Shown here: positions 1 through 64,000 of the stretch, in pieces | How the letters are laid out: the number at the start of each line of letters is the position of its first letter | Position numbering within the stretch: the first letter of the stretch is position 1 | Assembly (NCBI GenBank): GCA_008632985.1 | Contig: QPGO01000032.1 | Location: 245,330 to 309,329, forward strand | Direction of reading: 5' to 3' | Length of the DNA: 64,000 nucleotides | Source of the DNA: Psammoneis japonica | Taxonomy: Eukaryota | Program-made: the position numbers and the translations under genes | Notes under the pieces: generated by a model | The model's input: only the letters and a program-made list of their open reading frames with translations | What the model was told of the DNA's origin: nothing | The model's database searches: none

Positions 1-201
1 ATTGTGCAAGACAGCCGTGCCCAGATGCAGAGCACAATTGCTGCACTCAAGCTGTTTGGCCAAAATCATCCATTGGAGATGATTTTCACTGACAAGACAG
101 GAGCAGACAAACTCTTCCTGCTGCAAGAGGCTCTGCTGTTGCAGTGGTGCAAAGCCAGGCACAGCCCAGCTGCTTCAGCCCAGCCAAGCAATGATGAACA
201 T

Positions 202-536
202 TGTTGGAGCAAGTTAGATGAGGGTGTCAGAGAACCTGGAAACAGTTGAAGTCTGTGGATGTTTGTCTCCTGATGTGGCTGCCCGTCTGATGACGATGTG
301 TTCTTTGTCATTGCACTGTCGTCCCCAAAATGAAGCATTCTCACTCTTTGTGGTGAATCATCTGGTCTGTCAACTGTTTTCATTGGTGCTGGGAAGCACC
401 TGTTAAAACCAAATCCTTTTGGTGTGTGAAGTTACGTTGAATGATCTTCCAGGCAAAGAACCACAGCCGCACAAGCAGTGTGTGTGTCAAGAGTGGAGGA
501 AGCTTTGTTTGCCACCATTGACATGTTGGTTCAACA
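202..536 (+). repeat. 5' LTR of copia element 1
   Basis: Starts TGTTGGAGCAAGTTAG, ends TTGGTTCAACA; direct repeat of 6588-6933. Confidence 0.92.
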
Positions 537-1532
537 TTTGCTCCAAAGAGTTGTGAGCGTGTAAGAGACAGCTCACCATACGAAGTCTACATTCTCTCAA
601 AGAAATGAGCAGCCTGCACGATGAGTGGCAGAGGAGCAAGCAATCCGCGCAAGAAAGGCCAAGACCAAAAGTGTGGCCAAGGCAGTGGAAACAAGAACCA
701 CAAGTCTTCTGGATCAAAGCAGAAGACACACAGCAACAGGAGCTTTAACCCTGAAATAAATTCCATCCATCAATGATGAACAGCAACTCTTGCAACCCAA
801 CGTTTGAAGATGTGAACAAGACGAAGATTGTGCATTGCATCCAGAAAGAGCACACACAAAAAGAAAGTGCTTGGCACTGTCACTTGAAGACATGAAGTGT
901 CAAGACTTCTTGGGTGAAGAACCAACCTTGAAGGTGTCCAACGAAGCAAAGGGCTCACCAGAAGCAGAGCAAGAGAACAGACAGTTCGAATGTGAGCACA
1001 AGGCTGAACTTGGAGATCGCCAATGCAAGACAAAACAGCTCAAGGAGAACAAGAACAAGGCACTTGCAATGATTCTCAATGACTGCTGCACGAAATTAAT
1101 GAGGCAGAGAGTGCAAGCAGATCCAACCTGCAAGGCAATCAGGGACAATCCTGTTGAGCTGCAGCGTTCAAGGCCAGCAACATGGGGCCACACATGCTCA
1201 AACTGAGCAAGGAGTTCTTCGAGAACGTCCAATGGCTGCAAGAAGAAGAGTGACACACAAGTCTGAATGTGACAAAGATGAGGAAGTCAAGGCAGAAGAT
1301 GCCAAAACCCAGCAGTGAGTCAGGGGCCGTGATTCCATCTGCCAAAGAAAGCGCCAAGAAGGGCTGCACAAAACAGGAGATGTTGCAAGCAAAAGAGGCA
1401 CCGAGATTCTGTTGTGAAGCCAGCATCCCAAGCATGTGGGATTGCAAACATTTCTTGTGTTCTAATCAGGTGAAGAACTTGACCATTGCACCAGATGATG
1501 CTGATTGAATGGCGGCCATTTGGGGTCCACCA

Positions 1533-1935
1533 GACGTGTTCCAGCTCTAGGTGGGACCTCGTACCACTGAACTGTGACATAATTATTTTTTATCATCCGT
1601 CGCATGTTTCGCACGTACATTTCTACGTGTTCTCTATTATAAAAAATTGTTCCACACTGCCTGTTTTGCGAAGCCAAAGGCTTTCTGTTACTGCATCTGC
1701 ACTTATGTCAATAAAAATGCGCTGGGTATATTCTTTAATGTCTAAAGAATATACCCGGGCATGCTGTAAAGAATGTACTTCAAGTGTGGAGGAGGAGATG
1801 CGTTCGCAAAATTGCCTCTTTTTCTGTTGGCGATCATTCATATATTCATTGCTTAATAATTTTACTACGGAGCTCGCACGTAGAATTCTACGGGCCCAAT
1901 GTCACAAAAAGTCCCACCTAGGACTGGAACCCGTC
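1533..1935. mobile_element. Non-autonomous TIR element (MITE) nested in the copia pol region
   Basis: TIRs GACGTGTTCCAGCTCTAGGTGGGAC / GTCCCACCTAGGACTGGAACCCGTC. 4-bp TSD ACCA (1529-1532, 1936-1939). Removing it restores the in-frame copia peptide IWGPPEDVIKGKT. Interior is AT-rich with normal TpA/CpG. Confidence 0.9.
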
Positions 1936-4900
1936 ACCAGAGGATGTGATTAAAGGAAAGACCAAGGGTGCTCACCATTCCCACGGGTGGAACGATGTTG
2001 TTGCTTTGCCATCTGAACTTTGCAAAAGGCAGAGCAATGGAATGACTCTGGGCATCAACATCATGGAGGTTTGTGGAGTCAAGCTCCTGCACTCCAGCAA
2101 CAAGACTGCCAAGCGCCAAGCAAGTGTGAAGCTGAAGTCCAAGAAGCACATCGATGTCAACGACACACTGGACATGACACTGTGACAACACAACAAGGCA
2201 CTCTTCAAGATGGATTTCATCAAGTGCAATTCCAAGTTCAAGGAAATGTCATCTGAGGTTGCAGATGGCATGAGCATTGAACTCATTGCTGTCAACACAC
2301 AAGACCATGTTCCTGAGGTGGAGCGCAGCATCCAAACCATCAAGGAACAAACTCATGCCATGGTGCACCATGCACCGCACAAGGCAATGCCCAAGCTCAT
2401 GTGAGAGCATGTGGCAATCAAGAGTGCCATGACGTTGAACATGTGCCCTCAAAAGAGGACACTCAGCTCATGTGCAAGCATTTGGCAATCAAGAGTGCCA
2501 TGATGTCAAACATGTGCCCACAAAAGGAGGGCATTTCAGATGTCTGCAGTCCACACACCATTGTGCAACAACAAAATCTCGACTGCACTGAACATTTTGA
2601 ATTTTGCATTTGGAGAGTTTGCACTCTCACATGTTGAGAATCATCCCACCAATGCCATGGAGATGCGCGGGGTTGACAGCATCTGCCTGCACCCACAGTT
2701 TGATGCCGCTGACAAAGGGGGTCACTGCACCACAAATTTGCACATGGGCAAGCTTTTGAATCCCCGTGAGTGCGCTGCAGTTCCACTGACCAACACCCAC
2801 ATTCGGGCAGTCAAAAAGATAGCCTCTCATCAAGGCATCAAAGAATTCAAGTGCACTGGTTGACATGGCGACAATCTTTGTGACATCGATTGGACTGCAG
2901 GAGTGGAAGGCAGCAACAGCAACAACAACAGTGACAGTGAAGATGACTCTGATGACAAACAAAAGAACAAGCTGACAAAATTTTAGCAGGAAATGAGCAC
3001 AGTTGCACTCAACATCAAGAAGATGAAGATGAGGAGAAAGAAGAATCCAATGAAATGGGACATGAAGAACAATCAGAACCTGCTGAGATCAGAGGTTGAA
3101 TGACCAGATCGGGACGAAGCTGCTGCAACACTGTGCCAAAGGACACACAAGAAGAAAATTCTCTTTGCAGGAGTGGCAGCCACAGAACAAGAGGAGCGCA
3201 AGCAAAGGAAACTCAAACACTGCCATCACCCAAGAACAAATGTCAATCCCAATCTAGAGGATGACATGGAATGCAACTGCAAGGTTGGACTCATCACAGC
3301 ATTCTTCATGTGCAAGTGCAATGACAGAGCAAGAGCAGGACAAGAGATCTCACTCGGACAACAGCACCTGCTGCACAAAGGCCCAAAGTTGTTTGGCCAG
3401 AGGGGACATGATGCCTCAGAAAAGAAAACAAAACAACTGCATGATCAAGAGTGTGTTTCCAACCAGTGTCAGTGAAAGACATGACTCCGCAAGAGAGAGC
3501 CAAGGCAATGGTGGCCCAGATGTTCCTGATGGAGAAGCACGATGGATGCACAAAAGGGCAAATGGTGCACAACGGGAAACCATCACAAGAGTGGCTGGAC
3601 AAGGATGAGTCAGCCAGCCCAACAGCATCACTGGAAGGAATCATGATGACTGCAGTGATGGACACGAATGAAGGATGCAACATTGTGAGCACAGATGTTC
3701 CAAATGCATTTGTGCAGACAGAAGTTCCGGAGCCAGAGAAAGGCAAAGACCAGATTGTGATGAAGATTGCAGGTTTGTTGGTGGACATGTTGGCAAACAT
3801 TGATCCCAACCTGCATGAACCGCACGTGGTCCTAGAGAGAGGAAAGAGAGTCCTCTGTGCACAAGTGGCAAGAGCCATCTGCGGCATGTTGGTCGCGGCT
3901 CTGCTGTGACACAAGAAGTTCCGAAAGGACTTGGAGAGGGTCAGGTTTGAGCTCAACCCATGTGACTCTGCTGTGGTGCAAGAAGCTCCAAAAGGACTCA
4001 GAGAGGGCCAGGTTTGAGCTCAACACATGTGACCCATGCGTTGCCAACTGCATTGTCAATGGAAAGCAGCGTGCAGTGTGATTCCATGTGGATGACCTGT
4101 TGTCGAGTCACATGAATCCCAAAGCAAATGACAAGTTTCTCAAGTGGTCAAACAGAGAGTGCGGGAGCCATGGTGAGGTTGTGGCAACAAGAGGAAAGAA
4201 ACATGACTGCCTTGGCATGATCCTGGATTTCACCGACAAAGGAAAGCCAAGGGTGGACATGAGAAAGTGCACAGGATCAACGATTGATGATTTCCTGGAA
4301 AAGATCAAGAGCACAGATTTTGCAATGATGCCTGCAGGGGAGAACCCATTTGAGATGGGCGGCACAAGACCGTCCGTAGAGAAAGCACAAATGTTCCACA
4401 TGTGGGTGGCCAAAGGATTGTTTGCATCCAAGAGAGGCCGGATGGACATGCACCCTGCAACATCAGCGCCATGTGCGCAAATGAGGGAACCCACAGACAA
4501 AGACTGGACAAAGTCAGTCCAAAGTCTCAAGCATTTGAATCGAACAAGGAATGAAGTGTCGACACCAAGCGCCAAGAATCTCCGAGTGATAAAGTGGTGC
4601 TTGGACACATCATTTGCAGTGCATCCAGATTTCAAGAGCCACACCAGAGCAGCAACGACAATGGGCGATGGAGCAATGCAAGCCATGTTGAGAAGACAGA
4701 AGCTCAAAACACAAAGCAGCACAGAAGCTGAGCTGGTCGGAGTTGACGATGCAATGACTGTGATCCCATGGACAAAGCTGTTTGTGGAACACCAAGGACA
4801 TCCTGTTGACAAGAACACACTGTGCCAGGACAACAAGAGCTTGATCTTGTTGGAGACCAATGGTCGTCAAAGTGCCGGCAAATGGTCAAGGGCACTCAAC

Positions 4901-5114
4901 ACAAGACATTTCTTTGTGTGCGATCAAGTCAAGAAGGGCAATCTGACCATTGAATGCTGCCCTGCAGATGCAATGATTGGGGATTTTATGACCAAGCCAT
5001 TGCAAGGCGAGAAGTTGTGCAAATTTAAATGAGCCGTCATGGGGTGCCAGACCCAACAGCAACAGCAGTGGGCTCCTGTTTTGTGACATCAGACAAGAAC
5101 TCTGACGCACATGG

Positions 5115-6575
5115 GTGAAAGAACCCTGCAACCTGGAGAATGACAAATGTGCAATCTTCTCCCAGAACAACACGGTGCAAGCAACACCAAGCACACAAGC
5201 AACCATGGATGGCAGCGAAGCTGGAGGTTTCAATGGAAATGTGGCAGTGGCCACAGCTCACACATTTGATGAACGCACGTGCTGTGAGCATGTCACCTTC
5301 AACGAGTGCAACAAGGTGCCAGGCAGATGGCCCAAGAATTGTTTGCTCAAGATCGCGAAGATGTTCAAGACACATGTCCGATGCAAGGATTTGTTCATTT
5401 GCAGAGAAAAGTTGGTTGTGGACAGCCAGCCCACAGATTGGTGGAATGGAAACAAGATCTTGGCATTTGAGCGGCATGCTGAGCAAGCGCACAGAAGAGT
5501 GCAAGACCTGCAAGGTTTTTTGCACAGAAGGTTGTGTCCTGCCTTTGACCCAAACAGGAGACAAGAACTTGAAAAAGGAAGACTGCCATTGCTGAACCCT
5601 GTTCTGGCAAGAGACACACTGGATTACACACAGCTTGCAGTGGACCTGGAACACAGGCACAGGCACAACTCTGATGACATGAGAGCGGCATGGCAAGAAA
5701 GATGCTGTGCAAGGCTTGAAGCGATGGTGACTGTGTTCGAAATGTGCCAGACATGGACACCACTGATGCAGGAACATGTGTTCTCTGCAACCCCAATGAT
5801 CTCCATCCATGACAAAATGGAGACCATCACAGACAAGATGAGGTGGCTGAGCGTTGTGGTGCACACCCGTGAGTCCCATTGGAAATTCCTGGTGAAGAGG
5901 CCAGAAACTTGCAACAAGGCAAGGCCGTTGTTTGCTCAGGGGCAACGGAACCCTGCAAAATTGGCCTTTGACAGGTTGGACATTGACCACATGGCAAAGG
6001 TGTCATGGCTGCAAGGTGTGCCAACATGTGGCATGGACCAACTCGGGACATGTGGCGGACTAATGTGTCCAGTTCACAGCCATGCTGCCGAGCATCCAGA
6101 TTGTCATGAGCTTGTCAGAGACAAGAACAGAGCCATGTTTGATGCATTGAAACCACCAATGTTCTTCAGAAGGACAATCAAATTTGTGTCCAATGTGCAA
6201 AAGCATCACTGGGTTGCGCACGCGGTGGACTTTCTCACATTGACTCCAAACACCGCGCACCAGTGGATCCGAGATCGAATCAAACAATTGAACAACCAAA
6301 ACAACATGCTGAGTGACGTGCAGCAAGAGTTGGTTAGACAAGATTTTACAATGATGTTCGTCAACTGTGTGAAAGGCATTGCCAATGCATTTGATGACAT
6401 GCAGCACTGCTCATGCGATGAAGAAGACACGCGGCATTTTGCCGAAGTGGCCAACATTGAGAGAGAACCTCATGATGTTCTCTGTGACGCATGTGCAAGG
6501 TGGAATGATTTCCCTCAAGGAGATGTTCCAACCTGTGTTGTGGCCCAAGAAAAATTGAACAAACAATTGGAGTGA
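5115..6575 (+). pseudogene. Extra ORF between pol and the 3' LTR of the copia element, function unknown
   Basis: 486-codon open frame inside the element, with only one Tyr visible. Related sequence lies at the same position in copia element 2 (~55850-56850). Confidence 0.6.
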
Positions 6576-6587
6576 GCGGCAGGAGTG

Positions 6588-6933
6588 TGTCGGAGCAAGT
6601 TAGACGAGGGTGTTGGAGAACCCGGAAACAGCTGAAGTCTGTGCACATTTGTCTCCTGACATGGCCCATCTGATGACAATGTGTTCTTTGTCATTGCACT
6701 GTCATCCCCAAAATGAAGTGTTCTCACTCTTCAGAGTGAGTCATCTGGTGTGTCAACTGTTGTCATCACTGCTGGGAAGCATCTGTTAAAACCAAATCTC
6801 CCAGTGTGCGAAGTTGTGCTGAACAATCTTCCGGGCAAAACCACAGCCGCACAAGCAGCCAGGATGTGCACATCAAGAGCGGAGGAAGCTTTGTGAGATT
6901 CCCTTTTGCCACCATTGACACGTTGGTTCAACA
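6588..6933 (+). repeat. 3' LTR of copia element 1
   Basis: Starts TGTCGGAGCAAGTTAG after the PPT, ends TTGGTTCAACA, followed by the TSD AACGT. Confidence 0.92.
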
Positions 6934-7987
6934 AACGTCACCAGAGAGTGCCGCCAACTCTCTCTGCACACACCTGTCTTTGAGAGCGGTGCCAAGACAC
7001 AGACGCAGCTGTGCTGGTGCTGTGCACTGCAAGACACTGCAGCACAAAGACCAGAGTGCAGGGAAACAGCTGGGCTGGACTGTGAATGACCAACAGCAAA
7101 AAGCTCATGGGGCTGGCACAACTCAGCTTGTGGGCCTCTCCAAAGGCAAATGGTGCCGCCAAGTGCTCGACAACTGGGCTGTGCAGGGGCAAAAGACAAA
7201 ATCCTGCTGCACCGCCAAGAGCTCTTTGGAACCTCAAAAACTTGTTGAGGAAGTGAGGGCAGCACAAGGCGATGGCTGCTCCAGCAGCTGGCTGCGGAGG
7301 CTGAAATCAAGCTCAAAATGTGCTGCCAAGTCAAGTTTTTCTGCAGCCATGATGTCTGCAGAAGCTGAGAGCTGCCGCCACAACACCTGCGCTGGAGAGT
7401 CTGAGCAGCACTCATGCTGTTGGACTCCAAAGCAGACAGCGAGGTTCCTGGCAAGCTGCTTTTCTTCCCCACACTTTCCTTCAACAAGTCATGAGAGTTG
7501 CGGCTTTTACTTTCAACTGCATCGGACGATGTGTTCGTCGACAATCCTGACTCTGACAGCGGACAGTTGGTTGAGGCAAGTTTGATTTGCTGATTGAATC
7601 TATGAATGACCAATGACCGCCCTAACGTCACCTATTTATAGCACCTTCAGTCAGTGTGTACGAGAAGTTCGCTCTCTAGCAATGCTTGCCTTATTTGTAA
7701 AATAGTCCTGAAGTCCATTTCGTCGATCCCGATTTTTCAATGACCGCTGCTGGGCAATATGGTACGACGTACGCCGATTGAGCTTTTTGCGGCTTCATTC
7801 AGTCACTTCTTACCGATGCCTTCTTCCCATCAGCAAATATAATTTCTACTCTCTACTCTAATGTAGAGAGTAGAGAGGCTCGGAGTCGGAACAAAAATAC
7901 TGGCTCGTAGCCTAGGTGGCGAACCGTCGGCAAACTTTGTATAGGGATGAAAATCTACCGTAGATCCAGCCTTGTTTAAAAAGAACG

Positions 7988-8572
7988 ATGATTACATTCT
8001 CTCCAGACTTTGACAGTAGCGCGTGCCTCCCAGCTCTGTCCACCTTGAGTCGACTCAGTCTTGCCACGCCAACAAAAACAGCAATAAAGACAGGGGCCGC
8101 GCACGTTCACGAGAAGAAGCGCAATCTTCTAAGTTCAAAATCGAGAGACAACGTATTGCAACAACCAAGTCCCTGTCATCACATTCGAGGCTCCGAACAT
8201 GAGCGTCACAAAACGACAAGCACTTCAAGCCTCCCATCTGATCTACCGAAGCCTGTTCGAAAAATGCGCACCAACCACACAATTGCCTGTACCCGTCGCG
8301 TTCGTTTTGCCGAGCCCCTCACAGATACAGTCATCATTTATCCAAGCATTGATGAGAAGCTGCTGACACCAGAAAGGCTGGCACGGAACAAGAAAGGCAA
8401 ATGGCCAGGCTTGGAGAACGAGATTGCAAGAATCCATCGATCGATCGAGCTTGAGAAAATAACAAGGAAGAACACGCATTTACGAGATTTACTCGTGGAT
8501 ATTAGCGTGCCAGAGCTACGAACTACTCTGCATGGCATGCGCAAGAGACTAGAAAGTATCAAGAAGCCGTAG
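7988..8572 (+). CDS. Hypothetical protein, 194 aa
   Basis: ATG-initiated ORF in normal-composition DNA; contains RRVRFAE (RVxF-like) and a helical C-terminus. Confidence 0.6.
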   Translation: MITFSPDFDSSACLPALSTLSRLSLATPTKTAIKTGAAHVHEKKRNLLSSKSRDNVLQQPSPCHHIRGSEHERHKTTSTSSLPSDLPKPVRKMRTNHTIACTRRVRFAEPLTDTVIIYPSIDEKLLTPERLARNKKGKWPGLENEIARIHRSIELEKITRKNTHLRDLLVDISVPELRTTLHGMRKRLESIKKP

Positions 8573-9116
8573 TCCAGACTCCCTTACTTCTCCTCTCGAA
8601 CTGCCATGATTGAACAAGTCTTCCCACTCCTTCGAGCAAGCACCATGTGGTAGCAAAGTCATGCAAAGGCATGCGTAGTCCACAAACAAAAGTATATAAT
8701 ATAAGAGTTTTAGCTCCTGTCCTGTGCAAAAGTGTGAAAATGTGGAATGATCAAGATGCTCAACGAATTGGAATATGATAGATCGAGATTGAGAAAATAA
8801 CTAGGAAGAACACGCATTTACGAGATTTACTCGTGGATTTTTAGCGTGCCAGAGCTACGAACTACAGTGCATGGCAGGCGCAAGAGACTAGAAAGTATCA
8901 AGAATCCGTAGCCCAGACTCCATTACTTCTCCTCTCGAACTGCCATGATTGAACAAGTCTTCCCACTCCTTCGAGTTAGCACCATGTGGTAGCAAAGTCA
9001 TGCAAAGGCATGCGTAGTCCACAAAAACAAAGTACATATAAGAGTTTTAGCTCCTGACCTGTGCAAAAGTGTGAAAATGTGGAATGATTAAGATGCTCCA
9101 CGAATTGGAATATGAT
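8443..9116 (+). repeat. Tandem duplication of ~337 bp (3' end of CDS plus 3' flank)
   Basis: 8443-8779 is repeated at 8780-9116 with high identity. Confidence 0.92.
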
Positions 9117-9566
9117 GTAATGTGCAATTAATCTGAGACATCGAACTGCGAGCAGAGTCTCTTCCTTGAGTAAGATACTCTTTCAGCTAACAAACACTTT
9201 CAGCCAGTACGCACGGTTCGCAATGGACAGCAGTCGAGTGAGTACGGTAGCTAGCCCCACCCATCATCGACCCTCCATAACCCTCTTGCCTCTTGCTCCA
9301 AACACTTTGGCACCGCCGCGAGCGACTCTGATTCAATGTTCGCATCTTTTGTGTTTTGTTGCTGCCGACGTCAGTCGTGGAAGCAGATTGGGTCGTATTC
9401 ACGGTTCATGGTCGCGCTTCTCTCGTAGGACACATTCGTGCATTCGTAGAGCCAGCCAACACTTTGTGGCACTCGTGATTCAAGGTTCTGATGCACAAAC
9501 TCATGCTTTTCACTGTTTCAACCGATATTGCCACATCCACTGTAAACCAAACAAACCTCCTTTCTC

Positions 9567-10368
9567 ATGACCTTTTCGAAGAAGAATGAGCAGGACAGCA
9601 TCCCAAGTTACCTTTGCTGTCCGCTAACTCTTGACGTAATGATTGATCCAGTGCTTGATCGAGAAGGAAATTCGTTTGAAAGAAGCGCGATTGTGGCGTG
9701 GTTGCAACATGAAAGGATCTCCCCAATCTCTAGACAGCCTCTCAATGAAGCATCCCTTATCCCAAACATTGCCCTGCGACAAACCATTCAACAATACATG
9801 GGTAAGACCCCCCCGGTGCTACTGTCTATCTTTTACTTCTAAAACGACTTAAAGTTTCTCTTTTCCCACGAAAGGCACCTCATGGTCAGACAAACAAAAA
9901 GAAATAGGCAGACATCGATGGAGGTTTCCGGATGAAAATAGTCAGGAGCTCGTTCATACTTCCAGCAAGCTACGAAGAATCGATGGATTTTTGCAAGACA
10001 TTGGGCGCGCCGTCTCAAAGGATCTCCGTCTGAATAAATCGGGTCTCTGTGCATTTAGATATCAAGATTTTACAGTTGTGGTGGAAGTTCCAGAATTGAC
10101 CGATTCATTCTACATATATACTACCGAGACACAGCCTTCTGCTACGCTCGAACTAAAGGACAAACTGTTGGAAATGAATCATTTGCAGCTCAAAACGCGC
10201 GGAGGCTGTCTCTCCATCACAAAGACGAAGGACAACAAGTCGGACTTAACCTTCTCCTTCTCTGATCGAGCCTTTGAAATCAGTTCAACCGACTTCCGAA
10301 ACATTCTCGAGAATTTTATTGATGCGGCTGTTGCAATTAGAGCTTCTATCTTTAGTCAGTTTGTCTAA
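9567..10368 (+). CDS. U-box E3 ligase-like protein fused to a CesT/Tir-chaperone-like domain (2 exons, intron 9802-9874)
   Basis: U-box motif IPSYLCCPLTLDVMIDPV...SFERSAI...SPISRQPL...LIPNIALR. The GT-AG intron joins in frame to FLQDIG...LNKSGLCAF...LLEMNHLQ...GGCLSI...FRNILENFID. Confidence 0.85.
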
Positions 10369-11119
10369 GCGGAAATAATAACATCGAGCCTATTAACAAG
10401 TCCCATCTGAAAGGCTTTCCCTCTTTTGTCCAATAGTCAAGAAAGAAACAGTACATATAGTGCACCGAGGCTTCGGGGAAGTCAACAATTATGTACGGTA
10501 GTTGGTATTGTAACCGACGTACACAAGGAATGCAAAGTACGGTGCGTGCTGCTTTGTCACTTTCTCGCGTCACATTCCGATTTGAAGCACAAACCACGTG
10601 ATTACGGATACTAGATGAGGATCACAGTGAACAAGACCACTTATCGCATGCCGAGAGCCAGAAACTTCCATCAGAGGAAGAAACTTCCATCAGCGGAAAC
10701 AACAATCGAATTAGGACCCAGGACCCAGGTACTGGTAGCATGCATCGCCATAGAGGTATGTCGCCTCATAGAGTCGTTTCCCACTCCTGGAGAAAGAGTA
10801 GGCACTTCTTCGTCTTTAAACGCATTGTCCACTTACGAGCACACAAATGTTTCTTCGTCTATCGACTACCACTCGCACAATAGAGAGACGAAGTGTGACT
10901 GAACAGCCTCACTTCCATTCGCGGCTCCACTTCACGGCTCCATCTTTTGTATCAGTGATAAAGTCAACAATAATGTAGGTTTGTGGCCCACGTTGGCCAT
11001 GACGTAGCTAGACATGTGCTCAACCTACTCAAGCCCGGCACACTCCACTACATTAAAACCATTGCCCACCATTATAGTGCTACCATTTGCATTTCTTTAG
11101 CATATTCAGATCTGGCTAT

Positions 11120-11810
11120 TTATCGAATCGTATTAGCTTGCTCACTCAGCTCTTTCCAGATGTGTCGCAGTTCTTCTTCCCATGCCTTGGCGTCCTGTCG
11201 AAAGTGGGCGGCATCCTCGGTAGTTATTTGGCCAGATTGAATAACGGCCTCAAGAATTTCGTCCTTTCGCGCAAGGATTTTGGTTTCAAATGTAGCTGCA
11301 TCTGCACTGGAAAGAAGCTTCATAGTATCCGTAACTGCGACCGTTAACTCGTCGTCTGCAACCAGGTCTTCCAAAGACCTCTTGATTTCGTTCTCTGACA
11401 TTTTAGCTATTTCTTCTTGAACTTGCTGCATAGCCATTAACGTTTCAGGATCGTCTCCTAACATTCCAGCTAGCTCCTTCATTGTCTCCTCCATTTCTTC
11501 GGGGCTCATGTTTGCGAAAATCTCCATGGCAGCCATCATTTCAGGATCATCCATCATGCCGTTTAGCTCTTCTTTGGAGGTGTCACCATTTTTGTCAACT
11601 ACACCAAACTTTCCATTTACGTTTGGCTTTCATCATGACGAGCGCAATGGTGTACCATGGCAACAAACGGGGATGATAAGAGCGAGAATCATCGGGTAGT
11701 TGGTGAGCGAATTCTGATAGCGGCGAGTAGACAGATCGCGCCGACAAACTCACCATAGACAATGCGATCAAAAACGCGGTTAAAAAAAGAGTGAGTCGAT
11801 GAAACAGCAT
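11120..11810 (-). CDS. Signal-peptide-bearing helical protein with STI1/DP-like Met-rich motifs (intron or frameshift near 11600-11740)
   Basis: N-terminus MLFHRLTLFLTAFLIALSMVSLSA; body MMDDPEMMAAMEIFANMSPEEM...; exon junction not resolved. Confidence 0.6.
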
Positions 11811-12460
11811 GACAGAGAGCAATTTCCAAGTGCGAACGAGTAATGATGATGAGGGGCTCTCACTCTCCGGTTGGTCGCCGCCGCCGCCACCACGCATCGT
11901 GGTCGTGTGATGGTATCGTGGGTCGTGGGCTTCGTGGCCCAGACACGGACGATGCAAGACGGTGCACATTATGCAAGACCGACCGACGACTGACACGCAC
12001 GGAGCGACCACTTCTGAGAGGGCGGCAGCAGCTGCTCCAGCCTGGATGTTGTGCTGTATTATCAGATCCGCTTTCAATGGACTAGGAAATGGATTTGATG
12101 ACAATGAGCAAAAAGGAAGTTGAAACATGGTGACAAATTGTGAGCGAAAAAATAATGGGTAAAGACATTTGAGTCATTGAGACATTCTCGATTTGTAATT
12201 TCTAATACAGTACAAAATCTTTTTGACATAGCCCTACTGTACCTTCCGATGACTTCGAGCCAGGCAACTGTTAGGGGCAATAATGTTCATCATGACATGA
12301 GGAACCTCAGTCACACACTACAGTACGGCCGCACACCACAAAATAACATTCTCTTGCGTCGATCGCCATTCCCATCTCATAACAGCTTGCCGTATTTTGA
12401 TGTGCCATTCCGGGGGGCTCTTTACTCTGAAGCCCTTCCTGTAGATCTGTGTTGATGAGG

Positions 12461-14700
12461 ATGACGCGACTCAAGACAACCGCAATCATCGGCATCTTTC
12501 TTGTTGGATGCTCCGCAGTTGCACATGGTGCTGCATCGAAGTCAACCAAAGGCACAGGAAGCAACGAAACTCTACGGGTAAGGCGTTTCCTCGTTCAACA
12601 ATCGTCATTTTATAGGCAGACTCATATTTAGTTGTCCTCCCGCATTTTTTCCTGATAGAACCTCGTCATTGGTGGGAAGATTGCGGAGAATGATCGATAT
12701 CCGTATATGGTTGACTTGGATGAACCCAATGGAAACCATCAGTGTGGTGGATCGCTTATTGCGCCTGACTTGGTTATGACAGCAGCTCATTGCAAGTAAG
12801 TACTCGGTCAGAATCTAGGTTGACCTGCAAAGAAGAGACAGTCACTTCTAACACCTGTTGTCACTTTTTGTTGAATAGTGACGTTATTCAGGTGGCTCGT
12901 GTCGGCAAATACAACAAGAGAGATGCCAGACAGGAAACAAACAACTTTAACATCGTCAAAAGATTGTCCATCCTCTATTTGACTCTAGAACTTTCAAGTA
13001 TGATGTGATGATTGTCAAATTAGACGGCGCTTCGGACAACATGTGATTCATATCAACAAGAAGCGCAACACTCCTGTCGCCGGCCAGGAGTTGCATGTGC
13101 TCGGATTCGGTGACACTGATCCATCAGAAAAACAGCTGTTTCCCTCAGTTCTACAGGAAGCATCTGTACATGTGATTCCTAATAAGCTTTGTGAGCAGGC
13201 TAAAAGTCAAAATGGTCTTGACTACCAAGGGCTGGTTATTGATGCCAGGTGAGTTAGAAACTAGCAGCATGCTTCGTATTGGCCTTCGCACGGCTTCTGC
13301 ATGGATGGCATAGCTCATTGTGTTTTCCTTACTATATTCTATAACAGTTGTGCGCTGCTGATGACGGAGAAGATTCTTGCCAAGGTAGGTTGCTAGTATC
13401 GGCCTCGTATAGTACTTCTGCATGAATATTCTGACGAATTTCGTTTTCTTGACCTTTTCCACAAGGCGACAGTGGGGGGCCCTTAATTCAAAAGGCCCAG
13501 TCTCCGCTCAGTGATAGCCAAATAGGACTTGTTTCTTGGTATGTGATCCCTAGGATTGCTGCTGGCGATGTGGATATTGTCGCTCATTTGTTCTCATTCG
13601 TACCTACATGACGACTGCTGCAGGGGCTTTGGATGTGCAGTTCCCGACTTTCCCGGTGTCTACACCCGAATGAGCCACGTGTATGAATTTATCGAAGCCG
13701 TTGTCTGCTCTTCTTCTGCATTTCCTCCAGACTACTTCAATTGTGTGAACGCACCCCCAAGACCTGGGCCAGAGGTTTTCACTCCGCCACCTACCCCGGC
13801 AACACCGATAAAGTTTACTGTTCGCCTTAAACTCGATAGGTTTCCGTACGAGACAGGCTGGTTTCTCGAGCGTATCGATCACTTTGAGGTTGAACGAATA
13901 CATACCGTCTTGCCTGGATTTTACATGCGTGTAGAGGAAGAAATCGAAATGACGTTCTTTCTTGAGAGGGGGGCGCTTTACAGTTTTGACTTTCTTGACG
14001 AATATGGAGATGGAATAGAAGATGGATACGGTATGTCCGGTGGTGCTATGTCTCTTGCGCAAGCACCGATATGCTTCCACAATCTCAACCAGCACGTCTC
14101 TTTGCATTTACTACAGTGAACTTGTTCCTGGAAAATGAATTGATATCAAGCGACGAAGGCGTCGATATTGAAAGTGGCTTCTTTGCTCTCTTCTATGCGG
14201 ATAACGAAGACGACTATGGATATACCGAAACCTTCTTGGATGGTCCAATATTCCATGGAGATGCTTTCTTGACGTTGCAAATTACCTTTGATACATTCCC
14301 CCACGAGATCGGAGTGGAAGTAACGAACAGCTTCAACAATGTTATCTATTATCGGCCTCCTAGATATTTCACGGTCGACTTGCTAGAGACGATAACGGAA
14401 ACAATGGACATTCCAGACGAGAGTCAAGATTACACAATAACTTTTGTTGACACTCATGGTGATGGTCTTGCGGATATGGAAGGAACAGGATACAAGCTTT
14501 TCCAAGGGACACCTGAAACAGGAATACTGCTCGTGGAAAGTGGTTTCCACAAGAAAGCGAGGGAGTCGATAGATTTCAAAACATTTTTTGAGGAGGAGGA
14601 AGCTGAACCTTCTGGTTGTGAGAGGCTTAATGCGATGCCTACTGGAATTGCTTTCTTCCTTGCAGCAACTGTTGTCTGCGTGGTTGGTCTTTGCGTTTGA
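12461..14700 (+). CDS. Trypsin-like (S1) serine protease with two C-terminal repeat domains and a hydrophobic tail; multi-exon
   Basis: Signal peptide, VIGG, CGGSLIAPDLVMTAAHC, YDVM, DSCQ/GDSGGP, GCAVPDFPGVYTR. Repeats LD(R/T)FPxExG...D(E/T)xGDG. Two 1-nt frameshifts at ~12960 and ~13040. Confidence 0.88.
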
Positions 14701-14935
14701 GAGCACCTGTGCTTGGTTGCTTCATTTCTATGCAAGGTTACTCTACATCCAACTTAAGAGAAACAGCTCGGGCAATCGCCGCAAGTGTTTCAGCGTGTAC
14801 TAGTTGGTGAGCCTCTAGGTTTGATTGAGGTGCCGAGAATCATCCAGGCCGTCGCCTACCTGACGAAACATAGCTTCTAGAGAGCGTTTAGGTATAGGCT
14901 ACGCACCTCTCATAACAATAATACAAATAGTATTT

Positions 14936-15559
14936 CTACTCGTCTGGCTGAGCCAGAGCGACGATAGTCTGCGTTTCAATACGGTTGTGGCTATCAAACG
15001 TGAACGAATCCGTTCCCAGAATAGTTTCGTGAGACGGCGTCTCGGCAATCCAGTGCACCTGAGCATGGTTACCATTCACCGAAATGTGCCGCAAATCAAA
15101 CTCGGTTGTTTCTGGAGGCAGCAGCTTTGAAATGTCTTCAAAGGCTTTACGAGCACCAGCCTTTCCATGAAAAGTGTGTGGCACGCTATTCACAAGCTCG
15201 TGAATCGTCGCGTCCTCGCTGTAATCTTTCAGGATCTCCTCTATCGCCAAATGTCCAAACTCATTCCAATAGTGATGCTTGATCACCCGAAGTTGCTCAT
15301 CGTTGTCAACAAAGTCAATGTGGGAATGTAGGTGAAGGCACTCGTCGAGCAGTATCTTTGGGCTGTTGCCTTTTTCTTGAAATTTTCGATTCATGTCTTG
15401 GACTGCGCCTGACGCAAGGCCGAGTTCAGCGACATTTTTATGCGTTAAAGCATTCAATACTGCATCAGCGGTGCCTTCAGAGCATGCTAAAGCTTGACTA
15501 GGATCGACTTTCATGGTATCAACGATTTCAGATTGTGGTGGCAGAACGAGAATCACCAT
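14936..15559 (-). CDS. SnoaL/NTF2-like domain protein
   Basis: IEEILKDYSEDATI...FHGKAGARKAF...HAQVHW...GTDSFTFD...IETQT pattern. The true start may be the second Met (MKVDP); the 5' side abuts the repeat block. Confidence 0.75.
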   Translation of the reverse strand: MVILVLPPQSEIVDTMKVDPSQALACSEGTADAVLNALTHKNVAELGLASGAVQDMNRKFQEKGNSPKILLDECLHLHSHIDFVDNDEQLRVIKHHYWNEFGHLAIEEILKDYSEDATIHELVNSVPHTFHGKAGARKAFEDISKLLPPETTEFDLRHISVNGNHAQVHWIAETPSHETILGTDSFTFDSHNRIETQTIVALAQPDE

Positions 15560-15584
15560 GATGTTGTGTCATGCTTGATGTTCT

Positions 15585-16590
15585 TAGGCCCTGGCCCAAT
15601 GCGCACTCCCAAACCCCAAAATGCGCACCTTTTTTTGGCACTTTGCGCAGTACGTACAATTCTACGTGTCCCTGGTACTGGACGACGGCAAGACACACGA
15701 CAATCCAATTGACAAAGGAGGCATCAAAAAGCACAGAGTTCAACCGCCCTGCATTCATCGCGAATTTCAAAGAGGAGCTGAAGATGTACAAGGAGAAGAT
15801 TGACAAAATAGAAGATGACCATTGGACTACTCTTGAAGGATCAGATGAGTGTGACACCATGCTTGCATTGAAAAAGCAGGAAGAAGCTGGAGAGGAGCGT
15901 GATCCAAGGAACCTTGAAGGACACATGGACCGACTGGCTTGGAAAGAAGATGATGCAGAGGTTGCAAGGAGGGTTTGGGAATGGTGGCATGTTCACCATG
16001 AGATGCATTTAGCCATGTCTGAAGCTGCACGTCTGGTGGTCCTCATGCAACTTTCCAGTGTTCTTCCGTTGAGCGAGTTTTTTCTCAGCTCAAGTGCACT
16101 GTTGAGACAGCTCCACAGCAAAACACACTGCATGATGCCATTTTGTTGCATCTCTTTTCTCGTTTGCACAGGGACATGATGTCAATCAAGACTGTCAGTG
16201 GCACTGCAAGAGAAGCCCAGAGTCGAGAGAGCTCTTTCTCTCAGCTCGAGTGCACTTGCATGGTGTGCAGCTTGCTTTGTTGTGACGTCGTTTTTTTCTC
16301 CTTGGAACAAGGGGTGTGATTTGGTGGCAACACAGTGTAGCAGTAATGTGATTAATACGATGTAGCAGCAATATGATGTGCTAGTAATGTGATGTAGTGG
16401 CAATGTAAAATGTACGTAATCGAGAAGTGGCGAACGCGTGTTGTCACCGTCTTGACCGGTGATGAAGCACGGTTGCACTGAACCTGGTACTGCACCACGT
16501 ACATTCTACGTAGTGCGCACTCTGCGCAAATTGCGCATTCTGCTCACAGAAAATCCCCAGTTTGCGCACTGCGCATTGGGCCTGAGCCTA
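15585..16590 (+). mobile_element. Internally deleted hAT DNA transposon
   Basis: Imperfect TIRs TAGGCCCTGGCCCAATGCGC / GCGCATTGGGCCTGAGCCTA. Perfect 8-bp TSD GATGTTCT (15577-15584, 16591-16598). hAT C-terminal dimerisation remnant VWEWW...SEAARLVVLMQLSS/SVERVFSQLK. Confidence 0.93.
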
Positions 16591-19500
16591 GATGTTCTTT
16601 GTTCGTCGGTTGTTGTTTGAACCCGAATTCCGAACTCGTTGTCGCGAGCTTTTTCGCGCGCAAAACCCAAACGGGGGGCTCGCGGGGGGCTTTGCCGATT
16701 TTATTCGATCTCACAGGCGCGCTCGAAGAATGTGTGTGTGTGTGCTCTTGTGTGTTGGGATGGGGACTCGCACCGATGCTTCGCACCTCTTTTGTTTTTT
16801 TCAATGGTCTGCAAAGAGGTGAGGGGTTGAAGCCTGAGGCGTGAGATCTGTGGTGGTGAAAAGCAAGCATTTCGACACGGGGGTGCGGGAAGTGAGCGCG
16901 CGAACTCCGCTGCTGGCAGCAGCAGCGCGTGCGGCAGCAAATTTGCTGAAAATGAGACAATCTTGCTGGGTTCTTGTGCAAAGCAATGGATTGATCAAGA
17001 GACTCAACAGCTCTTTGAATCACCAAGGCAGGGTTCAACCTCCGTTGCGGTTGAAGCTTTAGAAAGTCCCGCCCCTCATGATCAGCAGGGGTGCGTGGTC
17101 GGAGTTTTGTGGAGTGAAATCAAGTTTCATTGGTGGTGCACATTTTAATTGTCTCTTTCAAGTCTGCTGCATGCCTTGCACACAGGTCCAATGCCACGGG
17201 GAAATGGCCTGGAAACTGGAAACAGCTTCTCTTGCTGTTCAAGCTTTTTCTTCTCAACCTTGATGCACCTTTTCAACACACGACTCTGCTCCAAAGTGAT
17301 TGCCTTTGACTTCTTGGCTCGCTTGCAGATTCTCTCAATTTTTTCCACTTTGCGTCCAATGCAAGTTTCGTTTGTGCAGTTTGGAATTCTAGAAAATCTC
17401 TTTGCAAACTTGGCAAGCAATGAAAGTTTGTGAGACCAGACTGCGACAAGTTCTCACAACACGGGCAAGGGACTTTCTTGGGAGATGAAGCCGCAACAAG
17501 TGAGACAGAAACTCATCCGCAACTGTCGTCCGGACTTGCAGGATTCTTCATTTGTGAAAAGCAGTCCTGTGCTCACCAAGAAAGGCACAGATTTGTGGAC
17601 ATTTTGTTGGGGCTTCTTCAAAGCAATGTTGCAAACACAAGTCTCGGTTGTTGCCATCATCAATGAGCACCGCCTCACAAAGGAAAGTCTGGTCTCATGC
17701 CAGTCCAGCCAGATGTCAATTTTGTGGGGGTAGAGTCATGTCATCAGGGGCTGAGGATTGATGCTGCAATTTTTGGAGGCATTTGTTGCTGCGCCAAGAA
17801 ACAGAAAGAGAAATTGATGGGCATTCTTTCAGTGGATGACGTGTGTCCATTTGCCAACAATGAAAGATGAAAAGTTGGAAACTGTGCACCACTTGCAAAA
17901 CCTGCAACAGGGACACTCCACCCTGCAGCTGGCTCATTGATGATCTTGAACATGTGCTCAGAGAAGCCAAGCCAGAAAGTTGAGAGGAGACCTGGGTTGT
18001 GAGGGGAGCAAGCAAAAGGGCTGCATGTTGGGCTGTTTGAGTCTCTCCGGATGCTTCAACACTCTGCAGCACACCTTTCAGCTGCACCTTGTGGAAAAGC
18101 CCAGGGAAGGAGTGATGTGCCTGGTCAAACCAGAGTTGGCTGCAATGTTCCTTCTGGATGAGCCTTTCTTGAGCACTGCACAGCAAGCAGCAACTCTGCG
18201 CCCCTGGGTGCAGCAATGCAGAGCCAGGGTTGTGTGACCGTTTGGCAGATGGCAGGTTGATGCAAGCAGCACAAGTGGTTGGAAAGGCTGTTTGCTGCTC
18301 CAAAGGTGGAGACCATGCACTCATCATGGCCACTGGCAAGCTGCAGAGCTGCTTTCTTTAAAGAAAAACCCTGCAAGTTCAGACAACAGTTGCAGGCTTG
18401 CAGTGGGGTGCATTTTGTGCACAGCATCAGCAAAGATGAAAAGGCTGTTGTCTCATGAGCAAGGTTGTGGGTCTGTGACAAAATCATTTTTCATGAAAAG
18501 ATGCACTCACACACTTTGACATTTTGCACAAAAAGACCAGTTCATTTCATCCATTCCCATGCAAACCGGTGCGCAATGCTGTCACTTTGATGTCTTTTCT
18601 TGCACCCATGTGGGATGCTGCCATTTCAACCACCACAATCCCACTGGCTTCTCTCACACCATGTGATGCAGAGCCAGCCATTCCAAGCTGTGCAGCAGCA
18701 CAGACACTGGGTCCAGCTTTCTTGCAATGCCAGGTCTTGACTGTCTTGCAGGACCACCACAGTGAACTTCAGAACACAGGACTTTGACAGCAAGTCTCAA
18801 CACAAAAAAAAATGTCAATCTTGGCCTGGCCTGGCACTTGTGAGTGTGGAGAATAAACCAGCATCATCATCTTCCCATTTGTTGATTGAGAGCACCTGGT
18901 GTCAATCGGAGAGGGCAGGACATTTGGTGCACCTCACAGGCAAAAATTGGTTGCCCTTGCTGCTGCAATGCTCATTCTTGTGTTGACAAAGCTGCAAACT
19001 TGCAAACATGGTTTTTGCCATTTTTTGTTGGCAAGCCATGCTGGCAACATGCACAGGGTTGCCTTGGCCTCTTTGCCAAGCAGCCTGTTGCATGACACCC
19101 CACAAAGGTGTGTAAAATGATGATGTTGCTCAAGGCAAGGCTTGAAACACTTGTGTTTTTTCTCTTTTTTGTGGCCCAGCAGAGAGCCTGTTGTGAAAAC
19201 CAGGATGTGTGCAACTTGGCATGTCTGTGCCTGCAACTTTGACACTCTGTGACAATGTTGGCCTATCATTCCCACACTGGCCATGGACCAAAACATCTCT
19301 GTGGTTGCCATCTCTTGATTTGTGTGAGTTTGCAGTTGTGCTTGGCAAACCATTGGATTGACTCTTGTGTTTGGACTTGTTCCTGAGACATGGCCAGGGC
19401 TGACAACAGGTTTGTCATGCAATGAAAAGGGCCATGTTGTCTTTGCCAACAAGTCACTGAGCTCAGCATCATGAATCTTGTTGTGCCATGTTCTTTGTCT

Positions 19501-19850
19501 GTCACATTGTGTTGAACCCAAATTCGTTGCTGGCACAAGTTTTTCTTGAGTGTGTGCACACTTTGTGTGGAATGGGGCCTCACTTTAATGCCCTGCACCT
19601 CTTTTTTTTCAAAGGTCTGCAAAGATGTGAGGGGTTGAAACCTGAGGCCGGCACAAGATTTGTGGCAGCAAAAAGCAAAAAATTCAACAAAGGGGCACAA
19701 GGCAGCACAGCAGAGAAGTGAGCACAGGCTTCTCTGCAAGCATTTGTTGGCAGCTTCTGCCAAAAACTGAGACAGAACCTCAATGGGTTGTGCAAAGCAG
19801 TGGACTGATCAAGAGACTCAGCATCTCTTTGAATCAGCGGGCAGCTCTCT
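16591..19850. repeat. Degenerate repeat block with a duplicated segment (16591-17030 similar to 19488-19840)
   Basis: Shared anchors GGTCTGCAAAGA.GTGAGGGGTTGAA.CCTGAGGC and GATCAAGAGACTCA.CA.CTCTTTGAATCA; TpA-depleted; coding identity not recognised. Confidence 0.65.
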
Positions 19851-19923
19851 GGGTGCAGGGGTGAACATCTTGAACCCAGGAGCAGCAAATGGAGGACACT
19901 CCCTCCTCCTTTCCCTGCCCACC

Positions 19924-20155
19924 GGCCTGTTCCAGCTCCAGGTGCTCCGCGCGGGTTCGATTCCCATCGTTTGGAATCCAAACCCGTTTTTTGCCAAATC
20001 GAAGGGTGAGTGTACACTTTGCATGCATTTTCGGGTGTACACTCACCTTTCGATTTTCGAAACGATCAAAATTGAAGGAGTTAATTGTGCTGAACTGCAC
20101 AGAAAATCGGCCTCTCGCGTGATGAAAAGCAGAGCACCTGGAGCTGGAACAGGCC
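19924..20155. mobile_element. MITE with 27-bp TIRs and an internal 22-bp hairpin
   Basis: TIR GGCCTGTTCCAGCTCCAGGTGCTCCGC matches the reverse complement of 20129-20155 at 26/27. 4-bp TSD CACC. Internal inverted repeat 19996-20017 / 20035-20056 matches at 21/22. Confidence 0.88.
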
Positions 20156-21049
20156 CACCACATTCTCCCCCTTTTTGTTTGACAACATCTGTGCCTCCAC
20201 TTTGGCTGCTGTGACTCTTCACAAGGATCCTCTTGTGCCAAACTTTGCTCATCATGGCATCAAAATCAAATCACGCTGTGTGTCACTCACTTTTCCATGT
20301 GCCATTTTGGCCCAAACACCAAGACTGAGCAGGGCATTTGCACTGCATTTTTCCACAATCTCCTTGCACAATGACAAAGCACATGATGGGAAAGTCTGCA
20401 CACAGGTGCAAGCAACAAGTCTGTGTGCATGCATGTGCTGGTTGAGGGGGGTTCAAGGAGCCAGGCCATGTGGTGTTTTGGGGAGCTGGCAGCAATCTTC
20501 CACAACTCTGTCTTCTTCCTTTGCAAATGAGCAGCCACAGTCTGTCAGTTGTGCAGAGTGAATTTTTCACTGCTCCTCCTCATTGTTGGCATCAAGAAGG
20601 GTTTGCTCAAATGTGAGCCATTGGAGCAAATTTTTGCAATGAAATTTTTGATTGTGCAAGTGTCAAACTGCGCAGCTTGCATGAGAAAAGTTTTTTGTGC
20701 CACACCAGCTTTGATTTGTTTTGCCTGGAGATTTTCTACACACCAAATGTGAAATTTTGTTTGGGTTCATTTGCCTCATGCCATTGAATTTAATTCAGCC
20801 TCTTGTGTCCAAAACAAAAAATTCTTCTTTGACCTTCATGTTGTTGATGTCAACAACAAATCTGTTTGTGCCAAAAACACATCCAAGCGCAGCAACAATG
20901 ATGCATCACAAAGCAACTGGAGCAGAGGAGCTCTGGACAAAAACACATGTGTGCCCAGAAACCACACTCAGAAATGTCATCATTGTCAAGCTCCTCATCA
21001 GCACAGTCAAAAATGAAGGGTGAAAGCATTTCTTGACAAACCTCCGGCT

Positions 21050-24000
21050 CTCTGGCTGCATGACACATGATTTCATCATGTCCAAGAATGAAGAATGAAG
21101 TGTGCTTGCAAAGTTAAGCCATGTGGTTGTTGCTTGTTTCAAAAGCAGCTGTGAAGGCACTGCCTCCTGCAGCAACATCCAAAAACACTCACAAACAAAG
21201 CAGCAGCTGTGGCGGCAATGCCATGGAGGCAATGTTGAAGGAGGATCTTTCTCAACAACTCTTCCACCATTTTCATTGCTCACAAAAAAAGCTCAAACAG
21301 AAGCTGTCAACAGCACCCAAGGTCATCAATGTTCTGCTCAATGTCGACAGTGGCTGAGCAGGAAAGACACAGCCTCACACAAAACAGCACTGCTGCAGTT
21401 GAAAAAAAAGTGTTGGTTTTTGCCACTGTGTGAAAGGTGGTGGTTGGGTCAAGACAAGAAAATGTTGCTGGTGTCACCTCATTTCAAAAAGATTGATGTG
21501 CCCCATGTGCATTCTTCATGTGAGCTGCCACCAGATGCTTTGTCATCTCACCAACACCAGTGCCCAACTTTGTGGCTCCAGTGTCCTCCAAAGGGTTGAA
21601 GTTCTCATTCTTGACAATGCAAGTGTCATGCCAAATCATCAAGTTTGCACCTCAAGCAGTCAATGCTTGGCTCATGTCAAGTCACACAGCTGCTGCCATT
21701 TGCAACAAGTGAGCACACAATCAAAGTCCCCAGCTCCAAACAAGGGGACACTTTAAAAGACACACAAGAGAAAACTCACAATTTTTTGCACACAGCACGC
21801 AGTGGCTGGCATGCACTCTGCTTGCACACAATTCACAGAGAGAAAGCAATGCAAAAAGGAGATCACTCAACTGCCCAACAGAGCAGGCTGATCAACCCAC
21901 CCACACCCCCACACACTTTTTTTTTGTCTGAAGAAGTGCGCATGCACGCAGCTCAGTCATGGTTCACAAACAGGTCACTGTCTCTCTGCACCCATTTCAC
22001 ATGATGCAAACGACAGCAACAACATGGAAACACATGCACTGGAGGCTGTTCAAGTCCATGTTCACTCCAGAAAGCCCCTGTGTTTTGTGCACCACACATC
22101 TATGGCCCAGCCTTCATGGCTGGTGGCCAATCACATCCCACCAGTCTCACCTCATCCCTTGACAAATGAAGCCCACAACAAAGTGAAGAACAACCAACCT
22201 TCTCTTGTCATGACTGCATGACAAGAATTGCAGCCAAAGCCAAGTGTCATGGAGAACACCCCCAAAGAACCACATCTCTGGTGCGACTCCTCCACTGATG
22301 GTCAGATTCTGCAGCACTGCCAGTCATGGATCACGCAATTGGATCGTGCATTTCTGGCATTGTCAGGCATCAATGTCAATGGGCTCAATGAGGCTGGGGG
22401 GAATTTTTGCAATGAATTGGTGGTCACCCCACAAAGAAAAGCTGCAACCCAGTTTTTGGCCCACTGCTGCACAAGCTGGCACATGGTGGGTGCGTGGGTG
22501 CTGCGTCCGGCGCATGCTGTGGTGTGCATGCTTCACATGCTGGCGCAGAAGCTCACAGCCCACCCTTTCCAGACAAAATGTGCTGCCCCCCTCTGCTCCC
22601 AAGCACAGGCAGTTGCTTCCTGCCTTCTTCTTTGCCTGTGTCTCCGCTGCAGGGCATTTCCAGCATCACAAAAATGTGCAACAAACTTTTCAACAATGAC
22701 ATCTCCCAACAGAAAATTCTGACATTTCTCTGGGGATGTGCATTTTTTTAAATGTCTCTGAGCCATCTCCAGTTTTTGAAAACTTGAGCAATTTTGTGAT
22801 CTCTGGAAGAGGCTCCAAGATGTCAAATGAAACATGAAGAGCACTGCAGAGGTGCCACTCAGTGCCAACAATGTGCGCTGTGTCTGTTCTTGGCATTCTT
22901 GCATGCCAGCAACATGCTTTTGGTCTGGCGTGCTGACAAGAAGCTCATGCTCTGAGCAATTGAGAACAACTTGTTGCTGACTTGTGCTTGGATTTTTTGC
23001 CCAGCTTGATGGAGCAAATGGAGCAAAATGTTTGGCAGTCTAGCTGCTCTGTGCAACAGGCTCTAAATTGTGCCAAGAACAATCGTTGCAACCAAGTTTG
23101 AATTTTTTGGTCTGCCACACACCAAGGGAGTGTTCTCTTCAGCTGCCACCAGCATTTTCAGCCAGCCACAGTGTCTCACAAAAACAACAAATTGTTTTGC
23201 GCATGTGATGTTTGCATCTTGCACACTGCTGCACCACACTGTGTTGTCCTCAAGAGTTGCGCTTGTTTCTGTCAATTTTGTGGTCCTGTGTTTTGACACT
23301 AAATGGTTTCAAGTTTGTGCATTGGTGGGAGCCTGTGTTGATTGCATGCCCATTGTCTGAAGCCCACAAAGCCTCCATTGAGAATCAAAGAATTCCTTCC
23401 ACTGCCTTTGGCTGGCTGCACTTTGATGACAGGCATGTTGCAGCAACATTGCTGCCTGTCAGTTGGCCACAAGTGAGATGCAAGAATGTCTGGTGTGTGC
23501 ACATGTGGAGCACATTTGAATGAACATGCCATGCCTCATTTGCTGCCAATGCTGTGTTGAATGTGTCACTCTGGCTGGGTGCAAAAAAGACACGGCAACC
23601 TTTTGTTTGTCAAACCTCCAGCTGGATGTGTGCTGTGTGATTTCATCACATGTCAAAAGATGCATCTTGTGAAACAAAGTCATGCAGTTGTCTCTTTCAA
23701 AAGAAGCTGCAAAGGCATTGACTGCAGCAACATCCAAGCAAGCACATGAGCCCACGGCAGCAGCATCATGGAAACAACATTGCAGCCAGCCAGCAAAGCT
23801 TCCTCACAAAATCTGTGCCAAGAAACAACTTTTCCCAACAACTCTTCAACTGCTTTTTTTCAAAAAAGAAAGGCTCAAACAGAAACTGACAAAAGTGGCC
23901 AGCTCATTGATGTCAAGCTTGAGGATGGTGCCAGCAGCGGCTGAGCAGGGGAGCAAGTCTCATGGCCGTTGCACCAAAAACAGCATCGCACAAAAAACAG

Positions 24001-25000
24001 TTGGTTTTTGCTGCTGCACAAAATTTGATGGTTGGGCAAAGACAATCAAAGTTTGCTGGTCTGGCTCCTTGTTCCAAGATTGGTGTGCCTTTCTTATTTT
24101 TGGCGTGAGCTGCCGGCGGACACTGTGTGCTGTCTCAGCAAAATGACAGCGCCCACTCTCATGAGACTCCAGTGTTCATCAAAGTCTTCAAATTCTCATT
24201 CTTGACAATGAACAACTGCTGAAATTGGCAAGCTCACACAACAATCATCTGGTGCATCAGGTTGCACACATGGCTGCTGCCATGAATTGCAACAAGCAAC
24301 AAGCACACACAGGCACATGCACATCAACCAACAAAAGCTCTGCTTGCAAGGGATGTCTCAAAAGACATGAGAGAAAATTCACAATTTTTGCAACAAGTGG
24401 CAGCCAGCATGTGCTTTGAACACTTTGTGAACTGTGCAGAGAAGGTGCAGCACAAAAGTGGGGTCACTCAGCTGGCTGACACAGCGGGCTGACATGAAAA
24501 AGCCCCGTGCTGTTTTGCCTCAACAAGAGCAGCAGCACAGCTCAGAAACAGTCCACAGATGTGTTTTGCTCTCTCTGCATCCATTTCACATGATGAAGAG
24601 AACAGTGATACATGCAAGCACATGCGCCAGAGGCCACTCAAGCCCGCATGCATGCTTGCTCTCTACAATCATTTGCACTCTGTGTGCTGACTTGCTTGTG
24701 CTGCTCCTGTTGCTTCTGCTGCCAAGCGGCAAACCCCACCAGCCCACCACTCTCACCTTGTCCTTGACTAACAAAGCCCACAACAAAGCAAAGAACAGTC
24801 AACCTTCTCTTGTTGTGATTGCGAAACAAGAATTACAACCGAAGCCAAGTGTCACATAGAGACAAAACACCCGAAGAACAACAACACGCTTTTGACACGA
24901 CCTGACTGCGATGGTCAGATTCGGGATTGATTCGGGCATAAATCACGACTGGGGCTGCGGGACGCGGATCGCGCGATCGGATCGTGCTTTTTGCTTTTTC
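21050..25000. repeat. Diverged tandem duplication with ~2.6 kb period (21050-22360 similar to 23600-25000), probably decayed gene or TE copies
   Basis: Collinear anchors CTGCAGCAACATCCAA, GCTCAAACAGAA, TTCTCATTCTTGACAATG, AAGCCCACAACAAAG...CAACCTTCTCTTGT and GATGGTCAGATTC. Confidence 0.75.
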
Positions 25001-25074
25001 GCCTTCGCGGTTTGCCGTCAAAATGTCTTTCGTGATATCTTGACTTGCGCTTCTCATTAGCAACGCTCGCTAAC

Positions 25075-27319
25075 ATGTTAATGCTATTGGTTGTCCTCTT
25101 TTGGGAACCACACCATTGCTGTCAGCCGTGGATGTATTTTCGGACCCTATTGAAACCAAAACAGCGAAAGCAAAGGTATAGAACTACCTCGAAACAAGTA
25201 CATGCTTCTCCATTCGGGAATGAATCTGTTGCTCACTTTGTGTGCGTGTTTTTTTATTGTACATAGCCCCGTATAATTGGTGGAAAGGAAGCCGAATTCG
25301 GACGATATCCATATCTTGTCGACTTGAATGTGGATGACGATTTGCATGCCTGTGGCGGTTCTCTTATTGCTCCCGACGTTGTTTTGACAGCTGCGCATTG
25401 CAAGTAAGTGGTTCCCATACATATCTTGCTTTTTGACTCCAGCAATCATCAAGATGTACATTTCCTCTGCGATTGTTGAAGCTTCTACCTCTCTTGTCTC
25501 GCGAAACTGGTGTTTCTAACGCTGATGCTTGTCCTTTGGAATTTCAACCTCCTGTTTGTTTCTTACCACGACAATTGAGCAGTGTTGCTGGAATACAATT
25601 TGCAAACGTCGGTAGACACGACAAAGAAAACCCAAATGCAGACTTCGATACAATACCTATAAAAGAAAAAATTCCCCACCCTCTCTTTGATGAAGACCTT
25701 CTCTTTTATGATTACATGCTCATGATACTGAAATTCGAGTCGGACAATGAGTACGTGCGAGTCAACCGAGACCCAGCGGTACCGAAAAACAAACAAGAGC
25801 TCACATTGATTGGTTTTGGCGACATTGATGACAATGTAGCAGTCACCATTCTCCCTGACGTACCTCACGAGGTGACTGTTAATACAATACCCAATAATAT
25901 GTGCGAGGCTTCAAAGAGAAGCTTTTTTGAAAGATACCGAGGGCGAATCATTGAAGCGAGCTTGTGTGCTGCGGATGAAGGGGAGGACAGCTGCCAAGGA
26001 GATAGCGGGGGACCTATGATACTCAGAGGTACCACACCAGCTCAGGATGTACAAGTTGGTGTTGTTTCATGGTAAGGAAGGATATTGCAATCTACGTTCG
26101 TGTTTTCTTGGAAGGTATATGACTGATCAGCTCCGTGTTTTATTCTTAGGGGCTTTGGATGCGCCGACCCACTTTTCCCAGGTAAGAACACTGTCGAAAG
26201 CGATCCAGTTCACTTTGAATGCACAAGTCTTATCAGCTTTGTATACCGCTCTCAGGTGTTAATGCGCGAGTGAGCCATCAAATTGACTGGATCACCACTG
26301 TTGTTTGCGAAAAATCATCAGCACCTCCACCAGAGTTTGATTGCGGAAACTTCAACCCAATCGGTCCCCTTGTACCTACTCCACCCCCGGTTCCTCGTGA
26401 TCCAATAGAACTGAAGGTAGAAATCAAACTTGACGCCTTTGCATATGAGACGGGTACGTCGATACCAAAGTTAATTCCGCCACCGCATCGTTCGTCGAGC
26501 AATCGTTGACATTACTGTTTCATTTTGACACTACCAGGGTGGAAGCTAGAGCACATTGTCGGGCTCGAGACCAAGACTGTTGCCCTTGTTCCCTTCTTTC
26601 GTTACGAAACAGAAAGATTTGTCGAACGCGAATTTTCTCTCGAGAAAGATGGTTTGTATAACTTTCTTTTTGCTGATGCGTTGAGTGACGGCATCAATGA
26701 AGGCTACGGTGCGTCTTGTATCAATTCATACCCAGCAATTAAATGATGATTACTGTCGAAGCTTACACTATCCTACTTGTTGTTTCTCTGGTGCCTTCTC
26801 GTCACAGTACGGCTGACGTTGGGAGGAGAAAAAACCGTTTTGAATGTGAATGGAAACGAATTCGTCACCGGCTTTCGTCATTTTTTCTATGCAAGTACTG
26901 GCTCGAACCCTTTGAATTCCGTCAACTCCGACCCTGACTTTCCCGGCAACGCGTTTTTGACTTTTCAAATTGATCTGGACTCGTTTCCTTACGAAATCGG
27001 GTTTAGCGTGACGTCCAACCTGGACGGTTCGACCATCTTTTATCGTCCGCCAGGGTTTTACTTGTCTTCCCGAGTGGAAAGCGAAGTCTTCTCTATCCCC
27101 TTGGGTCCAAACTCTTATACTCTATCTGTTGCCGATACTAATGGCGACGGTCTCGACGATACAAGTGGTTATGCGCTTTTCGAAGGACATCCGATTGACG
27201 GAAGGCTCCTTGTCCGCAGTTCATTTTCATCCGGATTTCAGGAGGACCGGGTATTCACTGTTGAAGGTAATGAGCCATCGTCCGCCGATGTTTGCTTACT
27301 AGGTCTGTGGGTACTGTGA
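25075..27319 (+). CDS. Trypsin-like (S1) serine protease, paralog of 12461-14700; multi-exon
   Basis: PRIIGG, CGGSLIAPDVVLTAAHC, YDYM, DSCQGDSGGP, VGVVSW/GFGCA and the same two C-terminal repeat domains. Start and stop are approximate because of possible indels. Confidence 0.88.
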
Positions 27320-28290
27320 TGACGTCTCTTCTTTTGGGCGTATTGCTTTGGTTCTGATGTCGGTCATGCACGCGAGAACCAAGTCTCGTTTACCCTGGAA
27401 CCTTTCTTTGTATTGCATATGCCAACACAATGTTTCGCCTGAGGATTGAGCCCTGGAAGTTGAAAAGTCTTCTCACCAGGAGCTTTCTCCCAGATGAGTA
27501 TGACAAAACAAACATGTTTGACGGTCCCTTCTAATATTTCAAGTCCACCAGTCGAGCCTTCAGAGTATGTCGATCAACTGAGCTACTCCAATGGACTACC
27601 GCAGCATATTGCTACTCTTCTCTCTATTATAATGATTCCTGCATTTTCAATCCATGTTTAGTGGCCACAAGAAAATGCAACGGAAAGAAGTCTACTCTAG
27701 CTAGAGTACGTTACAAAACTCCTGGTCCGAAATCTACTGGAGTTACCGATGCCGAGGATGCAAACATCATAGTGTGTTTGTTCCTGTTTCCTGTTTTGTT
27801 TTGCCTGACGCTGCCTGTGTGACAAACCATTTTGTCGGTGCCTAATAATAACATCTAATGACAAAAACAATGTCGACATTCATATGCATATAATCATTAC
27901 ATGTTCACAAATGTCTTTCTGTCCCGTAATGTAACGTTTGAAATAATTAATTTTATCATTGAATAGTCGTATTTATTGTATCGAATACCGGATGCACATT
28001 CGGTATTGGAGTGTATGTCATTTCTACCTGATTTTATTTATATCATACGACAGAAATTGTCGAGATCTGCAACATTTTCAAATTGGTGACAAAGCCAACT
28101 TTTTTGTGAGTTCGCAAACGTCGTGGCGGTTTTGTACAATAATCTTCCTGACGCGACTGGACAGGAACACAATTTGTGAACCTCGTTCTATCAAACGAAG
28201 GATTATTCAGAGGGAGAAAACAAAGCCAAAAACACAGAAAATCTCACAATTTGTCATTGGTAACAATCATTCAAACACTCTGAAATCCAA

Positions 28291-29265
28291 ATGGCCGACA
28301 CAAAAAACAAAGGAAAGCGTACGGCTTCTGAGATGGAGGCGCCCTTCGGCATCTTGAATGGCAGCATCAGCGGATCAACCACCGATATGAACGGCATCCG
28401 GTCTAAAAAATGCCGACAAGAACCGATTCCGAGTCACTTCTGCTGCCCGCTTACGCTGGAGGTCATGGTGGACCCAGTCCTGGATCGCGAAGGCAACACA
28501 TTTGAACGAAGTGCAGTAGCCCAATGGTTGGCAAAAGAACGAATCTCTCCAATTTCCAGGCAGCCACTTAATGAAGGATCTCTTATCCCTAATATTGCAC
28601 TTCGACACGCCATTCAGCAGCACATGGGTAAGTTTGGTTTTGAACAAGATGTCGCCTCATAAAGTTTCTCCTTACGACTCGCAGTCTCAAAATAGTTATA
28701 TTCTTTCCTTTTTTCAGGTGCTGAATGGACAGCGAAACAGGAAGCCGCATTCCAAAAAGTCGTCCGGCAAAGATGAATCTTGGAAATTCCCAAATGAAAG
28801 TAAATCTCCCCATAAGTCCGAGAAAGTGAAACGAGTCGACGGATTTCTCAAGGATATTTCAGCAAGTATCGGAAAGGATATTTCGCTCAACAATTTAGGA
28901 ATCTCTGCCTTTACTATGAAGATTTCATGGTTGTCGTTGAAGTTCCAGAGCGCACCGATTCCTTTTACGTCTACACGTCCAAGGTTGTGCCGTACTTATC
29001 TCCCGAAAGCAAGGACAAGATACTCGAGCTAAACCATCTGCAACAGAGAACGAGGGGAGGATGCCTCTCAGTTATCAAGACAGAAAACAACGAATCCGAA
29101 ATTACCTTCTCCTTCACCGATCGCGTCTTTGAAATCAATTCTGCTGACTTTCGGAACATCCTGGAGAATTTCATTGATACCGCGGTAATACTTCGAACGC
29201 TGATTCTCAACCCAAACAGCGATAATGTCAGCGACAGACCTCCTCCGTCGCCAAAGCAGCTCTGA
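28291..29265 (+). CDS. U-box plus CesT-like protein, paralog of 9567-10368 (intron 28628-28717; two apparent frameshifts)
   Basis: IPSHFCCPLTLEVMVDPV U-box with the same intron position. Exon 2 needs frame changes at ~28750 and ~28912, so it is a pseudogene or carries assembly indels. Confidence 0.78.
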
Positions 29266-29468
29266 AAAGAAAAATCCAATAGATCAATAAAAGGGGATGC
29301 GGTACTTGACGAAGCGGATATCGTAGGAGAAAGAGTTCATAACGATGGGTGGGTAGAGAAGTGATCAAGGGACGGGTGCAACGTCGCTCTCTAGACGTAA
29401 AATAGTGTCTATGTAGGCGCAGCAAAACTAGGGAAGCGATGACTACCATAAGCGTGACCATTTTCCAT

Positions 29469-29577
29469 TCAAACTCCGGCAAGTCCAGCCTTGCTATCCG
29501 GCAACGGTCTAGCGTTCTCAACTTTGCAGGCTACATCGATACCTTCGATAACGCTTCCAAACACAGCGTGCTTTCCC
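29469..29577 (-). pseudogene. Partial duplicate of the cyclophilin last exon
   Basis: GKHAVFGSVIEGIDVACKVE versus [20 protein letters not shown] in the gene. Confidence 0.75.
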
Positions 29578-29755
29578 TGTACTAGTACTGTATAGAACAC
29601 GTCAAAGCAGATTATGGCGAAACTAGTGGCAGGCACGGCTATTACTCTAGAAGCTATTACTGCACAATGCTTGGCCGTTCCCATTCTAAAACTCCGGCGA
29701 ATTCAACTTTACTTCTAAACTGCATCCGCTACCATGCTTCAGTTACAGCAAACAC

Positions 29756-31093
29756 TTACAACTGTCCGCATGTTTCAATCTTGACTGGAGCACTGGTCTT
29801 TCCCGTCTGTGATCCAACCTGTTCAACCTTGCGAACCACATCCATACCTTCGACAACGCTTCCAAAAACAACGTGCTTTCCATCCAGCCACGAAGTCACT
29901 GCCGTGCACAAGAAGAACTGGGATCCCTGTGTTTCCAGAGCAGAGCAAGAATAATATCATTAGAACATTTGAAAAACAAGAAGAGTTTTGGTCCTGAACT
30001 TCAAAGCAAGTACTCACATTTGTGTTGGGACCCGCGTTCGCCATGGACAAGATACCCGGCCCAGTGTGCTTGAGCTGAAAGTTTTCCTGAGGTAGCGATA
30101 CATGGAGAGAGCCAGAGATTGATGAGCATGCCAGCTACAAAACCGGATGTAAGAACCAAATGGGAAGAAACTTACGTCCGCAAACTTGTTTCCGTAGATG
30201 GATTTTCCTCCGGTACCTGCAAGAGGGGGGGGACAGGAATGCTCGTGAACAAAAATTACAGGTACTACCAGCAATAACAAGGCGGAATTCAAAACATAAA
30301 TTACCGTTGTGGTTCGTGAAGTCACCGCCCTGAGTGAAATCAATGAAACGGGTAAGTTGTTAGTACCAAAGCAAATTCTCAAATCAACCCAAGTAACTTT
30401 AGTTCTCAGGCTAATAAAATCAGTCCCCGTGGCACGTACCTGGCACATGAATCCCGGAATAACCTAAGATAAACAATAGAAGCATTGGTAGAGAGTGAGG
30501 AGAAAGAGAACGTTGAAAACGTTTTGAAAAAGCGAGGAAAAGAAAATCCATGGCTTACGCGATGAAAGGAGGATCCCTGATAACCGAATCCTTTCTCTCC
30601 AGTGCACAGAGCGCGAAAGTTCTCGGCAGTCTTAGGAACTGAAGAAGAAAAAGGAAGCAATCAGTAAAAGGTGAGCTCAGAGCATAGAAACTATACATTT
30701 CTCCATCTTCAGACTACTTTATGTCTCTAGATCTTTACAACGTACCCACATCGCTGCGTAGCTCCATGACAATACGTCCGGCAGGTGCACCGCCGATAGA
30801 AACATCGAAAAAGACCTTAGGTAAAGACCTAAGACACAGAGAATCGACAAAGAATCAGCGTGAGTGAGTATGTCGAAAGTCTAACGGTACAAGGCTTTCA
30901 GACTTGTCGAGTACAAGGTCATACAAGAAAACAACGAAAATTCAACGCGAATGCACCGGGATGATCAATGTGACCAAAACCAAAACTGCGGTCATCGCAG
31001 TGATTCTCTGTTTCACACTTCAGAATCATTCAAGGCTTAGAGATGGACAACTGCATGGCTGTCCGCTGTCAGCGACACCGGCGGTACTCACAT
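29756..31093 (-). CDS. Cyclophilin A-type peptidyl-prolyl cis-trans isomerase (8 exons)
   Basis: Spliced product [113 protein letters not shown]...CGQL*. Confidence 0.95.
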
Positions 31094-31704
31094 GGTGGTA
31101 CTGGGAAAGCTTCACAAGATACTGAATTTGTGACTCAAGATCGCGATCTTGCACAACCGTTGATTTCCTCGTACTCAATTACGTAGGATTCTACGTGAAA
31201 GCGAAGCCGACGGAAAGATCGCGATTTCCAACGGGCGGGGCTCAGTCAGCACGTCACAGTCGGTGCTGTAGCCTCTAACATTTTTTTAGAATTCCTGGGC
31301 GCCATTACCGGGTGCCGAATATAACAGGAGTACGTGAGTATCTAGCTCTGCCGTCGAATCTGTCCTTAAAACTGATCACAACAAGGGATCAGGCAGTAGA
31401 GATGAGGAATGCTACACCCCAGATCGGATGTCAGGAGTGAAGCGATTTTAATTGATAGACTCTGTGTTGCGGGCGCTCTAAAGGACGGGTACAAAGCCGG
31501 CATTGTCCATGGCAAGGACAGTGTTGCTAGAATTGATCCTCGATAAGGTACAGCAGGTAATCACGCGAGAAACAAGATAGGATATGGGAGGGCATATATA
31601 CAGAATAAAGTACCTGCTTTAACATTTATACAAAAGCCCGGTCTATGAAGGGTGAATCACTAATCACTAATGTGGAGTCTTTGTACACGTTCCTATGGGG
31701 CATT

Positions 31705-32163
31705 CTACTGGACTTGAATCATTCCAGTTATGATATCGTCATCTCTGAAATCCCATTCAAAAGGGTTCCCGGCGATGATATCTAGGAACTCTTGCTGCCA
31801 ACTCTCGTCATCGATTTGCATCATGTCCTCGTCCTTTCTCTTGTTGGTGTCCAACAGCATTGGCGCTCTAACCTCAACTTGTCTCCCATTCTTGAACGAA
31901 GTAGTCACCTGTTCAACGTCGTATCTGCTTGAATCAACAGGAAATCTGGCATTGAACCGCACTGGTTGATCATGGGTGTTCATGAAATGAACGGCTCCAT
32001 CGCGATAGATGATTTTCATGTAGGTTTCTTTCCCAACAAAGCTGTCCCTGGAAACCTCGAACAGAAGGTTGAACCCGTATTCATCTTCGGAGACACTGCA
32101 GGAGCCGACAGCGCATATCTCGCCCTTGTCCCTTTCACCGTATACTGTTCCTGTTAGAGGCAT
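31705..32163 (-). CDS. HSP20/alpha-crystallin-like protein (divergent)
   Basis: EDEYGFNLLFEV...FNARFPVDSSRYDVEQVTTSFKNGRQVEVRAP resembles an alpha-crystallin domain; the start may be further upstream. Confidence 0.6.
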   Translation of the reverse strand: MPLTGTVYGERDKGEICAVGSCSVSEDEYGFNLLFEVSRDSFVGKETYMKIIYRDGAVHFMNTHDQPVRFNARFPVDSSRYDVEQVTTSFKNGRQVEVRAPMLLDTNKRKDEDMMQIDDESWQQEFLDIIAGNPFEWDFRDDDIITGMIQVQ

Positions 32164-32843
32164 CGTTCTTTTTCGTATTGTGAGTTGTTCAGACTGCGAA
32201 AATGTGCCTGTGCGATTTGTTGCGATTGTATTTGTGATGGTCCTCGTTCAAAAATTCAGCTCGATTTTGTGGAGGTAACGCATAATATGGTATACGAAGC
32301 TATAGATGTTCATAGTGATGTCAAGCTGACGTCAGGTTCTTTTTTACGTAGAAATCTGTAGGAATGTAATGAACGTGATGTCAGAGTGACGTGGAGATTA
32401 TTCTTGAAAGGAATCTTTTCACGGCAAACAACTCTACAAAATCTTGTATGTAGGATTGGTACTGCAGATATGCATAACAAGCTGAAATTCTTCGATGGTT
32501 CTTTTTCTGATTGTGATGTCATCATGACGTGGTTTATGGAATCTCTCTACGATTGCCTTAGTACATAACCGAAGTATGTAGCGATAGTACTGAGTCTCAC
32601 TGAGTTCATTCGATTTCGCTGAGCGCGCAAAATGACCGTCGGCGGGACTGAAGTCTTCCCGCCTAGTACATTATTTTTGAAATTCGGCTTCTCTTGCCAA
32701 GCTGGAAGAGCCTTATTTTTTGAGAGATTTCAATCACGACGAAGAAAAAGCCACCTGTCGACATCAGGATTCGGTTGTCTTCCTTTTTCTGTAGCCATTT
32801 TTGCAGTGAACAAAATTTGTTTATCTACCAAGAATACAAAAAC

Positions 32844-33407
32844 ATGTTTGTTCCGCCGATTTGGAGAGACACCTCTTTGGAGATGCGTGCTGCCGACGAC
32901 TGCTCCACGATAAGCCCGTCGCCTGCTTCATCGTACAAGATTGGTTCATGCCTCATCACTCAAGATCGTCAAGGATTGCAGTTGTTCTTTTACGTTTCCG
33001 GGGTTGATAGAAAAAACTTGCATGTTGAAATTGTCGATGGCGTTCTGAATGTAGTTTGCCAAAGAAAAGACAATACCGCTTCTGAACTTGTGGAGGTATT
33101 TCGAAGGAGCTTGGAGGTTGACACGAATGTCTATGACATATCGCGTCCTACGGCAAAGATTTCAAAAGAAAAAACTGTATTGAATGTCACTATTCCCAAG
33201 AGAAGCCATCGTAGAGATGAAAGAAACTTGTTGTTTTGGCGCAACAAGCAGAAAGTGCAGCCAAACCTGGAGACAATCGAGGTAGCACATCTCGAACCAG
33301 AAGATCTTCCCGACAATACAAGACAACCGCTTAGTGACACTCTCGAGGGCGATGAAGGCTGTAGAGATGGTTGCGACTCGCTCGTGGGTACCGTAGTTTC
33401 GTTTTAA
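32844..33407 (+). CDS. HSP20/alpha-crystallin-like protein
   Basis: FYVSGVDRKNLHVEIVDGVLNV...FRRSLEVDTNVYDISRPTAKI...VLNVTIPKR; head-to-head with the previous gene. Confidence 0.75.
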   Translation: MFVPPIWRDTSLEMRAADDCSTISPSPASSYKIGSCLITQDRQGLQLFFYVSGVDRKNLHVEIVDGVLNVVCQRKDNTASELVEVFRRSLEVDTNVYDISRPTAKISKEKTVLNVTIPKRSHRRDERNLLFWRNKQKVQPNLETIEVAHLEPEDLPDNTRQPLSDTLEGDEGCRDGCDSLVGTVVSF

Positions 33408-33958
33408 AAGTGAATTCGGAAGGTAGATCTGGGCTACCATCACCTAGAGCTAAGAGTAAGAAGTTACATGCCTTTCACATTGGACGATGTAATGGTGTCA
33501 TTCTATATTAAAAAATCATTTTCGAGGAAAGCGCAAAACAGAAGCAACCATCCCTATCCAAAACAAAAACTGTTGTTGCAATTTATCGCTCGTCACATCT
33601 TTCCCAGTGTTCGATGCTCGATTGGCTCTTCCCACTTGAAACCATTTGAAGTAGATCAGACTCTACTTTATGGCTAGATGGTTATACTTTTGTGACATTA
33701 GGCTCTCTCTGCTATCTTCCGGCTCTCTACTGAACTCTACTCTCTATTCATAGAGTTCAGAGTAGAGAGTCTCGTGAGAGTGCCATCTATCGGCGTGGGG
33801 CGTACGTGGACCATCCTCGTTGTTAGAGGTCCGAGCTACGAAACTGTCGCCGTGTCATCAGCGCTTCTTGCTTTTTCACGATTGCGTAGAAATCAACGAC
33901 ACCCTGGTACTACACGGAAGCGCCGAGTGTTCACAAAATTCGTTATCTCTCGCAGAAA

Positions 33959-35903
33959 ATGAAGTTGATCAATTCGTTGATCCTACCACTGCTTGTGGTG
34001 CCGGCTTGTGGGGAAGGTGAGATACAGTGTATGCTTCAATAACGGTTGTGTTAGAGTCATGGAGCGATTGATTGATTGGCGTTTGGAGGAGCACTTGATC
34101 GAGTGAATTCCGGAACCGTTGTGTTGCGTAGAATTAGTACTGAGCTCTACGTGCGGTACTTTTCTGTTATTGAGTTGCTCACGAAAAAATGTTGTTGAAA
34201 CTCCTTGTTTTTCGCTCGATGCAGTCACTGTCTTTTTAGCAATGGAACCACCCCGACACCAAGGACCTCCTCCCATGCATGGAGGACCAAGAAGCTCCGC
34301 TGAAATGGCCACCATGAGGGATGTATCTGACGCATGTATGATGGATGTCATGAATCGGTGTTCTTACGAGAACAATCCGTTGCTTCTTGGCGAGCACCCC
34401 TTGATATCGTGGCTCATGGCTCCTATTGACCAACCACCACCACCACTTGGACTCGGCGGCCCACCGCCTGCGTCGCTGTTGCGTGGACCTGACATTGGTG
34501 ACATGTTAAATCACATGATGGATGTTGTTCAAGATGTTGCGCGAGAGGTCGCTCCGCCTGAAGAAGAAATTGTACATCTGGAGCAACCCAAGATTACGCA
34601 CGTCGAACACGCTATGGATACATTGGTCACGTCTCTCGCTCATCGCTTGTCGTCTGAATCTGCAAGTGCGGACGAGCCTGCTGTGGAAGAAACAGCCCAA
34701 CAAGAGGAGGGAGGAGAGCGCGTTGCCGAAGCTCAGTTTGATCCTGTCGCGTTTGCCAAGCGCGTGGTGGATCACGGAAAAGAGGTTCTTTATCAGAGTG
34801 ACGCTCCCGAAGAACGTCGTCGTTTGGCTCGTCGTTTGACGGCTGTCGAACCCGACATGTTTGCCCTGCCGCGTCTTCCTTTTGGCTGCCGCAAGAACCA
34901 GTGCCTCTGGAATCTTTTTGACAAGGGCCAGGTTTCTCCGCGGTGCGCGGCTTCTCTTCGCGTCGTGAAGGATCTCGCTCATGCTCAACAAGCTCGTCAA
35001 GATGCTGTCTTGCGTGAAGTTCACATCATGGAGCAGCAGCAAGATGCCTTTCTTCTAATGGTGATGGTGTATGGAGTTTTGGCGCTCGGCACTCTTGTGC
35101 TGTTGATTCGTCGTTTCCGCAAGCATGCGCGATCCGATAAGATGCGCCTCAAGCGTCGTATTCTCCAAGCCATTTACTCCAACCCCGAAATCAAGGCCAA
35201 GCTGGAGGATGAACTGCAAGAAGATCTCGGCAGTGTTCCTCCGCTGTCGCCTCGTGTTTTGGCAACCATGAGCGCCGAAGGCAGAGAGCGGCTCAGGAGC
35301 TTTCGTCGTTGTCGTGTGGTAAAGATTATCTTTTTTGCCTTTCTCATGTGGCTAGCCGTTATGCAGCCCTTTGTTACCATGTTTATTCTTTGCATCGCCA
35401 TGGGAGTTCGTTTCTTCAATCTCATGTGTTGCCCACGGGAACCCATTGAGGACTGCACCTGTTGCTGCTGCGGTGGATCCACCAAGGATGTACGAGAGGG
35501 AACCGTGTCGGTAGCTCAAGAGTGCTGTACTTGCTGCCGTGGAACCGGCGTGTGCCCTCCCTCTTGCGATGATTGCTGCCATGGCGATCCGTGCGGGTGT
35601 GACTGCGACGGATGCGATTGCTGTGATCCTGGTTGTACGTGCTGCTGCTGTGGAGTTTCGGAACGTGACGTTCGCATGGGCAAGGTAACCGCCAAGCAGG
35701 AATGCTGCACCTGCTGCCGTGGTACCGGAGTGTGTGGTCCAGGCTGTGCGACGTGCTGCAAGGGCGGATCGTGCTGCTGTGACTGTACCGATGGTTGTGA
35801 TTGCTGCACCGGTGGCTCTTGTATCGCTCCCCCTCCTGCGACGCGCCGTCGTAGTCATGCGGCATGCCATGCGTATGAAGGAGTTCCGGTTCAAGTTGTT
35901 TAG
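33959..35903 (+). CDS. Signal-peptide membrane protein with a C-terminal duplicated metallothionein-like Cys-rich domain (intron 34017-34224)
   Basis: Exon 1 MKLINSLILPLLVVPACGE|GT splices in frame to VTVFLAMEPP. Two to three hydrophobic segments. Two repeats of CTCCCCG...QECCTCCRGTGVC...C.DGCDCC. Confidence 0.85.
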
Positions 35904-36112
35904 AACTGAAAGCGGAAAGTTGTAGTGATTTGTGGAGTTACAATGGGCTTTCCAAAGAGATTTCATGTTAAATATTTACATTGCAAGGGACACCTTCGCC
36001 GCAAGTGTACTACTTGCGTTATATATGATCTTAATAACAACAATTTTGTTGTCTCCAATGCGGTATGCGAGTTGTAGTAAACCACTGGCATTTGCCGTTC
36101 TATGCGCGACAC

Positions 36113-36832
36113 TTATACTTTCTTCTTTGACTTTGGCTTGTCTCCCTTGATTTTTCTGACTGCAATCCTAACTATTTTGTAAAACCAAAACAGATTTAGC
36201 GCATAGAACACAAAAAGCGCTGGCATTGCATAATCTCCCTGTCGATACCAGACCCGTCCTTGGTATTCATAAACGACGAACGCAATATGAGGTATCCATA
36301 GCACTCGACAGCATGTATAGGCGATAAAGAACAGAGCCATGTGCAGCTTCTTTTTTGTTTTCTTGGACAGGTGCAAAAAGGGCGTTGAAAATTCGCAGAT
36401 ATTGGCCATACTGTTGAGTCTCAGAACGCGATGCATTGGACGAATGTAATTTGTGTACCCCAACAGCAAACAGAGAATCGCGTGAAGCAGATATCCCACA
36501 TCCATCGTCATGAGACAGTCGAAAAGATCCACTATGAAATATGCCATTGTGAATAGAATTCCGATTCTCTCATTGAATATTGTATCGTCGTCAAAATAAA
36601 GGGACGCCACCGCCATGACTACGGCCGTTGCACTGTGAAAGGTGTGAATCAGCGACCAATCAAAGTACACTCGTTTCTTCGTCACGACGCAGTACGCAAA
36701 CGTGGAAGCAAACAAGACAAACGGAATCAGGAACGGCCAGGGATTGTCGTCTTGGTTGTACCAGGTCCACCATGATGCAAGAGTGTTTGATTCCCCAAGA
36801 AGAACGGCTTCTTCAGACGACGCCATGGTCAC
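36113..36832 (-). CDS. TLC (TRAM/LAG1/CLN8) domain membrane protein
   Basis: Multi-TM; motifs YFIVDL, YLLHA, CEFSTPFLH, FF..YTCCRVLW, LNLFWFYKIV; C-terminal KKKV. Confidence 0.85.
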   Translation of the reverse strand: MTMASSEEAVLLGESNTLASWWTWYNQDDNPWPFLIPFVLFASTFAYCVVTKKRVYFDWSLIHTFHSATAVVMAVASLYFDDDTIFNERIGILFTMAYFIVDLFDCLMTMDVGYLLHAILCLLLGYTNYIRPMHRVLRLNSMANICEFSTPFLHLSKKTKKKLHMALFFIAYTCCRVLWIPHIAFVVYEYQGRVWYRQGDYAMPALFVFYALNLFWFYKIVRIAVRKIKGDKPKSKKKV

Positions 36833-37070
36833 AGCGGTCTATCGCCAGAAATTTATTGGCAGTTTTTTTAGCAGCCGCCATCACATCACTACTAACACCT
36901 ACTAAAAAGCCCCGTATGTACATCGTACACAATTTCTGTACCAGAACGGATGAAAGCAGTTAGTCGATTTGGTCGGAAAGATACTGTACGTCATCCGATG
37001 TTCAACTTTGCACGACATCGCAATCGACCATGATGATCCATGTTGGATCGACGAAATAAAACGAGGCACC

Positions 37071-37739
37071 ATGAAATTGTCACTTTCAGTACTCCTTGGA
37101 GCTCTAGCGCTATGTTTCTCTTATACTCCTTCTTCCCAAAATTCAAAAACAATCTCTCGTCGCAACGTGTTTGACGCCGTCACAAAATCATGTGTCTCTT
37201 CTGCATTTCTTGCACAGCAGCAACAACAACCAGCTCTTGCCTTTGATGGAGCCGGCTCGTCAGCATACGCAGGTCGCACACCCGCCACAAAGGCTGCTCT
37301 CGTCAAGGGTTACAAAAGTCGTATTGCGGCCGATGTCAAGGATTTCAATGCTCTGGGCCAGGCGATTGCCAAGGGCGAAACCGACGGCAATGAGTGGGTC
37401 GCTTTTTTTATTCCCTACCAACGCCGAGAACCGGATGATGTGGGAAGGACCTATGCGGCCATGATTGATTTGGTTGGAATGGACAAGGACCGGAGTGGTG
37501 GTTGTGGTATGCTCTTGGCATCGACCTTTGCCAAACCCAACAAACCACCGGACAATTTGCCTCAAGTCAAGGCATTCAATGCGTTAGCGAAAGAATTGGG
37601 GCCGATAGAAAAAGCAGGAAAAGCGGGAGATGTAGACAAGGCTAGTAAAGCATTTGCCAAGGCGAGCGCTGCCTTTTCTGACTATCTGGCAACCGTCGAT
37701 ATGCCATCCTCTCTGACGGATGAACTCTATCAAAGCTAA
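37071..37739 (+). CDS. Plastid thylakoid-lumen-targeted helical protein (PsbQ-like)
   Basis: Signal peptide MKLSLSVLLGALALCFSY, twin-arginine SRRNVF, AxA cleavage site QPALA-F, helical-bundle-like body. Confidence 0.75.
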   Translation: MKLSLSVLLGALALCFSYTPSSQNSKTISRRNVFDAVTKSCVSSAFLAQQQQQPALAFDGAGSSAYAGRTPATKAALVKGYKSRIAADVKDFNALGQAIAKGETDGNEWVAFFIPYQRREPDDVGRTYAAMIDLVGMDKDRSGGCGMLLASTFAKPNKPPDNLPQVKAFNALAKELGPIEKAGKAGDVDKASKAFAKASAAFSDYLATVDMPSSLTDELYQS

Positions 37740-38314
37740 GATCCGAATTTCTGCAGAGTTCGAATACATCTCGGATTTGTAACTCGTCCACTGGGGATTG
37801 AGCTTTTTGATACAGATAAGCTAAAATTTGGCAAGGTCTATCTCTCTCCAGTGTCATAGCAACATAGCTTGTAGCAGTTCAAGAACAACCCGACATGCCT
37901 ATCCGCGTTTGGTCATTCTCGGATTCATTCATGCAAGTATCGTCACCATGGTGCAAATGTGTGTGAAGCCCATCTCTGGCTGATCATAGGGCCCTAGACA
38001 TTTATCCTGATGATGTCGAAAGAGACTTGTGGGTAAAGTGTGAATCGTCTCATCATTTCTTCCCTCGCTTGAACGACGATGTGTTCAAAGTGATCATACC
38101 ATCCAGCCTAGAGCAATCAATTCCATCAACCGAGCTTCTCTTCTTGCCGGCCGCCTACAGACCGTACGTATAGTCTTCACGTGCATTCTACGTGTTCCAA
38201 GATCGCCGATCGCATCCGCGGTCACAACTCAACAACAATTGCAACAACAAAGCGACAGCAACGAGAACACAGTAGATTACACTTGCTGTTATACAATAAC
38301 ATTGCCACCTTACT

Positions 38315-41300
38315 ATGCCTTCTGCTTCAGTGAATTGGGGTGATTGGTTGGGCTCTTGGAAACAGGGTCTCGACGAAGAGTCGGAACGGATCGATCGTCA
38401 GCGTGCAGCCTTTGGGGGAGATACGGTGGCTCGCATCAAGGATCTCAACGTGCTTCTTGTCGGATGCAAGGGTGTCGGAGTCGAGACGGCCAAGAATTTG
38501 ATCCTCTCCAATGTCGGTGCCGTGGTGTTGGTCGATGACGGTGCGGCACAGATTCAAGATTTGGGAAGCAACTTTTATCTAACGCAAGAGCACGTGACGA
38601 ACAAGACGAGTCGTGCTGAAGCGTGTCTGGCTCAACTCAAATCGTTGAATCCGTATTGTAAGGTTGACAAGTGGGCAGAAGCGTCGATTGAGGCATCTGC
38701 TGCAGACAATTTAGTAACGACAGACAATGTCTTGGGTACAGGCAAACCCCTGACTGCCATGGTGGTGACAGATCTTTTACCCAAGGATCAATTGATCTTT
38801 CTGAACGAAATGTGCCGTTCTCACAACATTGCATTTATCATGGCATTTAACAAGGGCGTCACCTCGAGTATCTTTAGTGACTTTGGAACTCATCACGAAA
38901 TTACCGATATCAATGGCGAACCTACTCAAATGCTCGCTATTTCAAACATGGAGGTCATTCAGAAACCTGATATTCTCAAGGTTGACGGTTGTAACAAGGG
39001 CGACACGATTGTCATCATTACGGTTGCATCTAGTGATCACGGACTAGACAATGGCGATACGGTCGTGTTGGATGATATGAGGGACGCTCTCTTGCCACTC
39101 AATGGCAAGGAATTCAAAGTCAAGCGTGTGGCCTTTGTGTCTCCCACGGAAGCCAAGATTGATACGCAGGATGTTTCCTTTCAGCTTGCGCTATCGGAAC
39201 CCACGGAGCGAGTTCTTGACAACTTTGAGCGTCAGTACAGTCATTATCAACTAGAGCACAAGGGTGACCGGCCCTTGCCAACACGCACCATTACCATGTT
39301 TAATCGACTCGCTTTGGTTCTGGATGAAGAGCAACAAGATCAACTAGTCGAGTTGTTTTCCCAGTACGAAGCGGGTGGATTGTTAAATCAAGTGCGTCCC
39401 GTCGTGACCAAGTCATACGACTCCTTGGCAGAAACTCTAATCAAGACGCCGGTTCCTCAAATGCTTCGCGGGGAAGATTGGGAAGCTGGAAAGGGTATTG
39501 AGGTGCACTTGTCGATTGCCGCCGTCTTGGAGTTTCAAAGCAAGCACCAACACTGGCCACGTCTCCACAATGCCAATGATGCAAAAGAGGTGTTGGAGTT
39601 GGCCAAGTCCATTTCCAAGGAACATAGTGGTATGGAGAATGCGTGTTGGGCACAATCCGTATCGTTTGGATTCCCCTCGGGCGAAGAGCGAGAGTTGGAC
39701 GAGGTTCGGATTTTGCGCTTTGCCAAGCTCTATTCAACCGAGCTGACGGGCTTTTGTGCCTTTTTGGGTGGAGCCGCTGCACAGGAGGTTTTGAAAAAGA
39801 CGGGCAAGTTTACTCCCATTTCACAGTGGATTCATCATGATGAACACTGCTTGGTTACGGACGAGTCACCCACCAATGTCGCTCCCAGCATGTTTGGATC
39901 GCGTTATGACCACCAACTGGCTGTGCTTGGCAAGGACTTTATGCACCGCATAGCCAACCAGCGTGTGTTCCTTGTGGGATGTGGTGCCTTGGGATGTGAA
40001 TACCTAAAGGGTCTATCTCTCATGGGTGTCGGTACCGGACGGAACGGTATGGTTCACGTGACGGATATGGATCGGATTGAAGTTAGTAACCTTTCGCGTC
40101 AATTCCTGTTTCGCGACAGCGATGTGGGAAATCCAAAGTCCGTGAGTGGAGCTCGCGTCGTCAAGGAGTGGAACCCACAACTCAACATTGTGGCACTCGA
40201 AAAGAGGGTTGGAAACGACTCGGAAGACTTTTTCAATGATGACTTTTGGGAGTCTCTCACCGTCTGCTGGAACGCCCTCGACAATGTTGCCGCGCGACAG
40301 TACACGGATGCACAGTGTCTCTTTTACGCCAAACCTCTCTTGGAGAGTGGAACGTTGGGCACCAAGTGTAATCACGAAGTTATCTTGCCCTACCGGACGT
40401 CCACCTACAATGACGGCAAGGAATCCGATGACAATGAAAATCAGATTGCCATGTGTACGCTCCGCTCTTTTCCATACCTACCGCTCCACTGTATTGAGTT
40501 CGCAAAGCAATCTTACTTTGCTGACTACTTTGAATTCGGTCCTGATCAGTACGAAACCTTCCGCAAGGACATGGCCTCGTTTTTTGAGCAGCTCGACAGC
40601 ATGGAAGCCGAGGAGCAGTTGAAGAGTCTCACCATGATTCAGTTCTACATTGAAAAGCAAAAGGACGGAAAGAAAATCGATTTTGAATTGTGTGCTCGCA
40701 TCGCTTTTGATCGAATGATTGAAGACTTTCGCACGTCCGTCCTGAACCTTTGCCACGCTGCGGATGAGATGGAGCGCTCGTCAGGTGAAAAGTTTTGGAC
40801 GGGTACCAAACGACGACCTCGTGCCATTGACTGGAACCCTTCAGAGCCCACTCCCGAACTTATGGAGTACATGTATTGCACGACAAACCTGTACGCCGTG
40901 GTTTGGGGACTTGATCCTGTCCGAGATCGTAGCCGCTTTGAGGAAATCATTCTCGCTCTAGGATTGGAACAACCCGAGTGGTCGCCGTCGTCTGACAATG
41001 TGAACTTGAATGAAGATGACAGCAACATGCTTGTTGGTGAAGACAAGAGTGAAGAGGCGGAGAAGATCAAGGCAGACTTATACTCTGCCGACGTGTCGTC
41101 TTTGCAGCCAGCATTCCCTCAAGATTTTGAGAAGGACGAAGATTCCAACTTTCACATTGATTTCTTGACGGTTGGAACCAACTTACGTGCATGGAATTAT
41201 GATATCAAGGCCTCTCCGCGCCACACAGTCAAGGTTACCGCCGGTCGTATCATACCCGCCCTCGCCACGACGACAGCCATGGTGTGCGGCCTCGTGGACA

Positions 41301-42061
41301 TTGAATTCTGCAAGCTTGTCTTGGGGCTTGAATCCTTAGGACGTGATCAGTTCCTCAACTCCAACATTAATCTGGCCGCAGGTTCCGGCAACTTTACTAC
41401 TTATAGTCCCGATCCACCGATTCCATTGAAAACCGGGCTCAAGCCACCTCTTCCGCAATCATTCTGTTCGTGGGACAAGATTGAAGTTACCCCGAGTGGA
41501 ACGGCCGAGATGACTGTCGAGCAATTGGTCAATTACATTGAATCATCGCTTGATGTCTCTGTAAGTCGCATCTTTTCCTTTGGCAGCACGGTCGATAAGG
41601 CTCTTTACAGTGCAACCAACAAAAAAAGGCTCGAGTGGGATATCACGATTGACGAGAGCGGAAAACCGCACGTATCGGACGGTGTCTTTGGCCAGTGGCC
41701 TCAAATTCGGATGGCAGTGCAAATGCTATCCAGGCTACCTCCCACAAGTGGACAGCGCAAAATCTTTGAGGGGCAAATCAACACGGTCAAAAAGGCGTTG
41801 GACAAAACCAAGGAGAACTTTGAGGACGTGTTCAAGGGACCCGTGTCCAAGGCCTTTCTCAAAGAGTATGAACCCGAGGATGAAGAGGAGAAGGCGTACT
41901 TTCATGCTGTGGCTGATGCAAGGGACTATGTGAAGCTCGGAGTCGATTGTCATACAATGGATGGGGAAGAGATCCACTTGCCCTGCATCAAGTACTCGTA
42001 CATGCCCGACGCCGAGATGACCAACGACCGTGCGGTCAAACGGCACAAACAGGGCAACTAG
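38315..42061 (+). CDS. UBA1: Ubiquitin-activating enzyme E1 (intronless, 1248 aa)
   Basis: GCKGVGVETAKNLIL, AAQEVLKKTGKFTPI, GCGALGCE, DMDRIEVSNLSRQFLFR, catalytic MCTLRSFP, FEKDEDSNFHIDF, GRIIPALATTTA. Confidence 0.95.
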   Translation: MPSASVNWGDWLGSWKQGLDEESERIDRQRAAFGGDTVARIKDLNVLLVGCKGVGVETAKNLILSNVGAVVLVDDGAAQIQDLGSNFYLTQEHVTNKTSRAEACLAQLKSLNPYCKVDKWAEASIEASAADNLVTTDNVLGTGKPLTAMVVTDLLPKDQLIFLNEMCRSHNIAFIMAFNKGVTSSIFSDFGTHHEITDINGEPTQMLAISNMEVIQKPDILKVDGCNKGDTIVIITVASSDHGLDNGDTVVLDDMRDALLPLNGKEFKVKRVAFVSPTEAKIDTQDVSFQLALSEPTERVLDNFERQYSHYQLEHKGDRPLPTRTITMFNRLALVLDEEQQDQLVELFSQYEAGGLLNQVRPVVTKSYDSLAETLIKTPVPQMLRGEDWEAGKGIEVHLSIAAVLEFQSKHQHWPRLHNANDAKEVLELAKSISKEHSGMENACWAQSVSFGFPSGEERELDEVRILRFAKLYSTELTGFCAFLGGAAAQEVLKKTGKFTPISQWIHHDEHCLVTDESPTNVAPSMFGSRYDHQLAVLGKDFMHRIANQRVFLVGCGALGCEYLKGLSLMGVGTGRNGMVHVTDMDRIEVSNLSRQFLFRDSDVGNPKSVSGARVVKEWNPQLNIVALEKRVGNDSEDFFNDDFWESLTVCWNALDNVAARQYTDAQCLFYAKPLLESGTLGTKCNHEVILPYRTSTYNDGKESDDNENQIAMCTLRSFPYLPLHCIEFAKQSYFADYFEFGPDQYETFRKDMASFFEQLDSMEAEEQLKSLTMIQFYIEKQKDGKKIDFELCARIAFDRMIEDFRTSVLNLCHAADEMERSSGEKFWTGTKRRPRAIDWNPSEPTPELMEYMYCTTNLYAVVWGLDPVRDRSRFEEIILALGLEQPEWSPSSDNVNLNEDDSNMLVGEDKSEEAEKIKADLYSADVSSLQPAFPQDFEKDEDSNFHIDFLTVGTNLRAWNYDIKASPRHTVKVTAGRIIPALATTTAMVCGLVDIEFCKLVLGLESLGRDQFLNSNINLAAGSGNFTTYSPDPPIPLKTGLKPPLPQSFCSWDKIEVTPSGTAEMTVEQLVNYIESSLDVSVSRIFSFGSTVDKALYSATNKKRLEWDITIDESGKPHVSDGVFGQWPQIRMAVQMLSRLPPTSGQRKIFEGQINTVKKALDKTKENFEDVFKGPVSKAFLKEYEPEDEEEKAYFHAVADARDYVKLGVDCHTMDGEEIHLPCIKYSYMPDAEMTNDRAVKRHKQGN

Positions 42062-42540
42062 GGACCCTACTGTAGCAGAGAAATACTATCGAAGTAGTCG
42101 GAGTGATACAAGTTTACACTAAAAGGGATCGCACGCGTCCAGTTCAAATGGCGTGGATGCTCGTAATGCTTAACTGACAAATATGACTAGTATAGTAATT
42201 CTATAGGAACCAAGGCAACAAATAATAGTGACGAGGACGCTAGTGATTACAAATACGGTACAGTAGGGTCAGAGTAACAACGACTTTAATAGGAGTCATG
42301 CGTTGTTGCAAAACAATAATCGGGTCGAAAATGAGTACGCATCCCCTAACACTTTACTTTGTCGTTTCACCCTTTTCGGCGTTCAATTTAGCGAAGTTGT
42401 ACGTTCGAGTATGGCTCCAGTTGTGATCGGTGTATTGGTGAGAAAACTGCCCGTCCTCGATGCGAATGTAACCGTTTGGGTGTGCTCCAAAACACTCATG
42501 CCACGAGGTGGCCTTTTCGTTGATTGGAGTAAAGATAATT

Positions 42541-43032
42541 TCAAACAAATCCTGGTCGGCATGGGGAGAGGAGCTGGCATGTGTAGTGAAATTTGTGCAC
42601 CTCGTTGTCACTGCCGGTGCGAGTCAGGTCCTTGTGGAAGACAACGTTCGCATCTCGTTGCCATACCTTGGTCATTGCCTCGAATCCATCCGTATGGAAT
42701 CGCATGTAGACATTGTCCAAGCCATCCTGGTGAACAAGGTGGCCGCAGTAGTACATGCCGTCCGTGCGCACGTGACAACCCGTTTCCATAGCATACAACA
42801 ACTTGGCAAGAACAACCTTCTTGTCTTTATTGCCGTCGTCTCCATCATCAGATTTCTCATGAAAGTGCTGTCGAAGCAAATGCTGTCCCGTCTCGGTCGT
42901 TTCCAAAAGTTGCTTCATCTCGCTTAGCTCCATGGTCTCCTCGTACTGACTCCACGGCAAAGTCGATTTCGTCTCACTGGGCGTCAGTGATGGTTTGTTC
43001 TTCTCCATAGCTGACGACTGCTCATCTTTCAA
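42541..43032 (-). CDS. Hypothetical protein, ~155-163 aa
   Basis: Open frame with protein-like composition between two genes; start uncertain. Confidence 0.55.
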   Translation of the reverse strand: MKDEQSSAMEKNKPSLTPSETKSTLPWSQYEETMELSEMKQLLETTETGQHLLRQHFHEKSDDGDDGNKDKKVVLAKLLYAMETGCHVRTDGMYYCGHLVHQDGLDNVYMRFHTDGFEAMTKVWQRDANVVFHKDLTRTGSDNEVHKFHYTCQLLSPCRPGFV

Positions 43033-43378
43033 AACTGATAAAGTTACCGCTTTACTCTACCTGTTTGTGTCTTCCTGGGGGGTGTGATTTGCTTCGCCAC
43101 AAGGTAAAGTGCAAAGTGCAACAACGAACAAGAAGTGACCTTACTTTCAGATTTTGTTGTTCCACGATGCAGCCACATACCGGTATAATGTCGTGTTTTT
43201 GAACGAGGCTTTTGAAAGAGTCGTGTCAAACTGTCGAAAACCTGTGCCGGTATCTTTCATTGCGGGGCGCTCATGTGTAGCGATGCAAGTTTAAAGTAAA
43301 AGGGATTTATGTACTTCAGTGTATGTATTTGCTTTTGTAGGATTTTTGAAAATACACGGTCGTTAGCATCCAGTCTCC

Positions 43379-44635
43379 TCAATGTGTTCGTTTCATGTAA
43401 CCAATCCGGTTCTCCACTTCCCAGTCTACATGCTCATTCATCCAGGAAATGTATTCAGGATCAAACTCGTTCTTCTTCCTTGGCTCTGATGGAGCATAGG
43501 GCGTGCACTTGGCTTGAATGCCAGTCTTTTCTTCAATCTCCTTGATGAGCTTGGCGGTTCCCTGTTGAACCTGATCCTCATAACGCAACAGCATGAAATC
43601 GGAAACACTTTCGTAATCGGCAATCTCCAAAAAGTTCAAATTCTTGTCGCGTCTCAAATCCACAATCGAGTCGTACGGTTGTCCCGGTCGATCTCGACGC
43701 AATTCGTATCGAGCAGGCCACCACCCTCTCTTGTTCAAATTCCGCGGCGACTTGCATGGAAAAATCTCGTGTGACTTGAATCCCTGCAAACAAGACGAGC
43801 GTTTCTTGTTGGATACGCGACCCCCGTTTTCTGCGTCCACCATGGCTTGTGGCACGGTCCACGGTCTCGTGACAAATTCCTTCCAATCCAAGTCAACATG
43901 ATTGGGAGAGTGGTGGGGCTTTTTCCTCATTGCCTCGACCCACGCGTACGGATCACGAAATTGTGCAATCACAAGAATATTCTTTTTGTCTGGAGGATCG
44001 TACTGAAACCAATGCTTCCAACGCGCAAAACTGCTCTTCATCTGTGACAGAAGTAGCCCGAGAATTGAAAATAGTTAGTTGCCTATCGAATCCTCACCGA
44101 AAAAACAGCAAATTCAAAATTGTTGTGTACTTACAAAAATATCGTCACCAAAGCATTCTGACAAGTGTTCAAACATCCAATTGGTACCCGAGTGTCGCTC
44201 TCCAAGAAATCGAATCTCTGTCGGATAAGTCTTGGTCTCACTGTTGTTGTTGGCAGCAAGTGATGAGTCTTGTTGCTGTTCTGATATCTGCTCCCGGAGA
44301 GTGCGTGAAGGATGAGTATCCGATATTGTGTTTGGAGGAACGACAACGGTTATGGGAGGCCGAAGTGCAATTGTACACAAGGCAATCAGGATGAGGATTT
44401 GTGTAGAAAGAATCTTATAGTTCCATCGTCTCTTTTGATCCGTGTAGAGTGGTAAAGGAGGATACTCATGGTGCGACGTCTTTGGAAAAGTTTTGCAAGG
44501 TGAGGACGACGGCGACCTTCTTCTAAATTCGGGAAACAACCTTCTTGGTGCTGGAAGCTGCGACGGTGACGTGGGCACAGAGAGACATTCATTGTCCTCC
44601 TCAAGGACGGGAAAGATTGGAGGGGTGTTGTTCAT
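43379..44635 (-). CDS. Type II membrane sulfotransferase-like (P-loop) protein (intron ~44042-44130)
   Basis: TM segment, 5'-PSB-like GERHSGTNW, WKHWFQ, 3'-PB-like QFRDPYAWVEAM, LLRYED. Confidence 0.8.
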
Positions 44636-44989
44636 TTTGTTGTTTGATGCCAATGCTCTGGGTCTTACTTGTGCAAAGAAAAATGAAACAAAAATAATGA
44701 GAGCTTTGTGGGGCTTCTCCGTTTTGTGAAGCAAGCGACCAGCACGGGTTTCAGGTGACTGACTGGTGTCATCGAATTCAAATCTTTGTACTAAAGACTT
44801 CACGTAGATTTCTACATCAACTAAATTTGAAATCTGAATAAATTTATCAGGTACTTAAAATTAATTAATCGATAGCAAACACGACCCAGTCACAAAACCG
44901 CCACTCTTCTCAAGACTGAAGAACTCAAGGAAGAACGGGAAAAAACGAGCGCAATGGCACTAAGAAGCCTTTCTCTGTCAGCGCTCTCC

Positions 44990-47900
44990 TTCATCAATCC
45001 TTGCCATTTGTCACATGCCTTCCTTGACACAAAGCACTCGCACTCATCTGTGGATTTGTTTTGTCACAGACAGCACCAGGCATCATCACAGATGAGCCAA
45101 TGACTTGCTGCTTTGGCAAGTTGCACTTGGCACAGCAAAGTGCAAATTGTTGCGCACACCAGGAGTCCTGGCATGAAATTGACACAACGAAATTGTTCTA
45201 AACATGAGTGTCAACACATCCTGAAGCCTCAAAAATGATGAGCTGCCCAACTTCAATGAAAACAACCAGTTCGTCGTCTCAAGAACACTCAGATGTTCTC
45301 AAAATTTTCACAGAAAATTGCCGTTGAGAGAAATTGTGGACAAACTGACAAATTGTTTAAAGTGCATTTCAACACACCCTGAAGTGTCAGAAATGGTGAG
45401 CTGCCAAACTCCTGCAAGAAGAAATGTGCCCCATTGTTCTTTTGGGCTTGTTGTGTCACGTGAGTGAACATCAATGTTGCACACACAAGAAGTCCAGGCA
45501 TGAAGCCCCCACCATCAACAGCCATGTTTGTCTCTTTGTGTGGCTGGGTGAACTTGGATTTTGACTCTTCATTTTTGCTTTTCTGTCTGGATTGGTTTGA
45601 CATGTGCAACATTTAAACAAAACTCACTGAGAACAGACACAAACTGTGGCCAGACAATTGACCTGTGTGGGAGATTTTGCAAAGTCAAAATGGTTGAATG
45701 TGGCTGATTTGTGATGCGTGCATGCTCCACAAGCAAAAATTTTGATGTCACATTTGGCTGGTTGCATTTTTTTTCAATGCCTCAAAAATGCAGCAATCAG
45801 GTGTGCACAGCTTGCAGAGCTGAGCATTGGAAGCATTCCTTTGCCTCCAAACTCTGCAAAAGTGGCCATTCTTTTTCCATTGGTGATGTTTGTTTGTCAC
45901 CTTTGCTCAAAAGCTGCAGAACTTACAAGCAAAATTCTGTTTTGCAGCATCTCAAAAACTCCAGCTGTGTGCTGGAACATGTCAGCTGCAGCAGCAAGTG
46001 GCATGCAAAGTCATGACTGTGAGTTTCTTGACGAGGTGTTTGCACTCTTCATCTGCATCATGCAGGGCCTGGCCGTTGGAGTGGCAGGTCATGAGAGTGA
46101 AGGCAGTTGCCACATCATGCTGGTGCATGATGTGCACAATTTTCAAAGACAATGACATGTGTCCATGTGCTTTGCTGGCCTTGCTCTGCTTTTTTGACAG
46201 TGAACGCAGTGCAGAAATTTTCACAGTTTTCCATCTTTGTTGCCACCAAAAAGCACTTGCAGTGTGGGGCAAAAATGTGCCAACAATGTGAGTGGAAACA
46301 GCAACACCCTGGTTCATGGTTCACCCCAGCACCCAGTGCCTTTGTTGGGCACTGACCCATCTCTTCAATCTGCCAAGCAACATGAGCACTCATCATTGCA
46401 CAGCAGCAGCAGAAAGAGAGAGCAGCAGTGGCAGCACGTTTTTGGCTTTGGCGCTTTGGCTCAATCAACTTGTGGCTCCATTGATGGTAAAAAAAAAATG
46501 GATGTTTGGCAGAAAAAAAAAAACAACTCAGTCGCCAGAGTGGCAGCTTGCCAGCAGCATTTTCTAGAAAGCATTGGATTCTGTTGACAAAACGTTTCTT
46601 TGTTGGTCTTGAGAATGGCTGGTCTTCTCCACCACCACTCCCTGTGTTGGGCCTGGCGTCATTGTGCATTCAAAAGATGTTCTTCCCTTTTGCTTTGCAG
46701 GTGCCAACCACTGCCAAAAACACTCAAGAAACACAGTCATGGAGAAAAGTGCCTGCTCTCACCTGCCAACATAAAATCCTGCTCAAAACCAGACAAAACT
46801 TGTGCAGTTCTTTGGATGATGTGTCTGCTGCTGCTCAGCCAAGAATGAGTTTAAAGTTTGTCCAAATGCCAATGGTCACAGTCTCTCTTCATCACATCTT
46901 GCACACCACAGATCAGCCAACACGTGCAGGCAATCTGCCATGTCAGAAAACATTGCTGCATGATTGTTGTCATTGTCAGAATTAACAACAGGAAACACAA
47001 TTGGTTGCCACAAGAACAACTGTTTTTGCTGTCAGCAAGGCTCAAGTGTCCAAGGTTGGCAATCTTGACAGCACTTGTGGGTGGAACCTGTGCATCCAAG
47101 AAGCCAACATGTTTGGGGTGCACTCCAGTCCTGGGTGGGGCATCACAGCACTGGAGCTGTTGCACAGCTCACGCATGCTGTGTCTTTGACTGCACTCTTT
47201 GGCACAAGAACAAGGCCCTTTTTTTGAAAATGCCAAAACTCTGCATGTCTCTTTTGTTTGTGCATGTGCATTGTCTTTTTTGTGATCTGCAAGGGTGAAG
47301 GATCTGCTTGACTTGCAAAACCAATGCAGCTGGTGGTCATTGACTTGTTCATTCATCACAGAGCTGATTTTCTGCAGAGCCCACATGCAGAATTCTGACA
47401 GCATGAAAAAATGAAGCATGCAGCCCCACCTCCTGCAGCTGGAGCACATCTTGACTGAAGCGTGGGGTTGGCACTGCAATGGCTGCTGCAGCCATTGCAA
47501 GTGCTGTGTTGCCCTGAAGAAACATTGGACAAGCACATGAGAAAGGGTTGTCTGGTGGTGGGTGGGGGTCAAGTGCAAAACTGTGTGCTCACAAATGAAG
47601 AGTGTTTCTTTTTTGTCAAAATTGCAGGTGTGGTGCATCATGTGCCATGGCTGGGAGCTTTCTACATTGTTGCCACCCATCAGACACACTGTTGGACAAT
47701 GGAGTTGCTGAGCCACAGCACTTTTGTTTTGCAGCCAGCAGAGTGACATTGGCCGAGCAGTGTGTGTTGGCAAGCAGTGCCAATGCAGCCCAGACTCCCA
47801 GTCAAGAGAGAAACTTGCATTTCTAATCATCATGGCTGCTCAACAAAAAGCCTGCATTGGTGGACAGCATGAGGCTTGGACAGTGTGAGGCTCAACATCT

Positions 47901-50900
47901 TGAAAAGCTCTGTGCTCTGAAGAAGTTCTTGGCTGGCGTGCACTGCCACCAATGGGAAGCACTCAACCTTGGTCCTGATGAGAACCTGTTTGTTGTTGGT
48001 GCAGCATGGACAATCAAGGGAGAGAAATGGCTCTTGTTCCACCAACTGCCTCTTCTTGTGAAAATTGATGCCACATTTCCACAAACAACAAGAAGAGAAC
48101 TTTTGTCACTTTCTTGGCCCTGTCACCCACCAGCAACTTTCATTTTTTAATGTCTTTCTGCCAGACCAAAAACAGGGCTGTTTTGTTGGGTCCTTCTTTG
48201 GGTCACATTTCTCACATTGGTGGATGAAATGTCACTTCAAAGGGTCAAAGTTGTCTTGACAGATGCAATGACTCACAAGAAGAAATTTGGGAGCTGAGGA
48301 GAGCCATCACACTGCCCTTGCAAGAGTTGTGTGTCATCAGGGCCAAGCTGGAGCACGCACCACAAAAAACTGAGCACTGTGACAACCCCCAAATGCCTGC
48401 AGCATTTCAAGCCCACTGTGGTTGGCACATCACCACAGAGAAGGATGGAGCCATCGCTGTCTTGGCAAGAGCTGTGTGTCATTGGGTCCAAACTGTGGCA
48501 CACACAAGCAATTTGTTGGTGCTGTCAAAGCATTGCTGAATTCCCTCATGCATCCCAGCGGTTGCAAGCATGAATTTGAGCTGAAGGCACATTGAAGCCA
48601 TTGCCACTCGCGTTGTTCCTTCACTTGCCCAAGGTTCTGCAAATCTGGGAAGAAAGTGAGGTCACCTTCCAGCACATCTTCTCATCACCTGGGGCCAGAA
48701 CAGGCCCAACAATGCCAGTGTGGCTGGTCTTTCCCAGCTCAGTGAAGTCAATTGCAGCCAGCAAAATGAGGACAAAGATTTTTCCAAAGGCCCATGGTTG
48801 ACATCTTTGGTGATGGTGACAATGGCAGCCCCCAAGACATTGGTCACATGGTTGGCCCAGTTGATCTCAATGACATGATTTGCATTGAGCAGGCCTCCAC
48901 CCCATCTTGTTTTAATTCTGTGTTGAAAATGTCATGTGGCTTGAGTTGTCCCTACAAACAAGAAGAGCATTTCTTGTCAGATGCACAACCCCTGTTTTCT
49001 GCATCCACCATGGCTTGTGACATGGCCCATGGCATCATGACAAAATTCCTTCCAATCCAAGTCAATGTGATTGGGAGAGTGGTGGGGCTTTTCACTCATT
49101 GCCTTGACCCACGCACAGGGATCATGAAATTGTGCAACTGCCAAAGCACTCTTCTTGTCTAGAGGATTGTGTTGAAACCAGTGCTTTTTCCCATGAGCAA
49201 AACTGCTCTTCAGCTGTGGCAATGGCACAAGGATTGAAAAGAAAAAATGTGGCTCCGCATGTCTCCTGTTGCTTGTCCAATCCTCATTGCCAAAAGAAGA
49301 AATCAAATTTGAAATTGTTGCACTTGCAAAAATGTCACCAAAGCATTCTGACAAGAAGTGGTTGGGCACCCATTTGGCAACCAAGTGTCACTCTCCAAGA
49401 AATCAAATGTCTGTCAGATGAGTCTTGGTCTCACTGCTGTGAGCAGCACATGATGAGTCTCATCATTGTTCTGGTTGCTGATGCTCCCAGAGAGTGCATC
49501 ATGAAGAAGCAGGAACATCTGACATGGTGCATGAAGCAGGAACATCTGACATTGTGCTTGGAGGAATGTGCAGCTGTGCACAAGGCAAACCATCATCTCT
49601 TTTGTCCCTTGGTTGCTTTGCACTGATGAAAGCATGACATTCTTGCAGATTGTTTTGTGGCCAATGAAACCTGCATTTTTCAGCCCGCCTTCCATGCTGT
49701 CATGCAAGAGCAACATTGACATGGCTGGTTGGCAAGCATCCTTGACAATCCAAAATCTTTCTCTGTGAAAACAACACTTTGTGTCTGTGCCTTGTTGCAC
49801 TGCATTCATTGACATCGGTTGATTTTTTGTTTGTCAAAATTTTATCTTGTTCATCTCTGTGACATGTTGCTTGTCACAAAGAGAGGGAGAGAGAGAACAG
49901 GGATGACAAGGCAGCAACAGAGATGGCAGCTGAGACAGCGCAGCTGTGAAGGAAACAGCGGCAGCGAAGGAGATGGCCACAACAATGGCGCAGCTGCAAA
50001 GAACACACAGTGGCAGCAGTTTCTGAAAAATGTGCCAGCAAAACAGCAGCAAATGGGGCTGGAGAAGATTCCAGTGAAAAAGCAGAAAGATGTGGACAAA
50101 GCAGCACCACAACAGCAGCAACAGCAACTTGGTGCAATGCTCTGCAAAGATGTGGACAAAGCACCACACAACAGCAGCAACAGCAACTTGGTGCAATGCC
50201 CTGTTTGTGTTGCCACTGCTGCTGTTTCATTTTTTGATCTTGTTGTTGTTGTCATCATTCCCACACACAAGTGGCCACGGCATGCTGCCAAGCTGTTTTT
50301 CTGATGTGCTCATCATGCCAGCATCCATCATCAAGCAATGAAGCAAACATTTTGTCAAGATTTTTGTTGGCACACAAGTGAATTTTGTTGTTAAAAGAGT
50401 GCAGAAAGTGCAAGCTCTGGCATCTGCTGCAAGTTTGCACAGTGAAAAACTGCTCAGAAGAGCTCAAACAATGTCAAAATGCACTCACCTGGACAAGCTG
50501 GGACAGGCCCTGGATTGTGCTGATGATGCGCTGCTTCTTCTTTGCAGATGCCCTGGCATGGACTCTTGCAGCAACTTTGGCCAACACAAAACAATTTGGG
50601 CAATTTTGTCCTTGCTGAAGCACCAACCCTTCTTCCTTTGGGAGCCTTGTCATGCAACACCAGCCCCAGAGCAGCCAGTGCACACACCTGCAGCATGTTT
50701 GTTGATGCGGTGGAGCTTGTGCAGCTCTTTGTGATGAGAGTCCATTCACAAAGCACAACAATTTCCTTTGTTGAGAAGATGGGCACATTTTCCTTTCTTG
50801 AGCAGAGCAACAATGACACAAGCAACTGATGAGAATGCCCCTCTCCCTTCTCCCACTTGGTGTGCAGCAGACACAGATCATGAAATTCTGTGTGCTCCGC

Positions 50901-50990
50901 CAGCAAGAAGTGAAACTGTGGCTGCAGGCACTCTCAATGGTGCTCCTGCAGCAATCTAAATTTGAGTGCAGCATCTCCTGCAGCTCTTCC
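44990..50990. mobile_element. Block of heavily decayed, TpA/CpG-depleted repeat remnants (families not identified)
   Basis: Composition matches the recognised dead TEs; no intact motif recognised. Includes a ~57-60 bp tandem duplication at ~50086-50200. Confidence 0.5.
48843..49610 (-). pseudogene. Hypermutated partial copy of the sulfotransferase-like gene (equivalent to ~43670-44440), intron retained
   Basis: Collinear alignment; translates as KHWFQHNPLDKKSALAVAQFHDPCAWVKAMSEKPHHSPNHIDLDWKEF versus KHWFQYDPPDKKNILVIAQFRDPYAWVEAMRKKPHHSPNHVDLDWKEF. Confidence 0.92.
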
Positions 50991-50997
50991 ACATTGG

Positions 50998-53900
50998 TGT
51001 TAGAACAAGTTGGAAGATGGGAAATTTAAGAAACCCAGATGTGTTGAAGGAAAGACACTGTTGAACCTGTCGTGGAAGATGCAGCAACCCCTTTTGTGCA
51101 GAAGAAGGAACATGCCATCATTGATCTCTTGTTCCATCCATTTTGTTTGTCTCACTCTTTGGAGTGATTCATTTGGTTCATCAAGAATGCATGATTGCAT
51201 CACGTTGGCATCACTGGGTGCCTGTCACACCATGAGTTTGAAGTTTGCATGGACAACTTTGCAGGCAACCCACAGCCACACAAGCAGCCAAGGCAAACAC
51301 AACAAGAGCACAGGAAGCCTTGTGAGATTCCTGTTTGGTGCCTTTGACTTGCTGGTTTGACATTCAATTCAAAGAGTCAAGAGCACAACTGTGTTGGTGC
51401 TTGTCGACACTTTGCTGCCTGCAGTTCACAGATTGCTGAGTGCCTGCAATGTGAGTGGCAGAGGACATGGCAGAGGTGACAGTCAAGACACCAAGGATGT
51501 GGTCGTGAAATGGGTGACAAGAGTCACAGGTCCTCACAAGTGAAGAAGAAGACCACTGCCAAGAAATGCTTTCAGCTTGAGATGAAGTTTCATCCTTCAT
51601 CACTGAACAGCAAGTCTTGGAATGCAACCTTTGAAGATGTCAAGGAAAAGATTGTGAGGTGCATGCAAAAGGAGCACACTCAAGGCACACATCCAGCAAG
51701 GTCCATTGAAGACATGGCTCACAAGGACTTGAGCACCAAAAGGCCAACATTGGGAATGGCATCAATGGTGGCACCAGCAGGGGACAAGTCAGACTGCCAA
51801 GAAAAGTTGCTCTAAAGACTGCAAGAGGAAAAGGAGCTGGAGTTCCAGCACAAAGCAAAGCTTTGCAAGTGCAACAACAAAGTGAGGCAGTTTGAAGAGA
51901 ACAAGACTGCAGCACTTTCCAAGATGTCAGCCAGATGACTGCTGCACCAAGCAAATGAAGCAGGGAGTGTGCAAGCCAATCCCACTTGTTTGACAATCAG
52001 GGATGATCCAGTTGAGCTGTTCAAGCTGATCCAATCACTTGCCTTTGACTCTGAGGGAGGTCAACACCCATTTCACATGCTTGCCAGATCAAGTCAGAAC
52101 CTGCCAGATGTGAAACAACAAGAACATGAGTCACTGAATGACTGCTTGTCAAGGACAAAGTCACATGCAGAAATGAGATGAAGACATCTCACTGGTGGAC
52201 AGCAACAGCTCCAGTGCAGGTGCCACCAGATCTGATTGATCTGCCCACTCAAGCTGAAACAGAGGAGCTGCGTGGCACAAACTGAAGCTGGCAACCAGAG
52301 ACAAGCATGGACTGAGACAACAAAGATGTGGAAATGGATGAGATCATCTTTGACAATGGTTTGACCCTCAGCATGGCAGCCAGCCTGAGACAAGTGCCCA
52401 ATGTGTGATCAGCAAAGGTCAAGAAAGACCTGTCCACAAGTGCAGAAGTGGACACTTTAGATGGCCCTGCGCCCAGTGTTTTTACTCCGTTCTACTCAGC
52501 CATCACTGCAGCTGCTGCTGTGCCTCCTTCTGCTGTCCCCTTCCATTCTTTGTGGGCTCTTCACAGCTGTGTGCTTAAAAAACTGTGCCATGCCCAGATG
52601 GGAGCCATGAAGCTTGGATCACAGAATGTGATGGCAAACACTCCAAGCATGAAGGACGTGAAGAGCAAATGCCACATTGCATGTGACAACCAAGTGGTGG
52701 ACAAGTTCCAGCTGCTGGACAAGAAGACTGCCAAGAAAGCAGTGGTGTTCAAAGACAATGACATTGGACCACACACCTTTGCACCAAGCCAGGAGTTCTT
52801 TGACTGCACAAAAGATCTCCAAGACAGCAAGTCACATGTGAGCATGCTGTCAAAAACAAAGAAGAAGCTCAGAAAGAAGAGCAACAAGAAGCACAGGAGT
52901 GCATCTGGAACTGTCACTCCAATGCTGGAGCAGAGCTCTGCTTGGGCCGGCCATGTTGTGAAGTTGGAATCCCTGACATGGACAGAATGGTGTGCATTTG
53001 GGGACCACCCATTGACGCACCAAAAAGAAAAGCCAAATGTGCCCATCAAGCCCATGAGAGGAACAACGTTGTTGCAACCCCACCTGAGATGTGCAAGAAA
53101 CAGAGAGCAGGTGTGATCCTCTGCATTGACATTGTGGAAATGTGCAGAGTGAAGATCCTGCATGCAATTGACAAGATGACAAAAAGCGCCAATTGAGTGT
53201 GAGACTGCAATCCAAGAAACATGCTGATGTGCTGCACCAACGCAACATGGATTTGTTCAAGATGGACTTCATTGAGTGCAATCCTGAGTTCAAGGACATT
53301 CTGAAAAAAGTTGCCAATGACACAAATCTCAAGCTGCTGTCTGCAAATGCCAGCAACCACATTCCTGAAGTTGGGCAAAGTTGTTGAGACCTGCAAGGAG
53401 CAAAACTCAAGCCACAGTGCACCGTGCACCACATGCTGTGCAAGGCAACACCCAAGCTGACATGCAAGCACACCATGATCAAGAATGCTGTGATGGCAAA
53501 CATGTGCCCACAAAAGGAGGGAATCATTGACATGTGCAGCACAGTCCACACACTGTTGAGCAAAGAAGAAACCTTGATTGTGACAAGCACTTCATGCATG
53601 GATTTGGCACATTTGTCCTGTCCCACGTTGAAAATGACCTGACAAATGTGATGGACATGTGTGGTGTTGACAGCACTTGCCTGCTGCAACCACGTGTCTT
53701 GACATTTCCAGCAAGGGCAGCCAACACACAATGAACCTGCAAACGGGGAAACTGCTGAGCCTCCACAAGTGCACTGCTGCATCCCTGGCCACACACGCAT
53801 GCAAAGGTGGTCAAGAAGATGGCCTCAGCACAAACACCATCAAAAACTTTAAATTTGCGGGAAAATGTGGAGACAACCTGCACGGCACTGATTGGACTGC

Positions 53901-56850
53901 AGGATTGGACAGCAAAGAAAACAAAAATGAAAACAAAGAAAAACAATGGCAGCAGCAAAGACAAAAGCAACAGCAAAGATGAAAGTGAGCCAAATCAGAA
54001 GACAAAGACAATGAAGAAGAAGAGCTTGACCCAGAAGATGAACATGATGAAGTGCCAGAAGACAAAAGGTCCAGTTGCAGTCAACAACATGAGGACCATG
54101 ACAATGAAAAACAAAATGACTGTGAAGAGTCAAATGAAGAGTCAGAAGAAGATCCAGAAATGGACAAATCATCCACTGAAGAAAAGAGTGGAGAACAACA
54201 ACTGGTGGACAAGGCAGATGGACTGCCATGACATGAAGTCATGAGAACACCAAAAAAAGAAGAAAGTTTGGCTTGTGGGAGAGACAGATGCAGACAGAAA
54301 AGGAGTGCTGAAAGCTTGAGTGCTGCCATCATTTGAGAACTGGCATGAGCCCCAATCCAGGACGGAGCAGCATTGAATGTGACACAGATGCAGGAATGGC
54401 ACCAGCACAATTCATGTGTGAGATCAATGGCTGGCTCTGGTCAGGAAAGGGTGGTCCTTTGCCCAACAGTTCCCACTGCACAAAGGCCTGAAAGTGTTTG
54501 GCCAGAGAGGACACAAAGCCACAGAGAAAGAAAGAAATGAGACAGCTGCATGACAGAGTGTGCTTTGCACCAATTTCAGTTGAAGACATCTCTCTGACTG
54601 AGAGGAAAAAGGCCATGATTCCCTTGATGTTCCCAGCAGAGAAGCAAGATGGTCACACACCAAAAGGGCGGGTGGTCTGTGTGATGGAAAACTGACCAGA
54701 GAATGCCTGGACAAGGATGACTCAGCTGGCCTGACTGCATCATTTTGGAAGGAACATTGACAACAGCTGTTGTCAATGCAGTGGAAGACCGTGATGTGAT
54801 GAGCATCAATGTGCCAAATGCGTTCATGCAGACATGGATCCTGGAGCCAAAAAAGGGCAAAAACCAGATTGTGATGAAGATCACAGGAGTGTTGGACAAC
54901 ATGCCAGTGAGCATTGATCCCAACCCATGTGTGCCATGCACAGTTGTGGAAAAGAGAAAGAGAGTCTTTTGCACCCAAGTCATTGCCAAAGCAACACATG
55001 GAATGTTGACCACAGCTTTGCTGTGGCACAAGCAATTCTGCAAAGACCCAGAGAAGATTGGGTTTAATTTCAACCCATGTGATCCAATCATTGCCAGCAG
55101 CTGCTTGCCACAGTGAAGACGTTCCACATGTGGGTGGCCAAAGGACTGTTTTGTCCAAGAAAGGCTGCATGGATGTGCACCTGACCATTGCAGCACTGTG
55201 CATGATGCAGGTCAGAGAACCAACCAACAAGGGCTGGGAGAAGTCAGTCCATTGTCTCAAGGGTTTGTTGAGCCGGGCATGAAATGAAGTCTCCACGTCA
55301 AGTGCAAAGGACCTCCAAACAGCTGAGTGGCACACAGATGCATCATTTGCAGTGCACCCAGATTTCAAGAGCCACACCTGACAGAGGAATTGTGGCTGTG
55401 GGCAATGGAGCAGGTCAGGCCATGTTGAAGCAGCAGAAGCTCAGCACCCAAAGCAGCACAGAAGCTGAACCAGTGGGAGTTGATGACACCATGACTGTGA
55501 CACAGTGCCTGGATGAAGTTGTTCATGGAGCACCAAGAGGCCATCCAATTGATGAGAACATCCTTTGTCAGGACAACAAGAGCACCATGCTGCTGGAAAC
55601 TGATGGGTGCAAGAGTGCAGGAAAAAGATCAAGGACACTCAACATTCAACATTTTTGTGGTTGTCAATCAGATCAAGAGAGGCACCAATCTTTGAGTGCA
55701 GCACTGTCCTGCTGATGAAGTGCTTGGAGACTTTAGAACTGAGCCATTGCAGGGCAAGAAGTTTTGAAAATTCAAACAAGCCATTGTGGGCTGTTGGCAT
55801 CAAGCATGACAGGAGCATTTCCTGTTTGTGATGTCAGATGAGAATTCTGATGCATGTGGGTGAAAGATCCCTGCAACCCAGAAGGTGTGGTGAACTGCAT
55901 GGTTCAACCAATCACAGAGTTGCTTGTTTTGCCACAACCATGATTTTGATGACCATTTGCACCAATTGTGAGCTTGAAGAACCAGGGTGTGTGCTGATGA
56001 GCAGCGTGAAGCACATGACGCATTCATGCAGTCAACAGTGGCCACAACATTGTTGGAATGAGTTTGTGAAGTTGGGTGAACCATCAGAGAGAGAGGGAGA
56101 GAAAGCAACTGATTTCAATGTCAAGACTTCCAGAAGGCAGACTGGAAGAACACAACAAATGGACACAACATTTTTGGCCGAGACTGGTGACAGATCCCCA
56201 CATCTGTTGAGAGGCAGCAATCAGCACACATTTGTTGTCAGTCGTGTTCATGCAACACTGCAAGAAGGAGGTCTGGAACTCTTTCCAAGGACTGCAAGAA
56301 GAACGCAGGGATGAATTTGAACAACAAAGGTGGCACAAGCTGTGGACAGTGAGGCACAAGACAATGGGACATGTGTGCAGGGAGAAACATGGATGGACCA
56401 ACCAAGTGCATCAGCACACATCTGTCTGCCACTGCACTGATGATGATCTCCTTGTTTGACAATGGAGAGGAGATGACAGCCATGGTTGAGGACCATGTGA
56501 GAGCAGCGCACAAGACCAAGGCACATTGACAGCTTGTTGGAAATCAAATCTGGGTCCAATGACTCAAATGTTGCAAGCCAAGATTCTGGTGTGAGGCCAA
56601 CCTAAGAGCACACCACAGCAATGATTGTGGGATTTCTTGGCAACAGGTCATGTCCACCACATGGGCAGAATGTCGACACCAGTCTGCCCCACATGTGGCA
56701 TGATTGCCATGGGACATGTGAACCTCTCATGGGATGCACCACCAACTGGCCCACAGAAATGAAGATGTGACAATTTGGGTTGGTGCAAGACAACAATTCA
56801 GCTGTCTATGATGCTTTGAAGTTGGCACAATTCTTCACAAACACAAAATT
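50998..56850 (+). mobile_element. Second Ty1/copia element related to element 1, more decayed and 3'-truncated
   Basis: 5' LTR 50998-51362 (TGTTAGAACAAGTT...TTTGACA; shares CCACAGCC.CACAAGCAGCCA with the element 1 LTR). gag, IWGPP, integrase, RT (NVPNAFMQT, NPCDP, with an internal deletion at ~55110), RNase H (QSSTEAEPVGVDD, QDNKS) and a 3' extra-ORF remnant. No 3' LTR seen. Confidence 0.88.
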
Positions 56851-57635
56851 GTTGAAACAAGGGGCCTGAGAAAGAATGGGGGCTTGCCACAATCTGCATT
56901 TCTTTGAGCTGGGCTGCACAGAGTTGCCAATGATTGGGTGATGGACCCAATCAGGGCCATGGGTCTGCACAGCAACACTATGTAAAAGAAGACTTGGCAT
57001 GCGTGCATGCAACATTGTAAGTGTCATTGAAAGTGCTGTTGTGTGCCTCATCACATGGCACACCGGCAATGGCCGGGGCACATTGGTTGATTGATTGATC
57101 ACTCTTGTCAATTTTTTGTCACGTTTGTTTTCCCTGTTACATGCCACTTGTCACAAGAGAGAGAGAGAGAGAGAATTTCACAACATTTGTCATTTTGATT
57201 GTCGTGGTGGTGTTTTCTTTGGTGCAACAGCGTTTTGAGCGCCTCGAAATTTTGTGAGGGCGTTTGGCGATGTGGTCGAAAATTTCAAAATTGTGCTGGT
57301 ACATCTGCGACGTACATTTCTACACGGACTCAAGTTTAATTTATATTCAGTCTTTAAGATGGACAATTTAATTAACCTATTAAACATCATATAATATACA
57401 AAATTCAACGGCCGTTGAGCCGTTGAGTACAACCGCTACGTGGCATGTACGACGATGGAAATTTCCGTGTGCACTCAGTGCGCCGTTGCGTAGAAATCAT
57501 ACCAACGCCTACGCAGCATCGTGGGTGAGTCGCAAAAATCGCATTCGCATCTCTCTCCACAACAAGACAACACGATCGTGTTGCAAAAACGCGACAGTGC
57601 ATGTCGAGTCGTCCATTGCAATCACAAAAACTACA

Positions 57636-58921
57636 ATGCACAACGGCGGCTCTCCCATTCGTCCACGATCACCACCCTCCAAATCGGCTTCTCCTTTGAA
57701 CGGCCATTACAACGGTAACACAATGCCTCCTTTGCCTTACTCGAAATCCAATGATAAAGTGTTGCATTCGACACGTACCAAGCTGTGGTGGTACACGATC
57801 ACGTCCTTGTTGGTACTGGCCGTCGTGGTGTTTACCTGTAACAAGTCTGTCGCCGATGAAGCACCGAGAATGAGACCCAACGAGGGAGTGGCACTTCCTG
57901 CGAAACCGAAACAACCCAAGCTGCGTCCGATTAAACAAATTTCCATTTTGGGAGAACGAAACTCGGGAACGCGATGGACGTATGCGTGAGTATTTTTTTG
58001 ATGTTTGATTGTGGTAGCTGTGGTGATTGTTATGCTTCTGAAGGTTCTAAATGTTTTCTCAATCTGAACTTGCTCACACTCTTATGTTTACAGGCACTTG
58101 TCTGGGTGCTTTAACCACACGCTGATTGTAAGTTATTGCAGTTTTAGTTCATATCTTACTCGTAAGTGTCAATACGCTCACGTTATTTATTCTTTCCATT
58201 TATAGGTTAAACGCAGTTTAACTCGTTACAAGCACTGGTTTCAGAATGGCAACACGTCTCGTTACGAAAAGGACACACTGGTGGTGGCTCAATTCCGCAA
58301 TCCCTACGATTGGATCGAGCCATGCGCAAGGTCCCTCACCACGCTCCGGCTCACATTGACTTGGAATGGAAGGACTTTGTCACCAAGGTTTGGACGACGG
58401 AACGATTTGGTGAAGATTTGAATGTGACGGACAAGGTCAATCCGATTTGTCAAGAAAAATTTAGATACAATGATATTATTTCCTGTGTCAAGAATCCGGT
58501 TCCAAAGACGGAATACAAGAATAAATTGCGGTTTTCTCAGAATCAACCCTTTTATGAAATGAAAAATGATGGATCGGGTGAACCCTATGACAATATTATG
58601 GATATGCGTGCCGACAAGATTCGCAACTTTGTCTACGACGTCAAGGAGTACGAGGGTGTCCGGGATGTGTGGTTGACGCAGTACGAATACCTGTTGGCGC
58701 GCGGTACCAAGGGAATGCTGGACAAGATTCAGGCCTTGACGGGCGTCAAGTACAATTGTGATCCCTTTCCGGTGCAGAACCGGAGGCGTCGTGTGTTGGC
58801 TGCCGATTTTGTCAATTATCTTTCCGAGAATTTGGATTGGGAAGCGGAGGGGTTGATTGGATATGCTCCCGATGCTCATCGAGATGAAAAGGAAGATGTG
58901 CCTATTGTCGAGGAAGAATAA
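57636..58921 (+). CDS. Sulfotransferase-like protein, paralog of 43379-44635 (introns in ~57986-58206)
   Basis: TM segment, GERNSGTRW, YKHWFQ, QFRNPYDW..AMRKVPHHAP; one 1-nt frameshift at ~58319. Confidence 0.82.
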
Positions 58922-59092
58922 GGAATCATGAGTGTGGATGATGTTGTATAAACCAACAAGTGTGACACGATGTTGCGTGTTTGTAAAATGATGCAGTAGG
59001 GTAGTCTAAAATATTGAATGTTAGTGAGAACCTACTGCTTGCACTACTACTGGGTCTCTAGGATACTGTGGACGCCATTTACGTTTTTCCCA

Positions 59093-59763
59093 TTAACAAC
59101 AGGTCCGAGTTTTCAATTCAGTACCCTCGTGTTGTATTTTTGCATGAATGCCACCCCATAATACAAGTCCGGCGAAGGCTCGTTTTCTGTAAAGGATTTG
59201 TGCAGACTTCCAACCTCATTCAATAGATAGTTTCCAGGGGTAACACTTTTACACTTTTTCCATTGAGCGGATTCTTCAAGGACGCATAATGCAAACTCAC
59301 TCCATCCTTGCTGTCGTGTCGTTCAAATTTGGCCCACATAGAGCATGGCACCTGGATTGCGTGGCCATGGTCCCCGAAACGGTATTTGCAAGGGTTTTTC
59401 TCCTTTACCCACTAGTCTCACTTCTCCCAAGGCACCACGAAGCGTACATTCCATTTCCATGGTGGGATGAGCATGCAAACCGAAAATTTGATTGGGTTTC
59501 AACAAGAGAACAGTCAGTTTCAAGGGCAAGGACGACGACTCATCATTCGACGACAAGCCCGTTTCCAAAAAGACCTTGACATCGTTCCGAGCCGAAATTG
59601 CCAATTCGGGTTGTGCATTGAAATTGTAATGTCTCAAGTTGTGTCTCCAGTCGGATGCAAATTGTTCTATGGCGTTTTCAACATCTGCTTCATCCTTGCA
59701 TGCATATCGAGGAGGCAACAAATAGCCAAAACAGATGGCGGTTGCAAGTTTGCGGCATCCCAT
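59093..59763 (-). CDS. Cupin-fold protein (frameshifted in this assembly)
   Basis: LKPNQIFGLHAHPTMEMECTLRGAL (cupin motif 1) and, in another frame, NYLLNEVGSLHKSFT (motif 2). Confidence 0.65.
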
Positions 59764-60230
59764 TTAGTCCCGGCAGTTTTCTATGAAAAAAATAATGAGT
59801 TTTTGCAACAGCGATACAAAAGACAATTTTGTAAAAAAGACATTACCAAGAGCGAGGCAAAGGCCTCGGTGGGAGGCCAATCCGACGGAAGTGGGCCGGA
59901 CGATGGAGCTTCAATTGCTTCTTCTAGGAACCCATCCCAATCATTGCTTTTCGAATCCTTTCCACACATAAAGCATTGTTACAAAGAAAACGAGGAGGGA
60001 ATTCTTTGCGAGACCGATTTCAACACCAGCTCTTATTTTACTTTGGTTTGCTGCCGTTGTGATTGTGGGTATCGATCGTCGGCGAACAAATGAGAAAGAT
60101 CGCGAATCATCAATCGCGCGAACCGAGGTCGGAGGGAAGTCTTCAAAATCAAAAACCTCCAGACACACCGACAACGTGATCTTTACCCGTATTTCATTTT
60201 CTGGCATCGATCTCAAAAGCACCATGAGAC

Positions 60231-60908
60231 ATGTTGCGTTCGCCAATCCTGATTCTCTTTTTGGGTTATTGCGTTTCTTGTCTTGCTCTGTCACCAAGCG
60301 CCTTTCTCAGGAGTCATTCTTGTTTGATGGACAATCCTTTTTGTGTGCTTCACGACGGATCCAAGATCTCACCTTCGTGCCTCCATGACGTTCACGTTGA
60401 GGAGGATGCCTCGTGCAACTACTACATTCTTGGGGAGTCTCCAAAGACTAACAAACTCACTGCATTGCCCTTTCTGAGTTCAGTAGCAAGTTGTCTAGCT
60501 CCAGACTCGATCGACATTAGTTTTATTCTAAAAGTCAAGAACGCAGCAACCGACATAGACGAAGCAAAGAAACTCCAGGATGTTGCGGATCCATCATCAG
60601 ACGTTGGAACGTGTCTTTTATGGAGTGACGATTTTGTCAACATTTGGGAGTTTCGATTAGAACCATCCGAATCGTGTCCCTATCATATTCACAAGCTACC
60701 GTACATGTTTATCAATCTAAAAGCAAGTTTGACACAGGCACTATCCGACGATGGTCAACCAGACCAAAAAACCGCACCGCGAATGCAACGGGAAAACCAA
60801 ATTACGTTTGTGCAGGCCCATGAGCTGAGTGGACATGGGGTACGAAATGTTGGCACGGATACCTTTCAGCAATTCATTGTCGAATTCAAAGCCTGCGAAA
60901 ACGATTGA
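60231..60908 (+). CDS. Signal-peptide cupin-domain protein
   Basis: DVGTCLLWSDDFVNIWEFRLEPSESCPYHIHKLPY...HGVRNVG...FIVEFK. Confidence 0.78.
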   Translation: MLRSPILILFLGYCVSCLALSPSAFLRSHSCLMDNPFCVLHDGSKISPSCLHDVHVEEDASCNYYILGESPKTNKLTALPFLSSVASCLAPDSIDISFILKVKNAATDIDEAKKLQDVADPSSDVGTCLLWSDDFVNIWEFRLEPSESCPYHIHKLPYMFINLKASLTQALSDDGQPDQKTAPRMQRENQITFVQAHELSGHGVRNVGTDTFQQFIVEFKACEND

Positions 60909-61002
60909 TGGCGACATTCGAATGTCGAACTACACTTTAGCGTGTAGTTCGGTTCAATCGCTTTGTACTGCAAGAAGTAGATGTTTCATCTGAGCTAACT
61001 GG

Positions 61003-61133
61003 AGTAATCGTCGAGTTGATTGATAAACCGCATTATAACTTATAGACATTGCTTGCAAGGACTAGATTATTGCTTACACTAGTAATCGTCGAGTTGATTG
61101 ATTTTAACTGCAATTATAATTTATAGACATTGC
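61003..61133. repeat. Short direct duplication (~50 bp unit, 78 bp period) between convergent genes
   Basis: AGTAATCGTCGAGTTGATTGAT...TTATAGACATTGCT occurs twice. Confidence 0.8.
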
Positions 61134-61181
61134 TAACGGAGTCTTGGTAAGTGACTCTTTAAACCCCATAGAGTGTGATTC

Positions 61182-62531
61182 CTAACCCATAAGGAAATGG
61201 TCGTTTTCAAAGAAGAAGCTTAATGTCGGCTCATCTGGTAGCATCTTGGGTGGTGTAGGAGCCTTTGCTCTCCATGCAAAGCCGATTGAATTCAGCAGCA
61301 TTCTGCGCTCTACAGAAAGACTTTCTTGTCTCTTTCTCTGCTCACGGACCCACCCTCCGAGGCGGGGGTCTTGCTTGTATCGCTGCGGAACCAAGCAATC
61401 ACCCTTTTCTTGCTTGTATGCAACAAGGCGTTCAAACATGACGTTCCAAGGCTCTCTTCGGACAACCATCCAGACGAATCCAATCGAGTCCAACAATTCC
61501 TTTCGTTCTGGGAGAAGTGTATCCTTGTGACGACGCTGGGTGTTTACCCACCGTCCTAATTTGGGATCATCCGGATACTTGTGTGGAACGAGGCAATCAC
61601 CGTTCTTGAGCTTGTACTTTACGAGGCGCTCAAACATAACGTCCCATTTGTCCTGCTGAATAGGATTCCACTGAAAGCCGAGTTCCTCCAGACGGGCTTT
61701 CCTTTCGGCGGAGAGCTTTTCCTTATTGCGATGTTGCATGTGAACCCAATCCGAAAGCTCAGGATCCTCTTCGTATTCACGTGGAACATTGCAATGTCCA
61801 TGAACCATTTTGTATCTGTGATAAATCAAAGCGAGAGACGAGACTGTGTAAGATCATGTTTCGTATCGTACAAGGTTGGTACATTATTGTAATCCATGAT
61901 AATCACTTACTCGATGAGCAAAGCATACATAGCATCCCAAAGGTTTCTCTGGGGAAACCAAACGAACCCAATTTCGTCTAGGCGTTCGAAACGCTCACGA
62001 GACAAGCTTCCCTTCTTTCTCTGGGCTGTTGTTGGAGGCAAGATATAATGTGTTAGAACAATTGATTCGAAGGTTGCACGTTCTATTTCGCAACCGGCTA
62101 ATGTTTCACTCACCTCTTTGCTTGTACACCCACGTTACTAGCTTTGGATCTTCCTCGTAATGGAAAGGAACCAAGCAGTCGCCATGCATCGACTTGTATA
62201 GCAATAGCCTGGAGAACATTGTTTCCCAGGTTTCTCGGGTGGTTACACACCACACAAATCCAATTGACTCGAGACGCGTAATGCGCTCTTCCGACAAGGA
62301 ACTTCTGTGTGCTCTTTGCTTGGAGACCCAATTTCCCAATTTGGGATCAGTCTTGTACTTGCGAGGGACCAAGCAATCGCCATTGCGCTTCCTGTAATCC
62401 ACAAGGCGATCGAACATTGTGTCCCATGCCTTGTCGGCATGTGAATTATCTTCTTCTTCCTTCTCAATCTCATAATCAATAGTCTTAATTTTCTTGTAGA
62501 CAGGTTCGAACATTTCGAGATCGTTCATCAT
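61182..62531 (-). CDS. Helicase-associated (HA) domain repeat protein, five repeats, 3 exons
   Basis: Five copies of W..MF.RL..YK...GDCLVP..Y..DP.LG.WV..QR...LS.ER...L..IGF.W. Confidence 0.92.
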
Positions 62532-63199
62532 GGTAGCAAAACGCTTTAAGCTCAAAGCAGGAGGAGATAAAGAACAAATTGATGTGATAGAGATATTGAA
62601 ATAGTGGGAGTCGCCGATGTAAATGTACCTCAGTTGGACTTGTGAGAGGAATAAAAGGACAACGCTCAAAATGCTGATACTTTTTGTGGGTCGACCTTCG
62701 CTTCGTTTGCAATACCGGGAACGGGGTCAATGACTCATGCTTCTGAACCCGATTTTGTCCATCGTAACTGCTGGTACCGACTTGCGTAGGAATCACGCCC
62801 AATAGTGTTTCATGTTCGAGAACAGTACGTGCCTTTGGAAATGCCATGGACTTTATTCAGAAAAAGTGTGACCTTAAATAAACTAAAACTAGGGATAAAT
62901 AGAGTACTTAATATCGTATCAAAATGAAAATGACTTGGTCTTTTCGATTCCTGTCCGGGCATTAGCTCTTTTATGAACAATACATAATAATTGTTTTGAC
63001 AATTGCCTCAAAATTTCAAATTTTTATCAATCAAATATTATGTTAAGCGAATATGTCCAACACTATGGAAGGCATATCTGCGTCCTGTTTCTGCTTTCCT
63101 CTTCAAACGCATATTTGTCCCAAAGCAGTAAGCTCTTAATGAGGGATGCTGGCTGATAAAAAAATCGACAATAATGAATTGGAAGGGACAGAACATTCA

Positions 63200-64000
63200 A
63201 GGCAATCGTGTTTCTTATTTAGGTCACGTGAGGCCCAACGGACTTTTTATGGTTGTTCATGCGTTCTGTCTGTCTTTCGTTCTGTTGTTAGTTCGGCTGT
63301 CGCGGTGGGGGAGCTTCTTCCGTACCACTTACAGACCTCCCAGTTGGGAGTGACGGGGAGCACAAAATGCTGTGGCCAGTGCTTGTTTCTGCTGTCTGCT
63401 GCTCGCACGGTGTTGCCGCACCAAGCAAGAGAAACAGCACACAGAGTGGCAGATTGTGCAGCTTCTTGCCATTCATTTTTTTCCTTCAATTTTTTGTTCA
63501 AGTGCCAAAACACACCCCCCTTTGTTCGACCAGCGAAAAAGCTCTTTGGCTGCTTCAGCCAGCCTTCACAGCCCCCGTTTGGTGGGGGAGGAGGCTCTTT
63601 TTTTTGAGTGAACCATCAACTGTGCAACAAGCTTGTGCATGTTGGAAAATTCTTTGACTTTGCAAGGAACAGCGCAGCAGCATCTGGCCAAGGGCAAGAA
63701 CAAAGGCGGCAAGTGTTGACCCCCGGTTGAGTGTTGAACCCCCAGCACATCACGCCTTTTTGTCTTTTTTTGCCCCCACTGCTGACTCAGCATGTGCTGA
63801 AGGTTGTGAGTGCAGTGCCACAATGTTCAATGGCAAAGCTTCACAAGTGAGAGACATGGCGACACACCGGAACGCCGAAAAAAGCCAACACACATGCGCG
63901 CACCAATGCAAGCAAACAACCAACTGGCGTGTGCTTGCTCTCAAAAGTTGGGCATGAACACAACTGACAGTTTTCTTTGATGTTGTTGGTGTGTTCTGTG
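63200..64000. mobile_element. Edge of another TpA-depleted repeat block
   Basis: TpA disappears after ~63330 while CpG partly persists. Confidence 0.5.

Follow-up and report, generated by a model that had tools for sequence, protein, structure and literature searches.

Near-complete, sharply bounded loss of TpA in transposon-rich blocks of a diatom genome

Background

De novo hypermutation that converts A:T into G:C only at TpA has recently been described in the chlorarachniophyte Bigelowiella natans (Mettrop et al., bioRxiv 10.64898/2026.01.13.699255, April 2026). According to the main text of that preprint, 230 of 231 hypermutations fell at TpA, integrated viral DNA (an NCLDV and a virophage insert) was affected, and a genome-defence process with an ADAT2-like candidate enzyme is proposed; neither CpG nor flanking bases nor diatoms came up in a term search of the same main text. 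RIP in ascomycete fungi saturates kilobase-sized transposon blocks with one context-specific class of transition, within sharp limits and with loss of coding capacity, and the deaminases ADAR and APOBEC hyper-edit retro-elements and viruses, selfish nucleic acids in which they prefer certain neighbouring bases. In the available text on the methylome of the diatom Cyclotella cryptica, repeat blocks alternate in a binary fashion with gene-rich DNA and alone carry the CpG>TpG/CpA footprint (PMC5124317), while dinoflagellates, a SAR lineage, chemically mark thymine in transposons as 5hmU (PMC11572971, available text).

Here, we analysed 64,000 nucleotides of the diatom Psammoneis japonica (hereafter the window; assembly GCA_008632985.1, contig QPGO01000032.1, positions 245,330 to 309,329). 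A preliminary description had postulated a repeat-targeted change of TpA to TpG or CpA in silenced repeats and knew of no published account, a statement overtaken by the B. natans preprint, which is so far the single prior report of a TpA-erasing signature and concerns an unrelated alga.

Results

As first described, TpA is nearly absent from several blocks and common in the adjoining genes, with 88 occurrences in 28,523 bp of blocks versus 1463 in 34,303 bp of unmutated window DNA (Table 1). Sliding windows run over the window recovered the depleted blocks, with observed/expected ratios (o/e) of 0.00–0.12 for TpA, 0.05–0.49 for CpG and 1.7–2.1 for TG/CA, against ~0.4–0.75 for TpA and ~0.8–1.2 for CpG in the genes next to them; TG/CA is thus doubled and CpG depleted alongside TpA. 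TG and CA counts are about equal within each block, and the longest TpA-free stretches measure 1274 and 1215 bp. At the block edges the composition switches within 50–100 bp, and TpA loss does not leak into the flanks.

Table 1. Blocks and features in the window
Feature	Position	Strand	Description
Block limits	1–~7590, 15830–16340, 16580–24850, 44960–~57140, 63330–64000		From composition; normal island at 1463–1951
Block A, left part	1–1460		TA 9, CG 23, TG 142, CA 166 in 1460 bp; flank, 5' LTR and gag-side of copia copy 1; runs off window start
Copia copy 1, 5' LTR	202–536	+	Aligns to 6588–6933
Normal-composition island	1463–1951		TA 31, CG 19 in 489 bp, around MITE-like insertion
MITE-like insertion	1533–1935		Unmutated, inside mutated copia copy 1; 25-bp terminal inverted repeats (1533–1557 / 1911–1935), 22/25
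Copia copy 1, pol	1949–5047	+	Integrase ~1949–2908, RT/RNase H ~3259–5047; degenerate, Tyr-free; tblastn with full-length homologues
Block A, right part	1952–7590		TA 14, CG 113 in 1952–7500; reaches ~650 bp beyond 3' LTR
Copia copy 1, 3' LTR	6588–6933	+	Aligns to 5' LTR
Block B0	15830–16340		Small; TA 2, CG 10 in 511 bp
TpA-lost, CpG-kept stretch	16580–17500		TA 5, CG 45 in 921 bp
Block B	17500–24850		TA 23, CG 71 in 7351 bp; old repeats and a further element inside
Sulfotransferase-like host gene segment	43677–44304	-	Unmutated, normal TA and CG; polarity reference
Block C	44960–57140		Largest; TA 35, CG 77, TG 1405, CA 1461 in 12,181 bp; spanned by contigs of a public sequencing run
Sulfotransferase-like pseudogene copy	48850–49497	-	Hypermutated, in block C; aligns to 43677–44304
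Copia copy 2, pol	52963–55800	+	Degenerate; 5' LTR ~51020–51370; tblastn, self-blast
Block D	63330–64000		TA 1, CG 18 in 671 bp; runs off window end

The best explanation of the blocks is silenced, transposon-rich diatom DNA that contains two decayed Ty1/copia elements, other repeats and one host-gene pseudogene. The first copia copy matched with a phmmer E value of 7.8e-101 over 4082–5032; for the second, an LTR search of the window found no 3' LTR. Blocks B, B0 and D and the left half of block C gave no Pfam match and no homologue, with a weak hAT hint in B0 (domain search, E 0.13).

The copia motifs HDCLGM (4202), KWCLD (4592), LCQDNKS (4820 and 55563), NPCDP (55072) and LLWHKQF (55018), all on the + strand, carry Cys or His at positions where the consensus of homologues has Tyr. 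None of 25 conserved Tyr is kept in the alignment to homologues (12 His, 11 Cys, 1 Phe, 1 Ile), in agreement with the proposed change of TAY to TGY or CAY, while Phe (21/30), Asp (27/36) and Lys (23/31) are mostly retained. The relatives of these elements are not TpA-free (o/e 0.28–0.95 among the best 80 metagenome loci).

The direction of change can be read from the sulfotransferase-like gene segment (atlas cluster: Bacillariophyta, sulfotransferase-like) and its pseudogene copy 5 kb away. Their alignment continues through the DNA that separates the two reading frames of the gene; the pseudogene therefore looks like a DNA-level duplicate, and the copies are at least ~86% alike with TpA and CpG sites set aside. 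None of the 14 TpA of the unmutated paralogue survives in the pseudogene (6 became TG, 5 CA) and only one of its 34 CpG does (14 became TG, 15 CA); both conversions named in the preliminary description thus occur in situ. The hit rate at TpA is far above that in other A/T contexts, where A>G affects 15 of 133 and T>C 12 of 148 positions (Fisher p 6e-12). A third paralogue retains TA at a site where the mutated copy lost it, and all three TpAs present in the mutated copy derive from TG or AA.

TpA loss and CpG loss are separable, as the earlier distinction between two processes had it. A stretch at the left end of block B lost TpA and kept its CpGs, and these are lost in a homologue of part of it (19547–19836); such a TpA-only margin is absent from the other four block edges. 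Block A has a CpG o/e of 0.28–0.34 while its TpA o/e is 0.04–0.09. Conversely, 11 of the best 80 metagenome copia relatives lost CpG at normal TpA, so that TpA loss is an extra, lineage-restricted process.

The 88 surviving TpAs of the blocks comprise 4 RTAY, 34 mixed and 50 YTAR sites; for unmutated DNA the numbers are 452, 766 and 245 (chi-square p 7e-21). This corresponds to a ~25-fold higher survival of YTAR than of RTAY. An additive context fit gave kt values of 2.6 for T, 2.0 for C, 1.05 for G and 0.44 for A. The target is therefore TAY (equivalently RTA) and not plain TpA, in the order TAT >= TAC > TAG > TAA; sequence alone cannot separate a hit on A from one on T, as had been stated, but the target is not symmetric. 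The predicted products follow the same rule, with a ratio of RCAR+YTGY to RTGR+YCAY of 1.56 in the blocks; unmutated window DNA gives 1.17, a set of 33 relatives 1.04 and the 11 CpG-decayed relatives 0.98, the ancestral composition being a proxy in this test. A purine precedes 11 of the 12 Tyr to His changes; support for the product rule is weak at the level of single sites, since the single polarised pair has four sites of mixed context, of which two agree with the rule, and CA/TG discordance differs modestly between flank classes (0.25 vs 0.18–0.19). Both strands are hit equally and the hits are unclustered; TG and CA products are not grouped by strand (runs z between -2.3 and +0.5, as in unmutated DNA).

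Mutated repeat pairs took independent hits after duplication. Between the LTRs of copia copy 1, CA/TG swaps make up 10 of 17 double-difference dinucleotides, and divergence amounts to 37/169 at YpR sites versus 7/160 elsewhere; over nine mutated pairs, swaps account for 114 of 384 double differences versus 1 of 40 in three control pairs, and internal repeat pairs of block B carry them too.

The proposed targeting of repeats, however, was not borne out. The unmutated paralogue, a 94%-identical tandem repeat in the window and the MITE-like insertion are all spared, and block C lies largely at single-copy word depth (50600–56000 is multi-copy); targeting therefore looks domain- or element-specific, unlike homology-induced RIP. 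The spared insertion and the TG/AA origin of residual TpAs could mean that the process has ceased at these loci.

Discussion

A real, directed TpA mutator very probably acted on these blocks after insertion. We propose that two separate mutators would have struck them. The first would turn TpA into TpG or CpA site by site and near to completion, on both strands equally and with a preference for a pyrimidine 3' of the A, and would halt within ~100 bp at block edges; creating no TAA or TAG stop, it would inactivate genes by missense (Tyr to Cys/His, Leu to Ser/Pro, Ile to Thr). The second would be ordinary deamination of methylated CpG. Guidance to silenced elements might come from chromatin state or small RNA and not from repeat pairing. 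For the first mutator, a TadA/ADAT-type deaminase that acts on adenine in DNA is a plausible, if tentative, candidate. Natural TadA/ADAT enzymes act on tRNA, with U directly 5' of the edited A and a product read as G, and the bacterial tRNA-Arg substrate of TadA has C 3' of that A; this context of TadA/ADAT and TadA-derived adenine base editors matches T-A-Y. Natural activity on DNA is reported only for a few enzymes, cited in the B. natans preprint (bioRxiv 10.64898/2026.01.13.699255).

The same directed process might have thymine as its target, with TET/JBP-type oxidation of T in R-T-A to 5hmU, 5-formyl-U or a further adduct that pairs with G and yields T>C, which we consider unlikely. In dinoflagellates, classical studies locate 5hmU chiefly at TpA and TpC. 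TpC is not lost here (o/e 0.90–1.09 for the five larger blocks, 0.60 for block D and 1.11–1.15 for unmutated DNA); 5hmU pairs normally with A, so that further oxidation would be needed for mutagenicity, and we know of no thymine modification in diatoms. The motif nevertheless reads equally well as RTA, and dinoflagellate 5hmU is enriched on transposons as a silencing mark in the available text of PMC11572971. Less probable still is one dual A/C DNA deaminase that removes both CpG and TpA at self-complementary YpR steps. Both losses do overlap in most of the block DNA and have TG/CA as their common product, and the B. natans preprint cites ADAT2 enzymes reportedly active on both A and C in DNA, but the 45 CpGs kept at 16580–17500, the milder CpG depletion of block A and the 11 relatives with CpG loss alone argue against it, as do the nearly exclusive TpA hits in B. 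natans and a main text free of CpG (bioRxiv 10.64898/2026.01.13.699255). CpG methylation of repeat blocks in a centric diatom, in the available text of PMC5124317, already accounts for the CpG decay.

We give little credence to collateral error-prone repair, in which repeated repair of mismatches left by 5mC deamination in methylated blocks recruits a low-fidelity polymerase that mis-copies A:T at WA, even though this would account for the shared location with CpG decay and for the TpA-only stretch adjoining a CpG-decayed block. The signature of polymerase eta is WA>WG, yet ApA is undepleted (AA o/e 0.95–1.42 in blocks vs 1.06–1.21 in unmutated DNA; 40 of 57 AA kept in the polarised pair) and the specificity for TpA over ApA far exceeds that of this polymerase; the other four edges also lack a TpA-only margin, and nothing leaks into the flanks. 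It is highly improbable that the elements were TpA-poor at insertion, through lineage composition or ADAR-/APOBEC-like editing of RNA or cDNA. Retro-elements can be edited before integration, and cDNA carries both LTRs separately, so that LTR discordance alone is no proof of chromosomal mutation; RNA editing, however, would confine TG to the sense strand, the DNA-level pseudogene and the flanks outside the LTRs of copy 1 (1–201, 6934–7590) are mutated too, copia relatives have normal TpA, and the 3' preference is Y here versus G for ADAR. Furthermore, CA/TG swaps set contigs of a public sequencing run apart from the window. At 49378/9, 56318/9 and 56331/2 the differing contig has all the word depth (~62–66), and at 51675/6 it carries 95/170 of it. 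Just as improbable is a sequencing or assembly artefact, with modified heterochromatin bases mis-called (5mC as T, modified T or A as C or G) and a random consensus strand, although strand-random miscalls at symmetric sites would likewise yield a TG/CA mix. The run, which may be the assembly's own sample, reproduces the bases at a word depth of ~60: in 8.9 kb compared across an unmutated-to-mutated edge, contigs built from exact 31-mers showed one base difference and one one-base insertion over 41001–46517 and four base differences over 46492–49930. Mutated copies, moreover, also differ by indels and by 4–19% at non-YpR sites, their reading frames are decayed, unrelated metagenome assemblies contain seven copia homologues that are poor in Tyr and rich in Cys/His, and the B. 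natans signature came from Illumina mutation-accumulation lines (bioRxiv 10.64898/2026.01.13.699255).

Compared with known systems, the directed TpA mutator proposed here runs opposite to RIP, which makes TpA from CpA and creates stop codons, and which mutates both members of a duplicated pair. ADAR and APOBEC footprints are single-stranded and clustered (sense A>G, or G>A), whereas here strands are equal, hits unclustered and non-retro DNA affected. Deamination of 5-methylcytosine as in Cyclotella cryptica accounts for the CpG part alone and not for the loss of TpA (PMC5124317, available text), and 5hmU is an epigenetic mark in dinoflagellates, with no TpA>CpA footprint reported in the available text of PMC11572971. 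The main text of the B. natans preprint (bioRxiv 10.64898/2026.01.13.699255) offers the closest likeness, with the same signature: transitions confined to TpA, restriction to regions that stand out very strongly from the remaining genome, and a long-term footprint of clusters that are depleted of TpA, rich in CpA+TpG and enriched in reverse transcriptase and DDE domains. The host there is a rhizarian and here a stramenopile; the targets are an NCLDV and virophage insert there and LTR retrotransposons and a pseudogene here; depletion is partial there (NCLDV Rho TpA 0.45) and near-complete here (o/e ~0.04); and activity is demonstrated there, whereas here the footprint alone is known. CpG decay, TAY preference and base-level edges are described here and not in that main text. 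The diatom case is a new lineage and a saturating example of TpA hypermutation, to which it adds the TAY/RTA target, the equality of strands, the sharp edges and the separability of TpA and CpG loss.

Composition and limits of the TpA-depleted blocks

TpA is almost gone from five blocks within the window (see table). In 1-kb windows the blocks have observed/expected ratios (o/e) of 0.00–0.12 for TpA, 0.05–0.49 for CpG, and 1.7–2.1 for TG/CA, against ~0.4–0.75, ~0.8–1.2, and 1.0–1.3, respectively, in the genes between them. By count, 88 TpA remain in 28,523 bp of block sequence versus 1463 in 34,303 bp of unmutated DNA (3.1 versus 42.6 per kb; TpA o/e by block 0.02–0.09), and the longest TpA-free run in the blocks extends over 1274 bp. 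The preliminary description had reported TpA as almost absent from the blocks and common in neighboring genes, which both ratios and counts confirm, and the five peptide motifs that it quoted were all found where it had placed them. Block edges are resolved to 50–100 bp, and the 1-kb flanks show no partial TpA loss, not even for RTAY, the context hit most readily (14.5 per kb there versus 12.2 per kb far from the blocks). Within the window, the loss is restricted by region with a large contrast to the remaining DNA, as in the hypermutation of the B. natans type discussed below.

Features of the window and related metagenome sequences (window positions)
Feature	Position	Strand	Remarks
Block A	1–~7590		normal island 1463–1951
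Block B0	15830–16340		
Block B	16580–24850		
Block C	44960–~57140		
Block D	63330–64000		
Ty1/copia copy 1	LTRs 202–536 and 6588–6933; integrase, RT, RNase H 1949–5047		block A; LTR alignment, tblastn
MITE-like insertion	1533–1935		~403 bp; 25-bp terminal inverted repeats (22/25)
Short tandem duplications in copia integrase and RT regions	2394–2526, 3899–4033		units 71 and 67 bp, 87–89% identity
489-aa stop-free frame	5106–6572	+	between copia pol and 3' LTR
Tandem repeat	8439–9116		~338 bp, two copies, 94% identity
TLC-domain protein gene	36113–36838	-	between blocks
Ubiquitin-activating E1 gene, intronless	38300–42061	+	between blocks
Sulfotransferase-like member, intact	43379–44854	-	segment 43677–44304 used as unmutated paralogue
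265-aa ORF	47045–47839		
Sulfotransferase-like pseudogene, hypermutated	48850–49497	-	block C
Copia copy 2	~51020–55880		block C; related to copy 1, 65–72% identical
(GA)n microsatellite	57147–57175		exactly on right edge of block C
Sulfotransferase-like member, intact	~58211–58921	+	covered by spliced contigs of sequencing run X2
Homologues with Cys/His footprint (P0141, P0162, P0167, P0217, P0232, P0252, P0127)			ENA, JGI, and Logan metagenome contigs

Host genes and contents of the blocks

The host genes show that the window comes from a diatom. The E1 gene has its best named matches in Thalassiosira pseudonana (71%), Ditylum (67%), and Odontella (71%, part of the protein), all of them centric diatoms, and a second gene family falls into an Atlas cluster in which Bacillariophyta is the most frequent phylum. 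The sulfotransferase-like family is diatom-specific and has three members within 15 kb. The alignment of its hypermutated member continues through the interval that separates the two reading frames of the gene, so this pseudogene is a DNA-level duplicate rather than a retro-copy.

The targets in the window include two copia elements and this host-gene pseudogene. In copia copy 1 the LTRs flank integrase, followed by RT and then RNase H (tblastn), the order of Ty1/copia, and its RT/RNase H is matched by phmmer with E 7.8e-101; a search for a 3' LTR of copy 2 found none. The mutated DNA runs past the LTRs of copy 1 on both sides (1–201 and 6934–7590), so that the mutated unit exceeds a single element. 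Blocks B0, B, and D and the left half of C returned no Pfam or homology match, leaving ~15 kb with no identifiable family and a hit to hAT (E 0.13) as the sole hint; Pfam searches on 16, then 57 ORFs matched host genes only.

Stop codons TAA and TAG cannot arise from TpA loss and are removed by it; the mutator therefore ruins genes through missense rather than through new stops. Since the blocks lack these stops as well as Tyr codons, they carry long spurious ORFs (mean longest chance ORF 222 aa in 300 simulations) and, when diatom genomes and metagenomes are annotated, give rise to peculiar protein predictions that look "Cys/His-rich". The 489-aa frame of copy 1 exceeds all 300 composition-matched simulations (maximum 453), and has no Pfam match and no counterpart in copia copy 2. 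It represents either an additional ORF of the element or a frame opened by chance as stop codons were lost. A word-based search covering near-length proteins only found no homologue for it or for the 265-aa ORF.

Two further observations concern copia copy 1. The copies within its short tandem duplications already differ by CA/TG swaps. The MITE-like insertion that it harbors has normal TpA and CpG, and a core of 14–18 nt is found again at 15652–15669 and 57310–57323, a recurrence that suggests a short multi-copy family, spared or young.

Direction and timing of the mutation

The direction of change can be read from the unmutated sulfotransferase-like paralogue and the pseudogene in block C. 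In the aligned part the former has 14 TpA and 34 CpG, of which the latter keeps 0 and 1, respectively. The TpA became TG (6) or CA (5), and the CpG became TG (14) or CA (15), a pattern consistent with 5mC decay. Every other dinucleotide is kept at 44–88%, and outside TpA only 15 of 133 A (11%) changed to G and 12 of 148 T (8%) to C. The A:T>G:C changes that produce TpG and CpA are thus confined to TpA (14/14 lost), as in the B. natans type. At a position where the third paralogue, used as outgroup, retains a TA, the mutated copy has CA.

Where two copies are hit independently at an ancestral TA or CG, half of the sites are expected to end up discordant, one copy reading TG and its partner CA. 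Across nine pairs of mutated repeats, such swaps account for 114 of the 384 dinucleotides that differ at both bases (double differences); three unmutated pairs serving as controls show 1 in 40 (p 5e-5). The LTRs of one element are identical at its creation; those of copia copy 1 show swaps at 10 of 17 double differences and diverge at 37/169 YpR positions versus 7/160 positions elsewhere, from which it follows that the changes arose after LTR copying. TpA survival of ~5% at an LTR divergence of 4.4% (non-YpR sites) would place TpA loss at least ~100 times above the rate at other sites.

The same polarity is seen in the copia proteins. Conserved Tyr is kept at 0/7 positions in one copia ORF, as judged against 78 Tyr-normal homologues, and at 0/25 in both copies together (12 His, 11 Cys, 1 Phe, 1 Ile), versus 21/30 for Phe, 23/31 for Lys, and 27/36 for Asp. 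The same reasoning applies to Leu to Ser/Pro (via TCA/CCA), Ile to Thr (via ACA), and Arg to Gln/Trp/His/Cys. The TpA o/e of copia relatives in metagenomes is 0.28–0.95 among the best 80 of 447 confirmed matches, so the lineage is not intrinsically TpA-free, an explanation that the preliminary description had itself set out as a way to be wrong. No TpA-free locus occurs among these 80, a set biased towards unmutated copies and therefore uninformative on how common the signature is elsewhere. Taken together, polarity, swaps, Tyr loss, and relatives lend good support to the central proposal of the preliminary description that a second, directional TpA>TpG/CpA mutator acts on silenced repeats alongside CpG decay.

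Relation to CpG decay

TpA loss is independent of CpG decay. The stretch 16580–17500 has 5 TpA but 45 CpG in 921 bp, and its homologue at 19547–19836 is without these CpGs; block A retains a CpG o/e of 0.28–0.34 at a TpA o/e of 0.04–0.09; and 11 of the best 80 metagenome loci combine a CpG o/e <0.45 with normal TpA. In the centric diatom Cyclotella cryptica, repeats are CpG-methylated in binary blocks (PMC5124317), and by this precedent block-wise repeat methylation would account for the CpG part.

Strands, sequence context, and products

In all blocks TG and CA occur in about equal numbers (580:666, 900:954, and 1405:1461). A runs test for strand-coherent patches in the blocks found none, as the order of TG and CA is no more clustered than in genes (z -2.3 to +0.5 versus -1.3 to -2.3).

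Which TpA survive depends strongly on the flanking bases. The 88 survivors comprise 4 RTAY, 34 mixed, and 50 YTAR sites; in unmutated DNA these classes number 452, 766, and 245 (p 7e-21). Among the survivors TTAA is 6.5-fold over-represented and ATAT absent. An additive model in which the A of each strand is lost at the rate of its 3' neighbor fits all 16 contexts, with kt values of 2.6 for T, 2.0 for C, 1.05 for G, and 0.44 for A. The resulting TAY rule (equivalent to RTA on the opposite strand) predicts RTAR to RCAR and YTAY to YTGY for the mixed contexts. For the blocks, (RCAR+YTGY)/(RTGR+YCAY) amounts to 1.56 (1.17–2.67 per block); the unmutated DNA of the window gives 1.17, a set of 33 normal relatives (118 kb) gives 1.04, and the 11 relatives in which CpG alone has decayed give 0.98 (blocks versus references, p 2e-8 and 9e-24). 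Calculated from per-kb figures, ~1.55 is expected for full bias and ~1.02 for none. Tyr to His needs a hit on the opposite strand, and a purine precedes in 11 of 12 cases; where a pyrimidine precedes the Tyr codon, Cys (4) and His (1) are found. A rise in GpC and a fall in ApT are both expected from GTA>GCA, TAC>TGC, ATA>ACA, and TAT>TGT; in the blocks GpC is 1.15–1.39 versus 0.94–1.07, and ApT is down. Support at the level of single sites is thin, with the product rule obeyed at 2 of 4 mixed sites in the sulfotransferase-like pair and a CA/TG discordance by flank class of only 0.25 versus 0.18–0.19.

Confirmation in public sequencing runs

Run X1 carries 95% of the sampled words from 43001–53000, and its contigs (word depth ~60) span the edge from unmutated to mutated DNA. 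Relative to the window, they show a single differing base plus a one-base insertion over 41001–46517 and four differences over 46492–49930. X1 is possibly the assembly's own sample, with no platform recorded, which leaves the confirmation short of full independence; even so, a base-calling artefact would hardly produce contigs of exact 31-mers at a depth of ~60. Indels set the copies apart as well, as do differences of 4–19% at non-YpR sites. CA/TG swaps between X1 and the window occur at 49378/9, 56318/9, and 56331/2, where the differing contig holds all of the word depth (~62–66), and at 51675/6 in a multi-copy part of block C, where it holds 95 of 170, a pattern that separate hits on homologous chromosomes or strains would produce. 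Run X2 resembles RNA (spliced joints) and has no cover over the blocks, which does not indicate silence.

In the unmutated right flank of block C, window and X1 show TA/CA alternatives at 57719, 57839, 58250, 58594, and 58603, i.e., 5 of the 10 X1/window differences listed. All five have a purine before the T (RTA context), and both directions are seen; these small numbers could reflect low-level activity outside the blocks.

Alternative processes and targeting

ADAR-type editing through retrotransposition acts as A>G on the transcribed strand only and in clusters. The equality of TG and CA, together with the lack of extra clustering, excludes RNA-level or single-strand cDNA editing, and ADAR-type editing is further rejected by the hits on non-retro DNA. 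A polymerase-eta-like WA>WG signature would affect ApA as well as TpA and is unlikely, as ApA is untouched (AA o/e 0.95–1.42 in the blocks). Fungal RIP changes C:G to T:A at CpA, thereby creating TpA, and is triggered by duplication with both copies mutated. It fails here on direction, with TpA destroyed and CpA/TpG enriched, as well as on trigger: the intact paralogue, only 5 kb from the saturated copy and ~86% like it outside TpA/CpG (423/491), is untouched, and the tandem repeat left of block B0 is unmutated.

The mutation had been proposed to be repeat-targeted, a "reverse RIP". Induction by repeats is not supported, given the spared paralogue, tandem repeat, and MITE-like insertion (the last either young or not recognized) and the single-copy depth of much of block C, and RIP-like repeat pairing does not seem to be the trigger. 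The sharp, non-spreading edges instead suggest that the mutator recognizes defined elements or domains, to which chromatin state or small RNA would guide it. As for the enzyme, bacterial TadA acts on a U-A-C context and ADARs prefer a 3' G, and by analogy the 3' pyrimidine preference would fit TadA better. Because dinoflagellates mark transposons with 5hmU (PMC11572971), a thymine-directed route is possible as well.

Occurrence elsewhere and comparison with known systems

Eight of the 150 best copia RT/RNase H homologues have <0.8% Tyr, all of them singletons from metagenome assemblies, and in seven of them Cys and His are elevated and occupy conserved Tyr positions; at the level of protein sequence, this hints at the footprint in other organisms. 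The lowest TpA among the best 80 relatives belongs to metagenome locus L051 (3902 bp; TpA o/e 0.28, CpG 0.66, TG/CA 1.46), which may be a partly mutated copy and could show the context preference of an early stage.

To our knowledge, the established genome-defence mutators (RIP, APOBEC, 5mC decay) all drive C:G>T:A, and a directed A:T>G:C mutator is their mirror image. The process had been thought undescribed, a claim overtaken by one 2026 preprint on a different lineage, the rhizarian alga B. natans; a search of the full-text literature, with most subscription journals outside its coverage, yielded this preprint as the one description of the TpA signature and no diatom paper with it. According to the preprint, 231 of 302 nuclear mutations in B. 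natans mutation-accumulation lines fell in integrated NCLDV and virophage sequences, and 230 of these 231 were A>G or T>C, exclusively within TpA, seen de novo at ~6e-7 per site per generation, ~1000 times background (bioRxiv 10.64898/2026.01.13.699255). It also describes 124 TpA-depleted, CpA- and TpG-enriched clusters, enriched for RT and DDE domains, and proposes an ADAT2-like deaminase; CpG, flanking bases, and diatoms are absent from its main text (bioRxiv 10.64898/2026.01.13.699255).

Since the signature is shared, the window case is the same kind of process, and therefore a B. natans-type process in another SAR lineage. De novo events are documented there and only a footprint here, and the diatom case differs in that it is saturated, hits LTR retrotransposons, and has a defined 3' preference. 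The TAY/RTA preference, strand equality, edges, and CpG independence are described here first for this case, and preference, equal strands, and CpG independence make concrete biochemical predictions for the enzyme hunt. A saturated footprint on diatom LTR retrotransposons extends the process to a second, ecologically dominant lineage, which argues that it is no peculiarity confined to a single species or to viral inserts. Tentatively, and with more doubt than confidence, we consider that diatoms and chlorarachniophytes might share a dedicated DNA-editing defence, i.e., a natural A-to-G (or T-to-C) editor, TAY/RTA-specific, guided to silenced elements at ≤100 bp precision, independent of cytosine methylation, and erasing every target without new stop codons. 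If true, such a defence would be found widely across the SAR supergroup and would rank as the first DNA adenine editor to act naturally in eukaryotes against transposons and viruses. A natural, context-specific activity of this kind would also be of interest to genome engineers.

Follow-up and report, generated by a model that had tools for sequence, protein, structure and literature searches.

TpA and CpG transitions on both strands probably struck a degenerate copia-order retrotransposon and its flanks after integration in a diatom genome

A stretch of 64,000 nucleotides from the nuclear genome of the diatom Psammoneis japonica (the window) was analyzed. Near its start lies a degenerate LTR retrotransposon of the Ty1/copia order (202-6933; Table 1). 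The hallmarks of such elements are present, namely a direct pair of LTRs with TG...CA ends and a 5-bp target-site duplication (TSD); the two TSD copies, noted as unlike in the preliminary description of this DNA, agree at 4 of 5 positions and differ by CA versus CG. A purine-rich stretch lies immediately 5' of the start of the 3' LTR at 6588. Alignment to the homologue P0002, in which RVT_2 covers residues 1145-1387, places the integrase part upstream of the reverse transcriptase, the copia order; the integrase assignment is based on a DHVPEVERSIQTIKE stretch that matches the homologue consensus DHVPEAERNNRTIKER, which we take to be an integrase motif. The best match to a copia polyprotein was obtained with the open reading frame 4082-5032 (E = 9e-112). 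PF07727 (RVT_2) is carried by 119 of the 120 homologues listed, and one of the best homologues is a copia polyprotein named from the diatom Cylindrotheca fusiformis. Pfam searches gave no match for the element's two reverse transcriptase frames, searched at E up to 10, for 9 frames of the focal block, or for 28 frames of the other depleted blocks and two host open reading frames. An FHVDD stretch was considered as a mutated YVDD and dropped, as His is native at this position in the homologue consensus. The extra frame that separates pol from the 3' LTR belongs to no Pfam family and gave no atlas lead; in the public run X1 its word depth is 169-205, compared to 580-706 over the reverse transcriptase. 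No second LTR pair was found within the window.

Table 1. Position of the features discussed in the text.
Feature	Position	Strand	Evidence or description
5' flank, TA/CG-depleted, continues past the window start	1-201		0 TA vs ~9 expected (normal-region density 4.3 per 100 bp)
Target-site duplication, 5' copy	197-201		AACAT
5' LTR	202-536	+	335 bp; TGTTG...CAACA ends
Nested MITE-like non-autonomous DNA transposon, 400 bp	1535-1934		~24-bp terminal inverted repeats
Protease/integrase-side pol, interrupted by stops and one duplication that breaks the frame	1925-3454	+	tblastn, homologue P0002 residues 625-1117
71-bp tandem duplication	2394-2455 / 2465-2526	+	second duplication
Reverse transcriptase-RNase H part of pol	3448-5044	+	tblastn, P0002 residues 1115-1625
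67-bp tandem duplication, covers LLWYKK...NPYD	3899-3965 / 3966-4032	+	first duplication
Extra 489-aa open frame between pol and 3' LTR	5106-6575	+	open reading frame
3' LTR	6588-6933	+	346 bp; TGTTG...CAACA ends
Target-site duplication, 3' copy	6934-6938		AACGT
3' flank, depleted; normal composition from ~7500-7600	6939-7500		0 TA between 6787 and 7508
Second TA/CG-depleted block, single-copy at 85% likeness	16500-24750		dinucleotide composition
Normal-composition paralogue, ancestral proxy	43677-44304	+	comparison with 48850-49497
Third depleted block	45000-57200		dinucleotide composition
Hypermutated copy of host sequence	48850-49497	+	73.7% identical to 43677-44304

The element is part of one of several transposon blocks from which TA and CG are depleted. 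In these blocks the observed/expected ratio (o/e) is 0.02-0.05 for TA, 0.06-0.35 for CG and 1.6-2.4 for TG/CA; in the remainder of the window it is 0.45-0.70 for TA and 0.8-1.08 for CG. Depletion is restricted to these domains, the edges of which are sharp when composition is followed in 250-bp bins. The third block carries, from ~51240 on, a related copia element with 65-72% nucleotide identity to the focal one; its 3' LTR was not found. The MITE-like insertion, flanked by a 7-bp direct repeat (CACCAGA, 1528-1534 and 1935-1941), displays normal TA and CG contents, with 31 TA and 21 CG in bins 1501-2000. Its word depth in X1 is 72,887 against ~58 for single-copy sequence (~1,250-fold), and an X1 contig devoid of the MITE joins 1527 to 1935. 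Two nested small transposons keep CpG, and the first of them also keeps TA; the process therefore spares some DNA inside the domain at present, or it has ceased.

To polarize the changes, the element was compared with its homologues. At 466 conserved positions, 156 residues are changed; 43 of these correspond to one step from TA to TG or CA and 38 to one step from CG to TG or CA, the other 75 being unexplained by a single step of either type. None of the 22 codons at conserved Tyr positions (Tyr in at least 70% of at least 30 homologues) reads TAY: 13 are TGY, 8 are CAY and one is TTT. TpA changed to TpG and CpA symmetrically with respect to the strands, as the 43 polarized TpA-derived changes comprise 22 TG and 21 CA and show no strand runs along the element (26 runs for 22.5 expected). 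The same direction was found in a host sequence of the third block, for which a paralogue of normal composition served as a proxy of the ancestor: its 14 TA gave 6 TG, 5 CA and 3 other dinucleotides, none being kept, and its 34 CG gave 15 CA, 14 TG and 4 others, one being kept, while TG was kept at 42 of 48 sites and CA at 30 of 40. TA poverty is not native to the family, judging from 79 related loci with a TA o/e of 0.34-1.11 (median 0.63) compared to 0.05 and 0.03 in the two elements of the window. Three of these relatives (L014, L062 and L010) have a CG o/e of 0.15-0.18 together with normal TA.

The two tandem duplications in pol, both of which break the reading frame, place the changes in time. 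The one in the reverse transcriptase had been described beforehand with a length of ~68 bp; the duplication is real, but its period is 67 bp and the coordinates given for it were off by 2-3 nt. The opposite outcomes reported within it hold, with CAC at codon 3910 and TGC at its duplicate 3977, and the ancestral TAC is backed by Tyr in 119 of 120 homologues. Leu codons behave alike: TTG at 3931 faces TCA at 3998 (Leu conserved in 119 of 120 homologues) and, in the 71-bp duplication, TTG at 2435 faces TCA at 2506 (54 of 67 homologues). All three polarizable CA/TG doubles between duplicated segments hence lie on conserved Tyr or Leu codons (TAC, TTA) and were resolved in opposite ways each time; these changes occurred after the duplications. 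Some T to C changes fall outside TpA (TTC to CTC at 3952/4019, and also at 3986), a point against the explanation favoured below. In an X1 contig, only 5 other letters separate 2411 from 2488, a net loss of 71 bp, which we read as a copy without the 71-bp duplication; this duplication is therefore probably specific to the focal copy or to a subset of copies.

The LTRs, identical at insertion, now differ at 44 of 329 aligned columns (13.4% divergence; 34 events), and together with the differences between duplicated segments this bears out the earlier claim of post-integration mutation. The three contrasts on which that claim had been illustrated are all present: AAGTTACGTT at 429-438 against AAGTTGTGCT at 6811-6820, TGAAGCATTC at 331-340 against TGAAGTGTTC at 6714-6723, and GATGTTT at 259-265 against CACATTT at 6645-6651. 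The YpR-type differences number 22 and consist of 10 adjacent CA/TG doubles, 11 CG singles and 1 TA single. When 44 substitutions were placed at random in the LTR with the observed transition/transversion ratio, the mean number of adjacent doubles was 0.98 and none of 10,000 simulations reached 10. Single differences between CG or TA and TG or CA were not in excess (12 for a simulated mean of 16.7) because the LTR is already rich in TG/CA; the signal of non-random change in the LTRs thus resides in the doubles and not in the singles. Except for site 434/6816 (TA versus TG), the only LTR difference that requires TpA, the YpR-type differences in the non-coding LTRs (21 of 22) and that of the TSD could derive from CpG alone, so the case for TpA has to be made from the coding duplications and from what is seen outside the LTRs. 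Taken alone, the LTRs fit a model with CpG only, provided that the ancestral LTR had ~40 CpGs (an estimate from the counts), and they leave post-integration TpA change unproven. The warning that LTR divergence would overestimate the age of the insertion proved justified, as 12 events (3.6%) lie outside CG/TA-type sites compared to 13.4% in total; transversions amount to 5 (1.5%).

The loss of TA depends on the flanking bases. Relative to normal regions, the survival of TA is 0.50 in TTAA, 0.18 in CTAA and 0.13 in CTAG, 0.04-0.07 in one-sided contexts, 0.012 in ATAC and 0 in ATAT and GTAC: RTAY is erased most strongly and YTAR is spared most. With respect to outcome, each of the 8 Tyr codons that turned into His is preceded by a purine, and the 4 preceded by a pyrimidine all turned into Cys, a difference that is not significant. 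A per-strand motif in which A is edited in TAY was considered but finds no support in the paralogue pair: it predicts CA at RTAR sites, but both RTAR sites that reached TG/CA became TG, a third one becoming GA. Changes of Leu CTA/TTA to CCA/TCA are also found with a 5' pyrimidine.

Contigs from public runs provide a view of the same sequences. X1, called short-read-type from its contig depths, may be the assembly's own sample. One of its Logan k-mer contigs, with a word depth of ~58, covers 16539-19949 in the second block with all but 8 of 3,411 positions alike, and another at depth 58 spans 7020-8494 in the 3' flank. Along the latter, the window and X1 differ at 9 positions in 7150-7390 and at none in 7500-8494; the differences are mostly of the CpG type and the sample is small. 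Contigs of X2 are spliced over 12357-15551. Apart from the MITE, no contig of X2 or X3 fell on the depleted blocks, and these runs are uninformative on expression there. No RNA data set was listed as containing this DNA.

Several other explanations can be set against these data. If only CpG had decayed in a methylated transposon, TA poverty being native to the family or of unrelated cause, the LTR and TSD differences would be accounted for as described above; diatom LTR elements are CG-methylated according to the part of PMC2806351 that deals with them, and the three relatives with low CG have normal TA. This explanation is nevertheless almost certainly wrong, as none of the conserved Tyr codons survives and 21 of 22 read CAY or TGY, no TA is left in the hypermutated paralogue, none of the 79 relatives has a TA o/e below 0.34, and site 434/6816 opposes TA to TG. 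A-to-I editing of RNA, or deamination during reverse transcription, fixed through retrotransposition, would suit an element with an RNA stage, and the main text of a preprint on another alga recalls that ADAR-type enzymes favour a 5' U and would give UA to UG changes (bioRxiv 10.64898/2026.01.13.699255). The preliminary description had argued against it from the opposite outcomes within the duplication, and this is borne out. Sense-strand editing is also disfavoured by the balance of TG and CA and the lack of strand runs, as 21 of the 43 events are T to C when read on the sense strand. Moreover, the two LTRs are unlike, as are the duplicated segments, and flanks outside the TSD as well as a host-gene fragment are affected, which makes editing very improbable.

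An artefact of base calling or assembly could arise where a palindromic dinucleotide is modified, with 5mC at CpG for instance or an altered T or A at TpA, and could mimic opposite resolution, since a symmetrically modified site might be called TG or CA at random. Against this, contigs of X1, although perhaps from the assembly's own sample, reproduce the depleted sequence in both the second block and the 3' flank, and islands of normal composition are found inside the blocks; we hold an artefact to be highly improbable. Combined, the homologue, duplication, paralogue, symmetry and contig evidence renders all three of the explanations discussed so far unlikely. A further explanation would dispense with a dedicated editor; instead, silenced DNA would be replicated or repaired with a bias that depends on chromatin, T:G always being converted to C:G for example, and this bias would drive A.T to G.C change at TpA. 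The limitation of the change to domains and its extension into single-copy flank would agree with such a bias, and very-short-patch repair of E. coli is said to deplete CTAG in a similar way. However, specificity for TpA and its flanks is not expected of T:G glycosylases acting in a CpG context, TA was lost faster than CG, and relatives with strong CpG decay retain TA. In Bigelowiella natans, moreover, the rate rises ~1000-fold in some lines only, according to the main text of the same preprint (bioRxiv 10.64898/2026.01.13.699255), and a repair bias is improbable.

We consider it likely that, after integration, the element underwent two-strand transition processes at TpA and CpG. The DNA of the element and at least 0.5 kb of flank would have been hit by two such processes, acting on both strands and both ending in TG/CA. 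The first would convert TpA to TpG or CpA (A.T to G.C) to near saturation, leaving the signature that TpA-specific hypermutation leaves in the integrated foreign DNA of B. natans; its range would be a chromatin-scale domain with sharp edges, and it would act most strongly on RTAY and most weakly on YTAR. The direction of change, its strand symmetry, its timing after the duplications and its confinement to domains are shown by the data; we infer that an enzyme is at work (adenine deamination in DNA, or oxidation of thymine to a base that pairs with G) and that its role is defence. The second would convert CpG to TpG or CpA, would be ~70-90% complete and would most simply correspond to 5-methylcytosine deamination in a CG-methylated transposon. 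We read the loss of CpG as a second process that can be separated from the first, since CpG decay is seen in relatives that have not lost TA. On a more speculative and rather doubtful note, diatoms and chlorarachniophytes might share a dedicated DNA-level defence that erases TpA, preferentially RTAY, in silenced domains of transposons and viruses; such a defence would mirror fungal RIP, be widespread in SAR and perhaps rely on one deaminase for A at TpA and C at CpG.

TpA-targeted A.T to G.C hypermutation of genomic DNA was previously reported only in one 2026 preprint, from one chlorarachniophyte; what is new here is a diatom as the host, CpG decay alongside and the RTAY/YTAR flank preference. 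No report of TpA/CpG hypermutation or of a RIP-like process in diatoms was found in the openly available literature. A saturated footprint in a diatom suggests that the process is widespread among marine algae, and LTR retrotransposons would be hit by the TpA process after integration. The flank rule constrains any candidate enzyme, and blocks with TA and CG both gone and TG/CA doubled provide a simple screen. In such genomes, dating by LTR divergence, the clustering of repeat families and estimates of copy number all fail, and mutated transposons hold long false open frames because TGA is the only stop left.

In B. natans, the main text of the preprint (Mettrop et al., bioRxiv 10.64898/2026.01.13.699255) reports that TpA to TpG or CpA accounted for 230 of the 231 de novo mutations in two hypermutable regions, at ~1e-7 to 1e-6 per site per generation in culture, with mutations almost only at TpA and no excess of G.C to A.T, and that TpA-depleted coding sequences were enriched for reverse transcriptase and DDE domains. 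The change is the same here (21 of 22 Tyr codons, 43 single-step events, 11 of 14 paralogue TA), either strand is hit, and A.T to G.C change is limited to foreign-derived genomic regions there and to transposon blocks here. Integrated DNA is affected in limited regions in both cases, as seen here from the LTR and duplication differences, the depleted flanks, the sharp edges and the one paralogue that was spared. In contrast to B. natans, a rhizarian with integrated viral DNA in which de novo events were observed, the host is a stramenopile, the target is an LTR retrotransposon domain near saturation, and the process is deduced from the sequence; CpG is co-depleted (29 of 34 paralogue CG; 38 events) and RTAY is preferred over YTAR, and a term search of the main text of the preprint found CpG, LTR, diatom and context nowhere mentioned. 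The decay of CpG in methylated transposons, as presented in the relevant parts of PMC2806351 and PMC9998398, likewise turns CG into TG/CA on both strands and in transposon blocks only, but deamination of 5mC cannot remove TpA. The element resembles the CoDi elements of diatoms, as far as these are described in the corresponding part of Maumus et al. 2009 (PMC2806351), in its Ty1/copia order and diatom host; it differs in being a dead copy with a 489-aa frame in addition. Fungal RIP also hypermutates the DNA of transposons by transitions on both strands, inflates LTR divergence and fills frames with stops. RIP mutates a duplicated sequence in each of its copies; here, in contrast, one paralogue remained untouched, and likewise the MITE at its ~1,250-fold depth. 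Finally, RIP converts CpA to TpA and enriches TpA, whereas TpA is erased here, with a TpA o/e of 0.02-0.05 and a CpA/TpG o/e of 1.6-2.4.

The first 7.5 kb of the window form a block with hardly any TA or CG and with doubled TG and CA (observed/expected ratios (o/e) in 2-kb bins: TA 0.03-0.04, CG 0.26-0.35, TG ~2.0, CA ~1.7); most of the window lies at 0.45-0.70 for TA and 0.8-1.08 for CG. Further depleted blocks were delimited by composition (Table), and the edges of the blocks are sharp on the 250-bp scale. The focal copia-type element lies within the first block and its flanks beyond the target-site duplication (TSD) are also depleted, with zero TA in 1-201 and in 6788-7507. Around 28-34 kb, TA counts show a roughly 2-kb periodicity.

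Features of the focal element and of the depleted blocks (window coordinates; TIR, terminal inverted repeat)
Feature	Position	Strand	Remarks
LTRs	202-536 and 6588-6933		ends TGTTG...CAACA
5-bp TSD	197-201; 6934-6938		AACAT; AACGT
Tandem duplication, 71 bp	2394-2455 / 2465-2526		
Tandem duplication in RT, 67 bp	3899-3965 / 3966-4032		
489-aa open frame	5106-6575	+	between RNase H and 3' LTR
Small TIR transposon 1	1535-1934		inside depleted block; keeps CpG and TA
Small TIR transposon 2	~19924-20155		inside depleted block; keeps CpG
Further depleted blocks	~16.5-24.75 kb; 45-57.2 kb; 63.4 kb onward		composition, 250-bp bins

The depletion is unlikely to be an artefact of base calling at modified bases, because it is reproduced in k-mer contigs of the public run X1 (which has no recorded platform and may be the assembly's own sample) and because two small transposons nested in the blocks keep CpG, the first of them TA too. 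X1 contigs with a word depth of ~58 match 16539-19949, inside a depleted block, at all but 8 letters; the contig at 7020-8494 crosses a block edge. The 500 bp holding transposon 1 contain 31 TA and 21 CG; its X1 word depth is ~72,887, roughly 1,250x single-copy, it is flanked by the 7-bp direct repeat CACCAGA, and an X1 contig links 1527 to 1935 across it. The two transposons are related and have the TIR core GTTCCAGCTC.AGGTG in common. Between the window and the single-copy contig at 7020-8494, all 9 differences lie in the depleted 3' flank (7150-7390) and all are transitions (4 CG/TG or CA singles, one CA/TG double occupying 2 positions and 3 others); the normal-composition part of this contig has zero differences.

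The aligned LTR pair (329 columns) shows 44 differing columns and 5 gap runs, and it holds every contrast quoted in the preliminary description. The differences resolve into 34 events: 11 CG/TG or CA singles, 10 adjacent CA/TG doubles (CA in one copy, TG in the other), 1 TA/TG single, 7 other transitions and 5 transversions. When 44 substitutions were placed at random, the mean was 0.98 doubles and 10 were reached in 0 of 10,000 simulations; singles between CG or TA and TG or CA were no more frequent than under random placement (12 against an expected 16.7), since TG and CA already abound in this sequence. The ancestor of a CA/TG double is either CG or TA. Since loss of CpG only would fit these data if the ancestral LTR was unusually CpG-rich, the LTRs alone cannot separate TpA from CpG loss. 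LTR dating does overestimate the age, as had been proposed: divergence is 13.4% in total, compared with 3.6% when events at CG/TA-type sites are set aside and 1.5% when transversions alone are counted.

That TpA was lost besides CpG is settled by three independent lines of evidence from outside the LTRs. Changes were polarised at 466 codon positions, each covered by at least 30 homologues with agreement among at least 70% of them. Where Tyr is conserved (22 positions), the focal element carries 13 Cys (TGY), 8 His (CAY), 1 Phe and zero Tyr, which argues against CpG-only loss; at the 32 conserved Arg positions it carries 11 Gln, 2 His, 3 stops, 1 Cys, 1 Trp, 3 others and 11 Arg (7 AGR and 4 CGN). 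Among 156 changed conserved positions, 43 correspond to one TA to TG/CA step, 38 to one CG to TG/CA step and 75 to neither. A natural control is provided by the normal-composition segment 43677-44304 and its 73.7%-identical copy at 48850-49497 within a depleted block. The 14 TA of the former are 6 TG, 5 CA and 3 other in the depleted copy, and the retention of none again contradicts CpG-only loss; of the 34 CG, 1 is kept and the rest read CA (15), TG (14) or something else (4). TG was retained at 42/48 sites and CA at 30/40; outside TA and CG, the rates per site are 0.098 for transitions and 0.041 for transversions. The hypermutated copy, a host-sequence fragment, lies 4 kb inside the block and its untouched paralogue 700 bp outside, indicating targeting by domain and not by duplication. 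Lastly, 79 related metagenome loci have TA o/e of 0.34-1.11 (median 0.63) and CG o/e of 0.15-1.36 (median 0.81) across the matched stretch; since the peptide patterns of the scan favour unmutated copies, these values serve as a baseline rather than as a survey. The TA/CG ratios of the two copia elements of the window are 0.05/0.32 and, for the even more depleted second element at 51240-55878, 0.03/0.10. In three related copia loci (L014, L062, L010), CG o/e is 0.15-0.18 and TA o/e 0.55-0.78; in their hosts CpG decays while TpA is kept, which makes the two losses separable.

The change had been proposed to be post-integration and on both strands, partly from a tandem duplication in RT. This duplication is real, but its period is 67 bp rather than ~68 bp, with shifted coordinates; like the second, 71-bp duplication, it breaks the frame. 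The reported opposite resolution of one TpA was recovered, codon 3910 being CAC and its twin 3977 TGC (Tyr in 119/120 homologues). TTG faces TCA at codons 3931 and 3998 (Leu in 119/120) and, in the 71-bp duplication, at 2435 and 2506 (Leu in 54/67); codons 3961 and 4028 are both TGT (Tyr in 120/120). Polarisable doubles between duplicated segments are TA-derived in 3/3 cases, and sites resolved differently outnumber those resolved alike by 3 to 1 (2 alike counting a weak Tyr, 29/67 homologues), the split predicted by independent events later than duplication. T to C changes outside TpA also occur in these segments. An X1 contig links 2411 to 2488 via 5 other letters, a net 71 bp less; we read it as a copy lacking the 71-bp duplication, which would then be confined to the focal copy or to a subset. 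Of the 43 polarised TpA events, 22 gave TG and 21 CA, alternating along the element (26 runs, 22.5 expected). Just past the 5' LTR, a paralogous X1 contig differs from the focal copy within 30 letters by 3 CA/TG doubles, 2 TA singles in opposite directions and 1 CG single, so that copies mutated independently. The TSD copies also differ, by CG/CA. Combined, the evidence from duplicated segments, strands, copies and depleted flanks locates the change on both strands of integrated DNA and speaks against editing of sense-strand RNA with later fixation by reverse transcription.

TA survival was taken as the density of TA in depleted sequence (26.8 kb) divided by that in normal sequence (33.9 kb) for the ten strand-symmetric NTAN classes, with host composition, not the ancestral element, as baseline. 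Survival fell into three tiers: YTAR (TTAA 0.50, CTAA 0.18, CTAG 0.13), one-sided classes (0.038-0.067) and RTAY (ATAC 0.012, ATAT 0, GTAC 0), a perfect order that is 1 of 4,200 possible arrangements by our arithmetic. A per-strand reading of this rule is not established. CG survival was highest in GCGC (0.63) and lowest in TCGA (0.11).

Homologue alignment gives the pol order as an upstream part (1925-3454) followed by RT-RNase H (3448-5044). ORF 4082-5032 matches copia polyproteins (E = 9e-112, 56% identity); among the matches listed, PF07727 is present in 119/120 homologues, and the diatom Cylindrotheca fusiformis is the named source of one. Pfam searches of the element's own frames gave zero matches, and the intact homologue polyprotein P0002 reaches just 2.3e-10 on RVT_2. 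As the copy depth of the 489-aa frame is below that of pol and Pfam and atlas searches with it gave zero matches, it may be an accessory gene restricted to one subfamily. The second copia element is 65-72% identical to the focal one in nucleotides; its 5' LTR end resembles 6810-6928, and a search for its 3' LTR detected none.

Two host ORFs identify the host as a diatom. One, at 38300-42058, encodes a ubiquitin-activating enzyme of 1,253 aa, the best named matches of which come from Ditylum, Thalassiosira and Odontella (62-66%), with dinoflagellates at ~52%; the other is closest to Synedropsis. Over 12357-15551, a contig of run X2 is placed in five pieces with gaps of ~80-380 bp and looks like a spliced transcript, though the run is labelled 'DNA?'. 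Normal-composition DNA also holds a tandem pair of a ~338-bp unit (8439-9116, 93.6% identical) and paralogous segments at 9600-10331 and 28426-29186 (70-74% identical).

In the youngest-looking element TA is nearer exhaustion than CG, so the TpA process runs faster than the CpG process. The CpG step would be ordinary CpG decay in a CG-methylated element. Adenine deamination would leave the TpG/CpA footprint of the TpA step, as would thymine oxidation to a G-pairing base; these are not separable by sequence alone. CpG loss is accounted for by the CG methylation of diatom LTR elements described in PMC2806351 and PMC9998398. A literature search on TpA hypermutation found a sole report, a preprint on Bigelowiella natans (bioRxiv 10.64898/2026.01.13.699255). 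It describes 231 de novo mutations from two regions (one an integrated giant-virus region, one a virophage region), 230 of them TpA to TpG/CpA, at ~6e-7 per site per generation and in some lines only; 324 TpA-depleted coding sequences are enriched for RT and DDE domains, and an ADAT2-like deaminase is put forward. CpG, LTR, diatom and sequence context were each absent from its main text in a term search. We read the focal element as a probable new case of the B. natans TpA process in a second, distant lineage, superimposed on ordinary CpG decay, and the flank dependence of TA survival is a new detail here.

What the first reader, a model, noticed from the sequence alone, without database searches (positions are those of the whole stretch)
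1613..57324. Recurrent quasi-palindrome ACGTAsAw(w)TCTACGT at unmutated islands, TE ends and promoters
Copies: 1613 ACGTACATTTCTACGT and 1878 ACGTAGAATTCTACG (both in the unmutated MITE); 15652 ACGTACAATTCTACGT and 16497 ACGTACATTCTACGT (both ends of the hAT); 44802 ACGTAGATTTCTACA and 57310 ACGTACATTTCTACA (just outside the two edges of the 12-kb mutated block); 31181 ACGTAGGATTCTACGT (cyclophilin upstream); 38179 ACGTGCATTCTACGT (UBA1 upstream); partial at 32346. It is built from the very dinucleotides erased elsewhere and is shared by unrelated TE families and host promoters. Inference: a binding site for a host factor that opens chromatin or insulates, possibly co-opted by TEs to escape silencing and mutation.
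Basis: partly seen in the sequence, partly recalled or inferred. Interest (0 to 1): 0.78.

Follow-up and report, generated by a model that had tools for sequence, protein, structure and literature searches.

The report
Conserved diatom promoter palindrome, also on transposons
The repeated 16-letter near-palindrome is real and is most likely a docking site for a gene-regulating protein that diatoms keep in front of many genes and that several jumping genes also carry, but nothing here shows that it shields DNA from this genome's TA-erasing mutation.

Summary
Observation confirmed. All nine listed copies are at the stated coordinates; the strict pattern gives 4 matches against 0.00 expected. A looser pattern gives 9 against 0.98 in unmutated DNA.

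The motif is half of a bipartite element: box A (ACGTAsAw(w)TCTACGT) plus a GTAC-core box B (CTGGTAC) 3-12 nt away. Copies outside transposons lie 60-330 nt upstream of putative start codons. Copies in transposons lie 40-95 nt inside each end of a hAT-like element and of a very high-copy MITE.

It is therefore a conserved cis-element; the window itself looks centric-diatom-like.

The "shield/insulator" reading is not supported:
- Most MITE family members are TA-converted.
- The hAT interior is converted close to the boxes.
- 180-310 nt of unconverted DNA separates the two "edge" copies from the block edges.
- Three other block edges have no strong copy within 350 nt.

The scan had noted the TpA hypermutation many times in this genome.

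The parts
1533..1935 (.). Unmutated MITE of a very high-copy family, 25-nt inverted ends; carries two box A copies
   Evidence: The inverted arms 1533-1557 and 1911-1935 are 88% complementary. TA o/e is 0.89 and CG o/e 1.02. Summed contig depth is 2e4-4.7e5 against 95-850 in the flanks, with 2420 pieces laid. An empty-site joint 1527>1935 skips 407 nt with 7 ambiguous letters.
1613..1628 (+). Box A, ACGTACATTTCTACGT, about 80 nt inside the MITE left end
1878..1893 (+). Box A, ACGTAGAATTCTACGG, about 42 nt inside the MITE right end
15585..16590 (.). Non-autonomous hAT-like element: normal ends, TA/CG-converted interior
   Evidence: It has 21-nt inverted ends and an 8-bp target duplication GATGTTCT. 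The Dimer_Tnp_hAT match is weak, E 0.13. The ends have TA o/e 0.83 and 0.95. The interior 15701-16320 has TA o/e 0.09 and CG o/e 0.38.
15652..15678 (+). Box A (15652-15667, ACGTACAATTCTACGT) followed by box B (CTGGTAC, 15672-15678); 93 nt upstream of the putative ATG of the minus-strand SnoaL-like gene (15559)
16403..16417 (-). Weak box A copy (ACGTACATTTTACAT) inside the hAT right part
16484..16511 (+). Box B (CTGGTAC, 16484-16490) followed by box A (16497-16511, ACGTACATTCTACGT), 79 nt inside the hAT right end
31181..31196 (+). Box A, ACGTAGGATTCTACGT, about 186 nt upstream of the putative signal-peptide ATG (30995) of the minus-strand cyclophilin gene
32346..32361 (+). Partial box A (ACGTAGAAATCTGTAG) in a divergent intergenic region beside the HSP20-like gene, among TGACGT words
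33884..33910 (+). Weak box A (GCGTAGAAATCAACGA) followed by box B (CTGGTAC, 33904); 60 nt upstream of the ATG at 33959 of a signal-peptide gene
36924..36944 (+). Variant CGTACACAATTTCTGTACCAG between the divergent TLC-domain gene (ATG 36826, minus strand) and the gene starting at 37071 (plus strand)
38179..38193 (+). Box A, ACGTGCATTCTACGT, 123 nt upstream of the UBA1 ATG (38316)
44802..44817 (+). Box A, ACGTAGATTTCTACAT; 167 nt upstream of the ATG (44635) of minus-strand gene X1 and about 180-235 nt outside the left edge of the 12-kb converted block
57296..57325 (+). Box B (CTGGTAC, 57296) followed by box A (57310-57325, ACGTACATTTCTACAC); 311 nt upstream of the first in-frame ATG (57636) of gene X3 and about 180-310 nt outside the right edge of the block
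62771..62797 (+). Box B followed by weak box A (CTGGTAC CGACTT GCGTAGGAATCACG), about 250 nt upstream of the ATG (62531) of a minus-strand HA-domain gene

Best explanation
The motif is half of a conserved bipartite cis-regulatory element of diatoms. Box A consists of two arms, ACGTAG and CTACGT (left arm often ACGTAC in this genome), around a 3-4-nt A/T spacer. Box B, a GTAC-core box (CTGGTAC), lies 3-12 nt to one side. Inferred: a sequence-specific protein, probably a dimer or two dimers on ACGT cores about one helical turn apart, binds it 60-330 nt upstream of start codons and helps set promoter activity, in either orientation. Transposons of several kinds carry the same element in their subterminal or 5' regions, most likely as part of their own promoters. 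A MITE family with very many copies therefore spreads it through this genome. Its closeness to edges of TA-erased blocks follows from its being in promoters of genes next to transposon clusters. Shown: recurrence, anatomy, positions, conservation outside this genome. Inferred: protein binding and promoter function.
For: Recurrence beyond chance:
- The strict pattern gives 4 matches against 0.00 expected.
- The looser pattern gives 9 against 0.98.
- Flanks are unrelated outside the transposons.

Companion box:
- 5 of the 7 CTGGTAC/GTACCAG words in the window lie next to a box-A-like word.

Position:
- 7 of 8 non-transposon sites start within 320 nt upstream of one of 13 putative ATGs, and the eighth starts at 326 nt. 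Such upstream zones make up 9.9% of 34,886 unmutated transposon-free bases. I chose the ATGs myself, not blind to the motif positions.
- The old paralogs X1 and X3 (35% identity) both have a copy upstream.

Conservation:
- One scan of metagenome contigs with the composite pattern gave 48 loci and 36 distinct matches.
- Features the pattern did not require are enriched: G after TCTAC in 21 of 36 (p 2e-5), GTG in 6 of 36 (p 2e-5), ACGTAG rather than ACGTAC in 29 of 36 (p 3e-4).
- Two carriers were typed as pennate diatoms. The L011 HSF is 78-80% identical to Cylindrotheca proteins. The L003 MAD2 is 71-74% identical to Epithemia, Phaeodactylum and Mayamaea proteins.
- The window's UBA1 is closest to centric diatom proteins.

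Contexts in those contigs:
- The composite lies upstream of an HSF gene, a histone H3 gene (with 2 further box-A-like words) and an EF-hand gene.
- It lies 66 nt before a piggyBac-type transposase ORF.
- Both box orders relative to the gene occur.
Against: - No binding protein, transcription start or expression data: no RNA run is listed for this organism.
- Gene starts are my own ORF-based calls.
- Arm spacing varies by one base (15- and 16-mers about equally common), which is unusual for a rigid dimer.
- About a third of the metagenome matches are chance hits in phage, bacterial, mitochondrial or coding DNA. One match with the full extension lies inside an adaptor-complex mu-subunit exon (L005).
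- In this window 4 of the 8 listed copies (5 of 9 strong-scoring copies with the weak one at 16403) sit in two transposons, so a transposon origin of the motif cannot be excluded.
Confidence: 0.6

Rival explanations
1. Transposon-derived motif. Box A (with box B) is the subterminal binding site of a transposase. The promoter copies are relics of old insertions, or sites bound by a domesticated transposase.
For: - One copy lies at a similar depth (about 40-95 nt) inside each end of both TIR elements, internal to TGCGCA subterminal repeats in the hAT.
- Both elements have 7-8-bp target duplications.
- The promoter site 33873-33916 aligns over 44 columns with the hAT left subterminal region.
- The MITE family is very abundant.
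Against: - The two elements have unrelated inverted ends.
- A piggyBac-type gene in a pennate diatom contig carries the same composite. Transposases of different superfamilies are not expected to share a long site (established knowledge).
- Promoter copies share only the boxes, not the spacers or flanks.
- The motif is kept upstream of paralogs only 35% identical.
Confidence: 0.15
2. Shield or insulator. The bound motif keeps chromatin open and blocks the spread of silencing and of the TA/CG-erasing mutator, so motif-bearing DNA stays unmutated.
For: - The hAT ends that carry the boxes have normal TA and CG, while the interior and the right flank are TA-depleted.
- The MITE is an unmutated island in a converted block.
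- Two copies lie near the two edges of the 12-kb block.
- Converted blocks show no excess of 'ghost' copies: 2 against 1.25 expected with up to 1 substitution.
- None of the motif's own TA or CG positions is among the 40 variant rows shown for the MITE family. This is not significant (my estimate p about 0.18) and 94 rows are hidden.
Against: - Most MITE copies elsewhere are TA-converted. At the 10 listed TA sites 47-82% of depth carries CA/TG, and change places are A>G 33, T>C 31, C>T 25, G>A 20, all other kinds 4 or fewer. The window copy is therefore more simply explained as young.
- Related copies of the host transposon have the empty site.
- Conversion of the hAT interior starts 40-170 nt from the boxes.
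- 180-310 nt of unconverted DNA lies between motif and block edge, so the edge is not at the motif.
- The edges at 7423, 24735 and 63424 have no strong copy within 350 nt.
- The hAT interior is CG-poor (0.38) but its right flank is CG-normal (0.93). This suggests different histories, not one event in place.
Confidence: 0.1
3. Structural hairpin. The 6-bp arms with a 3-4-nt loop act as a DNA cruciform or as an RNA hairpin in 5' leaders, not as a duplex protein site.
For: - The arms are constant and the centre varies by 3-4 nt across diatom contigs.
- G, the pairing base, is preferred at arm position 6 in 29 of 36 matches.
- Three environmental contigs end 14-27 nt from the element.
Against: - No compensatory changes. 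Five of 8 window copies carry a C/C clash or a wobble pair at arm positions 5-6 yet keep the sequence.
- Box B is not symmetric, yet both orders relative to genes occur. An RNA signal would be strand-specific.
- No Rfam family matches.
- No poly(A) or other sign that those contigs are transcripts.
Confidence: 0.08

Closest known systems
Transposon-borne transcription-factor sites (MITEs and LTRs that spread host promoter or enhancer motifs; general phenomenon, recalled)
   Same: One short host-promoter motif lies in the promoters of unrelated genes and in the subterminal or 5' regions of several transposon families. One of these families is very high-copy.
   Different: The factor is unknown. 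No expression effect is shown. I found no diatom paper on such a motif.
Paired ACGT-core elements bound by bZIP proteins (A-box TACGTA, G-box CACGTG and hybrids; recalled)
   Same: Each arm holds an ACGT core, often as CACGTA or TACGTG. The two cores are 11-12 bp apart, about one helical turn. TGACGT words cluster near the partial copy at 32346.
   Different: The positions between the cores (AG..CT) are as conserved as the cores, and a GTAC box accompanies them. No binding test was possible.
Baculovirus homologous-region (hr) imperfect palindrome, an enhancer and replication-origin unit
   Same: The central 12 nt, GTAGAATTCTAC, are identical (Table 2 note of PMC13513840, passages read). Both have dyad symmetry. 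The hr units of about 70 bp occur in tandem, and environmental locus L012 has a 70-82-nt tandem array of the composite.
   Different: The hr unit is a 30-bp palindrome with other outer arms, belongs to an insect virus, and is bound by the viral IE1 protein (recalled). There is no evidence of common descent; I treat it as a chance or convergent likeness.
Promoter-proximal boundary factors: Drosophila DRE with BEAF-32/DREF, yeast general regulatory factors Abf1/Reb1 (recalled)
   Same: These are short palindromic or bipartite sites 100-300 nt upstream of many unrelated housekeeping genes and work in either orientation.
   Different: Barrier activity is the defining property. The tests possible here do not support it.
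Subterminal transposase-binding repeats of hAT elements (for example Ac AAACGG; recalled)
   Same: Symmetric subterminal position in a hAT-like element.
   Different: There is one long palindrome per end, not many short repeats. The motif also occurs in non-transposon promoters and next to a piggyBac-type gene.

Membership tests
Promoter-proximal transcription-factor binding site | Recurs more often than chance, as a short word with unrelated flanks | tested here: met
   4 matches against 0.00 expected and 9 against 0.98. No flank similarity outside the transposons.
Promoter-proximal transcription-factor binding site | Lies upstream of gene starts | tested here: met
   7 of 8 non-transposon sites start within 320 nt upstream of putative ATGs, and the eighth starts at 326 nt; such zones are 9.9% of the sequence. 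The gene starts are my own ORF-based calls, and no transcription starts are available.
Promoter-proximal transcription-factor binding site | Conserved in other species at non-homologous loci | tested here: met
   36 distinct matches in metagenome contigs, with unrequired extensions enriched. Carriers were typed as pennate diatoms.
Promoter-proximal transcription-factor binding site | Bound by a sequence-specific protein and affects transcription | not testable with these tools
   This needs a DNA pull-down, DAP-seq or a reporter assay.
Chromatin barrier or insulator element | Sits at the junction between silenced (here TA/CG-converted) and active DNA | tested here: not met
   Strong copies lie 180-310 nt outside 2 of 6 major edges and are absent within 350 nt of three others. 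Strong copies at 31181 and 38179 are far from any block.
Chromatin barrier or insulator element | DNA carrying the element escapes conversion | tested here: not met
   The MITE family with two copies per element is mostly TA-converted elsewhere. The hAT interior between the two copies is converted.
hAT transposase subterminal binding site | Restricted to elements mobilised by one transposase family | tested here: not met
   The motif is found in two elements with unrelated inverted ends, beside a piggyBac-type gene and in gene promoters.
Heat-shock element (HSF site) | Alternating nGAAn/nTTCn units with 2-nt spacing (recalled) | tested here: not met
   GAA and TTC are adjacent or absent in the centre (AATT, ATT, ATTT, AAAT). 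The conserved parts are the outer arms.
Structured RNA family | Match to a curated covariance model, or covarying pairs | tested here: not met
   0 Rfam matches at gathering score in the window. Variants break pairs without compensation.
bZIP ACGT-core element | ACGT core with informative flanks, bound by a bZIP dimer | tested here: inconclusive
   Two ACGT cores are present in 6 of 8 listed copies. Binding is not testable.

The most novel reading that the evidence does not exclude
The composite CTGGTAC-(A-rich 4-9 nt)-ACGTAGAWTTCTACGT is the site of a pan-diatom general regulatory or pioneer-type factor that sets open promoters. Transposons of several superfamilies have captured it, and a MITE with very many copies seeds it across the genome. 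The bound site protects itself and a few tens of bases around it from the TA/CG-erasing mutator. This would explain why transposon ends keep TA while their bodies lose it.
Probability: 0.12. Interest if true: 0.75.

Novelty: new member of a known kind. Interest (0 to 1): 0.42.

Why it matters
Few cis-regulatory elements of diatoms are defined (my recollection; no literature count was made). This long bipartite motif occurs in a centric-like diatom and in two pennate diatom contigs. It lies in front of housekeeping genes (UBA1, cyclophilin, histone H3, an HSF) and on mobile elements.

It gives a concrete handle for finding the factor that binds it, by DNA pull-down or DAP-seq, and for building promoters. 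It also shows how a high-copy MITE could rewire promoters.

For the TA-erasing hypermutation of this genome, it removes one proposed boundary mechanism. It leaves one precise, testable question: are the motif's own TA and CG converted less often than their neighbours in the many MITE copies?

Tried and rejected
- Whole genome: none is held, so no genome-wide scan was possible.
- RNA evidence: no RNA holder is listed for the stretch searched, so there is no transcription-start or expression data.
- Rfam and tRNA scans of the window found nothing.
- Longer repeats: self-BLAST and pairwise alignments did not join the sites into a longer repeat family.
- Direct likeness of 44700-44900 and 57200-57420: it scores 21.5 against 10.1 +/- 1.5 for shuffles. 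Most of that score is the motif itself, and the direction is opposite relative to the two paralogous genes. I did not build on it.
- Empty site for the MITE: none could be found by aligning the second in-window copy of the host transposon. The empty-site joint came from the contigs instead.
- 'Ghost' motifs (TA or CG read as CA/TG) in 28.3 kb of converted DNA: 0 strict against 0.33 expected, and 2 against 1.25 with up to 1 substitution. This fits either reading.
- Viral contigs as a control for the composite pattern: only 1 match, too few to use.
- Contig ends as a proxy for transcription starts: three contigs end 14-27 nt from the element, but nothing shows they are transcripts.
- L030 as a second 'boundary' case: on inspection its low-CG end still has TA, so it is not a converted block.
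- Heat-shock element, SBP-type GTAC site and Abf1-type bipartite site were considered from memory and not pursued for lack of fit or of any test.
- Literature: full-text searches for the half-sites with 'diatom', for the 12-16-mers, for diatom cis-regulatory palindromes and for diatom MITE transcription-factor sites found no description of this motif. The Bigelowiella preprint (abstract, outline and term passages read) does not use the words boundary, insulator or promoter. Its 4 uses of 'motif' that I saw concern the TpA mutation context, a zinc finger or a deaminase signature. Its supplements were not seen.
Full report
**What the window is.** The UBA1 gene (ATG at 38316) is 57-67% identical to its best named and unnamed relatives, which are diatom proteins (Ditylum, Thalassiosira, Odontella). 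This is therefore nuclear DNA of a centric-like diatom. No whole genome is held and no RNA run is listed.

About 28 kb of the window has had nearly every TA and most CG replaced by CA/TG: TA observed/expected 0.03-0.1 and CA/TG about 1.9. The converted blocks are at about 1-7420, 17200-24700, 45037-57000 and 63424-end. Earlier notes of this scan describe the same TpA hypermutation in many other pieces of this genome. They cite one preprint on Bigelowiella natans (10.64898/2026.01.13.699255), of which I read the abstract, the outline and term passages.

The strict pattern has 4 matches against 0.00 expected in 100 dinucleotide-preserving shuffles. A pattern tolerating one substitution has 9 sites in unmutated DNA against 0.98 expected.

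The sites are not pieces of a longer repeat:
- Self-BLAST links none of them.
- Apart from two overlapping segments, no pair of +/-100-nt segments scores 40 or more.
- Only the two within-transposon pairs have strongly similar flanks (z about 9; the next best is z 5.2).

**Anatomy.** The motif (box A) has two arms, ACGTA(G/C) and CTACGT, around 3-4 A/T bases. Its ideal form, ACGTAGAATTCTACGT, is a perfect palindrome.

A second box, CTGGTAC (box B, GTAC core), lies 3-12 nt to one side. Five of the 7 CTGGTAC/GTACCAG words in the window lie next to a box-A-like word, at 15672, 16484, 33904, 57296 and 62771. Weaker GTAC words lie beside 31181, 38179 and 44802.

- 33884-33910 (box A then box B).
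- 62771-62797 (box B then box A).
- The variant at 36924-36944.
- A weak copy at 16403.
- Half-sites TTGCGTAGAA(A/T)T at 33881, 34124 and 57483.

**Where the copies lie: promoters.** Distances to the nearest putative start codon:

| Site | Nearest gene start | Distance (nt) |
|---|---|---|
| 38179 | UBA1 ATG | 123 |
| 44802 | gene X1 (minus strand) ATG | 167 |
| 31181 | cyclophilin signal-peptide ATG | about 186 |
| 57310 | first in-frame ATG of X3 | 311 |
| 33884 | secreted-protein gene ATG | 60 |
| 36924 | TLC gene ATG (divergent pair) | 91 |
| 62784 | HA-domain gene ATG | about 250 |

Seven of the eight non-transposon sites start within 320 nt upstream of one of 13 putative ATGs, and the eighth starts at 326 nt. 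Such upstream zones are 9.9% of the 34,886 unmutated, transposon-free bases. I chose those ATGs from ORFs and Pfam hits, not blind to the motif, so the statistic is rough. X1 and X3 are old paralogs, 35% identical over 192 residues, and both have a copy upstream.

**Where the copies lie: transposons.**
- The element at 15585-16590 is hAT-like. It has 21-nt inverted ends beginning TAGGCC, an 8-bp target duplication GATGTTCT, TGCGCA subterminal repeats and a sub-threshold Dimer_Tnp_hAT match, E 0.13. Box A plus box B lie 67 nt inside the left end and 79 nt inside the right end.
- The element at 1533-1935 is a MITE with 25-nt inverted ends unrelated to those of the hAT. Box A copies lie about 80 nt and 42 nt inside its ends.
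- The hAT inserted 26 nt from the ATG of a SnoaL-like gene, so its left box A now lies 93 nt upstream of that gene.

**Evidence from elsewhere.** One scan of JGI metagenome contigs with the composite CTGGTAC-N4-9-ACGTASAW(N)TCTAC returned 48 loci and 36 distinct matches. My own estimate was that chance alone would give roughly 30.

The matches carry features the pattern did not ask for:
- G after TCTAC in 21 of 36 (p 2e-5).
- GTG after TCTAC in 6 of 36 (p 2e-5).
- ACGTAG rather than ACGTAC in 29 of 36 (p 3e-4).
- In the 27 rows of eukaryote-like matches plus the two window copies, the spacer starts with A or T in 25 of 27 and C precedes ACGT in 14 of 27.

A large share of the matches therefore belong to one real element. 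About a third are chance hits in phage tail-fibre genes, bacterial or mitochondrial DNA or long ORFs.

I scanned 41 of the 57 ORFs of 140 aa or more from 28 of the 48 loci against Pfam. Two carriers were typed by their proteins:
- The L011 HSF is 78-80% identical to Cylindrotheca proteins.
- The L003 MAD2 is 71-74% identical to Epithemia, Phaeodactylum and Mayamaea proteins.

Both are pennate diatoms, so the element is shared by pennate diatoms and a centric-like one.

Contexts in the contigs:
- About 243 nt upstream of the HSF ATG.
- About 310 nt upstream of a histone H3 gene that has two more box-A-like words closer in.
- 383 nt upstream of an EF-hand gene.
- 66 nt upstream of the first ATG before a piggyBac-type transposase domain.
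- A 70-82-nt tandem array (L012).

Both orders of the boxes relative to the gene occur, about 7 against 5 by my count.

**Best explanation.** A conserved, orientation-independent, promoter-proximal binding site for an unidentified sequence-specific protein, also carried by transposons of several kinds. The two ACGT cores lie 11-12 bp apart and the arms are symmetric. This suggests a dimer, or two dimers on one face of the helix. This is inference; no binding test was possible.

That transposons with unrelated ends and, in another diatom, a piggyBac-type gene share the motif argues for a host factor rather than a transposase site.

**The shield or insulator idea.**

For it:
- The hAT ends with the boxes have TA o/e 0.83 and 0.95, while the interior 15701-16320 has TA 0.09 and CG 0.38, and the right flank has TA 0.09.
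- The MITE is an unmutated island.
- Converted blocks hold no excess of converted 'ghost' copies.

Against it:
- I laid the contigs of the likely source run on 1300-2150. This gave 2420 pieces on the MITE and summed depth of 2e4-4.7e5 against 95-850 in the flanks.
- Variant places were dominated by A>G (33), T>C (31), C>T (25) and G>A (20). All other kinds had 4 or fewer.
- The 10 TA sites listed inside the MITE carry the CA/TG form in 47-82% of depth. Most family members are therefore converted although the family carries two box A copies, and the window copy is more simply explained as a young insertion.
- Two contigs join across an empty site (1527>1935, 7 ambiguous letters).
- Earlier notes on MITE pairs in this genome say the same. 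They were leads, partly re-tested.
- Conversion of the hAT interior begins 40-170 nt from the boxes.
- The interior's CG depletion differs from the CG-normal right flank. This suggests the interior was converted before this copy inserted.
- The two 'edge' copies lie 180-310 nt outside the edges.
- The edges at 7423, 24735 and 63424 have no strong copy within 350 nt.
- Strong copies at 31181 and 38179 are far from any block.

The closeness to edges is what one expects of a promoter motif in genes that border transposon clusters.

What stays open is protection at footprint scale. The motif's own TA and CG sites are not among the 40 variant rows shown, but 94 rows are hidden, and my estimate gives that absence p about 0.18.

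**Other rivals.**
- A hairpin (DNA or RNA) fits the constant arms and variable centre. However, five of 8 window copies carry a C/C clash or a wobble pair at arm positions 5-6 yet keep the sequence, box B is asymmetric yet occurs in both orders, and Rfam finds nothing.
- A heat-shock element does not fit the centre.

**Known relatives.**
- Full-text searches found no paper with the 15- or 16-mers and no diatom paper with the half-sites.
- They also found no description of a diatom MITE-borne factor site or of such a palindrome.
- The 12 central bases GTAGAATTCTAC are identical to the core of the baculovirus hr palindrome (Table 2 note of PMC13513840, passages read). I treat this as a likeness of form only.
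- The closest kinds of system are transposon-borne transcription-factor sites and paired ACGT-core elements. Both comparisons rest on recalled knowledge.

**Verdict.**
- The 'escape from silencing and mutation' part is not supported.
- I class the finding as a new member of a known kind, of moderate interest.

Noticed in passing
window 15585-16590: The hAT-like element has TA- and CG-normal ends (116 and 270 nt) but a converted interior (TA o/e 0.09, CG o/e 0.38). The interior holds a frameshifted remnant like the hAT dimerisation region. The adjacent right flank, 16591-17200, is TA-poor (0.09) but CG-normal (0.93). Whether the interior was converted before or after insertion is open.
   Followed up: partly
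window 1533-1935: The MITE belongs to a very high-copy family: 2420 contig pieces and summed depth up to 4.7e5 against about 60 per single contig in the flanks. Its target duplication is 7-8 bp (CACCAGA). Variants among copies are almost only TA>CA/TG and CG>CA/TG.
   Followed up: partly
window 43670-44377 versus 48843-49580: An unmutated gene (X1) and a converted copy inside the 12-kb block align at 79% identity over 686 positions. Of the differences, 33 are CpG>TpG/CpA and 16 are TpA>CpA/TpG. This is an in-window before/after pair for the hypermutation.
   Followed up: partly
window 7838-7878 and 33722-33772: Two other long palindromes are built on TCTAC/GTAGA words (for example TCTACTCTCTACTCTAATGTAGAGAGTAGAGAG), both in promoter regions. 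They are a different motif family from box A.
   Followed up: no
window 31141-31235 and 38200-38215: AGATCGCGATCT-type palindromes flank box A at 31181 on both sides, and a related AGATCGCCGATCGC follows box A at 38179. They may be a second promoter motif.
   Followed up: no
window 32300-32560: A cluster of TGACGT/GTGATGTCA (CRE-like) words lies around the partial box A upstream of the HSP20-like gene.
   Followed up: no
window 7964-14697 versus 25437-29262: Segmental duplication of a gene group (U-box, CesT-like and trypsin-like ORFs), 70-74% identical at the DNA level.
   Followed up: no
L020 1-860 versus 1200-2076: An environmental contig that carries the composite motif has one half with TA o/e 0.21-0.25 and CG o/e 0.04-0.09 and the other half normal. 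A similar TA/CG-erasing signature may exist in another organism or sample.
   Followed up: no
L012 20-199: Three tandem units of 70-82 nt each carry the full composite motif: a minisatellite made of the element.
   Followed up: no

Follow-up and report, generated by a model that had tools for sequence, protein, structure and literature searches.

Context-specific transitions as the probable cause of CpG and TpA loss in transposon-bearing intergenic DNA of a diatom

This locus of Psammoneis japonica raises the question of what has removed almost every CG and TA dinucleotide from a decayed gene fragment that shares a 64,000-nucleotide stretch of DNA (contig QPGO01000032.1, hereafter the window) with unmutated members of its own gene family. 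The fragment occupies positions 48842-49611 on the minus strand and was identified from its alignment, dinucleotide counts and in-frame stops as a decayed partial duplicate, or pseudogene fragment, of this local family. Its intact counterpart is a two-exon gene of 387 codons at 43379-44635, also on the minus strand, with exon 1 at 44135-44635, exon 2 at 43382-44041 and between them an intron of 93 bases (44042-44134) that reads GTAAGT...CAG on that strand. The gene has a CG O/E of about 1.0 and a TA O/E of about 0.45. It belongs to a diatom family that had no match in Pfam, and a profile of 26 sequences found no relative in the PDB. An intact paralog lies in divergent orientation on the plus strand at 57636-58921, and its GT-AG intron (57986-58205) was confirmed by a spliced contig of an RNA-like run, X2. 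The same run has no contig over 43.2-49.8 kb and no RNA run was listed for 45001-55000, neither of which we count as evidence. Scans of the window with Rfam and for tRNAs found nothing.

The relationship between the gene and the copy is clear at the nucleotide level. BLASTN matches 43677-44304 to 48850-49497 with E=5e-112, spanning parts of both exons and the intron between them, and when the pair is aligned globally the match reaches 44444/49611, in agreement with the coordinates given for both in the original prediction. The copy corresponds to about codons 111-288 of the 387 in the gene and is truncated at both ends. Six stop codons fall in its frame among 168 compared codons, and it also carries indels, including an internal tandem duplication of roughly 27 bases. 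The intron-equivalent stretch is present at 49214-49327 on the minus strand and matches the gene intron in 68 of 88 aligned columns, with a further 31 gap columns. This bears out the earlier view that the copy is not a retrocopy and places the duplication at the DNA level; a processed pseudogene was rejected on the same ground. The copy is a non-processed, DNA-level pseudogene fragment, collinear with the exons and intron of the gene and disabled in frame. Ordinary duplicated pseudogenes in transposon-rich DNA likewise keep their introns and show truncated ends, stops and indels. However, they decay by the background spectrum of the genome, whereas in the copy 40 of 46 CG/TA sites have become TG or CA.

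Over 606 aligned bases the pair is 81% identical and differs by 88 transitions and 25 transversions, and all seven of the gene-to-copy substitution strings quoted beforehand were found in the alignment. The gene has 33 aligned CG sites, of which 16 read CA in the copy, 12 read TG, 4 have changed in other ways and 1 is retained. At the 13 aligned TA sites the copy has TG in seven cases, CA in five and TT in one, with none retained. It had been proposed that most alignable TA and CG sites are now TG or CA, and the count per dinucleotide places this at 28/33 for CG and 12/13 for TA. The remaining 14 dinucleotides were retained at 388 of 543 sites, and a Fisher test against them gave p=7e-22 for the two dinucleotides pooled, with 1e-7 for TA and 8e-16 for CG when each was taken singly. 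Realignment with scoring that does not favour transitions gave 85 transitions and 29 transversions; 28 of 33 CG sites still went to TG or CA with 1 retained, and 11 of 14 TA sites did so with 0 retained. Counted per strand-site, T>C changes occurred at 12/25 NTA sites versus 27/277 other T, so the TpA rate greatly exceeds the background rate of transitions. AA changed to AG or GA at 8 of 57 sites. The copy itself holds 1 CG and 3 new TA. The two outcomes, TG (19) and CA (21), alternate along the copy without strand runs, and strand-coordinated clusters of the kind expected of a processive single-strand deaminase were not seen along it.

The direction of these changes was judged with 35 homologous proteins. 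Where a codon difference consisted entirely of CG/TA changes, the gene state was the older in 12 cases and the copy state in 1, with 13 uninformative (binomial p=0.003); the change therefore ran from CG/TA to TG/CA, as originally supposed, and TG/CA is not ancestral. Residues R147, R174, R196, Y199, T225 and Y279 are conserved in 16/18 to 35/35 homologs and are changed in the copy only. At no fewer than five positions (>=5) the copy nevertheless retains a family-consensus residue that the gene lacks, with homolog support for the gene versus the copy residue of 2 vs 20 at N188S, 0 vs 18 at I189A, 1 vs 12 at V216I and 1 vs 12 at V230M. It follows that either the copy comes from a sister paralog, a caveat raised at the outset, or the gene itself has diverged too. 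As judged by sequence comparison, the copy was duplicated either from the gene at 43379-44635 or from one of its close paralogs, and with its true parent lying outside the window, part of the 113 differences arose on the gene side.

The copy does not stand alone in its composition. It lies in a depleted domain at 44990-57100, where CG O/E is 0.05-0.20, TA O/E 0.00-0.07 and TG and CA O/E 1.6-2.7. The edges of this domain are sharp at the scale of 100-200 bases, the left edge falling ~355 bases upstream of the ATG of the gene and the right edge ~450-550 upstream of that of the paralog. By the same CG/TA composition a domain containing an LTR element runs from 1 to ~7550, and a third lies at 17000-24800 (CG O/E 0.10-0.45, TA 0.03-0.11) with diverged internal repeats at 21221-22309 and 23804-24922. 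A fourth TA-free stretch begins at the end of the window (63400-64000), with 0 TA in 600 bases and CG lost only partly. Across the affected domains TA O/E is 0.00-0.12 and CG O/E 0.05-0.5. The GC content is the same in depleted and genic DNA, at about 0.47, and AA O/E is 1.15 in both compartments. Conversion in silico of all CG and TA in genic sequence gave a TG/CA O/E of 1.95/1.93, compared with 1.95/1.81 observed in depleted DNA, where TG and CA are also equal in count per kb. The process is strand-symmetric, acts site by site and ends a few hundred bases short of the starts of genes that look active. A region at 16600-17100, with many CG and few TA, was considered as a case of TA loss without CG loss and rejected; it is GC-rich and resembles a CpG island.

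The domain at the start of the window contains an LTR retrotransposon at 202-6933 on the plus strand, identified by its terminal repeats (202-536 and 6588-6933, with TG..CA ends), a 5-base target duplication (AACAT/AACGT) and a polypurine tract before the 3′ LTR. No reverse transcriptase, integrase or gag domain was found in it by Pfam, either among ORFs of >=90 aa at E<=0.01 or among selected ORFs at E<=5, and the element is either non-autonomous or decayed past recognition. A second, diverged copy of the family was located by repeat comparison at 51240-55887 on the plus strand, and matches the first at 64-72% identity in four-letter coding and 83-88% in purine/pyrimidine coding. The two LTRs of the first element differ by 39 transitions and 5 transversions, and 32 of the 39 transitions fall in pyrimidine-purine steps. 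Ten dinucleotides are TG in one LTR and CA in the other, 11 sites are CG versus TG or CA and 1 is TA versus TG. A two-parameter fit to these differences put the ancestral number of CG+TA sites at about 35 in 329 bases, equal to the genic density, and gave a CG+TA survival of 0.26 and a rate about 33x that of other transitions. Since the LTRs differ almost only at sites derived from CG and TA, with 10 discordances, the change took place on DNA, in place and after insertion. The share of TG/CA discordances among adjacent double differences was 10/17, 33/116, 37/123, 23/80 and 45/119 in five pairs from depleted domains versus 0/2, 0/9 and 1/52 in three genic pairs. Transitions at CG/TA sites are raised roughly 15- to 30-fold over other transitions, and the loss of TA is at least as fast as that of CG.

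We therefore favour, with a probability of about 80%, the reading that self-complementary pyrimidine-purine dinucleotides have been removed in place by context-specific transitions in transposon-bearing intergenic domains. The steps would be CpG to TpG/CpA and TpA to TpG/CpA, both taking place on DNA after insertion.

The sites that survive in depleted DNA have flanks of their own. Among the 59 residual TA in 22.7 kb of depleted DNA, YTAR accounts for 37, with TTAA making up 19 of these, and RTAY for 2, compared with 218 YTAR and 416 RTAY among 1338 genic TA. Only two TA sites are common to both LTRs of the element at 202-6933, a TTAG and a TTAA, and the fact that these are shared indicates that residual TA are survivors and not new arrivals. 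Surviving CG, on the other hand, does best as GCGC, and the two dinucleotides thus follow different flank rules, TA surviving mainly as YTAR and CG as GCGC. We also looked for a flank rule for which base pair of TA changes and do not claim one. Composition hinted at it, the ratio (RCAR+YTGY)/(RTGR+YCAY) being 1.49 in depleted DNA compared with 1.16 for genic DNA and 1.08 when simulated without bias, but the polarised half-sites, which divided 2 vs 2 for TA and 5 towards to 7 away for CG, gave it no support, and the excess may come from the ancestral composition of the elements.

Could homology rather than location direct the mutations? A process like RIP, triggered by homology and perhaps premeiotic, run by dedicated enzymes of a novel dinucleotide specificity, would strike duplicates and leak into unique DNA, and the domain pattern would then be secondary. 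The fully depleted 45.0-48.8 kb is difficult to explain in this way, having no repeat within the window and a flat word depth of 60-75 in a public read set, X1. Depth in the same set does climb to 130-525 over 51.0-56.4 kb, although this is not a copy number, and the depleted domains do contain repeat families, namely the LTR element with its second copy and the repeats at 21.2k and 23.8k; the pseudogene too is a duplicate. On the other hand the edges lie at gene starts and not at repeat ends, a TA-free zone continues ~600 bases beyond the end of the LTR, and a genic tandem repeat of 340 bases and 94% identity retains 12/14 CG and 17/19 TA. In ascomycetes RIP depends on RID/DIM-2, turns CpA into TpA, lowers GC and mutates both duplicates. 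Its products resemble the depleted DNA in their dense, dinucleotide-specific transitions in transposons and duplicated gene fragments and in an outcome reminiscent of genome defence, the destruction of ORFs. The dinucleotide rule, however, is the opposite: TpA is destroyed instead of made, and A:T-to-G:C and C:G-to-T:A changes occur equally often and leave GC as it was, so that the TpA excess and lowered GC of a fungal-type signature were not found (TA O/E 0.00-0.12, GC about 0.47). Nor do both partners seem to be hit: within the window the intact gene, the paralog at 57636-58921 and the tandem repeat are all unmutated, although the true parent of the copy lies outside it. RID-related DNMT4 genes are described as widespread in diatoms (PMC9998398), which would be in keeping with a RIP-like process. 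Overall we regard such a process as unlikely.

The original prediction went further and proposed that targeting is by chromosomal domain. Depletion that runs from edge to edge and the untouched 94% repeat favour domain over homology, but the proposal is left unproven by an island of ~450 bases with normal CG and TA density, at 1505-1940, inside the depleted LTR element. Inverted repeats of 25 bases (1533-1557 and 1911-1935) flank it, and a promoter-associated motif occurs twice within it, in inverted copies. Position within a depleted domain is evidently not sufficient, and either the island is of very recent origin or something protects it. A short, single-copy insert below a length threshold would also be expected to escape a RIP-like process, which the island would suit.

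We also considered that the letters themselves may be wrong. Were modified bases at CG and TA systematically miscalled, a path-based consensus that writes TG or CA about 50:50, and never CG or TA, would mimic every pairwise signal described above, and the library types of the read runs are not recorded. Contigs of X1 nevertheless match 42001-46517 at all but 1 letter and 46492-49930 at all but 4, giving the same letters across the domain boundary, where noisy long reads would assemble otherwise. These De Bruijn contigs are up to 7.5 kb long here, with a word depth of about 60, and 0.94 of sampled 31-mers agree. The five places at which X1 differs in 45.0-49.9 kb mark it as a separate consensus. 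X1 rules out a consensus artefact, yet it probably derives from the sample that was assembled and does not provide independent biological support. The strong and differing flank rules of residual CG and TA, together with the indels, stops and 25-29 transversions of the copy, also speak against miscalling, and we consider this explanation very improbable.

An equally improbable proposal is that the DNA, being foreign or specialised, always avoided CG and TA, for example to escape a nuclease, and that the copy came from a paralog of this kind. The origin of much of the depleted DNA is indeed obscure, as none of its 128 ORFs of >=90 aa matched a Pfam family at E<=0.01, one sub-threshold match to DUF7029 aside, and 11 selected ORFs gave only noise at E<=5. 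Against avoidance from the start, the polarised codons place the loss of the six conserved residues (R147 to Y279) in the copy, the LTR fit implies a genic density of CG+TA upon insertion, and the copy, with its 6 stops, is not under selection as a gene. Least credible of all is editing before integration, whereby retroelement RNA or cDNA was deaminated (A-to-I, C-to-U) and then inserted to form a pile of edited copies; most of the repeats that can be identified are indeed LTR elements, whose sense strands are A-rich, and hyperediting of retroelements is familiar from animals, but LTRs that were copied from one template and identical at the start now show the 10 discordances and 12 one-sided CG/TA losses, the target-site duplication copies differ (CG vs CA), the mutated gene fragment has an intron, and TG and CA counts are symmetric between strands.

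How might removal in place by context-specific transitions be brought about? In vertebrates, plants and diatoms, CpG decay driven by methylation likewise yields TG and CA symmetrically and spares gene starts, and as here is restricted to transposon domains, with CG surviving best in GC-rich flanks (GCGC). Diatom transposons carry CG methylation maintained by DNMT5, according to PMC9998398, and the loss of CG in the window fits this known methylation, being symmetric and confined to the domains. In the CpG half of the process, 5-methylcytosine would then be deaminated in transposon DNA that is CG-methylated, as known for diatoms, and the depleted domains would be silent, methylated chromatin, a state predicted here from their sequence and from what is known of other diatoms. 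Methylation-driven decay leaves TpA alone, however, whereas in the depleted domains the loss of TA is no less complete than that of CG and follows another flank rule. The TpA half would thus call for a second, sequence-specific A:T-to-G:C process on the same silent chromatin.

For this second process several routes can be suggested. Enzymatic deamination or modification of adenine, for instance by a DNA adenine deaminase or through a mark placed at TpA, is a tentative candidate, and something other than the routes named here is just as possible. Modification of thymine of the hydroxymethyl- or formyl-uracil type seems doubtful, and we would say the same of biased processing of T:G mismatches in methylated DNA. 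We know of no enzyme that makes TpA-specific A:T-to-G:C changes in duplex DNA. The chemistry of the deaminases (ADAR, APOBEC, TadA/ADAT2-3) does fit, in that a deaminated amino base gives TG on its own strand from both CG and TA. One of the TadA/ADAT2-3 tRNA deaminases reportedly acts on A in RNA and C in DNA, and TadA-type enzymes target A after U/T, while ADAR favours a 3′ G. That preference is opposite to the depleted DNA, where TAG and TAA survive. These enzymes moreover act on RNA or single strands, on transcripts or before integration, and leave asymmetric clusters, whereas the changes described here came after insertion and are symmetric and unclustered. To our knowledge, the only well-studied process that couples local deamination of C with TA-favouring A:T mutation is immunoglobulin somatic hypermutation, in which AID deaminates C and error-prone patch repair with polymerase eta gives A-to-G at WA. 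It is strand-biased and transcription-coupled, extends over a few kb of expressed genes and mutates AA; here AA is unaffected and the pattern strand-symmetric.

Taking the two halves together, we think it possible, at somewhat less than even odds, that an active TpA-specific A:T-to-G:C conversion operates in diatom silent chromatin, strongest at R-T-A/T-A-Y and sparing TTAA, alongside CpG decay. If so, adenine in DNA would have a natural deaminase, or TpA would carry a heritable modification as mutagenic as 5-methylcytosine, and mutational genome defence would have been invented a second time, independently of RIP. Among titles and abstract openings in the literature, none described a eukaryote that loses TpA from its silent DNA, and the accessible part of 10.64898/2026.05.21.726589 mentions neither diatoms nor mutation. 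Relatives represented by 80 metagenome loci, in all 426 kb cut into 735 windows of one kb, had 0 windows with TA O/E <0.25 and 1 with CG <0.3, although these contigs are gene-centred and the figures do not imply absence of the process in other diatoms.

Context-specific hypermutation of silent or repeated DNA has two main known forms, CpG methylation decay and fungal RIP, both of which rest on cytosine chemistry. If TpA is removed by domain-restricted A:T-to-G:C transitions no more slowly than methyl-CpG decays, another chemistry joins them, and with it a new eukaryotic way of crippling transposons. Loss of TA erases the stop codons TAA and TAG along with signals of the TATA type and scrambles coding sequence. 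It would also affect the dating of transposons in diatoms, with LTR divergence inflated about 30-fold at CG/TA sites, and the detection of repeats, where purine/pyrimidine coding gives 83-92% identity in place of 64-87% with four letters. Heterochromatin might be read from bare diatom sequence, and a natural duplex-DNA activity that converts A:T to G:C would present a concrete target for an enzyme search.

The comparison with X1 also bears on the age of the process. Swaps between CA and TG distinguish X1 from the window at 56318-9 and 56331-2, but repeats abound there and paralogous copies may be the source. A further site, 49378-49379 within the gene copy, reads CA in the window and TG in the X1 contig, with TA at the homologous position of the gene; such a difference between haplotypes or strains suggests that the process has been active recently.

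We aligned the intact two-exon gene (43379-44635, minus strand), a member of a diatom family, with the copy, its decayed partial duplicate (48842-49611, minus strand), and counted substitutions per dinucleotide context. BLASTN matched 43677-44304 to 48850-49497 (E=5e-112) and global alignment extended the match to 44444/49611. The copy is truncated at both ends and carries 6 stops among 168 compared codons. Its intron-equivalent stretch is present and matches the gene's intron at 68 of 88 aligned columns, alongside 31 gap columns, which makes the copy a DNA-level duplicate, as the original prediction held. Over 606 aligned bases the pair differs by 88 transitions and 25 transversions. The predicted change of CG and TA to TG or CA was confirmed as a selective one: among 33 CG sites one was kept, 16 became CA and 12 TG, and none of 13 TA sites was kept (7 to TG, 5 to CA), whereas the remaining fourteen dinucleotides kept 388 of 543 sites (Fisher p=7e-22), placing TpA substitution well above the rate elsewhere. 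Scoring without a transition preference gave the same picture, with 28/33 CG and 11/14 TA sites going to TG/CA. The gene-copy pair is a valid internal control for the mutational regime. The copy also contains an internal tandem duplication of ~27 bases (49499-49556) that is absent from the gene, and beside the copy lies a low-complexity CAG/CTG-type tract (49813-50304), open in several frames. Sequence at 49812-49897 is similar to 57080-57175, at the far edge of the copy's domain.

The direction of change was read by projecting the copy codons onto an alignment in which the gene product was joined by 34 homologs and by the intact paralog from the window (57636-58921, plus strand). Where a codon difference consisted only of CG/TA to TG/CA, the gene state was older in 12 cases and the copy state in 1, with 13 uninformative. 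The gene residue is conserved at R196 (34/35 homologs), Y199 (33/34), T225 (32/35) and Y279 (35/35), and the copy's residue at these positions occurs in none of those homologs. At several positions outside CG/TA the copy, not the gene, retains the family-consensus residue (N188S, 2 vs 20; I189A, 0 vs 18; V216I, 1 vs 12), which means that a sister paralog gave rise to the copy or that divergence has affected the gene as well. The earlier caveat about a sister paralog was therefore justified, and the CG/TA direction is unaffected by it.

Per-kb observed/expected (O/E) dinucleotide ratios place the copy in a 12 kb depleted stretch at 45.0-57.1k, with others at 1 to about 7.5k, 17-24.8k and 63.4k onward. 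Genic DNA has a CG O/E of about 0.8-1.2 and TA of about 0.45-0.75; in the depleted stretches CG is 0.05-0.5, TA 0.00-0.12, and TG and CA 1.6-2.7, with G+C about 0.47 in both. At a scale of 100-200 bases the edges are abrupt. The left boundary of the copy's domain is ~355 bases upstream of the gene ATG (44635); the right one is ~450-550 bases upstream of that of the divergently oriented paralog (57636). Converting all genic CG and TA randomly to TG/CA in silico predicted TG/CA O/E of 1.95/1.93, compared to 1.95/1.81 observed, and the excess is therefore quantitatively that left by such a conversion. Across 80 metagenome loci around gene relatives, 426 kb in all, no one-kb window out of 735 had a TA O/E <0.25 and one had a CG O/E <0.3; being gene-centred, these contigs show the rarity of such values, not the absence of the process in other diatoms. 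The one flagged window (L026, 1-1000; CG O/E 0.08, TA O/E 0.56, 32% GC) is a CG-only depletion in a different organism. A stretch bordering the second depleted domain, 16600-17100, is GC-rich and CpG-island-like, with up to 14 CG per 100 bases and TA nearly absent.

The original prediction also proposed targeting by chromosomal domain, which is plausible and stops short of proven. Depletion is unbroken across the copy's domain, which is framed by two gene starts. The segment at 45.0-48.8 kb is fully depleted though none of it is repeated within the window, and depth there in X1, a public read set assembled into contigs, is flat at 60-75 with one bin at 117, this depth not being a copy number. 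The TA-free zone extends about 600 bases past the end of the LTR, and a genic tandem repeat of ~340 bases and 94% identity (8438-8780/8776-9117) keeps 12/14 CG and 17/19 TA, with transversions (13) exceeding transitions (6); it served as an unmutated control. Against a pure domain rule stands a 450-base island (1505-1940) of normal CG and TA content within the depleted LTR element, bounded by 25-base inverted repeats (1533-1557, 1911-1935). The island contains two inverted copies, at 1609 and 1876, of a motif that also adjoins gene starts at 15652, 16497, 31181, 38178, 44801 and 57310. This motif of ~17 bases has two ACGT cores (exact form ACGTACATTCTACGT at 16497-16511) and, at ≤2 mismatches, matched 4 times, where chance predicts 0.07; it may be a promoter element. 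Either the island inserted very recently, as a TIR-type element, or it is protected and promoter-like. Given the depleted segment lacking a repeat and the unmutated genic repeat, we consider it improbable that a RIP-like, homology-triggered process acted here instead of chromatin-domain targeting.

The sequence itself is reproduced in X1, which is probably from the same sample. X1 contains 0.94 of sampled 31-mers of 45001-55000, and its contigs, at a word depth of about 60, cover 42001-46517 with 1 differing letter and 46492-49930 with 4, which makes a long-read-consensus miscalling artefact very unlikely. At 49378-49379 the window has CA and X1 has TG, and the corresponding dinucleotide of the gene is TA; two haplotypes or strains, with ~1 differing site/kb here, carry alternative products of one TA. 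Two further CA/TG swaps (56318-9, 56331-2) occur in a repeat-rich part, and paralogous copies may account for them. Among the X1-window differences listed in genic 57.2-59 kb there was no such swap, those present being single changes. The one clean case, at 49378-49379, suggests recent activity of the process.

Evidence that the change took place on DNA comes from the LTR-bounded element (202-6933), whose direct repeats (202-536, 6588-6933) have TG..CA ends, with a purine-rich tract before the 3' repeat. It is flanked by a 5-base duplication, AACAT/AACGT, the copies of which differ as CG vs CA. The two LTRs of a single insertion are identical when it integrates. These two now differ by 39 transitions, 32 of them in pyrimidine-purine steps, and 5 transversions, including 11 sites of CG vs TG/CA, 1 of TA vs TG and 10 of TG vs CA, the last class being the necessary outcome of one ancestral CG or TA decaying independently in two copies. 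A simple fit with 35 ancestral sites and a survival of 0.26 reproduces all three classes, and implies a genic CG+TA density of the LTR at insertion and change at these sites ~33x faster than other transitions. Of the adjacent double differences, TG/CA discordances account for 28-59% in five depleted-domain pairs (10/17, 33/116, 37/123, 23/80, 45/119), compared to 0/2, 0/9 and 1/52 in three genic pairs. Depleted repeats are 64-87% identical in four letters and 83-92% after purine/pyrimidine recoding. The CG/TA change occurred in place, on DNA; RNA/cDNA editing before integration is incompatible with the LTR-LTR discordance and the intron-bearing gene fragment, and was rejected.

TG and CA counts per kb are equal, and outcomes in the copy alternate without strand runs (totals 19 TG vs 21 CA). 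This marks the process as symmetric and acting on each site separately, in contrast to a processive single-strand deaminase. TA depletion always exceeds CG depletion; the LTR pair, the youngest datable piece, has 5 TA and 13 CG left. The 59 residual TA in 22.7 kb of depleted DNA include 37 YTAR (19 TTAA) and 2 RTAY, against 218 and 416 among 1338 genic TA (Fisher p=1e-14 and 3e-7). The two TA sites common to both LTRs are TTAG and TTAA, and are therefore survivors, not new mutations. Residual CG (n=221) is enriched in GCGC (31 vs 70/1669 in genic DNA), with T/A-flanked sites scarce, and this difference in flank rules argues for two mechanisms on the same DNA. A flank rule for the base pair changed at half-site TA was not retained; composition was suggestive, and the few polarised events gave no support.

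The CpG half behaves like 5-methylcytosine deamination, and transposon CG methylation maintained by DNMT5 is documented for other diatoms in PMC9998398. The TpA half requires that a palindromic dinucleotide in duplex DNA change from A:T to G:C, and do so no more slowly than methyl-CpG decays. It is possible that a deaminase, TadA/ADAT-like or otherwise, turns adenine, perhaps a TpA-directed modified adenine, into hypoxanthine. Alternatively, a TET/JBP-type enzyme could oxidise thymine, the hydroxymethyl- or formyl-uracil so formed mispairing with G, or a T:G-mismatch glycosylase drawn to methylated DNA might fix G misincorporated opposite T. The literature searched contained no account of TpA being lost from silent DNA; the CpG half of the regime is ordinary and the TpA half seems new.

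The window comes from the nuclear genome of a diatom. Named relatives of the gene come from Attheya, Seminavis and Coscinodiscus (37-55% identity). Beside the gene lies a single-exon ubiquitin-activating E1 gene (38300-42061; Pfam ThiF, UBA_E1_SCCH), with best matches at 63-70% identity, the named ones from Ditylum, Thalassiosira and Odontella. No close relative turned up in the protein collection searched. The gene's two exons are separated by a GT-AG intron of 93 bases (44042-44134). In the paralog, a contig from a second run, X2, joins 57985 to 58206 across the GT-AG intron (57986-58205), so X2 derives from transcripts and the paralog is both expressed and spliced. The genic parts code for ordinary proteins with trypsin, U-box, HSP20, TLC and helicase-associated domains, the last (HA, PF03457) repeated in two neighbouring ORFs at 61185-62726. 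Paralogous ORFs at 9853-10365 and 28816-29262 match CesT (Tir chaperone, PF05932; E=2e-8 and 2e-4), a bacterial family that is surprising in a diatom nuclear gene.
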